From assembly GCA_900128395.1 (NCBI GenBank), contig LT649302.1, positions 1 through 41,399 of the forward strand: a stretch of 41,399 nt of DNA, given 5' to 3'. Numbering within the stretch: the first letter of the stretch is position 1; the number at the start of each line of letters is the position of its first letter. Source of the stretch: Stramenopiles sp. TOSAG23-2 (Eukaryota). Positions 1 through 41,399 of the stretch are shown here, piece after piece. The notes under the pieces were generated by a model. That model was not told the origin of the DNA. It saw only the letters and a program-made list of their open reading frames with translations, and did not search any database. The position numbers were made by a program, and so were the translations under genes.

Positions 1-413
1 GAAATGTGTAAAAAAAAATAATAAAAAATTGTGTGTTAAAGTTAAAAAATGCAAACCTGGCAAAATAAAAATTTTCATAAAAATTTCTACGAGCTTCTCG
101 TTTTCATATAATATAATTTTTACGCACATAATTTATTGTTTTAATTTACTCATGTTGGAGTTATGTAGAAAAGCTGCTTCTTCATAAGGTTGTATGATAA
201 ATCACAATATAATTTTTTAAAAGAAAAGTTTTATCAAAAAATCATACTCGTACATGTATATATATATATATATATATTATAATATTCTTTACATTTTTAT
301 AAAAGGTAATATACACGTTCGCAGTGCGTTCGTATCACAAATCCATTTGACATACGAAGTTCGTAATTTCAAAAATTGAAACAAGAGGTGAGCGAAATTT
401 TTAATTTTTTTCG

Positions 414-661
414 ACAACTGGGAGAAAAAAAATGTTGTGTGCACGGCGCTTGTATATTATTTTTTACAGTTCCATTTTTGATTCACTTCTACCTAATTGA
501 ATCTCTTTTCGTTTAATTTCTCCAAAGTCAACATCTAACAACTGGGAGAAAAAAAATGTTGTGTGCACGGCGCTTGTATATTATTTTTTACAGTTCCATT
601 TTTGATTCACTTCTACCTAATTGAATCTCTTTTCGTTTAATTTCTCCAAAGTCAACATCTA
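414..661. repeat. Perfect head-to-tail duplication, 124-bp unit (414-537, 538-661), containing the 3' end of the MORN gene
   Basis: The ACAACTGGGAG...GTCAACATCTA block is read twice consecutively. Confidence 0.95.
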
Positions 662-1154
662 CTGGTGATTCATACTTCCCCATGAAGAAATCACCTTTCC
701 ATTCGACACCATCTGCATCAACATAAACGCCAAATCCGTGCCACTTTCCTTGCTCCCACTCTCCTTCGTATTTTCCAGTATTATTTGGTTGTATATATGT
801 TCCATTACCATGAAACATATTTTCATAAAAATCGCCTTCATATGAAGCACCACTTGCGAAAGTTATTTTGCCTTTCCCATTATACAAATCATTTGCAAAT
901 TCACCTTCATATTTTTCAACACCGTCATCATATATTCCCCACCCATCCCTAATTTTGTTCTCTTCCCCAGTCTCCTTATCTTTGATAATAACATATTCAC
1001 CATCATAATGTTTTCTTCGTATACTTGCATCAAGGCCTGTATTTTCAGCAAATTCAAAATATCCTTTTATACGGTTTACATTTGTAGTAGCAACTGTAGT
1101 ACCTACATTTTCGCTTACATTTTCTTGCAATAGTTGTTCTTCATCATCACTCAT
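588..1154 (-). CDS. MORN-repeat protein (188 aa)
   Basis: Repeated YEGEF/W-x(5)-G-x-G motifs: YEGEFANDLYNGKG, YEGDFYENMFHGNG, YEGEWEQGKWHGFG. Confidence 0.9.
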   Translation of the reverse strand: MSDDEEQLLQENVSENVGTTVATTNVNRIKGYFEFAENTGLDASIRRKHYDGEYVIIKDKETGEENKIRDGWGIYDDGVEKYEGEFANDLYNGKGKITFASGASYEGDFYENMFHGNGTYIQPNNTGKYEGEWEQGKWHGFGVYVDADGVEWKGDFFMGKYESPVDVDFGEIKRKEIQLGRSESKMEL

Positions 1155-1361
1155 ATTTACACTTTTTTTTTTTTAATTGCTATGATTTTTCTTGTGGCGG
1201 GGATACAAATTCAAAATATCCTTTTATACGGTTTACATTTGTAGTAGCAACTGTAGTACCTACATTTTCGCTTACATTTTCTTGCAATAGTTGTTCTTCA
1301 TCATCACTCATATTTACACTTTTTTTTTTTAATTGCTATGATTATTCTTGTGGCGGTGATA
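1049..1361. repeat. Near-perfect tandem duplication, ~157-bp unit (1049-1205, 1206-1361), duplicating the 5' end of the MORN gene
   Basis: The copies are identical except for poly-T length and two substitutions right after the poly-T in copy 1 (GATTTTT vs GATTATT; GCGGGG vs GCGGTG). Confidence 0.93.
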
Positions 1362-1502
1362 TGCTACTATAGAATACATCAATTGTTTTTCAAAAAAAAG
1401 TATATAATTGTCTTTTAAATAACGTTTTTTTTTTTTTATTATTATTATTGTCTTCTCGCTGTTATTGTTGTTTGTGCCACCTGTTATTACCTTAACCGTG
1501 TT

Positions 1503-1786
1503 CTCGCCGATAATCACTACCAGCTAAGGCCAGGTGTTTAGCAGGTGCCCAGTATTAGTGGTGTGCGCCACTCAATAACGCCATATATGTAATATCATCC
1601 CCATACCAGGCATACCAGGCATACCAGCATACCTCGCCGATAATCACTACCAGCTAAGGCCAGGTGTTTAGCAGGTGCCCAGTATTAGTGGTGTGCGCCA
1701 CTCAATAACGCCATATATGTAATATCATCCCCATACCAGGCATACCAGGCATACCAGCATACCAGCATACCAAGCATACCGGCATA
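1503..1786. repeat. Tandem duplication, 130-bp unit (1503-1632, 1633-1762), ending in a CATACCAG(G) short-repeat array
   Basis: CTCGCCGATAATC...CCAGCATAC occurs twice. Degenerate 8-9-bp CATACC units continue to ~1786. Confidence 0.93.
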
Positions 1787-1944
1787 ATATATTTCATGAT
1801 GATCAACAACTTAAACTTAATATATTTTTTTTTTATTTTAATAGCATTTAATTTATTAGATCTATATTTTTTTAGATGATTATTTATATTATTCTAATTA
1901 TATATAATATTAATTAATAATAATATAAAATCATTGCTATAGCA

Positions 1945-2192
1945 CTATACTACAATTTGATAAAATAGAAAATTGAACATTCATTTATTCAGTTTAACAA
2001 ATTATATAAAGTAAGAGAGTTGTAGATAAGGATTGTTTACGGATATATACATACATATATATACATATCTATACTACAATTTGATAAAATAGAAAATTGA
2101 ACATTCATTTATTCAGTTTAACAAATTATATAAAGTAAGAGAGTTGTAGATAAGGATTGTTTACGGATATATACATACATATATATACATAT
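1945..2192. repeat. Perfect tandem duplication, 124-bp unit (1945-2068, 2069-2192)
   Basis: CTATACTACAATTTG...TATACATAT occurs twice and the unit ends in a TA/CA microsatellite. Confidence 0.95.
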
Positions 2193-2201
2193 AAATATAT
2201 C

Positions 2202-4983
2202 ATGCCAGGGCAATCAGTAATATATATGTTGAAAATAATTTTTATAATTTGTTTATTAACGAATGTAATTACGGGGCAGCCACAAACACCACCAACTACG
2301 GCTGCGAATAATGTAGCAAATAGCAAAATAACAAAAAATGCTGCTGCGCCAATATTAACAGATAAAAAGGCACCAGCACCAATAGCAAATGGTAATGTTG
2401 GTGTGACAGAATTTATTATGGATGGCGAAGTTGAAGATATACAATGGGTTGGTCAAGGACGACGTACAGTACTTGTATTAACAACTGCTTCAAACTTATA
2501 TCGCAGTTCTGATGAAGGCAAAACATGGTTAAACGTGGTAACTTCGTTAAAAGCATTTGGTACAAATCAACCAGCAAAAACGCCAAAAGTGAAAAAGTTG
2601 ATTGTATCCCCAGTAGATCCAAATTGCGTCTTTATAGTTGGCCAAGGTGTAAATCATTGGGTAACACGCGATGCCGGTCGTAGTTTTCAACCTGTGAATA
2701 GTGTTGTTAAATTTCACGACGTTATCATGCATCCAACTGATAAAAATCGCGTATTAGCGAGCAGTATGGCTGCTAAATGCCATGATACTCAAGCAAACGG
2801 TGTATGCTATAAATCCGTATATGCAACTGATGATCTTGGAAAAACCTGGATTAAAGCAACAGATTATGTTGTACAATTTGATTGGGCGCATAACTTAGGA
2901 AATGGACAGGCAAAAAGTTTACCAACTACTGCAATGTTTGCTACTGTATTTCGAACGAAAAAAGGTAATCAACGTTTTGGATATTGGGATAAAAATATCG
3001 ATTTTGTCCGTACAGATGATTTCTTTAAAACACCTGCGAAAGTTTTAGTGAAACATGGCAATCGATTTTTATTTACGAAGAAATTTTTATTTGTTGCGCA
3101 AGTGAATCCGTTAAGAGATACGGAAGTAGAGTTACAAATGAGCAGCGATGGTGCAAATACGTTCCTCAGGGGTACATTGCCTTACAAAATTAAACAACAT
3201 TCGTACACTATTTTAGATACATCGGAAGATACTGTATTTTTACATGTGAATCACGAAGGTGAAGGTGCTAAGTGGGGAAATGTGTACATTTCCAATGCAG
3301 ATGGTTTAAATTACACCTTATCGTTACCACATAATAGTAGGGAAGCGACTGGAAAATGCGATTTTGAAAAAGTAGAAGGATTAGAAGGAATATACTTAGC
3401 AAATTTCATTGACAAAGTTGGTGAGGATTCTGATGATACCACCGATGACAATACAATCGGTGGTGATACATCGACTAAAAAAAAAGCAAATTGGGAAAAA
3501 ACCTCCACCAAAGATACGAACAGTTATTACGTTTGATAAAGGTGGTGTATGGTCCTATTTGCATGCACCAAAATACGATGCGAATGGTAAAAAAGTTGAT
3601 TGTAGCAGCATTGATTGCTCCTTGCATTTGCATGGTGTCACGGATGAATGGGGGCCATTTTACAGCACCGACACATCCCTTGGTTTGATCATGGCTACTG
3701 GGAACATTGGGACATCTTTAAGTGACAATGAAGATGAAATCAATACATACTTTAGTAGAGATGCTGGATTATCATGGGATGAAGTAGCAAAAGGTTCCCA
3801 TATATATGAGTTTGGAGATCATGGTGCGTTGATCGTCATGGCAAATGACGTGGAAGCATCTGATACTGTTCTATATAGTTGGAACGAGGGTAAATCATGG
3901 TCACCATTTAAATTTTCAGAAAAAAAATTAGAGATTGATAATATAATTATTGAACCAACAGCAACATCGCAAAAATTTATGGTGTATGGATCAAGAAAAG
4001 CATCTGCCTCCGGTGATAAAAATTCAAACCCTGTTGGTGCAGTTTATTTCCTTGATTTCTCAGAATTGCATGCTAAAAAATGCAAGGGTGTAGAAGCACC
4101 TGGTACACCTGATAGCGATTACGAGCGTTGGTCACCAAGTGATGGTAGACTTGGAGATAAATGCTTGATGGGCCATCAAATAACATACACACGCCGTAAA
4201 CGCATGTCACAATGTTATAATGGGGAGAAATTAGATAGGATGAATTATGTTAAAGATTGCCCATGTACGGAGAATGACTATGAATGTGATGTTGGATTTT
4301 TCCGTAAAATAGATGGTGGACCTTGCACTAGAAGTGAATTTGGGAGTAGCAAGGAAGTGGTCAAAGCAAGTGGACAGCCACCTGCCAATTGCCCTTCAGG
4401 CACTACCTACCTTGTGACAAATGGTTATCGTAAAATTGCTGGTGATACGTGTGCTGTTTCTGGGGGTGTTGATCGAGATCCTACCGCTTTTCCTTGCCCA
4501 CATTGGACTACTACGGTCAGTCATGGAGGATGGCTAGTTCTTCTCCTTCTTTTTTGTTTAGTATGCGGTTTTGCTGGCATCACATTTAATAAAAATAAAA
4601 AAAATGCAGCGGCAAAACGATTTGATTATAGTTTTAGTAGCAATTTTAATAGTAGTGCCAGTGGTATATGTAATGGAATAATGAATCTTTTCAGTTGTTT
4701 AACTCGATGTTGTCAAAAAAGCGATGATTATTCAGGTTACAATGTAATCGGAAAAGGTAGCGCATTGCCTGAAAGTGCAATGGGATATGATACTTTTGAT
4801 GATGATCTTGGTAATGATGATGATGATCTTGATGATGATGACGATGATGACGATGATGAAGAAGATGCAGTGCCAATGCCAACACCAAAACATGAACGAT
4901 TAAAACCACTACCAAATATACCATTATCGACGGTACCAATACCGAAATTATCTGGGCCTAATGATGATGGTGATGACATATAA
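2202..4983 (+). CDS. VPS10: Sortilin/Vps10-family sorting receptor, split by a frameshift at the A9 run 3477-3485
   Basis: Signal peptide from ATG 2202, BNR/Asp-box repeats (SSDEGKTW, TRDAGRSF, TFDKGGVW, SRDAGLSW), Cys-rich 10CC module (CPCTENDYECDVGF), one TM helix, and a tail with YxxPhi-like (YNVI) and acidic motifs. ORFs 2157-3536 and 3409-4983 join as ...DTSTKKK/QIGKKPPPKIRTVITFDKGG. Confidence 0.92.
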
Positions 4984-5168
4984 AATTTTTACACACCATA
5001 TATGTCATATGATATGATATATATATATATACATATATTATATAAAATAAAAAAATACCGAGGAGATACATATTCGGGTTGTATCTTTTGTTGTGTGTAT
5101 GATATGAGAAGAGATTAATATATAAATACCGTACGAAGTATAACATTTAGTGTTTCTATTTAAAAAAA

Positions 5169-5468
5169 TTATTTTTTAGTAGACGCTTCATTTTGTAACT
5201 TTTCTTTTCTTGCTTCAATAACTTCATTCATAACATCTTTTAACTTGTCTTCATAAAATATATTACCAAAGTTATTATAAAAATGAGTATCTACAAGCAA
5301 TTCTTTTGCATTTTGAATATCTGGTTGTTGCATAGCATTCATATTAGTTGGTTCATCACTATAGTTTTCATACGAGCCACCACCACCACCACCACCTGGT
5401 GCAAGATTTAAAAGATCATGATTATTTTTATTTCCAGATGTATGGCTATGAGTAACAAAAGCATCCAT
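5169..5468 (-). CDS. Small acidic protein, possibly COP9 signalosome subunit 9 (CSN9/CSNAP)-like
   Basis: VDTHFYNNFGNIFYEDKL resembles the CSN9 F/D-rich motif (VHADFFNDFEDLFDDDD). The ORF runs ATG to TAA between AT-rich spacers. Confidence 0.5.
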   Translation of the reverse strand: MDAFVTHSHTSGNKNNHDLLNLAPGGGGGGGSYENYSDEPTNMNAMQQPDIQNAKELLVDTHFYNNFGNIFYEDKLKDVMNEVIEARKEKLQNEASTKK

Positions 5469-6015
5469 TAAACTCGATGAATTCCTTGTACGGTTTTATT
5501 CGTTTGTGTGTATGTGTGTATATATATATGTAAACTAGGCAATTGTTTTCGGTATAATTCTTTTGTTTACAATTATTTCGTTGTTGATATTTGTAAATTT
5601 TGTTAGTTCATGATAAATCTATTCAACATAATTTAAATTGTAGTAATTAATTCTACTAATTTTTATTTTTTAGGGGGAGGAAGAAGGTTATTAAGGTGGA
5701 AGGTATGTTTTTGTTTGGGCAAATCAGAGAGAAATCCTCCAATATTATAGTGCTGTGTTCATATTATTTTATTTCAATGTTATGATTATGCAATTTCTCT
5801 CTTATCAATTCCGTTATATTTTTTTTTATATTATTGGCCTCATTCTATTATTTATTTTTTTAATTTACTGTATAATAAATATTTAAAAATTTTGTAGGAT
5901 GATGGATGGATGAAATGTTTGTGAAAACATTTATATAATCATATACGCTTCCATTGATAATTCATTGTTGTTATTTTTGTACTTAATTATACATATAAAA
6001 ACGAACTTGTAAATC

Positions 6016-8016
6016 ATGGCGGAAGAAACAAATACGGAGTTGTCTGCGTTAGAAAAAGAATTAGATACTGCATTGAATGACGTGGAAAATGTTAAAGCAC
6101 CAACACGAGAGGAAGCACCACCACCACGTCAAGAGCTAACAGAAGAAGCACCACCACCACGTCAAGAGCTAACAGAAGAAGCACCACCAACACGCCAAGA
6201 GCTAACAGAAGAAGCACCACCACCACCACGCCAAGAATTAACGGATGAAACACCACCACCGCGTCAAGAATTAACAGATGAAACACCACCACCGCGTCAA
6301 GAATTAACAGATGAAGCACCTCCACCAAGAATATCAACTGAAGAGACACCTCCTCCACGTCAAGATATACTAGAAGATGGCGCACCCCCAAGAGAAACGC
6401 TGATCGTAGATGAAGTACCACCTCCGAGAATTACAGAAGAAGAAGTAGCGAAAAATTCTGAAACAGAACCGGAAGAACCCGAAAGACCAGTATCAAACCA
6501 AATATCCAAACGGAAAAAGCGAGAGCAAGATCGTAACGCACGATATAATGAGTTGTTACAAGCGGAGATGGAAAAAGTAGAGAAAAAAGTTGTAAAAAAG
6601 AAGAAAAAAGGCACTGATACAAAGGTAGAAGAAGTGAAAGAAGAGCGTCCTCCATTACAATTAAAAATGTTAGAACGATTGAGGGCATCGAAATCATTCT
6701 GGAAAAATGAAGCTTTAAAACATTTAGGTGAAGAGAAAAAAGAAGATGATAAAAAAAGCATGTCGAAATCACGACCATCCACTACTCAAAGTAGGAAAAA
6801 GGACGATGACAATCGAACCATTTGGCAAGCTGGTGACGATGGCGATGTTAAATTTGTGAAAGAATATGTAATACATAAACGATGGGATGTGAGAAGGCAT
6901 CACGATCGAGGGGGTACGGGAAGCACTCTACTTCACAAAGCATGTTGGAGGAGTCATGTAGGATTAGTAAAATGGTTAATTGAACATGTAAGGCGGCGAT
7001 ATGGAGCCGAAGCAACAGAAACCTACGTCAATAGCCGCGATACGATAATGAATGGAGTGACTCCTTTGATGGAAGCGGCTAGGACACATATTGGAAATTT
7101 ACAAGATAGATTAGCTATCCTAAAGATGCTGATTGATAGCGGCTCTAAAACGCATTATAAAGATGCGCATGGCGATACGTGTTTGCATTGGGCAGCACGT
7201 AATGGGTCGTTTCCAATCATTAAATACCTTTTACATAACACGGAAGGTGCTGTTTTCACTGCGATGGCAGATAATTACGTACATAAACGCCCACTGGATG
7301 TTGCATACGCGTTGAAGGAGAAAAAAAAAGATTTCAATTCAGTAGAATCATATAATCAACTTATGAACATGATGAAGGGTTCTAATGTTCGTATGAAAAT
7401 TACGCGCTTAAAAATGCGAGGGGAAAGGGAGAAGAAAGAGAAGTTAGAACAAGAGCGAGAGGATATAGCAAGAATCGAAGAGGAAGCTAGAATTTCGAAG
7501 GATGCTGCTGAACTTGAATTTTTACGCCAGCGTAGCGCTGCTGAAGCTTTAAGGCAAAAGGAGGAGGATGATTACGTGGAACAAGCTGGAAGGAATGCGA
7601 AAAAAAATGCTGTAGAACATATGAGTACGAGGGAAGGAAAAGCAGAGGTCAAAATACGTTCTCGCGATATAGAAAGGAAAATGCGGGATGAAGCAAAAGA
7701 AAAAGGTGAGAAACCTCCTAAAAAGACATCCAAAATTGCATTTGCAAAGGCTCAAGGTACGTATGTCCATGAAAAAGAGGTTGAAGCGAGGAAACAAGCA
7801 AAAAGAGATTTTAGAAGGAAAAATCCACATGATTTTGATAAAAGAGAATTCGAAGCTATGGAGCAAGCTGCGCAACTTGCCGACCGTAGGTACACAAAGG
7901 TCTTGTCAGACCGTGACAAGCAGTTACGAGATGATATTGATGAATCGAGTGGTTTATGTTCCGAGCCTGAACTAAACCTAAATCCTTACTGTAAAATGTA
8001 CACTGATTGGCTGTAA
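6016..8016 (+). CDS. Ankyrin-repeat / coiled-coil protein with an N-terminal proline-rich repeat (666 aa)
   Basis: Ankyrin motifs GSTLLHKAC, GVTPLMEAA, GDTCLHWAARNG and RPLDVA, followed by an E/K/R-rich helical C-terminus. Confidence 0.88.
   Translation: MAEETNTELSALEKELDTALNDVENVKAPTREEAPPPRQELTEEAPPPRQELTEEAPPTRQELTEEAPPPPRQELTDETPPPRQELTDETPPPRQELTDEAPPPRISTEETPPPRQDILEDGAPPRETLIVDEVPPPRITEEEVAKNSETEPEEPERPVSNQISKRKKREQDRNARYNELLQAEMEKVEKKVVKKKKKGTDTKVEEVKEERPPLQLKMLERLRASKSFWKNEALKHLGEEKKEDDKKSMSKSRPSTTQSRKKDDDNRTIWQAGDDGDVKFVKEYVIHKRWDVRRHHDRGGTGSTLLHKACWRSHVGLVKWLIEHVRRRYGAEATETYVNSRDTIMNGVTPLMEAARTHIGNLQDRLAILKMLIDSGSKTHYKDAHGDTCLHWAARNGSFPIIKYLLHNTEGAVFTAMADNYVHKRPLDVAYALKEKKKDFNSVESYNQLMNMMKGSNVRMKITRLKMRGEREKKEKLEQEREDIARIEEEARISKDAAELEFLRQRSAAEALRQKEEDDYVEQAGRNAKKNAVEHMSTREGKAEVKIRSRDIERKMRDEAKEKGEKPPKKTSKIAFAKAQGTYVHEKEVEARKQAKRDFRRKNPHDFDKREFEAMEQAAQLADRRYTKVLSDRDKQLRDDIDESSGLCSEPELNLNPYCKMYTDWL
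6106..6441 (+). repeat. Coding minisatellite, ~33-bp unit encoding E(E/D)(A/T)PPPRQELT, about 10 progressively degenerate copies
   Basis: Visible in both DNA (GAAGCACCACCACCACGTCAAGAGCTAACAGAA) and protein. The copies carry synonymous differences. Confidence 0.93.
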
Positions 8017-8069
8017 AAATCTTGGTTAGATTGCGAGGATTAACAAGAGATATAAAAATTTTCTCCTAC

Positions 8070-8231
8070 TCATGTATTAACAATATATTTTATTCCTGAG
8101 ATTGAGTATTGAGCGTAGTATTTATCACGGGAACTAAAATTATTACGAGTTCATGTATTAACAATATATTTTATTCCTGAGATTGAGTATTGAGCGTAGT
8201 ATTTATCACGGGAACTAAAATTATTACGAGT
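8070..8231. repeat. Perfect tandem duplication, 81-bp unit (8070-8150, 8151-8231)
   Basis: TCATGTATTAAC...TTATTACGAGT occurs twice. Confidence 0.95.
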
Positions 8232-8486
8232 ATAACTTACGTAGATTTTAACCATCAAGATTATTATACATATCATACACACACACACACGTGTGTATCG
8301 CTTCCTCGTATTTTTCTATTAAGGTGTCTCAAAATTGCTATTTTTTTCGTATCATATGACACGAAGCGTCGTATGATATTCGTATGCATACGTATATAAA
8401 TATATATAATATATATATATATGCTATTAATTACGAACCGCTTCGTAATATCTATCTCCTCTCTCTCGCTCGCTCTCTCTCTTTTC

Positions 8487-11400
8487 TTAATCTTCTTCCA
8501 TCTCTCCAAATTTTTCCACTAGCCTCTCATATTTTCGTTTAATAGCATTGGTTGTGCGTCTCGGATTTTTAAACGTTGCTGCACATGTTTCAAAAGAGTG
8601 CCCATTTTGAATTGCTGCAATCATGCGTTTCATTTGTCTCACCGTCCAGGAGTAATTTGCAGTTTCTTCTAATTGTTCATCTGTAGGATTCAACTTTGCA
8701 GTTCTCATTTTTTCATCTTTATCCTTTCTTCTTTTTAAGCTAAAAAGGTACCTTTTAAGCTTTGGGTATTTCTTCCCCAATCCTTTAAATTTATGATAAC
8801 AAAGCCTATATGTTTTTCCTAAAATTCTGCCTATTTCTTCAAAAGATTTTCCTTCTTTTCGCAATTTAACAAGTGTTTGGATTTGGCTTTTCTTCCAATC
8901 ATTTTTTTTACGGTATTTAACTTTATGTTTTTCGTTCAAAACTGCCTTCAATGTCTTCAAACTTAACGTTGGCACTTTTTTCAACATACGTCTAAATTTC
9001 AAAAAAATGGAATTGGGTGTTTTTTTCAGATGCTTGACTACATCATTAAAATGATAATGACATCTTGCTGCATTGACAAGATACCGAATATCTATTAAAC
9101 TCCAGGCATTAGTATAGGTCAAATCTGCTAAAATACTGTCATCGACTTTTTGAACCTCAGTTCTGCAAATATTTTGCCATATAGAATTGTCCGGTCCTTT
9201 GCTTCTTCTATTAGTTTTGATGTTATTGTCTTCATCATCGCTTTCCAGGTTGGTAGCATCTCTTTCAGTACTAGAATAGACAATATCTTCATCGTCTGAT
9301 GATATATCATCGTTCCACCTAGGTTTTCGAGTTGCTTTTCTATTTACTAAATCATCTGCACCATCATTTACATGTTTCCTAACGTGGTTATTTTTTTTGG
9401 AATAACCATTTCCTAAAACACGGATTTGATTTCGCTTGACATTCGTTCGACGCTCTCCATCATCAAAATCAATATCATATTTCACCCCACGAACTTTATC
9501 AACATAACCACGATGCCACGTTTTCCATTCATTCAGTTTAACCTTAATCCTCGTGCCAGCTTTAAGCCGCTCAGATTTTGGCCCCACGCCTTCCTCCTTT
9601 CCTTGCTCTGTGTAAAATTTGCAAGTATAATCGGATATAACATTTGGGTTCTCTTTATTCATTGATTCGATTTTAGTCAAAAGAAGATGCGAATCTTTAT
9701 GGACACTTCTTGCAATCATCAAAAGGCCTACTGACCTATCTGTTTGATATTTAATTTTTTTAACTTGCATTAAGTTCCACATTGCATTGACTGCAAATCG
9801 AAGATCACTATCTTTCAAATTCATTGGGTCACCTTGGCTGTATTCACCATGCGGGAGTGCATAAACATATTCAAGTGGTATTCTTTCCTCATGATCATCT
9901 TCATTATCATATGAAACTACAATTACACGATTGGGTATGTTGTAACGTACAATATGTGCACGGTACAAACCTGTGAAGGCATTATCCCGTTTGCCACAAT
10001 AAAAATATGGAACTGAAACGACATTCCCAATCACTACAGAATTACTTTGTAAATCCCTTACGCCAATTATTCTTAAACATTCAATAATGTCACACGGCAA
10101 AACTCTTAATTGTTGAATATCACCATCAGAATGTTTGAATTTCACTTTAAGAGTTCCATCATCATTCAACCGTTTTACTTTTGCTTCGTAAAACTCTTGA
10201 TATCCATCTAGACTAGCTTTCCTATATCGAGCATGTACAACTTTACCTACAAGCTTCTCAAGTTTCATTCCCACCATTTCGGACGCATAATGATAACATG
10301 ACATCGCTTCCATGTTTTGAACCCTAAACGCGTGTTCTTTTTGCGCCCGTTTGCAATACATTTTCCTAGTTCGAGCAGCAACTGCGTCTGCAGCTGTTAG
10401 AGTCGTCGTTGTTGTTGTCGTCGTCGTCGTTCTTGTTCTTGTAGTGGTAGTTGTTGGTGCTCTTATTGCTACACGTCGTGATGGCAATGATGCGGCGGAG
10501 TTCGTTCCAGGCATTTCAAGTTGCCGTAGTATTTCACTCCTACTTTTCTTGCGTGGGCGATTATCATACTTTACCTTACTACTACCATTACCCCCTACAT
10601 CCTTATCATACACAGTTGGATTAAATGATACAACCTGTTTGCGTTTTCGTTTTGTATTGCCACGAGTATTTTGAATTATATTGGATTCATCAATCTCTAA
10701 TGATTTTTTGCCAAAAGCATTGTTTGAAGCGGGCAGGTTAAAATCGCTACTTAATGCTTGCTTACTTGTATTGTCTTCGTATGTATCCCCAAACATTTGT
10801 GGTATTTTTTCCTTGACACGTTTTAACTTCACAATAAGAGCCTGTGGTGATCTTTTAAGTTGTTCGCATAGCTTCAAAATACATGTTCCATTTTTTGCAC
10901 CATTAAACAGCACTTTTAAATCTGTTAATGGCCAATGTTGTGTTGCAATACGACTTAGAAGCACCAAATCTAGTTTTCCATATGTACTTGATACAAAATG
11001 AGCCCAAGGTTCATTTTCTGTAAATTTTCGATTATTCATAGTTTTAAACCCCTTGCCTTTAACAACTGGAACTTTTCTATATTTTCGATTATTAACTGTT
11101 ATGCATTGATCAGTATTTTGCAAGTCGTTTTTATTGATATTGTTCCTACTGCTGCTGCTACCACTGCTGCGACTGGTACCATTCTGTAATGGTCGTTTAC
11201 TTGCTTGTGGTCCTCGCCTTATATAAATCGCAGGCGATTTCCTTACCATTGAATCAAAAAATCCAAGATCATCAAAACTTCGAGCAAACATTCTCCGATC
11301 TTTCTCAATCATTCTTCTTGTTTTTACTTGGCATGCTTGTTTTGACTTCGTCGGCAATGCATCGCTTATTTCGTGAAACGTGACACCTTTGTTAACACTA

Positions 11401-13700
11401 TTAATCAGAAATAATATCTCTTCTTTACTCCAAGAGGGATTTGTATAATACAAACAGTGTTTCAGGGCATGATCCTTATCCCAATCAGTCTGTGGATTGT
11501 AATCCTTATTCACAATTTTTTCATCTGCTGGTGGGTATCCCCCTGTCTTCGCTTTCACGTATCCGATATCCCAATCAACGAAACGACCATCATGGTTGTT
11601 TGCTTCGTGTTCCCTTATATGAATTGTCCGCCTACCATACTTTTTCTTGTTCTTTTCTTTCATCTTTTGATAAATCTTTTCTGCATCTCTTTTTTTCTTC
11701 AACTTCTGGGCATTCAATTTCACGGGTATTTCCGGTACAACGGGTGGCGGTACCGGCGGTGGCTTGTCAGATTGGTACCATGATGATCTTGGCGCGTTGA
11801 CTTGTATTTTGTCGGACTTTTTCTTGTTCTTTTCTTTCATCTTTTGATAAATCTTTTCTGCATCTCTTTTTTTCTTCAACTTCTGGGCATTCAATTTCAC
11901 GGGTATTTCCGGTACAACGGGTGGCGGTACCGGCGGTGGCTTGTCAGATTGGTACCCTGATGATCTTGGTGCGTTGACTTGTATTTTGTCGGACTTGTTT
12001 TTATCATTATCGACATCACTAGATAATTGTAGCATGGGTAATTCTAATGTTGAAGTCGATGCGGACGGTGGTAGCGGGGCACAGGTATCTTTTTTCAAAG
12101 GATTTTGATAATTGATCATTTCATCTAAATCATCATCAATAGCAAATACAATGCCATCGTTTCCATTCCCATCATTATCGACTGGATTTGCATTAGTAGA
12201 ATTGCTACCTGGTGGTTTATCAAGAATTTCTTCAATGTTGTAAAAATCATCGCCATCCCTGTACACAGTACTATTCCCATACGGAACAATACCATCAGTT
12301 TCACTCTCACCCATCATCATTTCATTTTCATTGTGAGACACAAAACTATTGTCATCTTTTTTATTATAATTGTTATCCACAAAATGGCGTGAGGTTTTTT
12401 TCTTTGTAATGTGTACATTAGTCACATTAAACATACCTCTGGTTCCACCATCACTAATATTAACATCAACATCTGACGATGTATTACCCATGTATGCATG
12501 GGTTGATTTTTTTTTCTCCATAATTTGTACATTAGAATCATTGAACATACCTCTCCCATTACTGGTCAGAGATGGAGAAGTCGATTCCACTCCCGTCGTA
12601 GGATTACACAACACATGTCGTAGACTGGAAAACGATGGTACAACCTTTGGCCCACTCGCAACCCTTGGCTTTTTATTTACCCTCTTCTTTTGAACATTTT
12701 TGAACGTGTTCTTTGCCCTCTTCTTTTTAACATTTTTGAACGTGTTCTTTACCCTCTTCTTCTTAACATATCTAAGACTACTATTACTTGGTTGCATCAT
12801 ACCCCGTCCAACGTTTCTTACGGGTGGTTTTATATTGGTTCGTCTTGTAAATGCCGAAGTGAAATTTGAAGTTTTCTTACCACCATATATCGACATAGTT
12901 GGTACATCCCTTTTATTTTGCCTCAAATATTGGGCACGTAATTTTTTCTGTTTTTTTATAGCAGAGTCCCAAGCTTTTCTCATTGACTTTTTTGTCTCTA
13001 CTGACATTAATTTACCAAGATTATTAGCCTTTGGCTCTATCAGCGAGAACGATTCTGTTTTAGAATTATCAATAATTGGAGAGGAGGAACTAATACCGCC
13101 GCCGCCAATAGAAGAAGAAAGAATAGGTTTATTAATATTTAAATATGGAGCAACTATGTTGGAACCAGCCGAATTACCCTCCAATTGATGGATATTTGCA
13201 TTGTTATTTGCTAATACAGATGATGTCGGCAAGTGGAGTGCGGTGTTCGTTGCATTTATGTGTTGATCATAGGTTGGGCTTAAATTGTACGTTGTGGATG
13301 ATAGCGTTTGTTGTGGCAATACCACAGAGTTTAACAGTGGAGCTTGTAATTGCGTATTTTGCATTATAGGCGTGTTTTTCACAATACTATTATTATTACT
13401 CAGAGCAGGTGCGGGTTGTATGTTTGCGTTGTTAACGAGGATTGTTAAATTATTTGGAACCGAAGTAACACCAGCATTAATACGCGGTGCTGCAGGGAAT
13501 GGATTTGTGTAATTGAACGAATGAACAACCGGATTATTTATCGTGTGGTATACAGGAGGAGGTACATAGTCATTTAAACCTCTTGCTTGCATAGTCCTTA
13601 ATTGTATAATCTGTTGTTCCTGGCGGCGCAACTGTGTTTGAACCATTTGTTGCTGCCAGCTCAATTGCTGTGGTGGTGATTGTCCATGTTCTAAATACAT
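8487..13700 (-). CDS. Large nuclear protein with five SANT/Myb-like and three Tudor/Agenet-like domains (1737 aa)
   Basis: Myb/SANT-like starts WSKEEILFL, WPLTDLKVL, WSLIDIRYL, WKKSQIQTL and WTVRQMKRM. Tudor-like segments GKVVHARY..FYEAKV..DGTLKVKF, GNVVSVPY..YRAHI..VVSYDNED and GTRIKVK..WHRGYV..YDIDFDDG. Low-complexity Q/N/P N-terminus and basic NLS-like tracts. Confidence 0.82.
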   Translation of the reverse strand: MYLEHGQSPPQQLSWQQQMVQTQLRRQEQQIIQLRTMQARGLNDYVPPPVYHTINNPVVHSFNYTNPFPAAPRINAGVTSVPNNLTILVNNANIQPAPALSNNNSIVKNTPIMQNTQLQAPLLNSVVLPQQTLSSTTYNLSPTYDQHINATNTALHLPTSSVLANNNANIHQLEGNSAGSNIVAPYLNINKPILSSSIGGGGISSSSPIIDNSKTESFSLIEPKANNLGKLMSVETKKSMRKAWDSAIKKQKKLRAQYLRQNKRDVPTMSIYGGKKTSNFTSAFTRRTNIKPPVRNVGRGMMQPSNSSLRYVKKKRVKNTFKNVKKKRAKNTFKNVQKKRVNKKPRVASGPKVVPSFSSLRHVLCNPTTGVESTSPSLTSNGRGMFNDSNVQIMEKKKSTHAYMGNTSSDVDVNISDGGTRGMFNVTNVHITKKKTSRHFVDNNYNKKDDNSFVSHNENEMMMGESETDGIVPYGNSTVYRDGDDFYNIEEILDKPPGSNSTNANPVDNDGNGNDGIVFAIDDDLDEMINYQNPLKKDTCAPLPPSASTSTLELPMLQLSSDVDNDKNKSDKIQVNAPRSSGYQSDKPPPVPPPVVPEIPVKLNAQKLKKKRDAEKIYQKMKEKNKKKSDKIQVNAPRSSWYQSDKPPPVPPPVVPEIPVKLNAQKLKKKRDAEKIYQKMKEKNKKKYGRRTIHIREHEANNHDGRFVDWDIGYVKAKTGGYPPADEKIVNKDYNPQTDWDKDHALKHCLYYTNPSWSKEEILFLINSVNKGVTFHEISDALPTKSKQACQVKTRRMIEKDRRMFARSFDDLGFFDSMVRKSPAIYIRRGPQASKRPLQNGTSRSSGSSSSRNNINKNDLQNTDQCITVNNRKYRKVPVVKGKGFKTMNNRKFTENEPWAHFVSSTYGKLDLVLLSRIATQHWPLTDLKVLFNGAKNGTCILKLCEQLKRSPQALIVKLKRVKEKIPQMFGDTYEDNTSKQALSSDFNLPASNNAFGKKSLEIDESNIIQNTRGNTKRKRKQVVSFNPTVYDKDVGGNGSSKVKYDNRPRKKSRSEILRQLEMPGTNSAASLPSRRVAIRAPTTTTTRTRTTTTTTTTTTLTAADAVAARTRKMYCKRAQKEHAFRVQNMEAMSCYHYASEMVGMKLEKLVGKVVHARYRKASLDGYQEFYEAKVKRLNDDGTLKVKFKHSDGDIQQLRVLPCDIIECLRIIGVRDLQSNSVVIGNVVSVPYFYCGKRDNAFTGLYRAHIVRYNIPNRVIVVSYDNEDDHEERIPLEYVYALPHGEYSQGDPMNLKDSDLRFAVNAMWNLMQVKKIKYQTDRSVGLLMIARSVHKDSHLLLTKIESMNKENPNVISDYTCKFYTEQGKEEGVGPKSERLKAGTRIKVKLNEWKTWHRGYVDKVRGVKYDIDFDDGERRTNVKRNQIRVLGNGYSKKNNHVRKHVNDGADDLVNRKATRKPRWNDDISSDDEDIVYSSTERDATNLESDDEDNNIKTNRRSKGPDNSIWQNICRTEVQKVDDSILADLTYTNAWSLIDIRYLVNAARCHYHFNDVVKHLKKTPNSIFLKFRRMLKKVPTLSLKTLKAVLNEKHKVKYRKKNDWKKSQIQTLVKLRKEGKSFEEIGRILGKTYRLCYHKFKGLGKKYPKLKRYLFSLKRRKDKDEKMRTAKLNPTDEQLEETANYSWTVRQMKRMIAAIQNGHSFETCAATFKNPRRTTNAIKRKYERLVEKFGEMEED
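11639..11996. repeat. In-frame 177-bp (59-aa) tandem duplication with two substitutions
   Basis: SDKIQVNAPRSS(G/W)YQ...KEKNKKK occurs twice, with differences at 11780/11957 and 11793/11970. Confidence 0.95.
12676..12769. repeat. Coding 36-bp repeat, ~2.6 copies (VKKKRVKNTFKN; NLS-like)
   Basis: Period-36 repeat seen in DNA and protein. Confidence 0.85.
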
Positions 13701-13896
13701 CTTCCTCCTAATTTTTCGATGTATCCTCCTGCAATCTCGTATGATCTAAATGTGATACAGATGTATTGATCTTTCTAATTCATTGACAATATTTATTTTA
13801 TCTTAAATCTATCATGTTGTGCTGCCATTTGCAGGTAGAATCGTATCAATCAAAAACATATGCTTTTTTTTTCGGTGGCGAGTGGCAATCGAGTTT

Positions 13897-14003
13897 AGTG
13901 CTATCTCCATATTAATCATAATTATTTATTATTTTGTATAATCTAAATAAGTGCTATCTCCATATTAATCATAATTATTTATTATTTTGTATAATCTAAA
14001 TAA
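13897..14003. repeat. Perfect tandem duplication, 53-bp unit
   Basis: AGTGCTATCTCC...TCTAAATA starts at 13897 and again at 13950. Confidence 0.93.
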
Positions 14004-14438
14004 CCTGTCCTATCTATATATTTTAAAAAAAGTATTATTTTATTCATCCTATCGCAGTATAGTATATTATTTAGAGGTACAATACCAGAGGCCCCCCCAA
14101 AAAATTCTGGCTCTCCAGGCTCTGTCTAATTAAAGCATCTCCTCTCTGTGTGCCGCCATACTATGCCATAGCATATGTCACATTATTTATTTACTATAAT
14201 ACATTTTTTTTTTTTTTATTACGACTAAAAAACGTGCAAACGTGCAAACGTGCAAACCACAGAAACAACTAAACTTTCAAATACAAAATATTAAATATCA
14301 AATATCACACATTCACCTACTTTTAATAGAGCTACCATCATAATACATCTTTCCTCCAATTATTCATACAAACAAAAATTAAATTTAATAATATCATAGA
14401 TATTATACTGTTTAAAAGTTTCAACAGAAAATTAAAGA

Positions 14439-15056
14439 ATGATAAAGAAAAAAATAAATAATTTTATTATATTATTGATTTTATCAATATTTTTGTCATT
14501 TGCTAACTTCAGTGTCTTTGCACATTTACGACGTCAACAAAAAAGTAATATAAATAATAAATACGAATGGAAAGATGGTTATCGAGATACATCATATGAC
14601 CCAGGTTATGGTCTTGACATGGGTGTAACAGGGAAGGATATGTATAGTGGATTGGGTCATATCAATGGTTTTGATAAGAAAATTTGTTCCTTTGGCGATA
14701 GTGGTAACGATGCGAAGAATATTTTTGATATAGGACATAAACTTGCTATGAACCATCGATATCGAGATTCAGCTGATTGTTTTCAACATGCTATAAAAAA
14801 TTGGTGGAAAGTTGTACGTAATACAAACAACCCTATTGGTACTAATAATAATGCAAGACAGCGATTTCAACCCGCAGGGACTGCCGATGTACAAAATGTA
14901 GAAAGGCACTTGAAAGGGATGTGGGAAAGACAGCGAGATAGAATACCAAAGAGTCAACAAAAGAGAATAAATGGTGTAATGGCTACTGATAAAAATCAAG
15001 TTCCACCGCAATTACTGTGGCTAAAAGAACAGAAAGCAAAAAATGCTGGAACATAA
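14439..15056 (+). CDS. Secreted protein of unknown function (205 aa)
   Basis: Basic-hydrophobic signal peptide ending ..VFA, and a single TPR-like segment (AKNIFDIGHKLAMNHRYRDSADCFQHAIK). Confidence 0.75.
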   Translation: MIKKKINNFIILLILSIFLSFANFSVFAHLRRQQKSNINNKYEWKDGYRDTSYDPGYGLDMGVTGKDMYSGLGHINGFDKKICSFGDSGNDAKNIFDIGHKLAMNHRYRDSADCFQHAIKNWWKVVRNTNNPIGTNNNARQRFQPAGTADVQNVERHLKGMWERQRDRIPKSQQKRINGVMATDKNQVPPQLLWLKEQKAKNAGT

Positions 15057-15645
15057 TATCTAGAAGAAACAAAAGGTGCCGTTTTATTTAAAATATATGT
15101 ATATACATAGCACAATATATATAGAATGTATTGTCTACGAATTCGTATATATATATATATTTACTATCATAGATATATGACCCGGTTTATCTGAGAGAGA
15201 CTTTCCAGTTGTCAAATAAATTTTTAGTATACTAATAAGTACAAATCACACATATTTTACTATCAAACCTCGTGCTTTATAATTCCTAGATCTCCCAAAA
15301 ATCATGAATTTTTGGAAAATTTGTGACATTTTTATTTTTAATCCAAGAAGATGATATAAACGCACTCTTGGAATTGAGCATTTTTATAAAGGGCACGACG
15401 GTGATTTTATACATATAAAGAATATTTTTTTTGATCAACAGAAAGTGAAATGACACAATGGTGAAGTTGTACAATAATGATATTATTTGCCTCAGTTAAA
15501 TATCATACGAACGTATGATATGCCTGTGAAATATTCTTTTGAAGAGTAGGGAATTATTTCATATTTGAGTAAATTAAAAAATAAAAACTATGTACGACAC
15601 ACTTCTCTATCCTCTTCCCGATTTTAGGCATGCTGTTCAGAGAGC

Positions 15646-17301
15646 TTAATCTTCACGATCCATTTTCTTTCTCTTTTTCTTCCTATTCATTTGATCTTGA
15701 TGAGAAAATTGCCTTCGTCTTATACCACCTGGACGTCGTACAACATGTTGATAATTAATAAGAAGTTGTACTTTTTCATAAACATCATGTACTAAATTTG
15801 TATCATCTAGTTGACGTAGTGTAGTATGAACACTTTTATCATGATAATAAACAGAATATTCATGTTCTGGTATTTCATCAAATGGCAATTTGATTTCCCA
15901 TGGTTCGCCTTGTTTTGCTAATTCTTCTTTTTGTTGCTCTTCCTTCGTTTGTGCATTGTCACCATCCACTTTTTTCTCACTTGTTTTTGGTTTTGCATCG
16001 ATCATGAAAACGGATGTACAATATGCCCAAAGTTTTGCTGCTTCCGAACCGAACGATCCATGTGTGCCACCTAGTAAAAGGCACGGAACTTTATTTCTAT
16101 TAAATACTAAATCTTTGAGCACTTTCATGCACTTGACCAAACCACGTGAAGTTAAATTAAAATCACCATTTATATCACCACCTAAAGCACTTGGATCGAC
16201 AACGCATACAACTACTTGCGGTTCATATACTTTACGAATTTCCTCCATAGTACTTTCAAATGATTTGAAATATATTTCATCAGTTACACCACGAGCCATT
16301 GGAAGATTCAAATGGAATTTCTTCCCTTGGCCGTGACCATTATCACGCACATCACCACTAGCCATCTTCTCTGAATGCATGGACAATGTCACGATGCGAT
16401 TCGATGTGTAAAATGCTTCCTCCACCGCTTCGCAATGATGATAACTAAAACTAACATATAAAATTCGATCAAATTTTTCTAACAATTCTAGGCAAACTAA
16501 TACCGAATCATTAATAAAATTACCTCCACAACTTTCATCTCGTTTTGCTAATTGCATTCCACCCATCCAATTGATGGCAACATCTGCTCTACCTTTTGTA
16601 ATCAAGCGAGCCGCTTCAATAGATGCGCCGCAAACTAGTGTACAAGCTTCCAAAGTCCCTGGTTTTACTATAGTATCCTCGGATGATGGATTGTTGAAAT
16701 TAAACCTTTTCTGTAAATGAGCTGGAACGATATTTGGATTTTCAGGATGTAAACATAACTCTCTTAAATGATAGACATATTTATCAGAATGATATTTGGT
16801 CATATATTGTGGTGCCAAAGTTTTTGGTTGTAACACTTGCATGCAAATATTGTCCATCATGCCATATGCTTTTAATAATTCGTATGTCAACTTAAAACGT
16901 TGATGACTCGGTAAACCAGGCACAAAAGCTTCCATAGTATTAATAGTTTCATCGTAAAAATATGCAATACGACGTGGATCTTTAGTCAATGCTTCATACT
17001 CTTTCCTCGCTTCGTTGGAGACAACCGACAACGGTTCTTTTCCTAACAAGTTATCAACATTAATACCTTCCAAACGTGGGTCGGTGGGTGGAACATACTC
17101 ATTGCTTGAATATGGTTTATTGCCCGCTGCCGAATTATATTTTATTTGTGCCTCTTTGAATAATTTTTTTTGCTCTTGCGTTCTTTTATCATGAACTTCT
17201 TTCATAACATCCCCATCTTTGGTTGCTGTTGCGTCCGTAACATTCGTTTCCTCCGTCGTCTTGTCAGGGGCACTCTCACTGTTCTCTTCTGTTTGCATCA
17301 T
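15646..17301 (-). CDS. Class I (RPD3/HOS2-type) histone deacetylase homolog with a degenerate active site (551 aa)
   Basis: HDAC scaffold motifs: YHSDKYV, GASIEAA, AINWMGG, AVEEAFYTSNRIVTLSMH, GQGKKFHLNLPM, FNLTSRG. The catalytic residues are substituted. Confidence 0.9.
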   Translation of the reverse strand: MMQTEENSESAPDKTTEETNVTDATATKDGDVMKEVHDKRTQEQKKLFKEAQIKYNSAAGNKPYSSNEYVPPTDPRLEGINVDNLLGKEPLSVVSNEARKEYEALTKDPRRIAYFYDETINTMEAFVPGLPSHQRFKLTYELLKAYGMMDNICMQVLQPKTLAPQYMTKYHSDKYVYHLRELCLHPENPNIVPAHLQKRFNFNNPSSEDTIVKPGTLEACTLVCGASIEAARLITKGRADVAINWMGGMQLAKRDESCGGNFINDSVLVCLELLEKFDRILYVSFSYHHCEAVEEAFYTSNRIVTLSMHSEKMASGDVRDNGHGQGKKFHLNLPMARGVTDEIYFKSFESTMEEIRKVYEPQVVVCVVDPSALGGDINGDFNLTSRGLVKCMKVLKDLVFNRNKVPCLLLGGTHGSFGSEAAKLWAYCTSVFMIDAKPKTSEKKVDGDNAQTKEEQQKEELAKQGEPWEIKLPFDEIPEHEYSVYYHDKSVHTTLRQLDDTNLVHDVYEKVQLLINYQHVVRRPGGIRRRQFSHQDQMNRKKKRKKMDRED

Positions 17302-18482
17302 CCTGTTACTATTTCTATGTCTTTTACTTCTTTTTTAATATATATATATATATATAGACGATGTATATATTTTGACATAGTATTCGTAGTATCTATATAT
17401 TTGTTAACTTATTTTTATTTTGTTAACTCTATTATTCATTACCGTAGTGGTAGTAATTTTTTTAATAATAAACAACAGAAGAGGAGTGGAGGCTGGCTGG
17501 CCTGACTGGGCTGGAGAAGGGAGGGACGTGAGTAGTCTAAGAAAGGAGCATACTGTGTAATATTTTGATTTTCATGGCATTCCATCCAGCATTCCATCAC
17601 ATCATTCCAGGCCTTAGGCATTCCACAGATTCTTCTTCTTTTTGGTTGGCTGTACTCTGGTACTGTAGGAAGTAACTGCTTCATGCTATATATTTTTTAA
17701 AAGAACGTTATTTGAGTTATACCAGTCCTGGCAGTAAACACGTTACATGAGACACATTTTAATTTCAAAAGGTATATGAAAATAGAAAAAGAAACGACAG
17801 AAAGATCATGCATGTATGTATAAACAAACAAACGTAGATAAGAGAATAAATATATATATATATATATATATATGTAAAGATGAATGATAAACAACAAGAA
17901 CAAAATTTTCCCTCTTCTTCCATAATTAAAGATGTGGATAATAAGTTTCTTTAAGCAAAATATACCCTGATGTAGAAATGACATTATTCATGATCAAATC
18001 GACTAGTTGTGGATTGCCTTTTCTACTCATTTTGTATGGCAAAAGCTATTAAAATACTACGTATATTGAATGTTGGTATAATATTTGTATCTATGTAGAT
18101 TAATATTGTACGATATGTGTTTTATTTTTATTTTTTTGTTAACTAGTTTTTAATGTATAAATTTTTTTCTCCCTCTTTATATATATGAGGCTTATGTGGT
18201 GATCATATATATAAATACATTGAGCTTAGTAAATATAGTAATAAATATATGTCATATAAAATATATATTGTGTGTGTATAAACATATATGTGATGTGTGT
18301 GGTGTTTGTTCCTTGTCAATGCTAAAACAATGCTAAATACACGGCACATGACGGATTTTATACCATATGGATTGAACAAAATCTTACACATCATAGAAAC
18401 AACTGGTCATACTTTTTTTCAGAGAGAACTCTGTTTTTTTAAAATTATTATAAACCTTAAACTATGCAAATATGAATATTAA

Positions 18483-19086
18483 AGGTGTGGAATATAGAGC
18501 TATTGCCTGTATTGGCTGCAAAACCTATTTCTTTTGTAGTCTAAGCATCGAAGAAACTTTGAAAAATATATAAATATTTTCCTAATATCTCCGTTTTTTA
18601 TGAAAATATAGAAAATTTATAAAATACATATAAATCCAATAAATTTCCTGAGATTGAATTTACCTATTTAATCTATATAATTTGTACCAATACACTACAT
18701 AAATAATATTATACATAATTTTGTACATATTAAGGTATATATTTCCATTACAATATATTTTTATTGTTTTACCTTTTATTTATAATATCCAAATATATCA
18801 AATATACGACTAAAATTACCATTTTGGTACATTAAATAGCACTAAATGATTTAAATATCCGCTTTTGTCAATTTATTTGTGGTATATTGACCAGTTTTAA
18901 TAATTTACGAATGGCAAAACGTAATATATTTTGGGCGGTCAATGCTATTACCTGTTAATGGAAAGTTGGAGATACGCCCCAAATTTGGGGCGTATCTCCA
19001 AGACTTAAGGTTAATTCCCACAAAAAGACTACTATACTTGATAGGGTTTGCAGCCAATACAGGCAATAGCTCTATATTCCACACCT
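18483..19086. mobile_element. Non-autonomous DNA transposon (MITE), Kolobok/T2-like, 604 bp
   Basis: 46-bp terminal inverted repeats with one mismatch (AGGTGTGGAATATAGAGCTATTGCCTGTATTGGCTGCAAA(A/C)CCTAT at 18483-18528 and 19041-19086). TTAA lies on both sides (18479-18482, 19087-19090). The interior is AT-rich and non-coding. Confidence 0.8.
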
Positions 19087-19290
19087 TTAAGTACATAACT
19101 TTCCTGTATAAAAATATACGCCAAAAAGCCAAAAGATATGTATTTTTTTTACATTCTTATAAATATATATATATACCTGTGTGGATATGGAGATACACAT
19201 AGAAAAATGCAGATCTTTATTAATTATTGAAAATAAAGTAATAACATCCGTTTATAAACAGATTCTCCTGTATAACAAAAAATATTAAAA

Positions 19291-19743
19291 ATGACAATAT
19301 TAAAACATGTACCCCGTATCATTCCACCACGTTTATTATATGTGCTTGCACAAATGGGACATGGTGACGAAATTGTTTTAGCAGATGCAAATTTTCCAGC
19401 TGCTTCAACTGCGCGAAATTGTGAGTTAATTAATTGTGATGCTGTTACCGTTCCTCAATTATTGAAAGCAGTTTGTACATTGATGCCACTCGATACATAT
19501 GCCTCGCCTGCTGCTGTTATGCAAGTAACGCCACAAGATCAAGGAAAAGTGCAAACGCCAGTATGGGATGAATTTAAAGGTATTATTGAAGCTTCAGAAG
19601 GAAGAAGCATTGAGTTGGAAGAGGTAGAAAGATTTGCATTTTATGAACGTGCAAAAACTGCACAATGTATAGTCTCGACTGGTGAATCAGCTTTATATGG
19701 TAATTTGATTCTAAAGAAAGGTGTGTTAGGGCCAGAAGAGTAA
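19291..19743 (+). CDS. FUOM: L-fucose mutarotase (RbsD/FucU family)
   Basis: Signature MGHGDEIVLADANFP, ERFAFYERAK and TGESALYGNLILKKGV; typical 150-aa length. Confidence 0.95.
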   Translation: MTILKHVPRIIPPRLLYVLAQMGHGDEIVLADANFPAASTARNCELINCDAVTVPQLLKAVCTLMPLDTYASPAAVMQVTPQDQGKVQTPVWDEFKGIIEASEGRSIELEEVERFAFYERAKTAQCIVSTGESALYGNLILKKGVLGPEE

Positions 19744-19752
19744 ATATATATA

Positions 19753-19782
19753 GAAGTTCGTATAATTCGTACGAACTTCGTA
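19753..19782. promoter_or_regulatory. Representative TACGAA/TTCGTA dyad cluster between convergent genes (candidate 3'-end or boundary element)
   Basis: GAAGTTCGTA-N7-TACGAACTTC inverted repeat overlapping TACGAA-C-TTCGTA. The same dyad occurs at 353, 8432, 15136, 31985 and 32099. Confidence 0.5.
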
Positions 19783-19864
19783 ATTTTTGTGTGTGTAAAA
19801 ACGTTATATTAAAATATATACATTTTTTGAAATATTATGTGTGCATATGAAATATTTTTTTTAT

Positions 19865-20917
19865 TTAAAATACATTTAACCTGCCACTATTTTTATTTGT
19901 TGTTCTTGTCACCATACTCATATTTTTTTGCAACAATAATTCGATATTAGGAGATACAATTAATCGTTCCTGTATGTCTCCCATCCGTTCAAATTGACCA
20001 TTTTTCACATCTATATGAACCATCTCACGATACGTATGAACTGATGGTCCTTTTGTAACATCAAACACATACTGACCAATTACAAGTTCCATTTTACCAG
20101 ATTTATAACGACGTAATTTTCCCATGTTGCCTGATGGCAATTGATTCAAAAATTGTTCCTTACCAGATGATATTTTAGTAGCTCCTTGACCTACAAATTG
20201 TGCTTGTTCATCCTTAACACCATTATTTGTATCATTTTGATTTTCACTTTTTGCTCTACTTCTACCGCCTTTTCCTTTTGATTTGTTGTTATTGTCATTT
20301 AAATCATTATTTGAATTGCCATTTTTCATATTATTATTATTATTTGCTTCGTTCTTTTTACTATTATTATTATTGTTGTTCCTGTCTGTCGTATTACCAT
20401 TAAATATTGCTTTCACATGGGGCAAAGGTGGTAATTGAATTAAAAACAGTCCATCATTTTCCAGCAGGTTTTTTGTTTCATCTGAATGTTTTTCTGCATT
20501 GTCGTTTGATGTATTGTTATTATTATTATTGTCATCATCGTCATCATCATCATCATCATCATCAATAATCATTGTTCTTTTGTTTCTCTTTTTTTTCTTA
20601 CCGCCTATTTTCTTATTGTTATTATTATTATTATTATTTTTATTACGGTCAGAAATTTCATTTTTAGTTTGACTTGGAATACATAATGGTGAATATTGAG
20701 GAGCATTTTGTACTGGTGGAGGCCATTGTACTACATTCGATGTGGAGCGTTCATTTTTAATTTGATTTGCCCTTGCATTTTCTTCCCTTTGTTTCTTACT
20801 AATACGTTTTTTCTTCTTTTTACCACTATTAGTATTAGGTGAAAGATTAGAATTATTATTATTATTATCAGTGGAGGGAGATGATTTATTATATCTACTC
20901 GATTTTCTTCTCGACAT
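19865..20917 (-). CDS. POLR3D: RNA polymerase III subunit RPC4/C53
   Basis: LFLIQLP motif and the C-terminal GNMGKLRRYKSGKMELVIG..FDV..G..RLIVSP domain, preceded by a low-complexity N-terminus. Confidence 0.88.
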   Translation of the reverse strand: MSRRKSSRYNKSSPSTDNNNNNSNLSPNTNSGKKKKKRISKKQREENARANQIKNERSTSNVVQWPPPVQNAPQYSPLCIPSQTKNEISDRNKNNNNNNNNKKIGGKKKKRNKRTMIIDDDDDDDDDDDNNNNNNTSNDNAEKHSDETKNLLENDGLFLIQLPPLPHVKAIFNGNTTDRNNNNNNSKKNEANNNNNMKNGNSNNDLNDNNNKSKGKGGRSRAKSENQNDTNNGVKDEQAQFVGQGATKISSGKEQFLNQLPSGNMGKLRRYKSGKMELVIGQYVFDVTKGPSVHTYREMVHIDVKNGQFERMGDIQERLIVSPNIELLLQKNMSMVTRTTNKNSGRLNVF

Positions 20918-21435
20918 ATTATGCGCGTATATCTATTTATTGCAAAGCTTTTTTCAACAATTTACGTAATATTATTTTTCGATGAATTTGTCTACAAGTG
21001 TTTGATGTATTCAACTTGTGTGTGATCTATTTGATCTACAAGTATATGCGAGTATGTGTATAATACATCTCTTGATCTATTATTATTAATTGAATTAATG
21101 TATAAGAAGATGACGACTGGTGGGTGATTCAGGAACCAGAACCAATAAAAGCTAGTGCAACACAAACCCTTAAACTAGAGTGGATCTACCTTAAACGTTA
21201 CCAGGTATGACAAATAATATATTTTGATATTACATACACTCTGTATACATTTTACCACATTTTCAAGAATATATACAAACATACATAGATATATTATAAT
21301 GTACAATTTGTTAAATCTACATGCAGGAAAATAAATAACGATACATAGATTAGAGTTAATCAAATACATATTTTATTATAATATATATCACATTATTCAG
21401 AATTTTTTTATATAAAAGAAAAACAAATAATAAAA

Positions 21436-22176
21436 ATGAAATCGATTATTACCATGTATATGTACTACCTTTCTATTATTATTACTACTTTGATGATACT
21501 AATAATAAAAATGAATACTGTATATGGACGAGAATTAGATCCAGAAATGTATGTACCAGATCCAAATGCACCGGAAGAAGAAATGCCAGCAGAATTTAGT
21601 GAAGATATTGAATGGGAAAAAGCACATGAAAGTTCTAATTTAGCGTTAGGAATGGCATGTTTGTATGGCGAAACAGATATGGTACGTGAAGCATTAGTAA
21701 ATGGACAAATGTTAGAGATGGATCATAGTGGCTTTGCAATTCTTTCTGAACATGAGCCATTTCATCATTCCAAAAAAAAAATCATGTATGATCGTGACTG
21801 GAGATTTCATCATAAAAATGAATTGAATGACACCTGCTTGCATCGTGCTGTTATGAGTAGGGAATACGACATTGCTAAATTGTTATTGGAACATGGATGG
21901 GATCCAAATGCGGTTGATAAAAATGGACATACACCGTTGGATGTAGCCCATTCACGACACGATGAACTTCTTTCACATTTATTAGAGGATCGTGGAGCTT
22001 TAGCAGAGCATCATCGTAGAAATATGGATAAATTTCGAAGACACAAGGAAGAACATACTCGAATAAGAGTGGATCATCATGAAAGGTTTGCGCATCAACA
22101 TATGCATGAACATGCTGAACATGGGGCACCAGACCATGGTCATTGGAGAAAAAATGCTAAGAAAATGGATCTTTGA
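21436..22176 (+). CDS. Secretory-pathway ankyrin-repeat protein with a His-rich tail (246 aa)
   Basis: Hydrophobic N-terminus, ankyrin motifs DTCLHRAV..LLLEHGWDPNAVDKNGHTPLDVA, and a His-rich C-terminus. Confidence 0.85.
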   Translation: MKSIITMYMYYLSIIITTLMILIIKMNTVYGRELDPEMYVPDPNAPEEEMPAEFSEDIEWEKAHESSNLALGMACLYGETDMVREALVNGQMLEMDHSGFAILSEHEPFHHSKKKIMYDRDWRFHHKNELNDTCLHRAVMSREYDIAKLLLEHGWDPNAVDKNGHTPLDVAHSRHDELLSHLLEDRGALAEHHRRNMDKFRRHKEEHTRIRVDHHERFAHQHMHEHAEHGAPDHGHWRKNAKKMDL

Positions 22177-22389
22177 AAGGGTTTAAATACTGAACGATAT
22201 TTTGATAATAAAAAAAATACATTTTTTTTATTTATAACTGCTGAAGGTTCGTATATATTTTTTATATAAAAATATTTGTATATATATATAGAGAGAGATA
22301 CTTCGTATTAATTATTATTATTAAAAAATATAATATATAATATATATATATATATATAAAACAGAAAAACGAATATGTTGGAAGGATAG

Positions 22390-22564
22390 AAACCTACTTG
22401 TGCTTGTAGAGTATGCATATTAGTTTGCAGAGGTGCATTAGAGCTTTACTATATGCATAGTAGGATAGCATATTATTCTTGCGATTGAGTAATATTGAGC
22501 ATATTACTTAACACGAGAAGTGTTAAAATATTATTATAACACTTAGATTTTAACCATTAGTTAT
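22390..22564. repeat. Diverged dispersed repeat homologous to ~7974-8264
   Basis: Collinear shared blocks: AAACCTA, TTAG.TTGC..GAGG, TATTC.TG.GATTGAGT, ATTGAGC, CACG.GAA, TATAAC, TAGATTTTAACCAT. Confidence 0.7.
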
Positions 22565-22917
22565 AAAATAGGAAAAATATTTTTTTGAAAAATATTTTTT
22601 ATTTTTACAGGACGTGCACTTTAACATATAAAATTTTATTTACGTACACACTCGAGACAGTATTTTTTCCATCTGCCAAGTAATACATTTAATTAAATAT
22701 TTAAATAAAATATCATATTTAATATTTTAAATATTAAAATATTACAAAATGTATTTCACACCCATCAATTAATGCATGCATATTCGCACAAATAATCCAT
22801 ACCACACCATTTACAAATGATAAAAATCATTCATTTTTTTGTGTGTTTTCTAAAAAATTATAAATATTTATAGTTCGGATTTTTCTCCTCTCCTTTTTTG
22901 AATACCCAACCACTTTT

Positions 22918-23997
22918 TTAATAATCAACATTATTCCAAACACTATCTTTAGCAAATTTCCATTCTACTGGGCCAACGATTTTTCCATCTTCAAATCTAC
23001 CTTTAAATGAATCTCCATTAGGCAATAACATTCTCCCAATTCCATGACGTCTGCCATTATTAAAATTACCTTCATAAACATAACCCGAACTAGCACATGT
23101 AAAAATGCCTAATCCAGAGCGAGAATCATCAACCCAATTTCCCTCATATCTATTTCCATTTGCAAACGTTAATGTGCCTCTTCCATTTGCCATATCTCGT
23201 GCCCATTCTCCTTCGTAACGATCTTGATTTTTATATTGTAAAATACCATCTCCACTTTTTACACCATTGACAAAATTTCCTGTATAAGTATCACCTGATC
23301 GATATTTTAATACACCAAAACCAGATGCACGATCAGTTTTCCATGAGCCTTGATACACGTCACCGGATACATATGTTAACTTTCCTTCCCCTTCTTTCAC
23401 ATCATTTTTAAAATCACCTTCGTATATATTGGAATTTGGAAATACATATTTTCCTTTTCCAGACATTTTTGAGTCTTCCCATTCACCTTCATATATACCT
23501 CCATCTTGGTATTGATAACGACCAAAACCTGCCATTTTACCACCTGCCCATTCACCTTCATATGCTTCAACTGGATTTCCAGATTGATCTACATATGTTA
23601 CTTTTCCACTACCTTCTCGTTTGTCGTTATTCCATTGTCCCGAATATACATCACCACTTGCATAGGTATATGTCCCTATTCCATGCATTTTACCATTATT
23701 CCACTGTCCATCATATTTATCTCCATCCGAGAAAAACAATGTGCCTTGCCCATCAATAATGCCATTTTTCCAATTGCCAACGTACCTATTACCATTACTA
23801 TAAATTGCTTCTCCTTGACCATCAATTTTATCATCCCTAAACTCACCCGTATATTGACCACCATCTACATAAAAATATGTTCCCATTCCATGCCTACGAC
23901 CAGCAACCCATTGTCCTTCATATATTTCATTATTTGCATAAACCAATTTGCCTTTCCCGTGCATCTGGCCCTCTTTAATCTCACCGGTATACTGCAT
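22918..23997 (-). CDS. MORN-repeat protein (359 aa, ~14 repeats)
   Basis: Continuous 23-aa YEGxWxxGxxxGxG repeats. Confidence 0.93.
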   Translation of the reverse strand: MQYTGEIKEGQMHGKGKLVYANNEIYEGQWVAGRRHGMGTYFYVDGGQYTGEFRDDKIDGQGEAIYSNGNRYVGNWKNGIIDGQGTLFFSDGDKYDGQWNNGKMHGIGTYTYASGDVYSGQWNNDKREGSGKVTYVDQSGNPVEAYEGEWAGGKMAGFGRYQYQDGGIYEGEWEDSKMSGKGKYVFPNSNIYEGDFKNDVKEGEGKLTYVSGDVYQGSWKTDRASGFGVLKYRSGDTYTGNFVNGVKSGDGILQYKNQDRYEGEWARDMANGRGTLTFANGNRYEGNWVDDSRSGLGIFTCASSGYVYEGNFNNGRRHGIGRMLLPNGDSFKGRFEDGKIVGPVEWKFAKDSVWNNVDY

Positions 23998-24259
23998 CTT
24001 TCCACAGTCAGTTCTCTCTCTTTCTTGTCCTTTTTATTAGAACTGTAATTGACATTATTCTTGTAACAACAATTAATTCTGTATGAGTACATCTAAATTC
24101 AATCAATCATATAATATATATACTTTTATAACTGTAAGTAAAGATGGATGGATTATTGATGGTGTTTGCAATATTGTGTGCATGCTATTAGTATTATATA
24201 GGAAATTGGTAGTTTTAGAATAATAATAGTATGAGATGATTTTAGTTTTATTTATTTTT

Positions 24260-25859
24260 TTAATGATGATCTTGAAAATGTAAATCCAATGGAATATCAT
24301 TACCGGCATCAACAAATCCAACTAATAACATTCGTTTGCCATTTGTAATTTCATATCCACCATGACGAAGTTTACCACTATGAATTAACACATCACCACG
24401 TTGTATAGTATATACTTTTCCATATACACCTTCCATTTTTACTAAATTAGTAGTAATATCATTTTCATTGTTCTTGGTAATAATCATATTGTTTTGTACA
24501 ACTTGATCTTGTTCAAAAAATGTACCACCACCAACAAAATCATTTTCTGAATTTAATAAAACATTGAATGAGATAACAGAACCATCACGGTGTATACCAA
24601 CTGATCGTTGTTGTGGTTCCTTATTTCTTTCTGCATCATGCGCATCCTTTACATCGAGACACGCCGTAGTAGTGTTATTATGCTGATTATTATTATTATT
24701 ATTATTTTTATTAATCGCATCATCTGATGCATTGTAATAAACAAAAAATAAATCACGAAATTTAAATGTATCCACTGCAAATTTATGATTTTTACTTAAA
24801 ATTGGAAATAAACGATTTCGCAATATATTTTTCAACCATTTGTCTAATTCAGGCATTTTATTAACACGAACATCTGTAGTTGCATAACCACGATGACGAT
24901 CACTTAACCATCCATTTTTATTTGTATATTCTTTGACACCTTTCAATAAATAATCACATTCTTCAAATGTAAATTGTTGTTTTAATGAATATGGAATTTT
25001 CAAAGATGGATGTATTGACCACATTTTCTTAATACGTTTATTACCATTTTCATAATCACATTTACGTTTTTTCGTTAACCATTCTGTCGTATAACATAAA
25101 TTGTTTTTGGAACACTTTTCAGGGGTGTTATCTTTATTTCCTGTTGTTGATTTCATTAATGGTGATGACGATGACGACGATAATAAGAAATTTAAACTAT
25201 TTGTATGTTTATGCATTGCTGCTAATATTGCTGGTGTATTTTCATCCCAATCAATAACATTTACATTTGCACCATAATTATTTACCAATATTTCTATTAC
25301 TTCACATCCTTGTGGTTCACTTGCTAATGCTGCAAAATGAAGAAATGTTTTACCACCACCTTGTATACTTTTCATTTGCAATTGTAAATCAATAGTCGTT
25401 GTATTATTTAAAAACTTTGCAAATGTATTTTCATCTGATATTTGTTTTTTCATTTTTATTACCTTGTATACTTTTCATTTGCAATTGTAAATCAATAGTC
25501 GTTGTATTATTTAAAAACTTTGCAAATGTATTTTCATCTGATATTTGTTTTTTCATTTTTATTAAAATGGCCTGAACTAAATTTACCATACCATATTCAC
25601 ACGCATAATGTAATGGGCGATATCCATAATCATGCCTGACATTATAATCTACATCTACTCCATTATTTACTATATCGCATGCCAAATCTTCATCATATAA
25701 AGATGTTGCGTATATAATAGGTGGCAAACCTTTTATTGTTTTCTCTTTCAAACTGACTTTATTTTTTATTAAATTCAATAATTCTTCTTCATTTTCAATA
25801 ACAGTGGAACGAAGACTATCATCATTACTATTATTACCATCATTAGCGATTGATGTCAT
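24260..25859 (-). CDS. Ankyrin-repeat + Fe(II)/2-oxoglutarate dioxygenase (PLOD/prolyl-hydroxylase-like), interrupted by a 103-bp duplication
   Basis: Ankyrins RPLHYACEYG, KTFLHFAA and NTPAILAA. Oxygenase motifs YATTDV, HRD (HxD), FNVLLN..DFVGGGT, RHGGYEITNGKR. Removing one repeat copy fuses ORFs 25431-25892 and 24260-25453. The first ATG is at 25859. Confidence 0.87.
25358..25563. repeat. Perfect tandem duplication, 103-bp unit (25358-25460, 25461-25563), frameshifting
   Basis: ACCTTGTATAC...CATTTTTATT occurs twice, and KMKKQISDENTF...SIQG appears in both ORFs. Confidence 0.96.
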
Positions 25860-26580
25860 ATTGTTTTTTTTTTTTACTGTATATTCTTTCAATTATGTGT
25901 TGATTTTATTAATTATCATTGTTGTTGTTATATCGATAAATGGAAATAGAAAAATGGAACTTGTATGAAAATTGATTTTTGTTCTTTTAAATATATATTT
26001 TTAGATTTAAAGTATAAGTAGATTTGCACATTTTTTACCTGGTGGTATTATTCAACATTAACAACACATCAGATGATCGTATAGCGAGCTATTATACCCC
26101 TATGTAGTCGAGTACCCTTATATGTAGTCTATATTCTAGATAGATTAAGATAGATTAAGATGATGATCTCGAATGAATTCTTTTACACACAAGCAAAAGC
26201 ACAAAACGTGGTGCCGTGATGCACAAGCTAAAGTGCATATTTATGACATGATTTACATTTATTATATATATATTATATTGCATATTGATAACATTTCATA
26301 TCTTCCTTTTTATACACTTGAAACAAACAAATAATATCGTATATAAAACACTTTTTTAAATAACACGTTGTGCCATATATATATATATATATATAATAAT
26401 AATATAATATTTTGAATAACAAATGAAACAATTTTCATTTCATCATGGAATAAATTGTACTATATTATGTATCATGATGTTGATATTATATTATAGTGAT
26501 GCATATACTATGCCAGGTGATCATCATAGTAGAATGGAAGCATCGAAATGTAACATCCATAAACCTACCCAAAATTGTAA

Positions 26581-27372
26581 TCAAAGAGAAATCAAATATG
26601 TTTTAAGAATGCAAAAAGAGACAAAACAAAACAGGAACAGGAACAGGCAAAAAAAAAAGAAGTTGAAAGAGTGAAAGAACAGAAGAAACGAGCAGCTGAA
26701 AGAATCAAACAACAAAAGCGACAGCAATTAGTCCAGGAGATGCAAGAGCGAAAGCGTAAACGTGAGGCAAGGCAGAATTTGTGTAATGCAAAACAGAATT
26801 CCCAAAATGCTGCGAAGAGGAGACGTATAGCTTCAAATGAGTCTAATAATACTACCAGTGGTAGAGGAGAGGCTTGGACATTGTTGGAAGATGCGATACT
26901 TATTAATTGGCATAGTGATGGAGTCAGTGGAAAAGACATGGCAAAATACATGTTGTGGAGAACATACTCAGCTGCAAAAAGCAGATTTCATTCAATCCGT
27001 CATAACAGTCGTGCTATATTGGAAAGAGCGATGAAAAAATTGAATGTTGGCTATCGTCCATATTCAGAGAAAGAAGATGCTTTGCTTCTTGCTATGAGAC
27101 AAGAGAATCTTTCATATACGCGAATATGTAATTGGATGAAATGGCGCTCAGTTTCTTCACTACAACAACGTGTTGTTAAATTGCGACAAGAAGCGCCTTC
27201 AAGCTCTTTAATCGTTGGTAGAGGAAGGCCAAGATTAAACTGGGGGCGTTGCTAGATGAGAGGATGTGGTAGTGGTGATGTAGTAACTACAGGCGCTCAT
27301 GGAACACAACCAAATCTACGTTATAAATTTCGTTGCAATGCGTGTAATAGTACCTGGATGGGATTGCCTTAA
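26581..27372 (+). pseudogene. Coiled-coil + two Myb repeats + AT-hook + C4 zinc ribbon gene, with an in-frame TAG at 27253-27255 and an unclear 5' end
   Basis: Myb repeats WTLLEDAIL.. and YSEKEDALLL.., then GRGRPR. The frame continues C*MRGCGSGDVV...KFRCNACNSTW to TAA 27372. It is open from 26581, with the first ATG at 26740. Confidence 0.65.
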
Positions 27373-27472
27373 TTCGAATTTAAATGAGAACAGCTTAAAA
27401 GTACTTCATCAGTATATTTTAAATACAAGCATAATATAAAAATACTAATATCCCTCTTTCCAACTTTCTCTC

Positions 27473-27546
27473 TCATAAAAACAATGTCTCTCCCCCACCT
27501 CCATCTTTCTCATCGCTGTCATTTATCGACACTAATTCACCATTAG

Positions 27547-27578
<32 letters not shown>

Positions 27579-28852
27579 TTATTATTTGCAATCCAATTAT
27601 TATGTATTTCTTCACGAATCAATCTTTCTTTCAATGCACTACGTTCATCAAAAATTGCTTTGGGATAACAGCATGGACATATATGTACACAACTTGCTGT
27701 TACTTTTTTATAATAATCATATACTCTTGTATATGAAGATGTTAAATACAACAACATAAATGTTGGTACTAATTCCGGTACCGGATAAAAGAAATATGGA
27801 AAAAATATTTTGGGCAATTCCAAATTAAATGCTGGCCTAGCTAAAAACATAAAGGCACGCAATGAAAAACTGAGTAATATAACAATCAATACAAACAAAA
27901 TTTTACATTGCATTATTCTGCCATTCTTTGATTCAACACGTTTTAATAATCCTATTAATTTCATTCCAGAATAGGTAAATAATATACCTAATATGAGGAA
28001 AAAACTAGACACAATACGATGATTCCAATCTTTCGTATCAGAATAAAAATCTTTTTTAAAGCCACCATATATATATGTAAATTCTAAAATGAATTCAATG
28101 ATATACATCCAAACATTTAAAATAACAATAAATAATGTAATATTACAACCACAAATTCGTATTGCTAAAGCTGTTTTATCAGATGCAAGCGTATTGTTTT
28201 CCTCTAATTCATTTTCATTTGTCTGTTCCGTATCCTCCATCATGCCGTTCTTACCATCAAGGTTCATAAACATCGAAGTTGATGTTTGACGTGTATTGTT
28301 TTCATTATGATGTCTTAATCTTTTATTAGAAGCTTCAAACGACATATTTCTTTCAGATTTACTTTCATAATTTGCCCATACATCCAACCAAATTTTACAG
28401 ACGCATGTATATGCAGTGAAATACGTTAATACTGCTACACGATTAAACAGATGAGGAATAGTTGCCCACGTGCAAGCTAAACAAGTAGAACAATCTTCCT
28501 TTTGTATCACCCGAGTGTCAATATCCCAAAAACCAAAACCTCTTGCAAATAACCAGAAACAACGTAAAGTAAATGAAATAAGCAAAAATACATATACAAT
28601 GTTTAAATTCATTAATTTTGTATTTGCATCAATGGATTCGCGAGAACAGCATGATAATAAAATCAAAGGCAATGCTAAACCATATGGTATTAAACAATAT
28701 ATATAATCACTCATATCTACAAATTGATGGTCTAAGATATCAATATTATTCATTAACAGGGTCGAACATTGTGAATTTAAATATCCACATGTTTTATTTG
28801 CGTGTACTATACAATGTTCTTGTGCGGTGGCTGTAAGGGTTGTTGATGTCAT
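27473..28852 (-). CDS. Multi-pass (~7 TM) membrane protein, THH1/TOM1 (DUF1084)/GPR137-like
   Basis: About seven hydrophobic helices, with motifs LRCFW, YFTAYT..W, FSLRAF and YPVPELVPTFMLLY. Confidence 0.72.
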
Positions 28853-29362
28853 TCTATTATATATCTTGTCTCACTTTTTTATTAATATGTGTGTAAATAT
28901 ATATATTGCAATATCTTTATACTTTTACTGTGATAAAAATATACATACATACATTCAAATATACAGTAGTGAAACCAAATATAAGATCTATTTATTGTGG
29001 TGGTTAAATTTAGTAAAATATTAAATATAATACCAATGATATTCCCTTGTTAAATAGACGCTACTTTTTACACACATCATAATCAAGTAATCCGATCCAA
29101 AAAAGTACGCGACAAAAAAATGAATGAATGTAGTAAAGATATAGGTAAACTATAGTAGTATATCCAACAAAACTTTTATATATTGATATACATCACGTTT
29201 TAATATATAATAGTAGAAATCATCATGGTATAATATATGTAGAATATAATTCATAATACATATATATTTATGTACGTCGGATAGTAGAACCAATAAACCA
29301 CGAGGATACGTATACAGTGATATATAAACGCAAAGAAAAGTAAATACGAAAATAAAAAAACA

Positions 29363-31888
29363 ATGGGAAAGAAAAAAAATAAAAAGAAAGATGCAGAAAA
29401 AAAAGAAAAATTAAAAGCAAAAAAAGCTGCAAAATTAAATAAAAAACAAACAAAGAAGCAAAAAAAAGCAGCGAAAGAATTAGGGGAAGAACATATTGAT
29501 AGTTTAGTAAAAGAATTCAATGTAACAAATATGGATGAAGATAAAAAAACAAACGTTGTCATTAAAGAAAATGTTTCACGTCCTGGGCCTAGATGCTATG
29601 CTAATTTTACTGCATTACCTACTGGAGAAATATGTTTATTTGGTGGTGAATATTTCGATGGAAAAGGAACATATAATTATAATGATTTATATTTCTACAA
29701 CCCAACAACGGAAACATGGCGTACGGTGACATCTGATTATTGCCCAGCTCCACGATCATCACACCAAGCTGTTGTATATCGCGAACATATGTACATATTT
29801 GCCGGTGAGTTTGCAACTACAAATCAATTTTATCATTATAAAGATTTTTGGCGTTTTCATGTTGGTACGAATAAATGGGAATTATTGGAAGCGAAAGGTG
29901 GTCCATCACAACGTAGTGGTCATCGAATGGTAGTATGGAGAAATTTTATATTAGTATTTGGTGGTTTCTACGATGTATCAAGGGAAATGAAATATTACGA
30001 TGATTTACATGTTTTCTGTACACGTGAATTGAAATGGAGAAAAATGGAATTTGATCCATTAAAACCAAAACCAAGTGCAAGAAGTGGTTGTGGATTTGCT
30101 GCACATCCATCAAAAGATGAAGTTTTTTTATATGGTGGATATACAGAAGTGCGAGTTGGGCGTGTATTGACACGTGGTCGTTGTTCCTCTGAAATTTGGT
30201 GTTTGAAATTGAATCCAGGAAGAAATTTAAAAGATTTAAAAATGAGCTGGAGTCGCTTATCTCGTAAAGGTTCTGCACCAGTTGAACGTAATTCATTTGC
30301 ATGTACTGTTCATAAACGACGAATGTTATTTTTTGGTGGTTGTGATGATAATGATTTACAAGAAGAAATACAAAGTGATTTTTTCAATGATGTACATGCT
30401 TTTGATATGGATTTAGGACGATTTTTTAAAATTGAATTACGTGGAAATAAATCCAAGAAAAAAAAGAACAAAAAAAAGAAGAAAGCGAAAAAAGTAAAAG
30501 ATGAAGAAGAATCTGGTACAACGGTAATCATACATTCTGATTCAGATGACGACGACGAAGAAGAAGATGATGATGATGATGATTTTGATGAAGAAAAAAT
30601 ATTGGATGGATATGATGATTTAGATGATAATAAATTTTATTATATGGTAGATGGTGTTATTATGGAAATGGATTTGGATAATTTGAGCGATGAGGAAGAA
30701 GAGGAACAAGTTGAACAAGATGACGATGATAAAAAAAAAGAGAGTGATAAAACTGAAGTTGTTTCAGGCACAGATAATGATAAGGATGATAATAATGGCA
30801 ATAATGATGGGAAACCAAAAGCTATTGAAGATGATGAAGAAATTCCAACATTGGTAAAACTTACAGATGACGAAAAAGTGAAAACAGATGATATAGCTAT
30901 TGAATTAACAAATGAGGATGACAAAGTTGATGACAAAATAAAAACAAATGTGATAGAAAATGTCAACAATGACAACAATAAGAATGATAATGCAAAGTCT
31001 TCAAAAGCAGAAATAACCAAAGAAGAACCAAATGCCATTGAGCCGAGAAAACGATTTAATTCTTCAATTTGTTCCTCAGGTAATAATTTGTACGTATGGG
31101 GTGGCATGTGGGAAGAAAAGGATAAACGCTTCACATTAGATGATATTTGGGCATTGGATATGGTAAAATTAAAAGAATGGAAACCATTATTAGAAAGTAC
31201 GGATGCTGGATTAAAATGGCAAGGTAGTGACGATGAATGGGAAGATATGGAAGATGAAGACGGCGACGGGGAGAATGGAGGAGGCAATTATGGAGATGAT
31301 GGAGATGATATGACAGATGAGGATGATTACGATAGTCAAGAGGAGGAGAAAGATGCGGAAACATTGGAAAAAGAAAAGAAAGAATTTGAAGCAATGAGCA
31401 AAGATGAAAAAGCAGTAGTATTGGCATTGAAACAATTGAAAAAATTAAAGAGAAGTGGATTTGTTTTTGGTGGCGGATCATCAAGACGTTCAAAATCAAA
31501 CGTAGAAACTAGTAATTTAATGCATACATTAGGTTTGTCAGATGCATTATCAACACCTGACATAAAAGAGAAATTACGTGATTTCTTCCTTCGCACTGCT
31601 GATCATTGGCTACAAGTTACGGCAAATAATGAAATTGTTAAGTATGGGCGTATGTCTGGTAAAGAATTAAGACGTTTAGCATTTGAAGCATGTGAGAAAC
31701 GCTTTACAACGATGAAGCCATTATTAGATCGACTTGATATATTAGAACAAGAACAACGATTAGCAGAGGCGAAAGCATCTGCGATGTCTGGGAAACAAAT
31801 GAAAAAAAAGAAAAAAGGCTTAACACGAGAAGAGAAAAAAGCATTGAAAAAAGCAAAAAAAAAGAAAGCGAAGGAGCTCGGAGAGTAA
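29363..31888 (+). CDS. KLHDC4: Kelch domain-containing protein 4 (Kel3-like) with a C-terminal DUF4110-like domain
   Basis: MGKKK start, kelch blades (LFGGEYFDG, PAPRSSHQAV, PSQRSGHRMV, PSARSG), an acidic insertion before the last blade, and LRDFFLRTADHW..KELRRLAF. Confidence 0.92.
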   Translation: MGKKKNKKKDAEKKEKLKAKKAAKLNKKQTKKQKKAAKELGEEHIDSLVKEFNVTNMDEDKKTNVVIKENVSRPGPRCYANFTALPTGEICLFGGEYFDGKGTYNYNDLYFYNPTTETWRTVTSDYCPAPRSSHQAVVYREHMYIFAGEFATTNQFYHYKDFWRFHVGTNKWELLEAKGGPSQRSGHRMVVWRNFILVFGGFYDVSREMKYYDDLHVFCTRELKWRKMEFDPLKPKPSARSGCGFAAHPSKDEVFLYGGYTEVRVGRVLTRGRCSSEIWCLKLNPGRNLKDLKMSWSRLSRKGSAPVERNSFACTVHKRRMLFFGGCDDNDLQEEIQSDFFNDVHAFDMDLGRFFKIELRGNKSKKKKNKKKKKAKKVKDEEESGTTVIIHSDSDDDDEEEDDDDDDFDEEKILDGYDDLDDNKFYYMVDGVIMEMDLDNLSDEEEEEQVEQDDDDKKKESDKTEVVSGTDNDKDDNNGNNDGKPKAIEDDEEIPTLVKLTDDEKVKTDDIAIELTNEDDKVDDKIKTNVIENVNNDNNKNDNAKSSKAEITKEEPNAIEPRKRFNSSICSSGNNLYVWGGMWEEKDKRFTLDDIWALDMVKLKEWKPLLESTDAGLKWQGSDDEWEDMEDEDGDGENGGGNYGDDGDDMTDEDDYDSQEEEKDAETLEKEKKEFEAMSKDEKAVVLALKQLKKLKRSGFVFGGGSSRRSKSNVETSNLMHTLGLSDALSTPDIKEKLRDFFLRTADHWLQVTANNEIVKYGRMSGKELRRLAFEACEKRFTTMKPLLDRLDILEQEQRLAEAKASAMSGKQMKKKKKGLTREEKKALKKAKKKKAKELGE

Positions 31889-32208
31889 AAAAAGAGAAAA
31901 GTTTTTTTGTTTATTTTTTATTTTATCTTATGCATCGACATAATAAAGATGGTTAAAATCTTATATATTTTTTTTTAATATTTTTACGACTTCGTAAAAC
32001 ATTAAAATATATACTCCTTACACACGAAACCCCCCCTGTATGTTTTTGATTTACACACACACACACGTGCATAAAATATCACGGAAACATATTCGTATTA
32101 CGAAGGTTCGTACGTATCATATCATACGGTACATGATATTTAATTTAAATATAAAAAAATATAAACCTGCTCAGTATAGCTTGATTTCTGTTTTTATATT
32201 TTCTCAAT

Positions 32209-33426
32209 TTAATACATATTTGAAAAATTTTCATACTCATGGTAAGTAAATCTCCCTCTTGATACATTGAAATTACTAGTAATTCTTGGATCTTCCCATG
32301 GTGATCGACAAAATATACATGTTATTGCTGCATTCGTCTTCTTTTTTTGACCAATCCACATATCCATACATTGTGTGTGTACAGGATTGCCACATGTAGT
32401 ACGACAATGTACTATCTCATCGGTTTGTAGAATATTATCGAAGCAAATTGGACATGTGGTATCATCAGTAATTTCGCGACATTTTACATTACCGCCATCA
32501 TCATCTTTATCCTTATTAGCATCGCCATCGTCTACTCCAGTAACTGCTTGGATGATTCTTGAATTTGCTTTGATATTATTTCCTAAATGTGCAAGACGTT
32601 CGCTTGCATTATCAAATAATTTTTTCAATTCACTTTGTAACAATGCTTTTTGCCATATCACAGGATTGGTACTAGAAACGCCTAAAACTTTGATGAAGGT
32701 AAAAAGTATGTGTTTGCAAAGATTATTACGACGTAAATGATCTGGACAAGTACATGTTGGACGTTTCGATATTTCAACACTGTACAAATTTCCTGTTGAA
32801 CCTAAAACTTGGAAATCCATTCGTAAATTTTCACCAGTGGAATTATCGGTACCAGTCACAAGAAATAATCTTTGTCCAGCGGCACGTTCAATTCTTTCCA
32901 TAGTACCATAAGTGGGTTGACTACAATACCGTGCTGCTCTTTTTTCTGTTTCGACATTCTTTGTTTTTTTCTTCTGTTTTTTCTTCTTTCTTTGTGTCGT
33001 ACTAATAGTGGTAGTAGTGGTGGATGATGATAATGTGCCATTATTGTTATTACTACTAATAGTAGCGATATGATTATTATTGTTACTATAAACTTGAGGT
33101 GCAACACGAACAGTAGATGATTTATTTTTACAGTCGAGTGTAAGTTTTAAAACATCTTTCGATTGTTTCATTAATCCAGCTGCAGTTGATACACGTAAAT
33201 TACCTTCGTATTTTATACCATTAATTGATTTGATAATACAACCAGATAAATCGACAATTGCTGCACCTTTTACTTTAGTATTTTTACACTTGTCAATGCG
33301 CACTTTGAGCATAGAACCAAGAAGCGTCTGTGTTATTTGCAAACCAAACGAACCATTACTCATTCTTGGTAAAGCAATGTTAATTTTGTAACTATTACTT
33401 GGTGTCTTTCTTTTTGTTCCTGACAT
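32209..33426 (-). CDS. SWIM zinc finger + RING E3 ligase (ZSWIM2/MEKK1-N-like) with an N-terminal PDZ-like domain
   Basis: VLGSTGNLYSV..CTCPD..CKHILF (SWIM), CPICF..CRTTCGNPVHTQC..W..CIFCRSPW (RING), and SFGLQI..IIKSING..LKLTL (PDZ-like). The first ATG is at 33426; the ORF-track start at 33447 is TTG. Confidence 0.88.
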   Translation of the reverse strand: MSGTKRKTPSNSYKINIALPRMSNGSFGLQITQTLLGSMLKVRIDKCKNTKVKGAAIVDLSGCIIKSINGIKYEGNLRVSTAAGLMKQSKDVLKLTLDCKNKSSTVRVAPQVYSNNNNHIATISSNNNNGTLSSSTTTTTISTTQRKKKKQKKKTKNVETEKRAARYCSQPTYGTMERIERAAGQRLFLVTGTDNSTGENLRMDFQVLGSTGNLYSVEISKRPTCTCPDHLRRNNLCKHILFTFIKVLGVSSTNPVIWQKALLQSELKKLFDNASERLAHLGNNIKANSRIIQAVTGVDDGDANKDKDDDGGNVKCREITDDTTCPICFDNILQTDEIVHCRTTCGNPVHTQCMDMWIGQKKKTNAAITCIFCRSPWEDPRITSNFNVSRGRFTYHEYENFSNMY

Positions 33427-33982
33427 GATCAAATCTTGGTATTTCAATAATAATAAGAGTAATACGTTCTGAAAATTATAGTTGTTGTTGTTGTTGTTGT
33501 TTTATTACTTTCCAAAATCTTCATTTCTTTCTATATCATATAATTCTTAGTTTTATTAATTACGTATTATTTGGATGTAATTTAGATGTCATTTGTACCT
33601 ATTTGCGATGTGTGTGTATTGTGTGTGTGCGATCAATTTGCCTCTCATAATATAATATTAGCATGGCAATAGCACTGTCGAACTTGGCTCTCGGAAGAAA
33701 GTGAAAGTGGCGATTTTATTGGAGAGGAAAGGTACATGGGTCGAGAGAACTCAGAGAAGTACATCCTTGTGTGTGTGCGTGTGTGTGTTTATTAAATGTA
33801 CTCTGGGGAAACGAAAGATGTATTATATATATGTATGATAAAAATACCTGTGTTGCAACTTTAAAACATACGTGTGCGTATGTGTGTGTACATTAATGTA
33901 ATTTTCAAATTACGCAAATGTTTAATGTTTATGAGTAATATCACTTTTTGCAGAAAACTCTCTATATTACGTAAGATATATG

Positions 33983-34627
33983 TCAAAATTCAATAGATGA
34001 TACTAAATCAATTAATTGCAATGGATTTTGAGCAATGATTTGCATGAATTCTGGATTTCGTTTACCAAGTCTCATTAATGCTTCTAATACTGCCTTAGAT
34101 GATGTATCTCTATCGTGCCTATTTGCATGATGGCATGCTTCATAAAAGTCTTGATCTTCTAATAAAAACATTAATAAATTGTTTACATTATTATTATTGC
34201 CATTGTTATTGTTATTATTATTATTTGGAAGTTGAAATTGTTCCTGCTGCAACATCATCATCATCATCATATCATCATTATTATTCTGATTATTATTGTT
34301 ATTGTTGTTGCTATTACTACCACCATTATTTACATTTTCATTTGGTAATACCCCATCAAATAAATACGCTGCCGCTGCTTCTTTACTACCACTACACAAC
34401 AATAATGCATTCCTTACTTGATCTTTTGGAAAACCTAAAGTACAAAGTAAATTCATATCTTCGTCTTTTATTTTATCATCATTTTTATTATTATTATTCT
34501 GATTATCATTCGTCTCACCAATATATACAACATCATCATTTGTCAAATCTTGTACCACTTGTCCATTTTTTGGTTTATTACCTTCCTCCTCTTCGTCACT
34601 ATCATCTAATACAATAACTTCATTCAT
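33983..34627 (-). CDS. SIM + UBA + STI1/XPC-binding-like (RAD23 C-terminus-like) protein
   Basis: UBA: LCTLGFPKDQVRNALLLCSGSKEAAAAYLF. C-terminus LMRLGKRNPEFMQIIAQNP. N-terminal VIVLDDSDEEE, VQDLT and VVYI motifs. Confidence 0.75.
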   Translation of the reverse strand: MNEVIVLDDSDEEEEGNKPKNGQVVQDLTNDDVVYIGETNDNQNNNNKNDDKIKDEDMNLLCTLGFPKDQVRNALLLCSGSKEAAAAYLFDGVLPNENVNNGGSNSNNNNNNNQNNNDDMMMMMMLQQEQFQLPNNNNNNNNGNNNNVNNLLMFLLEDQDFYEACHHANRHDRDTSSKAVLEALMRLGKRNPEFMQIIAQNPLQLIDLVSSIEF

Positions 34628-35108
34628 TGTTTCTCATATATATATATATATATGTATTGTCTACATTCTATCTATTTCTATATCTACTATTTCTTTTTTT
34701 TTTTGTATTTTTTTTACATAGTTTAAAGTATAATAAAATACACACCGAAGAACGAAAAGTTGCATGCAAAAGTTAAAAAAGTATTTATTTAAAAAAAAAA
34801 CTTAAACTGGTAAACATGACTATTGTTGTACTTATATACTATAAAGACTTGATAGGAGGTGATATGAAAGGATAATTTACAATTTTATACAACATTTGCA
34901 ACATTTGTTTTTCTTCTTGTAAAATTTTTATATATAATAATTGTATCAATGTATCAATGAAATCAACAATCCTACGGAAACGAATATCATACCATATCGT
35001 ATATTTATCATATATTATACTTTTCTTTATGTTTGTTTGTGTATAATATATAGTATAGGCTAGGACATATAGATATATTTATATATATTAGTTTTTTTTA
35101 CAATAAAA

Positions 35109-36254
35109 ATGGCACATAAATTAAACCCAAAAAAAAGTGATGAATGGTCCAAAAAAACAACGAATAATGTAATTAGCCAATCACATGCGTTACATAATAA
35201 TAGTAATGATAACAACAATGGCAACAATACGGCAAAAAGTATAATTGCATCATCAGCTACGCGTCAAATACAACGGCATCAATCAGATGATTGGAGTAAA
35301 ATGGCACAACCAATACCAGCATCTAAAAAATTAGTTGGGCAAAGTATTGGACAACGAAATAATAATAATAATAGTGATGGTGTGATAATGCCTGTACCAA
35401 AGAAAATAACTACAACTACATCACAAGCAACATCAAATACAAATGATAGAAAGAATAATAATGATGATGATGATGAAAAAGAATTTGAAGATTTTCTATT
35501 GAAAAAAAGTCATACTATGTTACATAAAGATAGCCAAGCGACAATACCAAGAATTAATAGTGATATAAATCCACATGAAATTCAACGTAAAGAAACGATA
35601 TCTGATCATTGGAATCAAGGGGATGCTGATAGCCGTCATGAAATACAACGTAAAGATACAGTTTCGTTGGAATTAGTGACTGCAGACTTACCAGCACGAA
35701 TTGATGTAGATACGGCAATGAAAAATTCAGAGAAAAAACATTCAGATGATGTAAAAAAGAGACAAGAAGAACAACATAAGAAATGGCTACTTGCAGAAAA
35801 AGCAAGAAAAGAAAAAGAAGAACAATTACGAAAAGAAGCAGAGGAACGACGAAACAAATTAGAAAAAATTAAAAAAATTCCATCAAATGATGCTAGGGCA
35901 TTGATATGTACAAAGTCAATTCTATGTTGTTATCAAAAATTTGAAGATTTACATGTTGTATTTGATCATATATCTAATGAAATACAATTTTTTAATTTAA
36001 CTGATAATCATATTGATAATAAATTTAATAAAGTTACTGAACGTGGTGTTCGTTTCGGCGGTATGCCTTTAATAAAATTATGTAATGGTAAAATAAATCG
36101 AAATGGAAATGAATCGTTTATCTTTCAAAGCATAGATGGTGTAAAATGTAATTTTAAATTTGAAGCAACAAATAAATGTGATGAATTTATTAAATTATTA
36201 AATGAATCCATGGGATATGCTGAGTTAATGGGTCATAATATAAATAGGTATTGA
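35109..36254 (+). CDS. Hypothetical protein: low-complexity N-terminus, coiled coil, possible PH-like C-terminal domain
   Basis: 381-aa ATG-TGA ORF with host-like codon and poly-N usage, ending in beta-rich sequence plus a helix (KCDEFIKLLNE). Confidence 0.7.
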   Translation: MAHKLNPKKSDEWSKKTTNNVISQSHALHNNSNDNNNGNNTAKSIIASSATRQIQRHQSDDWSKMAQPIPASKKLVGQSIGQRNNNNNSDGVIMPVPKKITTTTSQATSNTNDRKNNNDDDDEKEFEDFLLKKSHTMLHKDSQATIPRINSDINPHEIQRKETISDHWNQGDADSRHEIQRKDTVSLELVTADLPARIDVDTAMKNSEKKHSDDVKKRQEEQHKKWLLAEKARKEKEEQLRKEAEERRNKLEKIKKIPSNDARALICTKSILCCYQKFEDLHVVFDHISNEIQFFNLTDNHIDNKFNKVTERGVRFGGMPLIKLCNGKINRNGNESFIFQSIDGVKCNFKFEATNKCDEFIKLLNESMGYAELMGHNINRY

Positions 36255-36549
36255 AATTTTTAAAATTGTGTGTGTGTGTGTGGAAAGAAATACGGTTCGT
36301 ACGGGTTTCGTGCGTATAAATTTTTGTCAACAAATGTGTGTGTGTATGTGTGTGTAATACGTTTTTATGTTTTTTTATATTACCTGTAATGTGTACACAT
36401 ATATTTTAAAAAATAAAAAAAAATACGTATCATAAAATATTAAATTTTAAAATAATAAAAGACTTTTTTGACACACGCACTACATAAAACGCACTCTTTA
36501 TTCTTTAAATAATTTTTTTTTTAAAATATCACCACACCACCTCCTTAAC

Positions 36550-37266
36550 TCACTTACTACTATGACATTGACCACCACGTACAGGATATTTAAATAATTC
36601 GATAAATGCATTCATACGTGTTTGTGTATGTACATACGTTTGGATAAATGAATTTGTTTCAATGTGATGGGAAGAAGCTACTTCTCTTCTTGATGATAAT
36701 GCACGTTTTGTTGCTATTGGTATTGCAGATGTTAATAATAATTTTTGTGAATAATGATATGGCGTTGGTTCATGTTGATTTGCTTTTAATATAGGTGGAA
36801 ATGTTTTTCCAAGCATATTCATTTTAAACAAAGCATTTTTAATAGCATCTAAATCATGCATACATTCGACTTTTTCATTTTGTGGAAAAAATCTTACTGA
36901 TGGAAATTTATGTATATTTAATTTATGTAAAAATGTATAACTATGTGGATTTCCAATCGGGAAAGATCTGGATGCATCTCCAATTGCTTTTGCAAATGTA
37001 AATCGTTGCATTGATGGTGTTTTTTCTGATGCTAATGCCGATAATATATGTTCAAAATCTTCACATTGATGGCAATCTGGTTTATAAAAATAGATAATCA
37101 ATGGATTATCAACTGTTGCTTTATTTATTAAATGTGTATATACATCAACAGAACGTTCTGGACCTGAATTTTTATCTATATCAATTAATGGTGTAAATGA
37201 TACAATTGATGATGGTACTAAAATGATATGTAGCAATACAATACAATATATTGTGAATGATTTCAT
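36550..37266 (-). CDS. Signal-peptide-bearing thioredoxin-fold (PDI-like) protein
   Basis: IIYFYKPDCHQC (CxxC), cis-Pro motif IHKFPSVRFF, and a hydrophobic N-terminus. Confidence 0.8.
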   Translation of the reverse strand: MKSFTIYCIVLLHIILVPSSIVSFTPLIDIDKNSGPERSVDVYTHLINKATVDNPLIIYFYKPDCHQCEDFEHILSALASEKTPSMQRFTFAKAIGDASRSFPIGNPHSYTFLHKLNIHKFPSVRFFPQNEKVECMHDLDAIKNALFKMNMLGKTFPPILKANQHEPTPYHYSQKLLLTSAIPIATKRALSSRREVASSHHIETNSFIQTYVHTQTRMNAFIELFKYPVRGGQCHSSK

Positions 37267-37563
37267 CTTTATATTTTTTTTGTTTTTTTTTTTAAATATT
37301 CTTGCAAATTTGATTTGATTTGTAACTATGTTTTAATAGCATTGTTGTTTTATTATGTATGGGAATGTTTTGTTAAAATTTGTTTTTTTTATAAATGTGT
37401 GTGTATCGATATATTAATTTTCCCCTCTTTTTGAGCCATGGATATGGGTGCATAATGATAAATTATAAGATAGTAGTATAGTAATACAATGGTATTACAT
37501 GTCTGTATGCTATATCCATGTAGGTAAACAAAGTAAAAAAGGTATTACAGCACTATACTGAAT

Positions 37564-38202
37564 TTACCTTGTGATAATAATTTTACATTTTACATAATTA
37601 AAATATATACACTGAGTATGTGCAATATTAAATGGTCCATTCCCAAGCAAACTTTGAACAATTGGTATTTCATCTTGAAAACGGTTTCCTGGAGTCCACA
37701 GAGGAATACTTGGTTGTAAAACGGTTGTTGCATTGCAAGTATCATCTATTGGACTAATTTGGCTACCAAGCCAGTTGGCTGCACATGTAAGGAATTGTTG
37801 GTACAAATATTCACCATTATCAACTGCATTTACTACTGGCATATTTATTCTCATTGGGTGTCCCAAATACAATTCAGAGTTACACCCAGATTCATTACCA
37901 ATTATTGTCTCATGACTTATTGTCAAATCCACTTCAATGATGTATCGAAAATTTACATGGAGAAACAGAAGCAATGTACACTTGTCTAACATGCTACAAC
38001 TTTCCCATCCAAGCTCATTTAGCAATTTATCAAATACTGTCATTTCTTTTCTTGTACCTACAGATGGTAGCAACCAAACGCTCAAACAAGCATTATGGAA
38101 GTTGGAACCTCCGACACCGAACTCCGTATAGTAGCGATCAGGAGATTGTTGGAAAGTGTTGGCCATACAGTGCGGTTTGTTAATCTCTTTGATCGCTGCC
38201 AT
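37564..38202 (-). CDS. Hypothetical protein (~212 aa from ATG 38202), family not recognised
   Basis: Long open frame with globular-looking composition. No motif recognised. Confidence 0.4.
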   Translation of the reverse strand: MAAIKEINKPHCMANTFQQSPDRYYTEFGVGGSNFHNACLSVWLLPSVGTRKEMTVFDKLLNELGWESCSMLDKCTLLLFLHVNFRYIIEVDLTISHETIIGNESGCNSELYLGHPMRINMPVVNAVDNGEYLYQQFLTCAANWLGSQISPIDDTCNATTVLQPSIPLWTPGNRFQDEIPIVQSLLGNGPFNIAHTQCIYFNYVKCKIIITR

Positions 38203-38284
38203 GCGGTCCGCGGGGATTCGCAATGCACGAATGCAAGGAGGGATTTTGGGGGGGGGGCATTCGGAAGAAAAAACAAAGGAATGA

Positions 38285-38650
38285 TTTCATGCCCAGAATA
38301 CATACTGGAAATGGAAAAGCGAAATTAATGTATTCATCGGCGCTGGTGCTTATGAGGATATGGCACATCCAGATTTACCACCACGTCGTTATGGTGAGTG
38401 GGGGGAGATTGGGGCAGGCACATTGGTGCTACCACATTTGTGCAATTTTGGTGGGAAAGGTGACTCTTGGTTGGCATATTGGGACAAGTGGTGGAGGTTT
38501 CTCTCGGTAACCTGTAAATCTTCAACGCATGAAGATTGGCAAGCGTTTGTTGACAGGTTCAACCAGGTTCCTGGTTTACTTTTGGGTTTAAAAATAAACA
38601 ACCGGTGCAAAGGAAAGGTGCAACAAGAAGGAGGAGAACAAAAAAAGTAA
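38285..38650 (+). CDS. Trp-rich hypothetical protein fragment (ATG 38360; frame open from 38285)
   Basis: Protein-like sequence (..INVFIGAGAYEDMAHPDLPPRRYGEW..WLAYWDKWWRF) ending 4 bp before the HMG-box ORF. Confidence 0.35.
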   Translation, partial: FHAQNTYWKWKSEINVFIGAGAYEDMAHPDLPPRRYGEWGEIGAGTLVLPHLCNFGGKGDSWLAYWDKWWRFLSVTCKSSTHEDWQAFVDRFNQVPGLLLGLKINNRCKGKVQQEGGEQKK

Positions 38651-38654
38651 AAAA

Positions 38655-38975
38655 ATGATAAAAGTATTTGGGAAGCATGAAGTACAAATGTATCAATTGA
38701 GAACAAGCAAAACAAAAAAGATTCCATTGAATCCACGTTCGCTATTTATGCAACAAAGAGGTTATGGACTGAATGAAGCAAATTCTCGTTGGAATGAGCT
38801 TCCCGAAATTCAAAAAGCCAAGTATCGTATTATGGCTGAGGATGACCGAAAACGGTACTTCAAGGAAATGGAAACTTGGAGAATCCAACACATATTAGGT
38901 AACTTTATAAAGAGTTTCAACAGTGTAGGTGGTTTAACTTTGGTGTTAAACAGGAGGGGGGAAATACGAAAATAA
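38655..38975 (+). CDS. Small HMG-box protein
   Basis: KKIPLNPRSLFMQQ...SRWNELPEIQKAKYRIMAEDDRKRYFKEMETW matches HMG-box helices 1 and 3; helix 2 is shortened. Confidence 0.7.
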   Translation: MIKVFGKHEVQMYQLRTSKTKKIPLNPRSLFMQQRGYGLNEANSRWNELPEIQKAKYRIMAEDDRKRYFKEMETWRIQHILGNFIKSFNSVGGLTLVLNRRGEIRK

Positions 38976-39321
38976 TAGCAAGCAATAGCATCTTTTTCAT
39001 GTTCTTATAAGGGTTTAATATTAGCATGAGAATAGCATTACTACGTGGTACCGCAGAAATATTGAACAACACTATCCTCATACATATGTATGATCCCACA
39101 CAAGTACAATAATTTACACTCCTCTCTAATAATACTACCTGGGTGCCTGGTAATAATAATATGCACAAAAAAATAATTAATTAGATTAGAAATTATTAGA
39201 CACAACTATTTTAAATTTATATTGAACAATAGTAAATAATAGACGACAACTAGATTATAGATATATATCATCATCATCATCATCATCATTACATCATATA
39301 TTCAATATAGAAATATATCAT

Positions 39322-40562
39322 ATGTCATCATTTGCTAAAAACAACAACAATAATAGCAATGTGCCAACAGCACAAGCTGTACCAGTAATGGTACAACATC
39401 ATTCATCAAATAATGTTCCTGTTTTTATAGGTAATCAACAGTGCCAACAGCACAAGCTGTACCAGTAATGGTACAACATCATTCATCAAATAATGTTCCT
39501 GTTTTTATAGGTAATCAACAACAACAATCATTTTTAGGACAACAACAACAACAACCACAACGTACTCAACAAGTCATTGAAAGATCAAAAACTTTTCTAC
39601 AATCAAACAATTGGCCATCAGGTCTTGCTGATAGTATGATAGGTGATCTCAATCAAGTTTGGAAACGTTTCTTTATTGTAGATGATAGTGGTTCAATGAA
39701 TGCTAATGATGGTAATAAAATTGAAGTTACACGCTCACGTGGACCAATGGTTGTCAAATGCAGCAGATGGGCAGAATTAAAATCAGCAGTAGATTTTCAT
39801 GCTGAATTTGCTTATTTATCTCAATCCACATCGGAATTTCGTTTATTAAATGCAGGTGCACCATTGACTATTGGCCAACGTGAAGATAATGGCGAATCAT
39901 TACAATTATTTCGTGGAATTTTATCTGGAGGTGCTACTGGTGGGACTCCGTTATGCTATCATATTACCCAAATTGCAAATGAAATCAAACAAATGGAAGC
40001 TACATTACGACATGAAAATAAACGTGTTACTGTTACAATTTTTACAGATGGTGAAAGTAGCGATGGTGATGTAGCACAGGCATTGAGGCAATTAGAACGA
40101 TTACCATGTTGGGTTTGCATACGATTATGTACAGATGAAGAAAATGTAGTAAATTATTGGAATAATGTTGATAATAATTTAGAATTAGCAATGGATGTCT
40201 TGGATGATCTATTTGGCGAAGCTGATGAAGTTTATGAACATAATAATTGGCTTACATATGGTGAACCATTGCATCGATTTAGAGAATTCGGTACACATAG
40301 GAAAGAATTAGATATGCTCGATGAGATGGATTTATCTACAGAACATTTACGAGGTACATTATCAATATTATTTGGTGGTAGGGAAAATGATTATCCACAT
40401 CCTGAAGCGGACTTTAAGGATTTTTATAATTATTTAGAAAGAGATATTTTACAAAACAATCCACCTGTATTAAATCCAAGGACACGAACAGTAGAACCGT
40501 GGATAAATTTAAAAAATATTGCTAAAAAATATGGTAAAGATGGTGGTTGTATATTGATGTAA
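39322..40562 (+). CDS. von Willebrand factor A (vWA) domain protein with a C-terminal CaaX box, interrupted by an 80-bp duplication
   Basis: MIDAS motif IVDDSGSM, GGTPL and IFTDG; ends CILM. ATG 39322 is in frame with GTG 39361 (MSSFAKNNNNNSNVPTAQ..). Confidence 0.88.
39361..39520. repeat. Perfect tandem duplication, 80-bp unit (39361-39440, 39441-39520), frameshifting
   Basis: GTGCCAACAGC...GGTAATCAACA occurs twice and the unit ends at the start of a CAA tract. Confidence 0.96.
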
Positions 40563-40714
40563 AATATGATATAATATGCATTGGTCATGTGTGGGTGTCT
40601 GTGCGTATTGATCCGTAATAGTATTTTTTTTAATAAATAATATGATATAATATGCATTGGTCATGTGTGGGTGTCTGTGCGTATTGATCCGTAATAGTAT
40701 TTTTTTTAATAAAT
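40563..40714. repeat. Perfect tandem duplication, 76-bp unit
   Basis: AATATGATATAATATGC...AATAAAT starts at 40563 and again at 40639. Confidence 0.94.
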
Positions 40715-41001
40715 GTTAAATGTGTGTGTATGATATGATATCATATTTTTTAAAAAATAATAATTTAATTTTTTTACGAATTCTTGATTAAAAATATATG
40801 CATCTCTCGTATTTTATTAAAAATATTTTACACACATTTTTAATATATATATATTATTAAATAATTTACGCAATGGTGTAATTTAATTGGTGTGTGTGTT
40901 ATATTATTTTACGTACGAGTACGAGTATTATTTTTTACGAAAATGTAAAAACAAGAAAAATATTTTAAATTTTAAATTTAACCAAGAATTAAACACAGAC
41001 T

Positions 41002-41399
41002 TCATCTTCTTGCACCTCCTGGTGCTACTGCTCCTGGTGCTGATGGTGCACTATAACTATATGCCGTAGGATGTACTGGCGCGCCACCATTTAATGGATA
41101 TGCTGGTATATTGCTTGTAGGTCTAACTGGTGTAGCTGGTGAAATAATCGATACATGTTCTTGTCCCATTAAATTTGGATTTTCAGGACGGTGCATGAAT
41201 TCTGGTATTTCTTTCATCATTTTATATGTATGTTGATTTAATTTAAAAATTGCATTTCGTAATTCAATAAATGCATTTGTAGCAGCAGATGGTGGGCTAT
41301 AACTATATGCCGTAGGATGTACTGGCGCGCCACCATTTAATGGATATGCTGGTATATTGCTTGTAGGTCTAACTGGTGTAGCTGGTGAAATAATCGATA
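41002..41399 (-). CDS. 3' end of a gene entering from beyond the window (Pro/Ala-rich C-terminus)
   Basis: The frame of ORF 41002-41220 stays open to the window edge (..PPSAATNAFIELRNAIFKLNQHTYKMMKEIPEF..). Confidence 0.7.
   Translation of the reverse strand, partial: SIISPATPVRPTSNIPAYPLNGGAPVHPTAYSYSPPSAATNAFIELRNAIFKLNQHTYKMMKEIPEFMHRPENPNLMGQEHVSIISPATPVRPTSNIPAYPLNGGAPVHPTAYSYSAPSAPGAVAPGGARR
41051..41399. repeat. Direct repeat with a 246-bp period (41051-41153 = 41297-41399), second copy cut off by the window edge
   Basis: CTATAACTATATGCCG...AATCGATA is identical in both places. The period is a multiple of 3. Confidence 0.9.

Follow-up and report, generated by a model that had tools for sequence, protein, structure and literature searches.

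Genes of the window and location of the palindrome

The window, i.e. the whole stretch of DNA analyzed, represents a single 41.4-kb segment of contig LT649302.1 from Stramenopiles sp. TOSAG23-2. Its gene map was deduced from our own reading of the open reading frames, without annotation, and comprises 22 ORFs as well as one doubtful 99-aa ORF; in 12 of the ORFs a Pfam family above the curated cut-off was detected. The window also carries several exact tandem duplications, which may be assembly artefacts. Four RNA runs, selected by poly(A) or oligo-dT, contain 20–32% of the words sampled from positions 14000–23999, and the genes thus appear to give rise to polyadenylated RNA.

In total, five exact copies of the dyad TACGAA-N(0–8)-TTCGTA and one variant (TACGAC-TTCGTA) were found in the window (Table 1). 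The excess over dinucleotide-shuffled controls expected from the preliminary description was confirmed for the window, since the mean of 100 dinucleotide-preserving shuffles was 0.03 and none of them reached five copies; a first-order Markov model trained on the convergent spacers predicted 0.007. No dyad occurred across 596 kb of unrelated DNA from 80 metagenome loci, and the dyad is thus not a generic property of DNA. All half-sites and variants listed previously were recovered (5132; 15506, within the palindrome ATATCATACG-AA-CGTATGATAT; 22248, 22302, 36296, 40775 and 40936; variant dyad 31985–31996), and TACGAG is present twice at approximately 40914–40925.

Table 1. Palindromes, half-sites and associated hairpins in the window (predicted RNA fold energy and z-score relative to shuffles where given).
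Position	Strand	Feature	Location relative to genes	RNA fold
329–334		additional half-site TTCGTA	near first dyad	
353–365	.	full dyad TACGAA-G-TTCGTA	223 nt past stop of MORN gene 588–1154(-), or 99 nt should the exact 124-nt tandem duplication 414–661 be an artefact	-5 kcal/mol, z -0.75
5132–5137	-	isolated half-site (CCGTACGAAGTAT)	149 nt past stop of sortilin gene (+); alternatively sense, 32 nt past stop of doubtful 99-aa ORF 5169–5468(-)	
8346–8392	.	the same words as everted palindromes: TTCGTA-N8-CACGAA (8346–8365), CGTA-TGCA-TACG (8381–8392)		
8349–8379		12-bp hairpin		
8430–8449	.	full dyad TACGAA-CCGC-TTCGTA (8432–8447), 8-nt extended arms ATTACGAA/TTCGTAAT	40 nt past stop of 1737-aa gene 8487–13700(-)	-6.3 kcal/mol, z -3.0
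15136–15147	.	full dyad TACGAATTCGTA, spacer 0	80 nt past stop of 14439–15056(+)	z -0.66
15500–15521	.	palindrome ATATCATACG-AA-CGTATGATAT, 10-nt arms, core TACG..CGTA	second, gene-proximal element of 589-nt convergent spacer; 131 nt past stop of HDAC gene 15646–17301(-)	-11.6 kcal/mol, z -3.9
19753–19782	.	four-half-site cluster with full dyad TACGAA-C-TTCGTA (19770–19782)	121-nt convergent spacer; 10–39 nt past stop of FucU-like gene (+), 83 nt past stop of RPC4-like gene (-)	-14.2 kcal/mol, z -3.9
19753–19779		11-bp hairpin GAAGTTCGTAT/GTACGAACTTC	within the cluster above	
22248–22307	+	isolated half-sites TTCGTA at 22248 and 22302, partial partners only (GAAGG-TTCGTA; ATAC-TTC-GTAT)	sense, 72 and 126 nt past stop of 21436–22176(+)	z -0.93
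31982–31999	.	variant dyad TACGAC-TTCGTA (31985–31996), 3 further outer pairs (TTT/AAA)	97 nt past stop of Kelch gene 29363–31888(+)	-7.1 kcal/mol, z -3.6
32092–32128	.	cluster TTCGTA-T-TACGAA-GG-TTCGTA (full dyad 32099–32112), then everted CGTA-N8-TACG	dyad 97 nt past stop of 32209–33426(-)	z -0.74
33866–33883	.	related palindrome ACATACG-TGTG-CGTATGT, 7-nt arms, TACG..CGTA core	tandem spacer; 103 nt past stop of UBA gene 33983–34627(-)	z -0.77
36291–36316	.	overlapping palindromes TACG-GTT-CGTA and TACG-N9-CGTA	37–46 nt past stop of 35109–36254(+)	z -0.65
40775–40941	-	half-sites TACGAA at 40775 and 40936	40936 sense, 61 nt past stop of last gene 41002–41399(-)	z +0.12
40912–40923		everted palindrome CGTACGAGTACG	79 nt past stop of last gene	

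All six dyads, the variant included, are located downstream of stop codons, the full dyads residing in four convergent spacers and in the 3' flank of the window's first gene; the partner of this gene lies off the window. Half-sites (TACGAA/TTCGTA) reach 6.1 per kb in convergent or 3' spacers (23 in 3779 nt) vs. 0.45 per kb in divergent spacers (3 in 6615 nt, at 17383, 18906 and 29345), 0.38 per kb in tandem spacers (1 in 2639 nt) and 0.74 per kb in coding sequences (21 in 28366 nt), which corresponds to a 14-fold higher density in 3' than in other spacers. A first-order Markov model trained on the convergent spacers themselves yielded 3.6 half-sites (maximum of 10 in 1000 simulations) as compared to the 23 observed. 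Among 6-mers enriched in convergent vs. other spacers, the half-site ranks second by Fisher's test (23 vs. 4, p=1.8e-9), after AAAAAT/ATTTTT; TCGTAA, TTCGTAT and TTCGTAA are likewise enriched. The restriction to 3', mostly convergent, spacers that had been claimed beforehand therefore holds for full dyads, but not for half-sites, which occur at background density in coding sequences and three times in divergent spacers, nor for the related palindrome located in a tandem spacer.

A TACG/CGTA palindrome follows the stop codon within 150 nt in 10 of 23 genes (distance range 16–131 nt), whereas none of 22 genes features one within 150 nt upstream of its start (Fisher p=0.0006), and the reported lack of full dyads in divergent spacers was also verified. 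Among the genes lacking such a palindrome are those of four of the five tandem 3' ends and the two members of the 27256–27472 pair. The position of the palindrome follows stop codons rather than spacer centres. Long convergent spacers possess one palindrome per gene (320-nt spacer, each 97 nt from its stop; 589-nt spacer, 80 and 131 nt), and short ones share one, such as the cluster common to both genes of the 121-nt spacer; one tandem spacer also bears a palindrome, 103 nt past the stop. Overall, seven of the nine 3' spacers of the 41-kb window are equipped with a palindrome, some with two, which amounts to approximately one per 6 kb.

Symmetry of the element and composition of the spacers

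Among the forms taken by a broader palindrome, which features a TACG...CGTA core and arms of 6–10 nt (the total arm length observed in eight of nine palindrome sites), the dyad is the most frequent. Half-sites of the dyads are separated by 0, 1, 1, 2 and 4 nt and TACG cores by 2–8 nt, a variation that a loop would tolerate. In simulations keeping the number of half-sites per spacer fixed, inverted pairs at spacings of 0–4 nt were expected 0.24 times as compared to five observed (P<5e-5; none of 20000 simulations reached five), everted pairs 0.35 times (two observed) and direct pairs 0.48 times (one observed). The inverted arrangement thus exceeds mere clustering. Inverted and everted pairs are able to form hairpins, direct pairs are not. 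Moreover, complementarity runs outward past the TACG core with bases differing between sites (sum of 14 vs. 4.2, P=0.005), providing covariation-like support, and sites lacking the inner AA/TT pairs possess outer pairs in their place. Both results substantiate the earlier notion that two-fold symmetry matters. Predicted RNA folds range from -5 to -14.2 kcal/mol, with z-scores below -3 in five of the ten folded sites; the other five do not differ from shuffles in predicted energy.

Regarding composition, the CpG observed/expected ratio amounts to 1.60 in convergent spacers vs. 0.65–0.87 elsewhere, and 53% of convergent-spacer CpGs fall in TACG/CGTA. Short inverted repeats occur at 53 per kb in convergent, 24 in divergent and 13 in tandem spacers and at 3.8 in coding sequences. 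Convergent spacers also harbour three exact copies of a 13-mer, an element of approximately 85 nt common to two spacers, and microsatellites.

An origin of the dyads as fragments of one repeat family, considered in the preliminary description, was ruled out: dyad flanks are unrelated (identity of 0.336 vs. a background of 0.344), and no mobile element with TACGA...TCGTA termini was identified within the window, where the best candidate pairs were alike in low-complexity sequence only.

Proposed function and alternative explanations

As best explanation, albeit a tentative one held with somewhat less than even confidence, a sequence-specific stem-loop is proposed that would direct transcript 3'-end formation or termination and could operate on either strand. 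The nascent transcript would fold into a small stem-loop, the conserved UACG/CGUA pairs of which may be recognized by a protein; once bound, this protein would trigger or position cleavage, polyadenylation and polymerase release. Accommodation of tight convergent pairs by a single copy would be possible because the palindrome is its own reverse complement, and in longer spacers a copy would serve each gene. We infer that the hairpin would form in RNA rather than in DNA, that a protein would act as reader and that transcripts would end at the palindrome. The bidirectional termination or 3'-processing hairpin suggested previously is in line with the tie to 3' ends, the absence from promoters and the symmetry; the arguments separating it from a DNA roadblock are indirect. 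The small size of the predicted hairpins, half of them without significant fold energy, would count against an RNA stem-loop, as does the constant stem sequence, which is unusual in a purely structural signal. Furthermore, a universal poly(A) signal is argued against, since no such palindrome lies within 150 nt of the stop in 13 of 23 genes. The non-significant sense bias of isolated half-sites likewise weighs against the proposed signal.

It is rather unlikely that the dyad instead represents a DNA roadblock or insulator, on which a dimer or two monomers would stop RNA polymerase II from both sides; that the bound protein would prevent collisions and antisense read-through between convergent genes is equally doubtful. 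The constant arm sequence and the confinement of full dyads to zones of converging transcription or to the 3' flank of a gene fit such a role. It is also favoured because the palindrome is rare in tandem spacers: none of five contains a consensus dyad, and factors bound to the downstream promoter could substitute there. Moreover, palindromes that combine the same half-sites with an invariant spacer of 3 nt (TACGAA-ATT-TTCGTA, with AAT when read on the opposite strand) recur in provirus loci of low GC content, typically as two copies approximately 235 nt apart; since these look like repressor operators, proteins can read the dyad. However, half-site spacings of 0–4 nt (cores 2–8 nt) imply rotation by up to approximately 140 degrees, unfavourable for a rigid dimer, and a protein site needs no symmetry extension with non-conserved bases. 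A single roadblock would suffice in long convergent spacers, yet two elements are present, one by each gene, and the related palindrome of the tandem spacer lies at the same distance from its stop. The RNA hairpin is favoured because of the variable spacing, the non-conserved symmetry extension and the presence of a separate element for each gene in long spacers.

Convergent spacers could also represent the least constrained DNA of a compact genome, gathering hairpin-prone debris devoid of function, which is considered improbable; an origin of this debris from transposon excision footprints (TA + CGAA..TTCG + TA), template-switch products or decayed small mobile elements is likewise improbable. 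The abundance of short inverted repeats and further recurrent elements in these spacers would be compatible with debris, and the variable junction of 0–4 nt may resemble end-joining footprints. Against this stand the absence from the window of an element with matching termini and the unrelated flanks; isolated half-sites as well as three- and four-site clusters are unlike footprints; CpG words should decay but are 1.6-fold over-represented, and narrow stop-codon distances and the one-per-gene layout point to constraint. It is about as improbable that an RNA-binding protein recognizes the single-stranded word UUCGUA (or CGUA[A/U]) in 3' UTRs, and no greater weight is given to a role of this word as an accessory element for polyadenylation or stability; dyads would then arise solely because two convergent genes each require the word in a short common spacer. 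Such a linear motif would account for the 13 of 23 convergent-spacer half-sites outside any perfect dyad, for a TTCGTA in sense orientation no more than 250 nt from the stop in 12 of 23 genes and for the enrichment of the overlapping words. However, it predicts similar rates of inverted, everted and direct pairs and broad spacing, contrary to the pair counts given above, and leaves outward complementarity without explanation; moreover, isolated half-sites are not significantly biased towards the sense orientation of the nearest gene (8:4, p=0.39). Very improbable is some other chromosomal role with a preference for convergent intergenes, e.g., as sequence-specific element of a replication origin or as a site at which cohesin/condensin is loaded or stalled: origins and cohesin peaks of budding yeast favour convergent intergenic regions and the element is sequence-specific and intergenic, but its density far exceeds known origin spacing, and it follows stop codons instead of spacer centres.

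Comparison with known systems

The 3' stem-loops of replication-dependent histone mRNAs (6-bp stem, 4-nt loop) possess a conserved stem bound by SLBP, direct 3' cleavage and lie tens of nucleotides past the stop, exclusively in histone genes, whose mRNA is non-polyadenylated. The palindrome described here is similar in size and position, whereas the SLBP stem-loop is not a perfect DNA palindrome serving both strands and the genes concerned here are unrelated housekeeping genes. At gathering threshold, no match to any Rfam family was obtained, the histone stem-loop model included. Roadblock terminators such as Reb1 (yeast Pol II), TTF-I/Nsi1 (Pol I) and mTERF/DmTTF (mitochondrial, at convergent unit boundaries) likewise use sequence-specific sites where opposed transcription meets and can stop polymerases both ways. 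Such terminators rely on longer, asymmetric sites with fixed geometry, in contrast to the variable spacing, non-conserved symmetry extension and one-per-gene layout observed here.

Yeast terminators consist of degenerate A/T-rich words, e.g., self-complementary TATATA. REP elements and intrinsic terminators are prokaryotic, and the latter require a T-run after a G+C-rich stem, a pattern present at only two of nine palindrome sites (19753–19779 and 36298–36314). Bidirectional termination zones of budding yeast, in which transcripts of convergent pairs end in a short common spacer, share this setting with the present element, but the available part of that report does not describe a CpG-bearing dyad with variable spacer (bioRxiv 10.1101/2022.11.02.514956). 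Bacterial REP elements and intrinsic terminators are short extragenic palindromes that similarly cluster at the 3' ends of genes and frequently separate convergent ones (bioRxiv 10.64898/2026.03.23.713779).

The 'hairpin rule' of Mimiviridae, ascribed to Byrne et al. 2009, states that 3' hairpin palindromes lacking a linear consensus serve as polyadenylation signal (PMC4402537). Palindromes at gene 3' ends of a compact, AT-rich genome and possible use on both strands are common to both systems. Unlike in Mimiviridae as described there, the core keeps a constant sequence (TACG/CGTA, in most cases TACGAA/TTCGTA); moreover, stems comprise only 4–11 bp, and the genes, among them sortilin, RPC4 and HDAC, are those of a cellular eukaryote. 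With 9 occurrences vs. 10.7 expected, the mimivirus early promoter word AAAATTGA shows no enrichment in the window. The genes bearing the palindrome are nuclear and belong to a marine protist known without cultivation, in which the element, to judge from its position, probably marks transcript ends.

Recurrence of the palindrome and its position relative to genes

In the AT-rich window (G+C 27–41% in 2-kb steps across 41,399 bases), five copies of the dyad TACGAA-N(0-8)-TTCGTA were counted, compared to 0.03 expected from 100 dinucleotide-preserving shuffles of the window. The recurrence noted in the preliminary description was thus confirmed, and its variant TACGAC-TTCGTA (31985) as well as every half-site (TACGAA or TTCGTA) listed there were recovered. 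Within the convergent spacers (located between two stop codons), taken together with the 3' flank of gene 1 (3,779 nt in total), 23 half-sites were found. Divergent spacers (between two starts; 6,615 nt) contained three, tandem spacers (between same-strand genes; 2,639 nt) one and coding sequence (28,366 nt) 21. The excess of convergent/3' spacers over the remaining spacers is 14-fold. When all 6-mers were ranked for convergent versus other spacers, TACGAA/TTCGTA appeared in second place (23 vs. 4, p=1.8e-9), just behind AAAAAT/ATTTTT. A stricter null model was trained on the convergent spacers themselves (1000 simulations) and predicted 3.6 half-sites (23 observed; simulated maximum 10), 0.007 dyads (five observed) and 0.67 instances of TACG-N(0-10)-CGTA (nine observed). 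In the whole window, 13 instances of the latter pattern were obtained versus 2.3 expected; by our own count, 10 of 14 instances lie within convergent spacers, which represent 9% of the window. No dyad was present in an outside control comprising 80 unrelated metagenome loci (596 kb).

A CpG-bearing word had been considered unexpected in this DNA. Observed/expected values for CpG range from 0.65 to 0.87 in coding, divergent and tandem DNA, whereas convergent spacers reach 1.60, with 53% of their CpGs residing within TACG/CGTA. Because CpG is mildly depleted elsewhere and enriched here within this very word, TACG/CGTA appears to be maintained rather than decaying.

The position of the element tracks stop codons, not spacers. 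Based on a gene map representing our own ORF reading (23 gene models) rather than an annotation, a TACG/CGTA palindrome is located 16–131 nt past the stop codon in 10 of 23 genes, compared to none of 22 genes within 150 nt upstream of the start (p=0.0006). A convergent spacer of 320 nt harbors two palindromes, each 97 nt from the stop of its own gene, and one of 589 nt likewise harbors two, at 80 and 131 nt from the stops; in a spacer of only 121 nt, a single cluster is shared by both genes. The remaining 13 genes lack a palindrome within 150 nt of the stop; among them are the genes at four of the five tandem 3' ends and the two genes on either side of the interval listed in the table. As a candidate lineage variant of the canonical AAUAAA-type poly(A) hexamer, TTCGTA in sense orientation was found no more than 250 nt from the stop for 12 of 23 genes. 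The sense bias of isolated half-sites (8:4, our count) is not significant. The claim that the element is confined to convergent spacers is valid for the consensus dyad. It is not valid for the element class as a whole (TACG...CGTA with a variable loop), since one tandem spacer contains ACATACG-TGTG-CGTATGT 103 nt past a stop codon.

Symmetry and pairing of the element

The inverted arrangement of half-sites is itself non-random. In a randomization keeping the number of half-sites per spacer fixed while varying their position and orientation (20,000 simulations), inverted pairs with a spacing of 0–4 nt were expected 0.24 times; five were observed, a value reached in none of the simulations. Everted pairs (2 vs. 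0.35 expected) and direct pairs (1 vs. 0.48 expected) were evaluated by the same fixed-number randomization. Opposite-strand, hairpin-capable pairs are favored, while same-strand pairs are not. As described previously, the arms are constant and the spacer varies, with 0, 1, 1, 2 and 4 nt in the dyads and 2–8 nt between TACG cores.

The invariant part across sites is TACG...CGTA. Complementarity outside this core differs from site to site (ATT/AAT at 8432, TTT/AAA at 31985, ATATCA/TGATAT at 15506, ACA/TGT at 33869) and sums to 14 outward pairs versus 4.2 expected (P=0.005). Pairing was judged from explicit palindrome counts, as a MAFFT alignment of the nine sites misplaced the arms of several of them. 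Sites without inner AA/TT pairs carry outer pairs instead, so that the total arm measures 6–10 nt in eight of nine sites. This varied outer pairing may be regarded as the nearest approach to covariation available from one window, and the sequences provide evidence for probable selection on pairing in the palindromic element. Stems comprise 4–11 bp, and the folding energies predicted for the RNA hairpins lie between -5 and -14.2 kcal/mol. Fold z-scores are below -3 in five of ten sites, the other five being no better than shuffles. Two longer hairpins contain the same words.

A further palindrome, TCATACA-TA-TGTATGA, resembles the CATACG...CGTATG palindromes in shape and distance to the stop; both CpGs are replaced (CA/TG) and pairing is kept (RNA fold z -3.4). 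Compensated change may have produced this variant, or it may have arisen by chance in TA-rich sequence.

Gene content, origin and further elements of the locus

The genes of the window are densely packed and intron-poor, with alternating strands. A Pfam family was assigned above the curated cut-off for 12 of the 23 ORF-based gene models, with products including sortilin/Vps10, HDAC, a Kel3-like Kelch protein, RPC4, RbsD/FucU, MORN, ankyrin and UBA proteins; these genes are cellular eukaryotic. Relatives of the sortilin share 55–64% identity in unnamed protist transcriptome/genome sets and 46–52% in named SAR protists, where they are scattered (Amorphochlora, Blepharisma, Pyrodinium). The HDAC has one entry of 98% identity and two of 63–70% in assembled environmental data, and nothing close was found in named genomes. 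A protein atlas search added nothing on lineage, and the source organism is described here no more narrowly than as an uncultured marine protist. A metagenome scan with the HDAC alignment returned 80 loci, all encoding distant HDACs (29–40% identity), none of them a relative of the source organism. Genome-contig searches yielded no match for the HDAC protein and a single chance match, in a Pedobacter genome, for a 22-base composite pattern. Four queries against viral contigs provided nothing of the source organism; one retrieved nothing but distant MORN proteins from giant-virus bins, and dyads were absent. Among public sequencing data, the locus is represented in marine metagenomes, in a handful of small DNA runs and in marine metatranscriptomes prepared by poly(A) selection; related strains or species contain 62–78% of the locus words. 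In four RNA runs selected by poly(A) or oligo-dT, 20–32% of the sampled locus words were present, which is suggestive of polyadenylation of the locus transcripts.

Further features were observed alongside the element (see table). The 13-mer AGATTTTAACCAT terminates a conserved element of ~85 nt in two spacers, with column identity averaging 63% over four aligned rows. This element has no match in Rfam and might represent a small RNA gene or else a small mobile element. 3' spacers also have a second vocabulary in common, in which TATGATATGA-like words are attached to (GT)n/(CA)n runs. Convergent spacers contain 16 copies of TATCATA/TATGATA and 11 of ATGCATA, as compared to nine and one, respectively, in other spacers. 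The (TA)n tracts preceding start codons suggest that promoters are TATA-like and 5' leaders very short. For sortilin/Vps10, two ORFs were read that overlap in different frames, which indicates a frameshift, sequencing error or short intron around 3433-3536. Moreover, several exact or near-exact tandem duplications (97–100%; 103–177 nt each) look like assembly/amplification artefacts or else very recent duplications. No dyad lies inside them; they distort some stop-to-element distances, dyad 353 being located 223 nt from the stop, or 99 nt without the duplication.

Coordinates of the palindromic element and of further features observed in the window
Feature	Positions	Remarks
Consensus dyads	353, 8432, 15136, 19770, 32099	start positions
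Variant dyad TACGAC-TTCGTA	31985	start position
Related palindromes	15500-15521, 33866-33883	sites 15506 and 33869
Spacers carrying palindromes	8017-8486, 15057-15645, 19744-19864, 31889-32208, 33427-33982, 36255-36549	
Longer hairpins with the same words	8349-8379, 19753-19779	
Sites with G+C-rich stem and direct T-run	19753-19779, 36298-36314	
TCATACA-TA-TGTATGA	39078-39093	tandem spacer, 103 nt past stop of HMG-box gene
Interval with both flanking genes lacking a palindrome	27256-27472	
13-mer AGATTTTAACCAT	8243-8255(+), 22545-22557(+), 31949-31961(-)	three exact copies, all in convergent spacers
Conserved ~85-nt element	~8090-8255, 22479-22557	
50-nt inverted repeats	18479-18528 / 19041-19090	98% complementary, 512 nt apart, begin TTAA, MITE-like; in 2-kb ORF-poor stretch between HDAC and FucU-like genes
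Perfect 36-nt palindrome	18966-19001	within the inverted repeat pair; 16-bp stem, contains ATACG...CGTAT
(GT)n/(CA)n runs with TATGATATGA-like words (GTGTGTATGATATGA)	5093-5110, 8268-8285(-), 8352-8378, 15500-15521, 32113-32128, 40717-40735	
(TA)n tracts	254-290, 17849-17886, 24113-24150, 34620-34658	examples, directly upstream of start codons; e.g. ...TATATATGTAAAGATGAATG
Sortilin/Vps10 ORFs	2202-3536, 3433-4983	
Tandem duplications	414-661, 1049-1330, 1503-1762, 1945-2192, 41039-41399, ~8060-8225, ~40563-40700	
Tandem duplication	11639-11992	in frame; 59 aa repeated
Tandem duplication	25358-25563	length of 103 nt is not divisible by 3; ankyrin gene thereby split, its two ORFs overlapping

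Candidate function and comparison with known systems

Based on one window, the palindrome is a real, strongly non-random element associated with gene 3' ends; its function we infer. A serious possibility, if short of an even chance, is a small stem-loop in the nascent RNA directing transcript 3'-end formation or termination. The nascent RNA would fold into a small stem-loop with UACG/CGUA pairs, and a protein reading these pairs would direct cleavage, polyadenylation and termination. The palindrome would form an identical hairpin on either strand, allowing one copy to be shared in very short convergent spacers. This reading is favored because of the constant core, the variable loop, the extension of symmetry with arbitrary bases, roughly one copy per gene ~40–130 nt past the stop, and the sharing of copies. 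The 13 genes without a palindrome, the short stems and the non-significant sense bias of half-sites count against it. It is rather doubtful that a nuclear 'hairpin rule' operates in this cellular eukaryote, in which a UACG...CGUA mini stem-loop, usually of the form UACGAA-N-UUCGUA, would replace or dominate an AAUAAA-type signal and act as a bidirectional terminator common to convergent genes. Binding of a dimeric protein to the DNA dyad, acting as a roadblock or insulator, is unlikely. It would predict the scarcity in tandem spacers, where a promoter complex could block polymerases, and dyads of proviruses (see below) indicate that proteins can read such a dyad at fixed spacing. However, half-site spacing in the window is not fixed, everted arrangements are also present, the symmetry extends with arbitrary bases, and long convergent spacers carry two elements each.

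Neutral hairpin-prone debris or footprints are quite improbable. The 30-nt flanks of six dyads show a mean best identity of 0.336, compared to 0.344 +/- 0.059 at random spacer positions, and none of 334 TACGA...TCGTA pairs separated by 40–6000 nt shows inner ends related by more than low complexity. On these grounds, the dyads do not derive from a single repeat or MITE family, a case that the preliminary description had named as refuting its reading. No donor element with ends and a target duplication giving TA-CGAA..TTCG-TA was detected within the 41-kb window; a donor outside the window may have left excision footprints. A linear UUCGUA RNA motif is given hardly any more weight than a small chance, and other chromosomal functions are very improbable.

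Several known elements were considered and rejected. An intrinsic (rho-independent) terminator, with a G+C-rich stem and a direct T-run, is matched in only two of nine sites. Judged by eye, the heat-shock element GAAnnTTC fits the N2 site only, the Pol III B-box GGTTCGA is at odds with the lack of conservation of the bases preceding TTCGTA, and the half-site differs from that of the bZIP A-box TACGTA. Rfam returned no match at gathering score for the whole window, and in two spacers scanned permissively the sole hit was a chance match of 20 bits to a miRNA model. In full-text literature searches covering main texts, TACGAA/TTCGTA or UUCGUA was not found as a 3'-end, terminator or insulator motif; matches to the words themselves were loxP sites, primers and siRNAs. 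Likewise, the main text of a 2026 preprint on marine protist single-cell genomes (10.64898/2026.04.17.719054) contains no word beginning with 'palindrom' or 'motif'.

In its logic, the element comes closest to the Mimiviridae 'hairpin rule', which shares a hairpin-forming palindrome at gene 3' ends and is described as a structure-defined polyadenylation signal without sequence-level conservation (PMC4402537). Under that rule, the poly(A) tail is added at or within the hairpin, and the viral context includes an RNase III/poly(A) polymerase cluster. In contrast, the element studied here has a constant TACG/CGTA core, short stems and a cellular genome as context. It is not a member of that class, since its core is constant, TACGAA/TTCGTA ranks second among enriched 6-mers, and the element is thus not defined by structure only. 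The viral context is also missing: the mimivirus early promoter AAAATTGA is not enriched (9 observed vs. 10.7 expected), and the genes are cellular eukaryotic, with relatives of 46–64% identity in protist data sets. The palindromic motif reported at Medusavirus promoters, in 22 of 115 divergent and none of 88 convergent intergenic regions (PMC8557863), is distributed in the opposite way. The histone mRNA stem-loop (Rfam Histone3) is similar in size and position, but the element flanks unrelated genes, none of them encoding a histone, and matches no Rfam model. Roadblock terminators such as Reb1 and mTERF/DmTTF sit between opposed transcription units; this position is common to the element, whereas its anatomy differs. 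In IMG/VR viral contigs, a composite dyad pattern identified 65 loci, none resembling the source organism. Most of the 25 loci tabulated are low-GC provirus loci with two fixed-spacer TACGAA-N3-TTCGTA dyads ~235 nt apart, several of them (L082, L083, L087, L090, L091 and others) carrying two TACGAA-ATT-TTCGTA copies (AAT on the other strand). These look like repressor operators and are unrelated to the window.

To our knowledge, how convergent transcription is halted within 100–600 nt in compact eukaryotic genomes is poorly understood outside yeast, and we know of nothing on this question for the uncultured picoplankton dominating the sea. A defined palindrome of 12–16 nt at gene ends would allow gene 3' boundaries to be annotated by rule in this lineage, whose single-cell and metagenome assemblies are fragmentary, and would serve as a compact part for bidirectional termination. 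Should the element instead act as a DNA roadblock, nuclear Pol II boundary elements would gain a new class, one specific to convergent genes. Were transcripts processed at the hairpin, hairpin-directed polyadenylation would not be confined to giant viruses, and a nuclear 'hairpin rule', if true, would be the cellular counterpart of the giant-virus signal and raise the question of which borrowed from which.

What the first reader, a model, noticed from the sequence alone, without database searches (positions are those of the whole stretch)
16050..16570. Class I HDAC pseudoenzyme: catalytic His pair, two Zn ligands and the catalytic Tyr are lost in an intact ORF
Seen versus the established HDAC1 motifs: GGLHHAK becomes GGMQLAK (H140/H141 lost); ASGFCY becomes SCGGNF; YIDIDIHHGDG becomes YVSFSYHHCEA (Zn ligand D176 lost, H178 kept); QCGSDSLSGD becomes VVDPSALGGD (D264 lost); LGGGGY becomes LGGTHG (Y303 lost). 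Scaffold motifs (VEEAFY, NLPM, FNLT) and a 551-codon frame are preserved, which suggests selection on a non-catalytic role. Inference: a scaffold, acyl-lysine reader or dominant-negative subunit of Sin3/SANT-type complexes. Fully dead class I paralogs are rarely described.
Basis: partly seen in the sequence, partly recalled or inferred. Interest (0 to 1): 0.72.

Follow-up and report, generated by a model that had tools for sequence, protein, structure and literature searches.

The report
Dead histone deacetylase look-alike, marine protist
An uncultured marine protist keeps an intact gene for a protein with the full shape of a class I histone deacetylase but without the residues needed for catalysis, so it is a conserved non-enzyme relative of a well-known chromatin enzyme.

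Summary
Window 15646-17301 (minus strand) is an intact 551-codon ORF. It matches Pfam PF00850 (E 7e-45) and human HDAC2 (E 1.6e-58). The AlphaFold model superposes on HDAC2 at TM 0.94. Both catalytic histidines, two of three zinc ligands, the catalytic tyrosine and the tunnel phenylalanines are replaced or deleted.

It is not a decaying pseudogene. A syntenic orthologue (66% amino-acid identity) carries the same replacements. Synonymous sites between the two are saturated (fourfold sites identical 38 of 125), while the domain has pN 0.16. Contigs of poly(A) or oligo-dT RNA libraries from three studies carry the unspliced ORF.

Two more distant relatives (about 43% identity) also lack D176, D264 and Y303 but keep one or both histidines. 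The catalytic centre therefore eroded stepwise in an older clade.

The lysine-tunnel aromatics are gone, and the positions I recall as inositol-phosphate and SANT contacts are lost.

The closest published case is Arabidopsis HDA7, a younger and milder loss. The scan had not noted this protein before on other DNA.

Verdict: a real, selectively maintained pseudo-deacetylase; function unknown, most likely a non-catalytic nuclear binding role.

The parts
15646..17301 (-). Complete 551-codon ORF of the HDAC-fold pseudoenzyme, with no intron
   Evidence: ORF list. The same 551-aa ORF is found in metagenome contig L001 and in protein P0001. RNA-library contigs are colinear with the window over 15662-17297 with no joints.
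16975..17301 (-). N-terminal extension, residues 1-109, absent from canonical class I HDACs. Its second half (DPRLEGI...KDPRR) is conserved in the orthologue.
   Evidence: The alignment to HDAC2 starts at residue 110. win-L002 identity here is 45 of 84 aligned residues. The model has low to moderate confidence here, with pLDDT block means of 38-76.
16003..16974 (-). HDAC (arginase/deacetylase fold) domain, residues 110-433
   Evidence: Pfam PF00850, E 7.1e-45, residues 132-412. HDAC2 6wbw, E 1.6e-58, residues 110-433. Most pLDDT blocks in this range exceed 90. Foldseek best hit is HDAC2 3max, TM-score on target 0.94, rmsd 2.0.
16543..16563 (-). GGMQLAK: the former His-His charge-relay motif (H140->Q250, H141->L251)
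   Evidence: Alignment to HDAC2. Column table. Identical in L002, P0002 and P0003.
16516..16533 (-). SCGGNF: the former ASGFCY tunnel wall (F150->G260, C151->N261, Y152->F262)
   Evidence: F150->G is invariant in all four clade members.
16426..16458 (-). YVSFSYHHCEA: the former YIDIDIHHGDG metal-binding strand (D174->S284, D176->S286, H178 kept as H288)
16174..16203 (-). VVDPSALGGD: the former QCGxDSLSGD motif (D264->S371; R270->I377, L271->N378 just downstream)
   Evidence: Population variants A372V and N378H are seen in RNA contigs.
16057..16074 (-). LGGTHG: the former LGGGGY motif (catalytic Y303->G415)
   Evidence: Gly at this column in all four clade members.
15709..15732 (-). PGGIRRRQ: a C-terminal basic motif specific to the clade (PGAIRR[RK]Q in L002, P0009, P0157; none found in 18 other rows checked)
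   Evidence: Regular-expression check on 22 rows.
15664..15684 (-). RKKKRKK basic tail. It resembles a nuclear localisation signal (inference only).
   Evidence: Sequence. Identical in L002. No localisation predictor was run.

Best explanation
The gene encodes a selectively maintained pseudo-deacetylase that is present in RNA libraries. The protein keeps the whole class-I HDAC fold but cannot bind the catalytic zinc in the canonical way or carry out the canonical deacetylation chemistry.

Shown:
- The fold is intact.
- H140, H141, D176, D264 and Y303 are lost, as are the tunnel residues D99, F150 and F205.
- The same state is present in an orthologue that has diverged to saturation at silent sites.
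- It belongs to a four-lineage clade in which D176, D264, Y303 and F150 are lost in all members, while the histidines decay lineage by lineage.

Inferred: it works by binding rather than by catalysis. It is probably nuclear, because of a conserved RKKKRKK tail. It may act as a structural or regulatory partner in chromatin complexes, using surfaces other than the canonical lysine tunnel.

Between the window protein and its orthologue, the segment around the former active site (residues 216-300) is the best-conserved part. The remodelled site may therefore itself be the binding surface in this sub-lineage.

My odds: no canonical deacetylase activity, 0.9. Functional protein under selection, 0.9. 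Non-catalytic nuclear or chromatin binding role, 0.5.
For: Fold:
- PF00850, E 7.1e-45.
- HDAC2, E 1.6e-58 over residues 110-433.
- AlphaFold2 mean pLDDT 80.4, with 285 residues at 90 or more.
- Foldseek best hit HDAC2 3max, TM 0.94 on the target, rmsd 2.0.

Loss of catalytic residues.

Selection:
- Orthologue L002 is syntenic. Its downstream 196-aa ORF matches window 14439-15056.
- 340 of 515 aligned residues are identical, while only 38 of 125 fourfold sites keep the same base.
- Nei-Gojobori for the domain: pN 0.164, pS 0.865.
- The window and the 99%-identical L001 differ by 4 synonymous and 5 non-synonymous changes.
- Of 19 variants in RNA contigs, 8 are synonymous and 11 non-synonymous, with no stop. 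With 337 synonymous and 1316 non-synonymous sites, pN/pS is about 0.35.

Presence in RNA libraries:
- 18 of 20 listed runs hold at least part of the stretch. 10 are on record as RNA, from 9 studies.
- In 3 of the 4 runs laid (X1, X9, X13: poly(A) or oligo-dT libraries of three studies), contigs cover 15662-17297 without joints.

Clade:
- P0009 (43% identity, E 6e-84) and P0157 share clade motifs, including PGAIRR[RK]Q.
- Both lack D176, D264 and Y303.
- The four rows form a clade with SH-aLRT 100.

Pattern of constraint over 324 domain positions:
- 72 are invariant in the four rows and equal to the canonical consensus.
- 19 vary within the clade where 97 canonical rows are at least 90% conserved. 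Most of these are residues I recall as catalytic, metal-binding or pocket-lining (H140, H141, G149, C151, D174, D176, H178, G180, D181, D264, D269, G301, G302).
- win-L002 identity is highest in residues 216-300, at 78 of 85.
Against: - No activity, metal content or localisation was measured.
- Model coordinates could not be inspected, so a relocated metal site cannot be excluded. Candidate ligands are H288, H289, C258, C290, E291 and D369, all identical in the orthologue.
- RNA evidence comes from assembled contigs only. These cannot prove transcription, because DNA can be present in RNA libraries. The fourth run laid (X10) gave no cover of the ORF at 95% likeness.
- One low-depth X1 contig has an extra T at 17163, inside a run of A (table 4). 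If real, this would be a frameshift.
- pS above 0.75 reflects a shift in composition (GC3 0.27 against 0.50). No numerical dN/dS can therefore be given, only that dN is far below dS.
- The nuclear and chromatin role rests on a basic tail and on family resemblance alone.
- No partner is known, and the window's whole genome is not held. I could not check whether an active class I paralogue exists.
Confidence: 0.7

Rival explanations
1. Acetyl- or acyl-lysine reader. The dead pocket would still admit a modified lysine and hold it without cleaving it, as has been proposed for class IIa HDACs.
For: The fold and the pocket-forming loops are modelled with high confidence. The segment around the old site is the most conserved part between the window protein and L002, at 78 of 85 residues. 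G149 and H178 are kept.
Against: The residues that I recall as clamping the lysine chain and binding the substrate backbone are gone: F150->G, the F205 loop is three residues shorter with no aromatic residue, D99->P, L271->N. Zinc, which polarises the acetyl carbonyl, has lost two of its three ligands. The pocket residues differ between the two sub-clades, so no common reading site is conserved.
Confidence: 0.1
2. Dominant-negative or scaffold subunit that takes the HDAC1/Rpd3 place in SANT- or Sin3-type corepressor complexes.
For: The best PDB sequence matches are HDAC2 and HDAC1 (201.9 and 199.5 bits), then Rpd3 (174.1). The less derived clade member P0009 ranks HDAC2 231.5 > Rpd3 215.7 > HDAC3 197.8 > HDAC8 193.1. 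P0009 and P0157 keep R270.
Against: At the three basic positions that I recall binding inositol phosphate at the HDAC1-SANT interface, the window has a gap (K31), I377 (R270) and S419 (R306). R306 is S or T in all four clade members. The trees do not place the clade inside the HDAC1/2/3 group, which is closed at SH-aLRT 99 without it. No corepressor gene could be looked for, because no genome is held.
Confidence: 0.1
3. Neofunctionalised enzyme. A new metal or catalytic site built from migrated residues (H288, H289, C258, C290, E291, D369) would carry out a different hydrolysis.
For: These six potential ligands cluster in the old active-site segments and are identical in the window protein and L002. 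That segment is under the tightest constraint. A review abstract notes that some pseudoenzymes have migrated catalytic residues (PMC10211241; only the start of the abstract was seen, in the listing).
Against: None of C258, C290, E291 or D369 is conserved in P0009 or P0157, which have A/G, S, D and G at those columns. Any such site would therefore be confined to one sub-lineage. No general base and no transition-state tyrosine remain. The geometry could not be checked, because no coordinates were available.
Confidence: 0.07
4. Decaying pseudogene, or an assembly artefact that merely looks intact.
For: Many catalytic residues are lost. One low-depth RNA contig shows a 1-base insertion in a run of A.
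Against: The 551-codon frame is intact in the window, in L001 and in P0001. The orthologue's frame is intact once one canonical GT-AG intron is removed. 66% amino-acid identity contrasts with saturated silent sites. The ORF is present in RNA libraries of three studies.
Confidence: 0.02

Closest known systems
Human HDAC1/HDAC2 and yeast Rpd3 (active class I histone deacetylases)
   Same: Same fold over the whole catalytic domain and the following C-terminal helices. About 31% identity to HDAC2. Scaffold motifs VEEAFY, NLPM and FNLT are kept. 72 of 324 domain positions are invariant in the clade and equal to the canonical consensus.
   Different: Lacks both catalytic histidines, two of the three zinc ligands, the catalytic tyrosine and the tunnel aromatics. 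Also lacks the basic positions that I recall as the inositol-phosphate site. Has a 109-residue N-terminal extension, an insert of about 30 residues after residue 433, and a basic rather than acidic tail. It does not branch inside the HDAC1/2/3 group.
Arabidopsis thaliana HDA7 (PDB 8wzl), a naturally inactive class I HDAC (PMC10920125; abstract and passages read)
   Same: A class I fold with zinc ligands replaced. The paper reports no zinc in the crystal and no activity in vitro. It is therefore the same kind of thing: an intact, inherently inactive class I paralogue.
   Different: According to the paper, HDA7 changes only the XDXH motif, to XGXP (D->G and H->P). It is confined to Brassicaceae and probably derives from HDA6. 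Here H178 is kept, while D176, D264, H140, H141 and Y303 are lost. The loss is shared by relatives at 43% identity. HDA7 is not the nearest solved chain (163.7 bits against 201.9 for HDAC2). The origin is independent and probably much older.
Class IIa HDACs (HDAC4/5/7/9), called 'pseudodeacetylases' (PMC12747566 and PMC12383505; only the starts of the abstracts were seen, in the listings)
   Same: HDAC-fold proteins that have lost the catalytic tyrosine and are thought to act mainly as scaffolds or signal transducers.
   Different: Those abstracts describe a single Tyr-to-His change and low residual activity. From recall, the zinc site is intact in class IIa. Here the zinc site and the His pair are gone too, and the protein is class-I-like rather than class II.

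Membership tests
Class I (Rpd3/HDAC1-type) histone deacetylases | Hist_deacetyl (PF00850) domain with the arginase/deacetylase fold | tested here: met
   Pfam E 7.1e-45, 154 bits against a cut-off of 27.9. Foldseek TM 0.94 to HDAC2.
Class I (Rpd3/HDAC1-type) histone deacetylases | Closer to class I members than to other HDAC classes | tested here: met
   The 60 best of 131 PDB sequence matches are all HDAC1, HDAC2, HDAC8, Rpd3, Clr6 or AtHDA7. In a 31-row tree rooted on AcuC-like rows, the protein lies inside the branch holding the HDAC8 and HDAC1/2/3 groups (SH-aLRT 100). No class II or class IV rows were in the tree.
Class I (Rpd3/HDAC1-type) histone deacetylases | Zinc ligands Asp-His-Asp (D176, H178, D264 of HDAC1) | tested here: not met
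   S286, H288, S371: one of three is kept.
Class I (Rpd3/HDAC1-type) histone deacetylases | Tandem catalytic histidines (H140, H141) | tested here: not met
   Q250 and L251.
Class I (Rpd3/HDAC1-type) histone deacetylases | Catalytic tyrosine (Y303) in the GGGGY motif | tested here: not met
   G415 in LGGTHG. There is no Tyr in the loop. F417 lies two residues later.
Class I (Rpd3/HDAC1-type) histone deacetylases | Deacetylase activity | not testable with these tools
   Needs a bench assay.
HDAC1/2/3 subgroup that is activated by SANT corepressors and inositol phosphate | Basic residues at the K31, R270 and R306 positions (residue list recalled, not read here) | tested here: not met
   Gap, I377 and S419. 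The subgroup is closed without this protein at SH-aLRT 99. P0047 served as the HDAC3 marker.
AtHDA7-type inactive HDACs | XDXH changed to XGXP; Brassicaceae-restricted descendants of HDA6 (PMC10920125) | tested here: not met
   The motif here is FSYH, so the His is kept. AtHDA7 (8wzl) scores 163.7 bits, below HDAC2, HDAC1 and Rpd3. AtHDA7 itself was not in my trees.
Class IIa HDAC pseudodeacetylases | Tyr-to-His change with an otherwise intact zinc site (recalled) | tested here: not met
   The zinc ligands D176 and D264 are lost and Y303 is Gly.

The most novel reading that the evidence does not exclude
The window protein may be one tip of an old, multi-lineage and so far undescribed branch of class I HDAC-fold pseudoenzymes in microbial eukaryotes.

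In site-heterogeneous trees the four-lineage clade groups with six to eight further cluster representatives. All of them have substituted catalytic or zinc residues (SH-aLRT 86-91; a 14-row all-dead clade in FastTree). An AU test rejects pulling the four away from them into the HDAC1/2/3 group (p 0.0007).

If this reflects a single ancient loss and not long-branch attraction, many protists would carry a dedicated non-catalytic HDAC paralogue. Such a paralogue could regulate an active HDAC in the way that, as I recall, trypanosomatid 'prozymes' regulate their active paralogues.
Probability: 0.35. Interest if true: 0.6.

Novelty: new variant of a known kind. Interest (0 to 1): 0.45.

Why it matters
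Class I HDACs are among the most conserved chromatin enzymes. The only naturally dead class I member I found in print (Arabidopsis HDA7) is young and restricted to one plant family.

The gene described here is a more thoroughly disabled version. It has nevertheless been kept under purifying selection through saturating divergence, and it has relatives that show intermediate stages of active-site decay. That makes it a natural series for asking two things: what an HDAC fold does when it cannot deacetylate, and which HDAC surfaces matter apart from catalysis.

The practical limit is that the host is uncultured. One more distant clade member (P0009) is held by NCBI and JGI on a 79-kb contig, so a sequenced organism may offer a way to the bench.

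Tried and rejected
I could not ask whether an active HDAC1/Rpd3 gene coexists.
- Accession numbers and organisms for P0001-P0003 and P0009 are therefore unknown.
- Word-indexed homologue searches with the protein and with a four-row profile found only three close relatives plus canonical HDACs. They missed P0009, which only the exhaustive search found.
- The ESM Atlas returned only generic HDAC and HDAC8 clusters, which was uninformative.
- Rfam on the whole window gave no match.
- Earlier-findings look-ups by words, by sequence and by place found nothing on this protein.
- RNA cover: the bins 17356-17731 upstream have no cover in any of the four runs. Bins 15476-15663 have almost none. X10 has none on the ORF.
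- The X1 loose end at 15662 (a T-run on the plus strand) lies inside the A-rich lysine codons. I do not read it as a poly(A) site.
- The first large MAFFT run timed out and was redone with a faster mode.
- The AU test on the 60-row set did not finish in two calls. I replaced it with a 31-row set.
- Literature searches for kinetoplastid DAC2, for protist or oomycete inactive HDACs and passages of the oomycete HDAC survey PMC5112689 gave no description of a dead class I clade.
- A link to the 1737-aa ORF with weak Myb/SANT hits (8487-13700) was considered and dropped. Its scores are below the Pfam cut-offs, another gene lies between, and neighbourhood means little in eukaryotes.
- No complex-prediction job was sent, because no partner is known.
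Full report
**What is there**

Window 15646-17301 on the minus strand is one uninterrupted 551-codon ORF. It lies in an AT-rich (about 27-41% GC), gene-dense eukaryotic stretch.

Earlier notes of this scan describe the genome as that of an uncultured marine protist. The runs that hold the gene are marine or seawater libraries. No whole genome is held for the window.

**Checking the observation**

The protein matches Pfam PF00850 over residues 132-412 (E 7.1e-45). It matches human HDAC2 over residues 110-433 (E 1.6e-58).

- GGMQLAK for GGLHHAK
- SCGGNF for ASGFCY
- YVSFSYHHCEA for YIDIDIHHGDG
- VVDPSALGGD for QCGADSLSGD
- LGGTHG for LGGGGY

VEEAFY, NLPM and FNLT are kept.

HDAC1 residue numbers are recalled, not read here. 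When I set the first catalytic His of an HDAC2-like row (P0013) to 140, the other catalytic residues fell at 141, 176, 178, 264 and 303. So H140->Q, H141->L, D176->S, H178 kept, D264->S, Y303->G.

- D99->P
- F150->G
- C151->N
- D174->S
- L271->N
- The loop carrying F205 is shortened by three residues and holds no aromatic residue.

I aligned 173 rows: 171 fetched proteins, the window protein and the spliced orthologue. In this set 137 rows carry all five of H140, H141, D176, H178 and D264, and 137 carry Tyr303. In 97 canonical rows these positions are 100% conserved.

**Fold**

An AlphaFold2 model was built on a 64-row alignment. It has mean pLDDT 80.4 and pTM 0.79, and most blocks between residues 110 and 433 are above 90.

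Foldseek puts HDAC2 first (3max, TM 0.94 normalised to the target, rmsd 2.0, 31% identity). HDAC1, Rpd3, HDAC8, HDAC3 and AtHDA7 follow.

The C-terminal part (residues 434-551) still corresponds to the helices that follow the catalytic domain in HDAC1/2. This is my reading of the sequence, not a tool alignment. An insert of about 30 residues interrupts it. It ends in PGGIRRRQ and an RKKKRKK tail.

I could not measure the pocket.

**Not a pseudogene**

A metagenome scan found two loci:
- L001, 99% identical, carries the same 551-codon ORF.
- L002 is 64% identical in its best segment.

L002 carries one canonical intron (gtaagt...ag, 1439-1518) right after LLGG, which the window gene lacks. With the intron removed the frame is open to a homologous C-terminus.

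L002 is syntenic. Its downstream 196-aa ORF matches window ORF 14439-15056.

Across 515 aligned codons, 340 residues are identical. At fourfold-degenerate sites within identical residues, only 38 of 125 third bases agree, which means silent sites are saturated. The Nei-Gojobori proportions for the HDAC domain are pN 0.164 and pS 0.865.

pS exceeds 0.75 because the two genes differ in composition (GC3 0.27 against 0.50). I therefore give no numerical dN/dS, only that dN is far below dS.

L002, P0002, P0003 and P0010 carry exactly the same replaced motifs.

Closer variants:
- Window against L001: 4 synonymous and 5 non-synonymous differences.
- 19 single-base variants in RNA contigs: 8 synonymous, 11 non-synonymous, no stop. 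With the site counts, pN/pS is roughly 0.35.
- One low-depth contig has an extra T inside a run of A at 17163. I take it for a homopolymer error but cannot prove it.

**RNA libraries**

18 of 20 listed runs hold at least part of the stretch. 10 are on record as RNA, and they come from 9 studies.

I laid four runs from four studies. In three of them (oligo-dT or poly(A) libraries), contigs cover 15662-17297 colinearly and with no joints. The longest is a 1215-base contig. The fourth run (X10) gave no cover of the ORF.

Contigs cannot prove transcription or give the strand. This is good but not conclusive evidence of expression, and it agrees with an intron-less gene.

**Relatives and the history of the loss**

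The exhaustive representative search gave 3379 hits at E<=1e-3. After the orthologue cluster (P0002), the best hit is P0009 (43% identity, E 6e-84). Canonical HDACs follow at 35-40%.

P0009 and its 59%-identical relative P0157 share many clade-specific motifs with the window protein, including the C-terminal PGAIRR[RK]Q. That motif was found in 4 of the 22 rows checked, namely these four.

Both lack D176, D264, Y303 and F150. P0009 keeps HH, and both keep the FPGTG loop and R270. P0157 has QH and has also lost H178.

The four lineages form a clade with SH-aLRT 100 in two IQ-TREE runs under LG+C20.

Constraint over the 324 domain positions:
- 72 are invariant in the four rows and equal to the canonical consensus.
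- 7 are invariant but different: A59L, F150G, Y152F, I160C, G182A, Y303G, R310K.
- 19 vary within the clade where canonical rows are at least 90% conserved. Most of these are residues I recall as catalytic, metal-binding or pocket-lining.

That is the signature of a fold kept for another purpose while the catalytic centre drifts. The window's lineage is the most eroded of the four.

Between the window protein and L002, however, residues 216-300 around the old site are the most conserved segment, at 78 of 85. In this sub-lineage the remodelled site may have acquired its own constraint.

**Position among HDACs**

By sequence score the window protein ranks HDAC2 201.9 > HDAC1 199.5 > Rpd3 174.1 > HDAC8 166.1 ≈ Clr6 164.1 ≈ AtHDA7 163.7 bits.

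P0009 ranks HDAC2 231.5 > Rpd3 215.7 > HDAC3 197.8 > HDAC8 193.1 > AtHDA7 186.1.

Trees:
- The first tree used 120 rows. I kept rows filling at least 270 of the 324 domain columns and dropped P0001, P0002 and P0011 myself. FastTree placed the four in a 14-row clade made only of rows with substituted catalytic residues (support 95), next to the HDAC8 group.
- In a 60-row subset that I chose, the wider dead group had only SH-aLRT 86, and its position was unresolved.
- A 31-row subset was rooted on AcuC-like rows. The HDAC8 group (99) and the HDAC1/2/3 group (99; P0047 is HDAC3-type) are each closed without the four.
- In that 31-row tree the four join six other dead rows (91) and then two more (86). 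This dead group is sister to HDAC1/2/3 at 80.
- An AU test rejects a tree that puts the four with HDAC1/2/3 and away from the other dead rows (log-likelihood 21.98 lower, p 0.0007).

Caveats: the group was named after seeing the tree. These are long branches, several with deviant composition. The row set was retrieved with a dead query and is therefore enriched for dead sequences. No class II or IV rows and no AtHDA7 were included.

I read this as follows. The protein is class I in the broad sense. It is not a member of the HDAC1/2/3 or HDAC8 subgroups. It possibly belongs to a larger old pseudoenzyme branch.

Other dead rows are scattered among canonical rows elsewhere in the 60-row tree, which suggests independent losses too (P0023, P0027, P0041, P0072, P0081, P0167).

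**How it most likely works**

Shown: the canonical zinc site, the His-His relay, the transition-state tyrosine and the lysine tunnel are gone. The fold is under strong purifying selection.

Inferred: the protein acts by binding. The conserved RKKKRKK tail suggests the nucleus, though no predictor was run.

- The SANT-type dominant-negative role is disfavoured because K31 is a gap, R270 is Ile and R306 is Ser. That these three residues contact inositol phosphate is my recollection of the HDAC1-MTA1 and HDAC3-SMRT structures, not something read here.

A generic scaffold or regulator role remains the best guess.

A new metal site made of H288, H289, C258, C290, E291 and D369 cannot be excluded without coordinates. 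These residues are not shared with P0009 or P0157.

**Comparison with what is known**

Eight full-text searches found one naturally inactive class I HDAC, Arabidopsis HDA7. According to its paper (PMC10920125; abstract and passages read):
- XDXH is changed to XGXP.
- There is no zinc in the crystal and no activity in vitro.
- It is confined to Brassicaceae.
- The authors call it the first characterised inherently inactive HDAC.

Class IIa HDACs are called pseudodeacetylases because of a Tyr-to-His change (only the starts of the abstracts were seen, in the listings).

I found no description of a dead class I clade in protists. Passages of an oomycete HDAC survey (PMC5112689) do not mention one. 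Supplements were not consulted.

The scan's own earlier notes hold nothing on this protein.

**Verdict**

The finding is real: a selectively maintained class-I-type HDAC pseudoenzyme. Its loss of the active site is independent of the one published case, older, and more complete. Its role is unknown but probably non-catalytic.

I rate it as a new variant of a known kind and of moderate interest. Interest would rise if the wider dead clade proves to be a single old family.

Noticed in passing
window 15194-15475: Many short, high-depth contigs (46-74 bases, word depth up to 117) from all four RNA runs pile up here, between the two convergent genes. This includes the run that does not cover the HDAC-like ORF. 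Recurrent loose ends occur at 15443 and 15473. There is no Rfam match, no fold better than shuffles for 15360-15480 on either strand, and no second copy in the window. Unexplained. It may be a piece shared with an abundant transcript or a repeat elsewhere.
   Followed up: partly
L002 1439-1518 versus window about 16066: The orthologue has an 80-base GT-AG intron directly after the LLGG codons, while the window gene is intron-less there. This is an intron presence/absence difference between orthologues. Gene callers read through the intron and gave truncated proteins (P0002, P0003, P0010) with a spurious tail.
   Followed up: yes
window 14439-15056 (+) and L002 2151-2741 (-): A 205-aa ORF has a hydrophobic N-terminus that looks like a signal peptide and no Pfam family. 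It is conserved and syntenic (tail to tail with the HDAC-like gene) in the orthologous contig.
   Followed up: partly
window 2157-4983 (+): A sortilin/Vps10 gene is split into two overlapping ORFs in different frames (2157-3536 and 3409-4983). Each matches a successive part of PF15902. The overlap holds a run of nine A, so this may be a frameshift, an assembly error or a short intron.
   Followed up: partly
window 8487-13700 (-): A 1737-aa ORF has two weak Myb/SANT-like hits below the Pfam cut-offs (21.6 and 21.1 bits). It lies two genes downstream of the HDAC-like gene. No link is claimed.
   Followed up: no
proteins P0023, P0027, P0030, P0041, P0072, P0081, P0167: Further cluster representatives have one to five substitutions at the five core catalytic positions. 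In the 60-row tree most of them sit among canonical HDAC rows, outside the main dead group. This suggests that active-site loss has happened repeatedly in HDAC paralogues from environmental sequence data.
   Followed up: partly
window 588-1154 (-), 22918-23997 (-), 6016-8016 (+), 21436-22176 (+), 24260-25453 (-): The window is rich in MORN-repeat and ankyrin-repeat proteins. This is context only.
   Followed up: no
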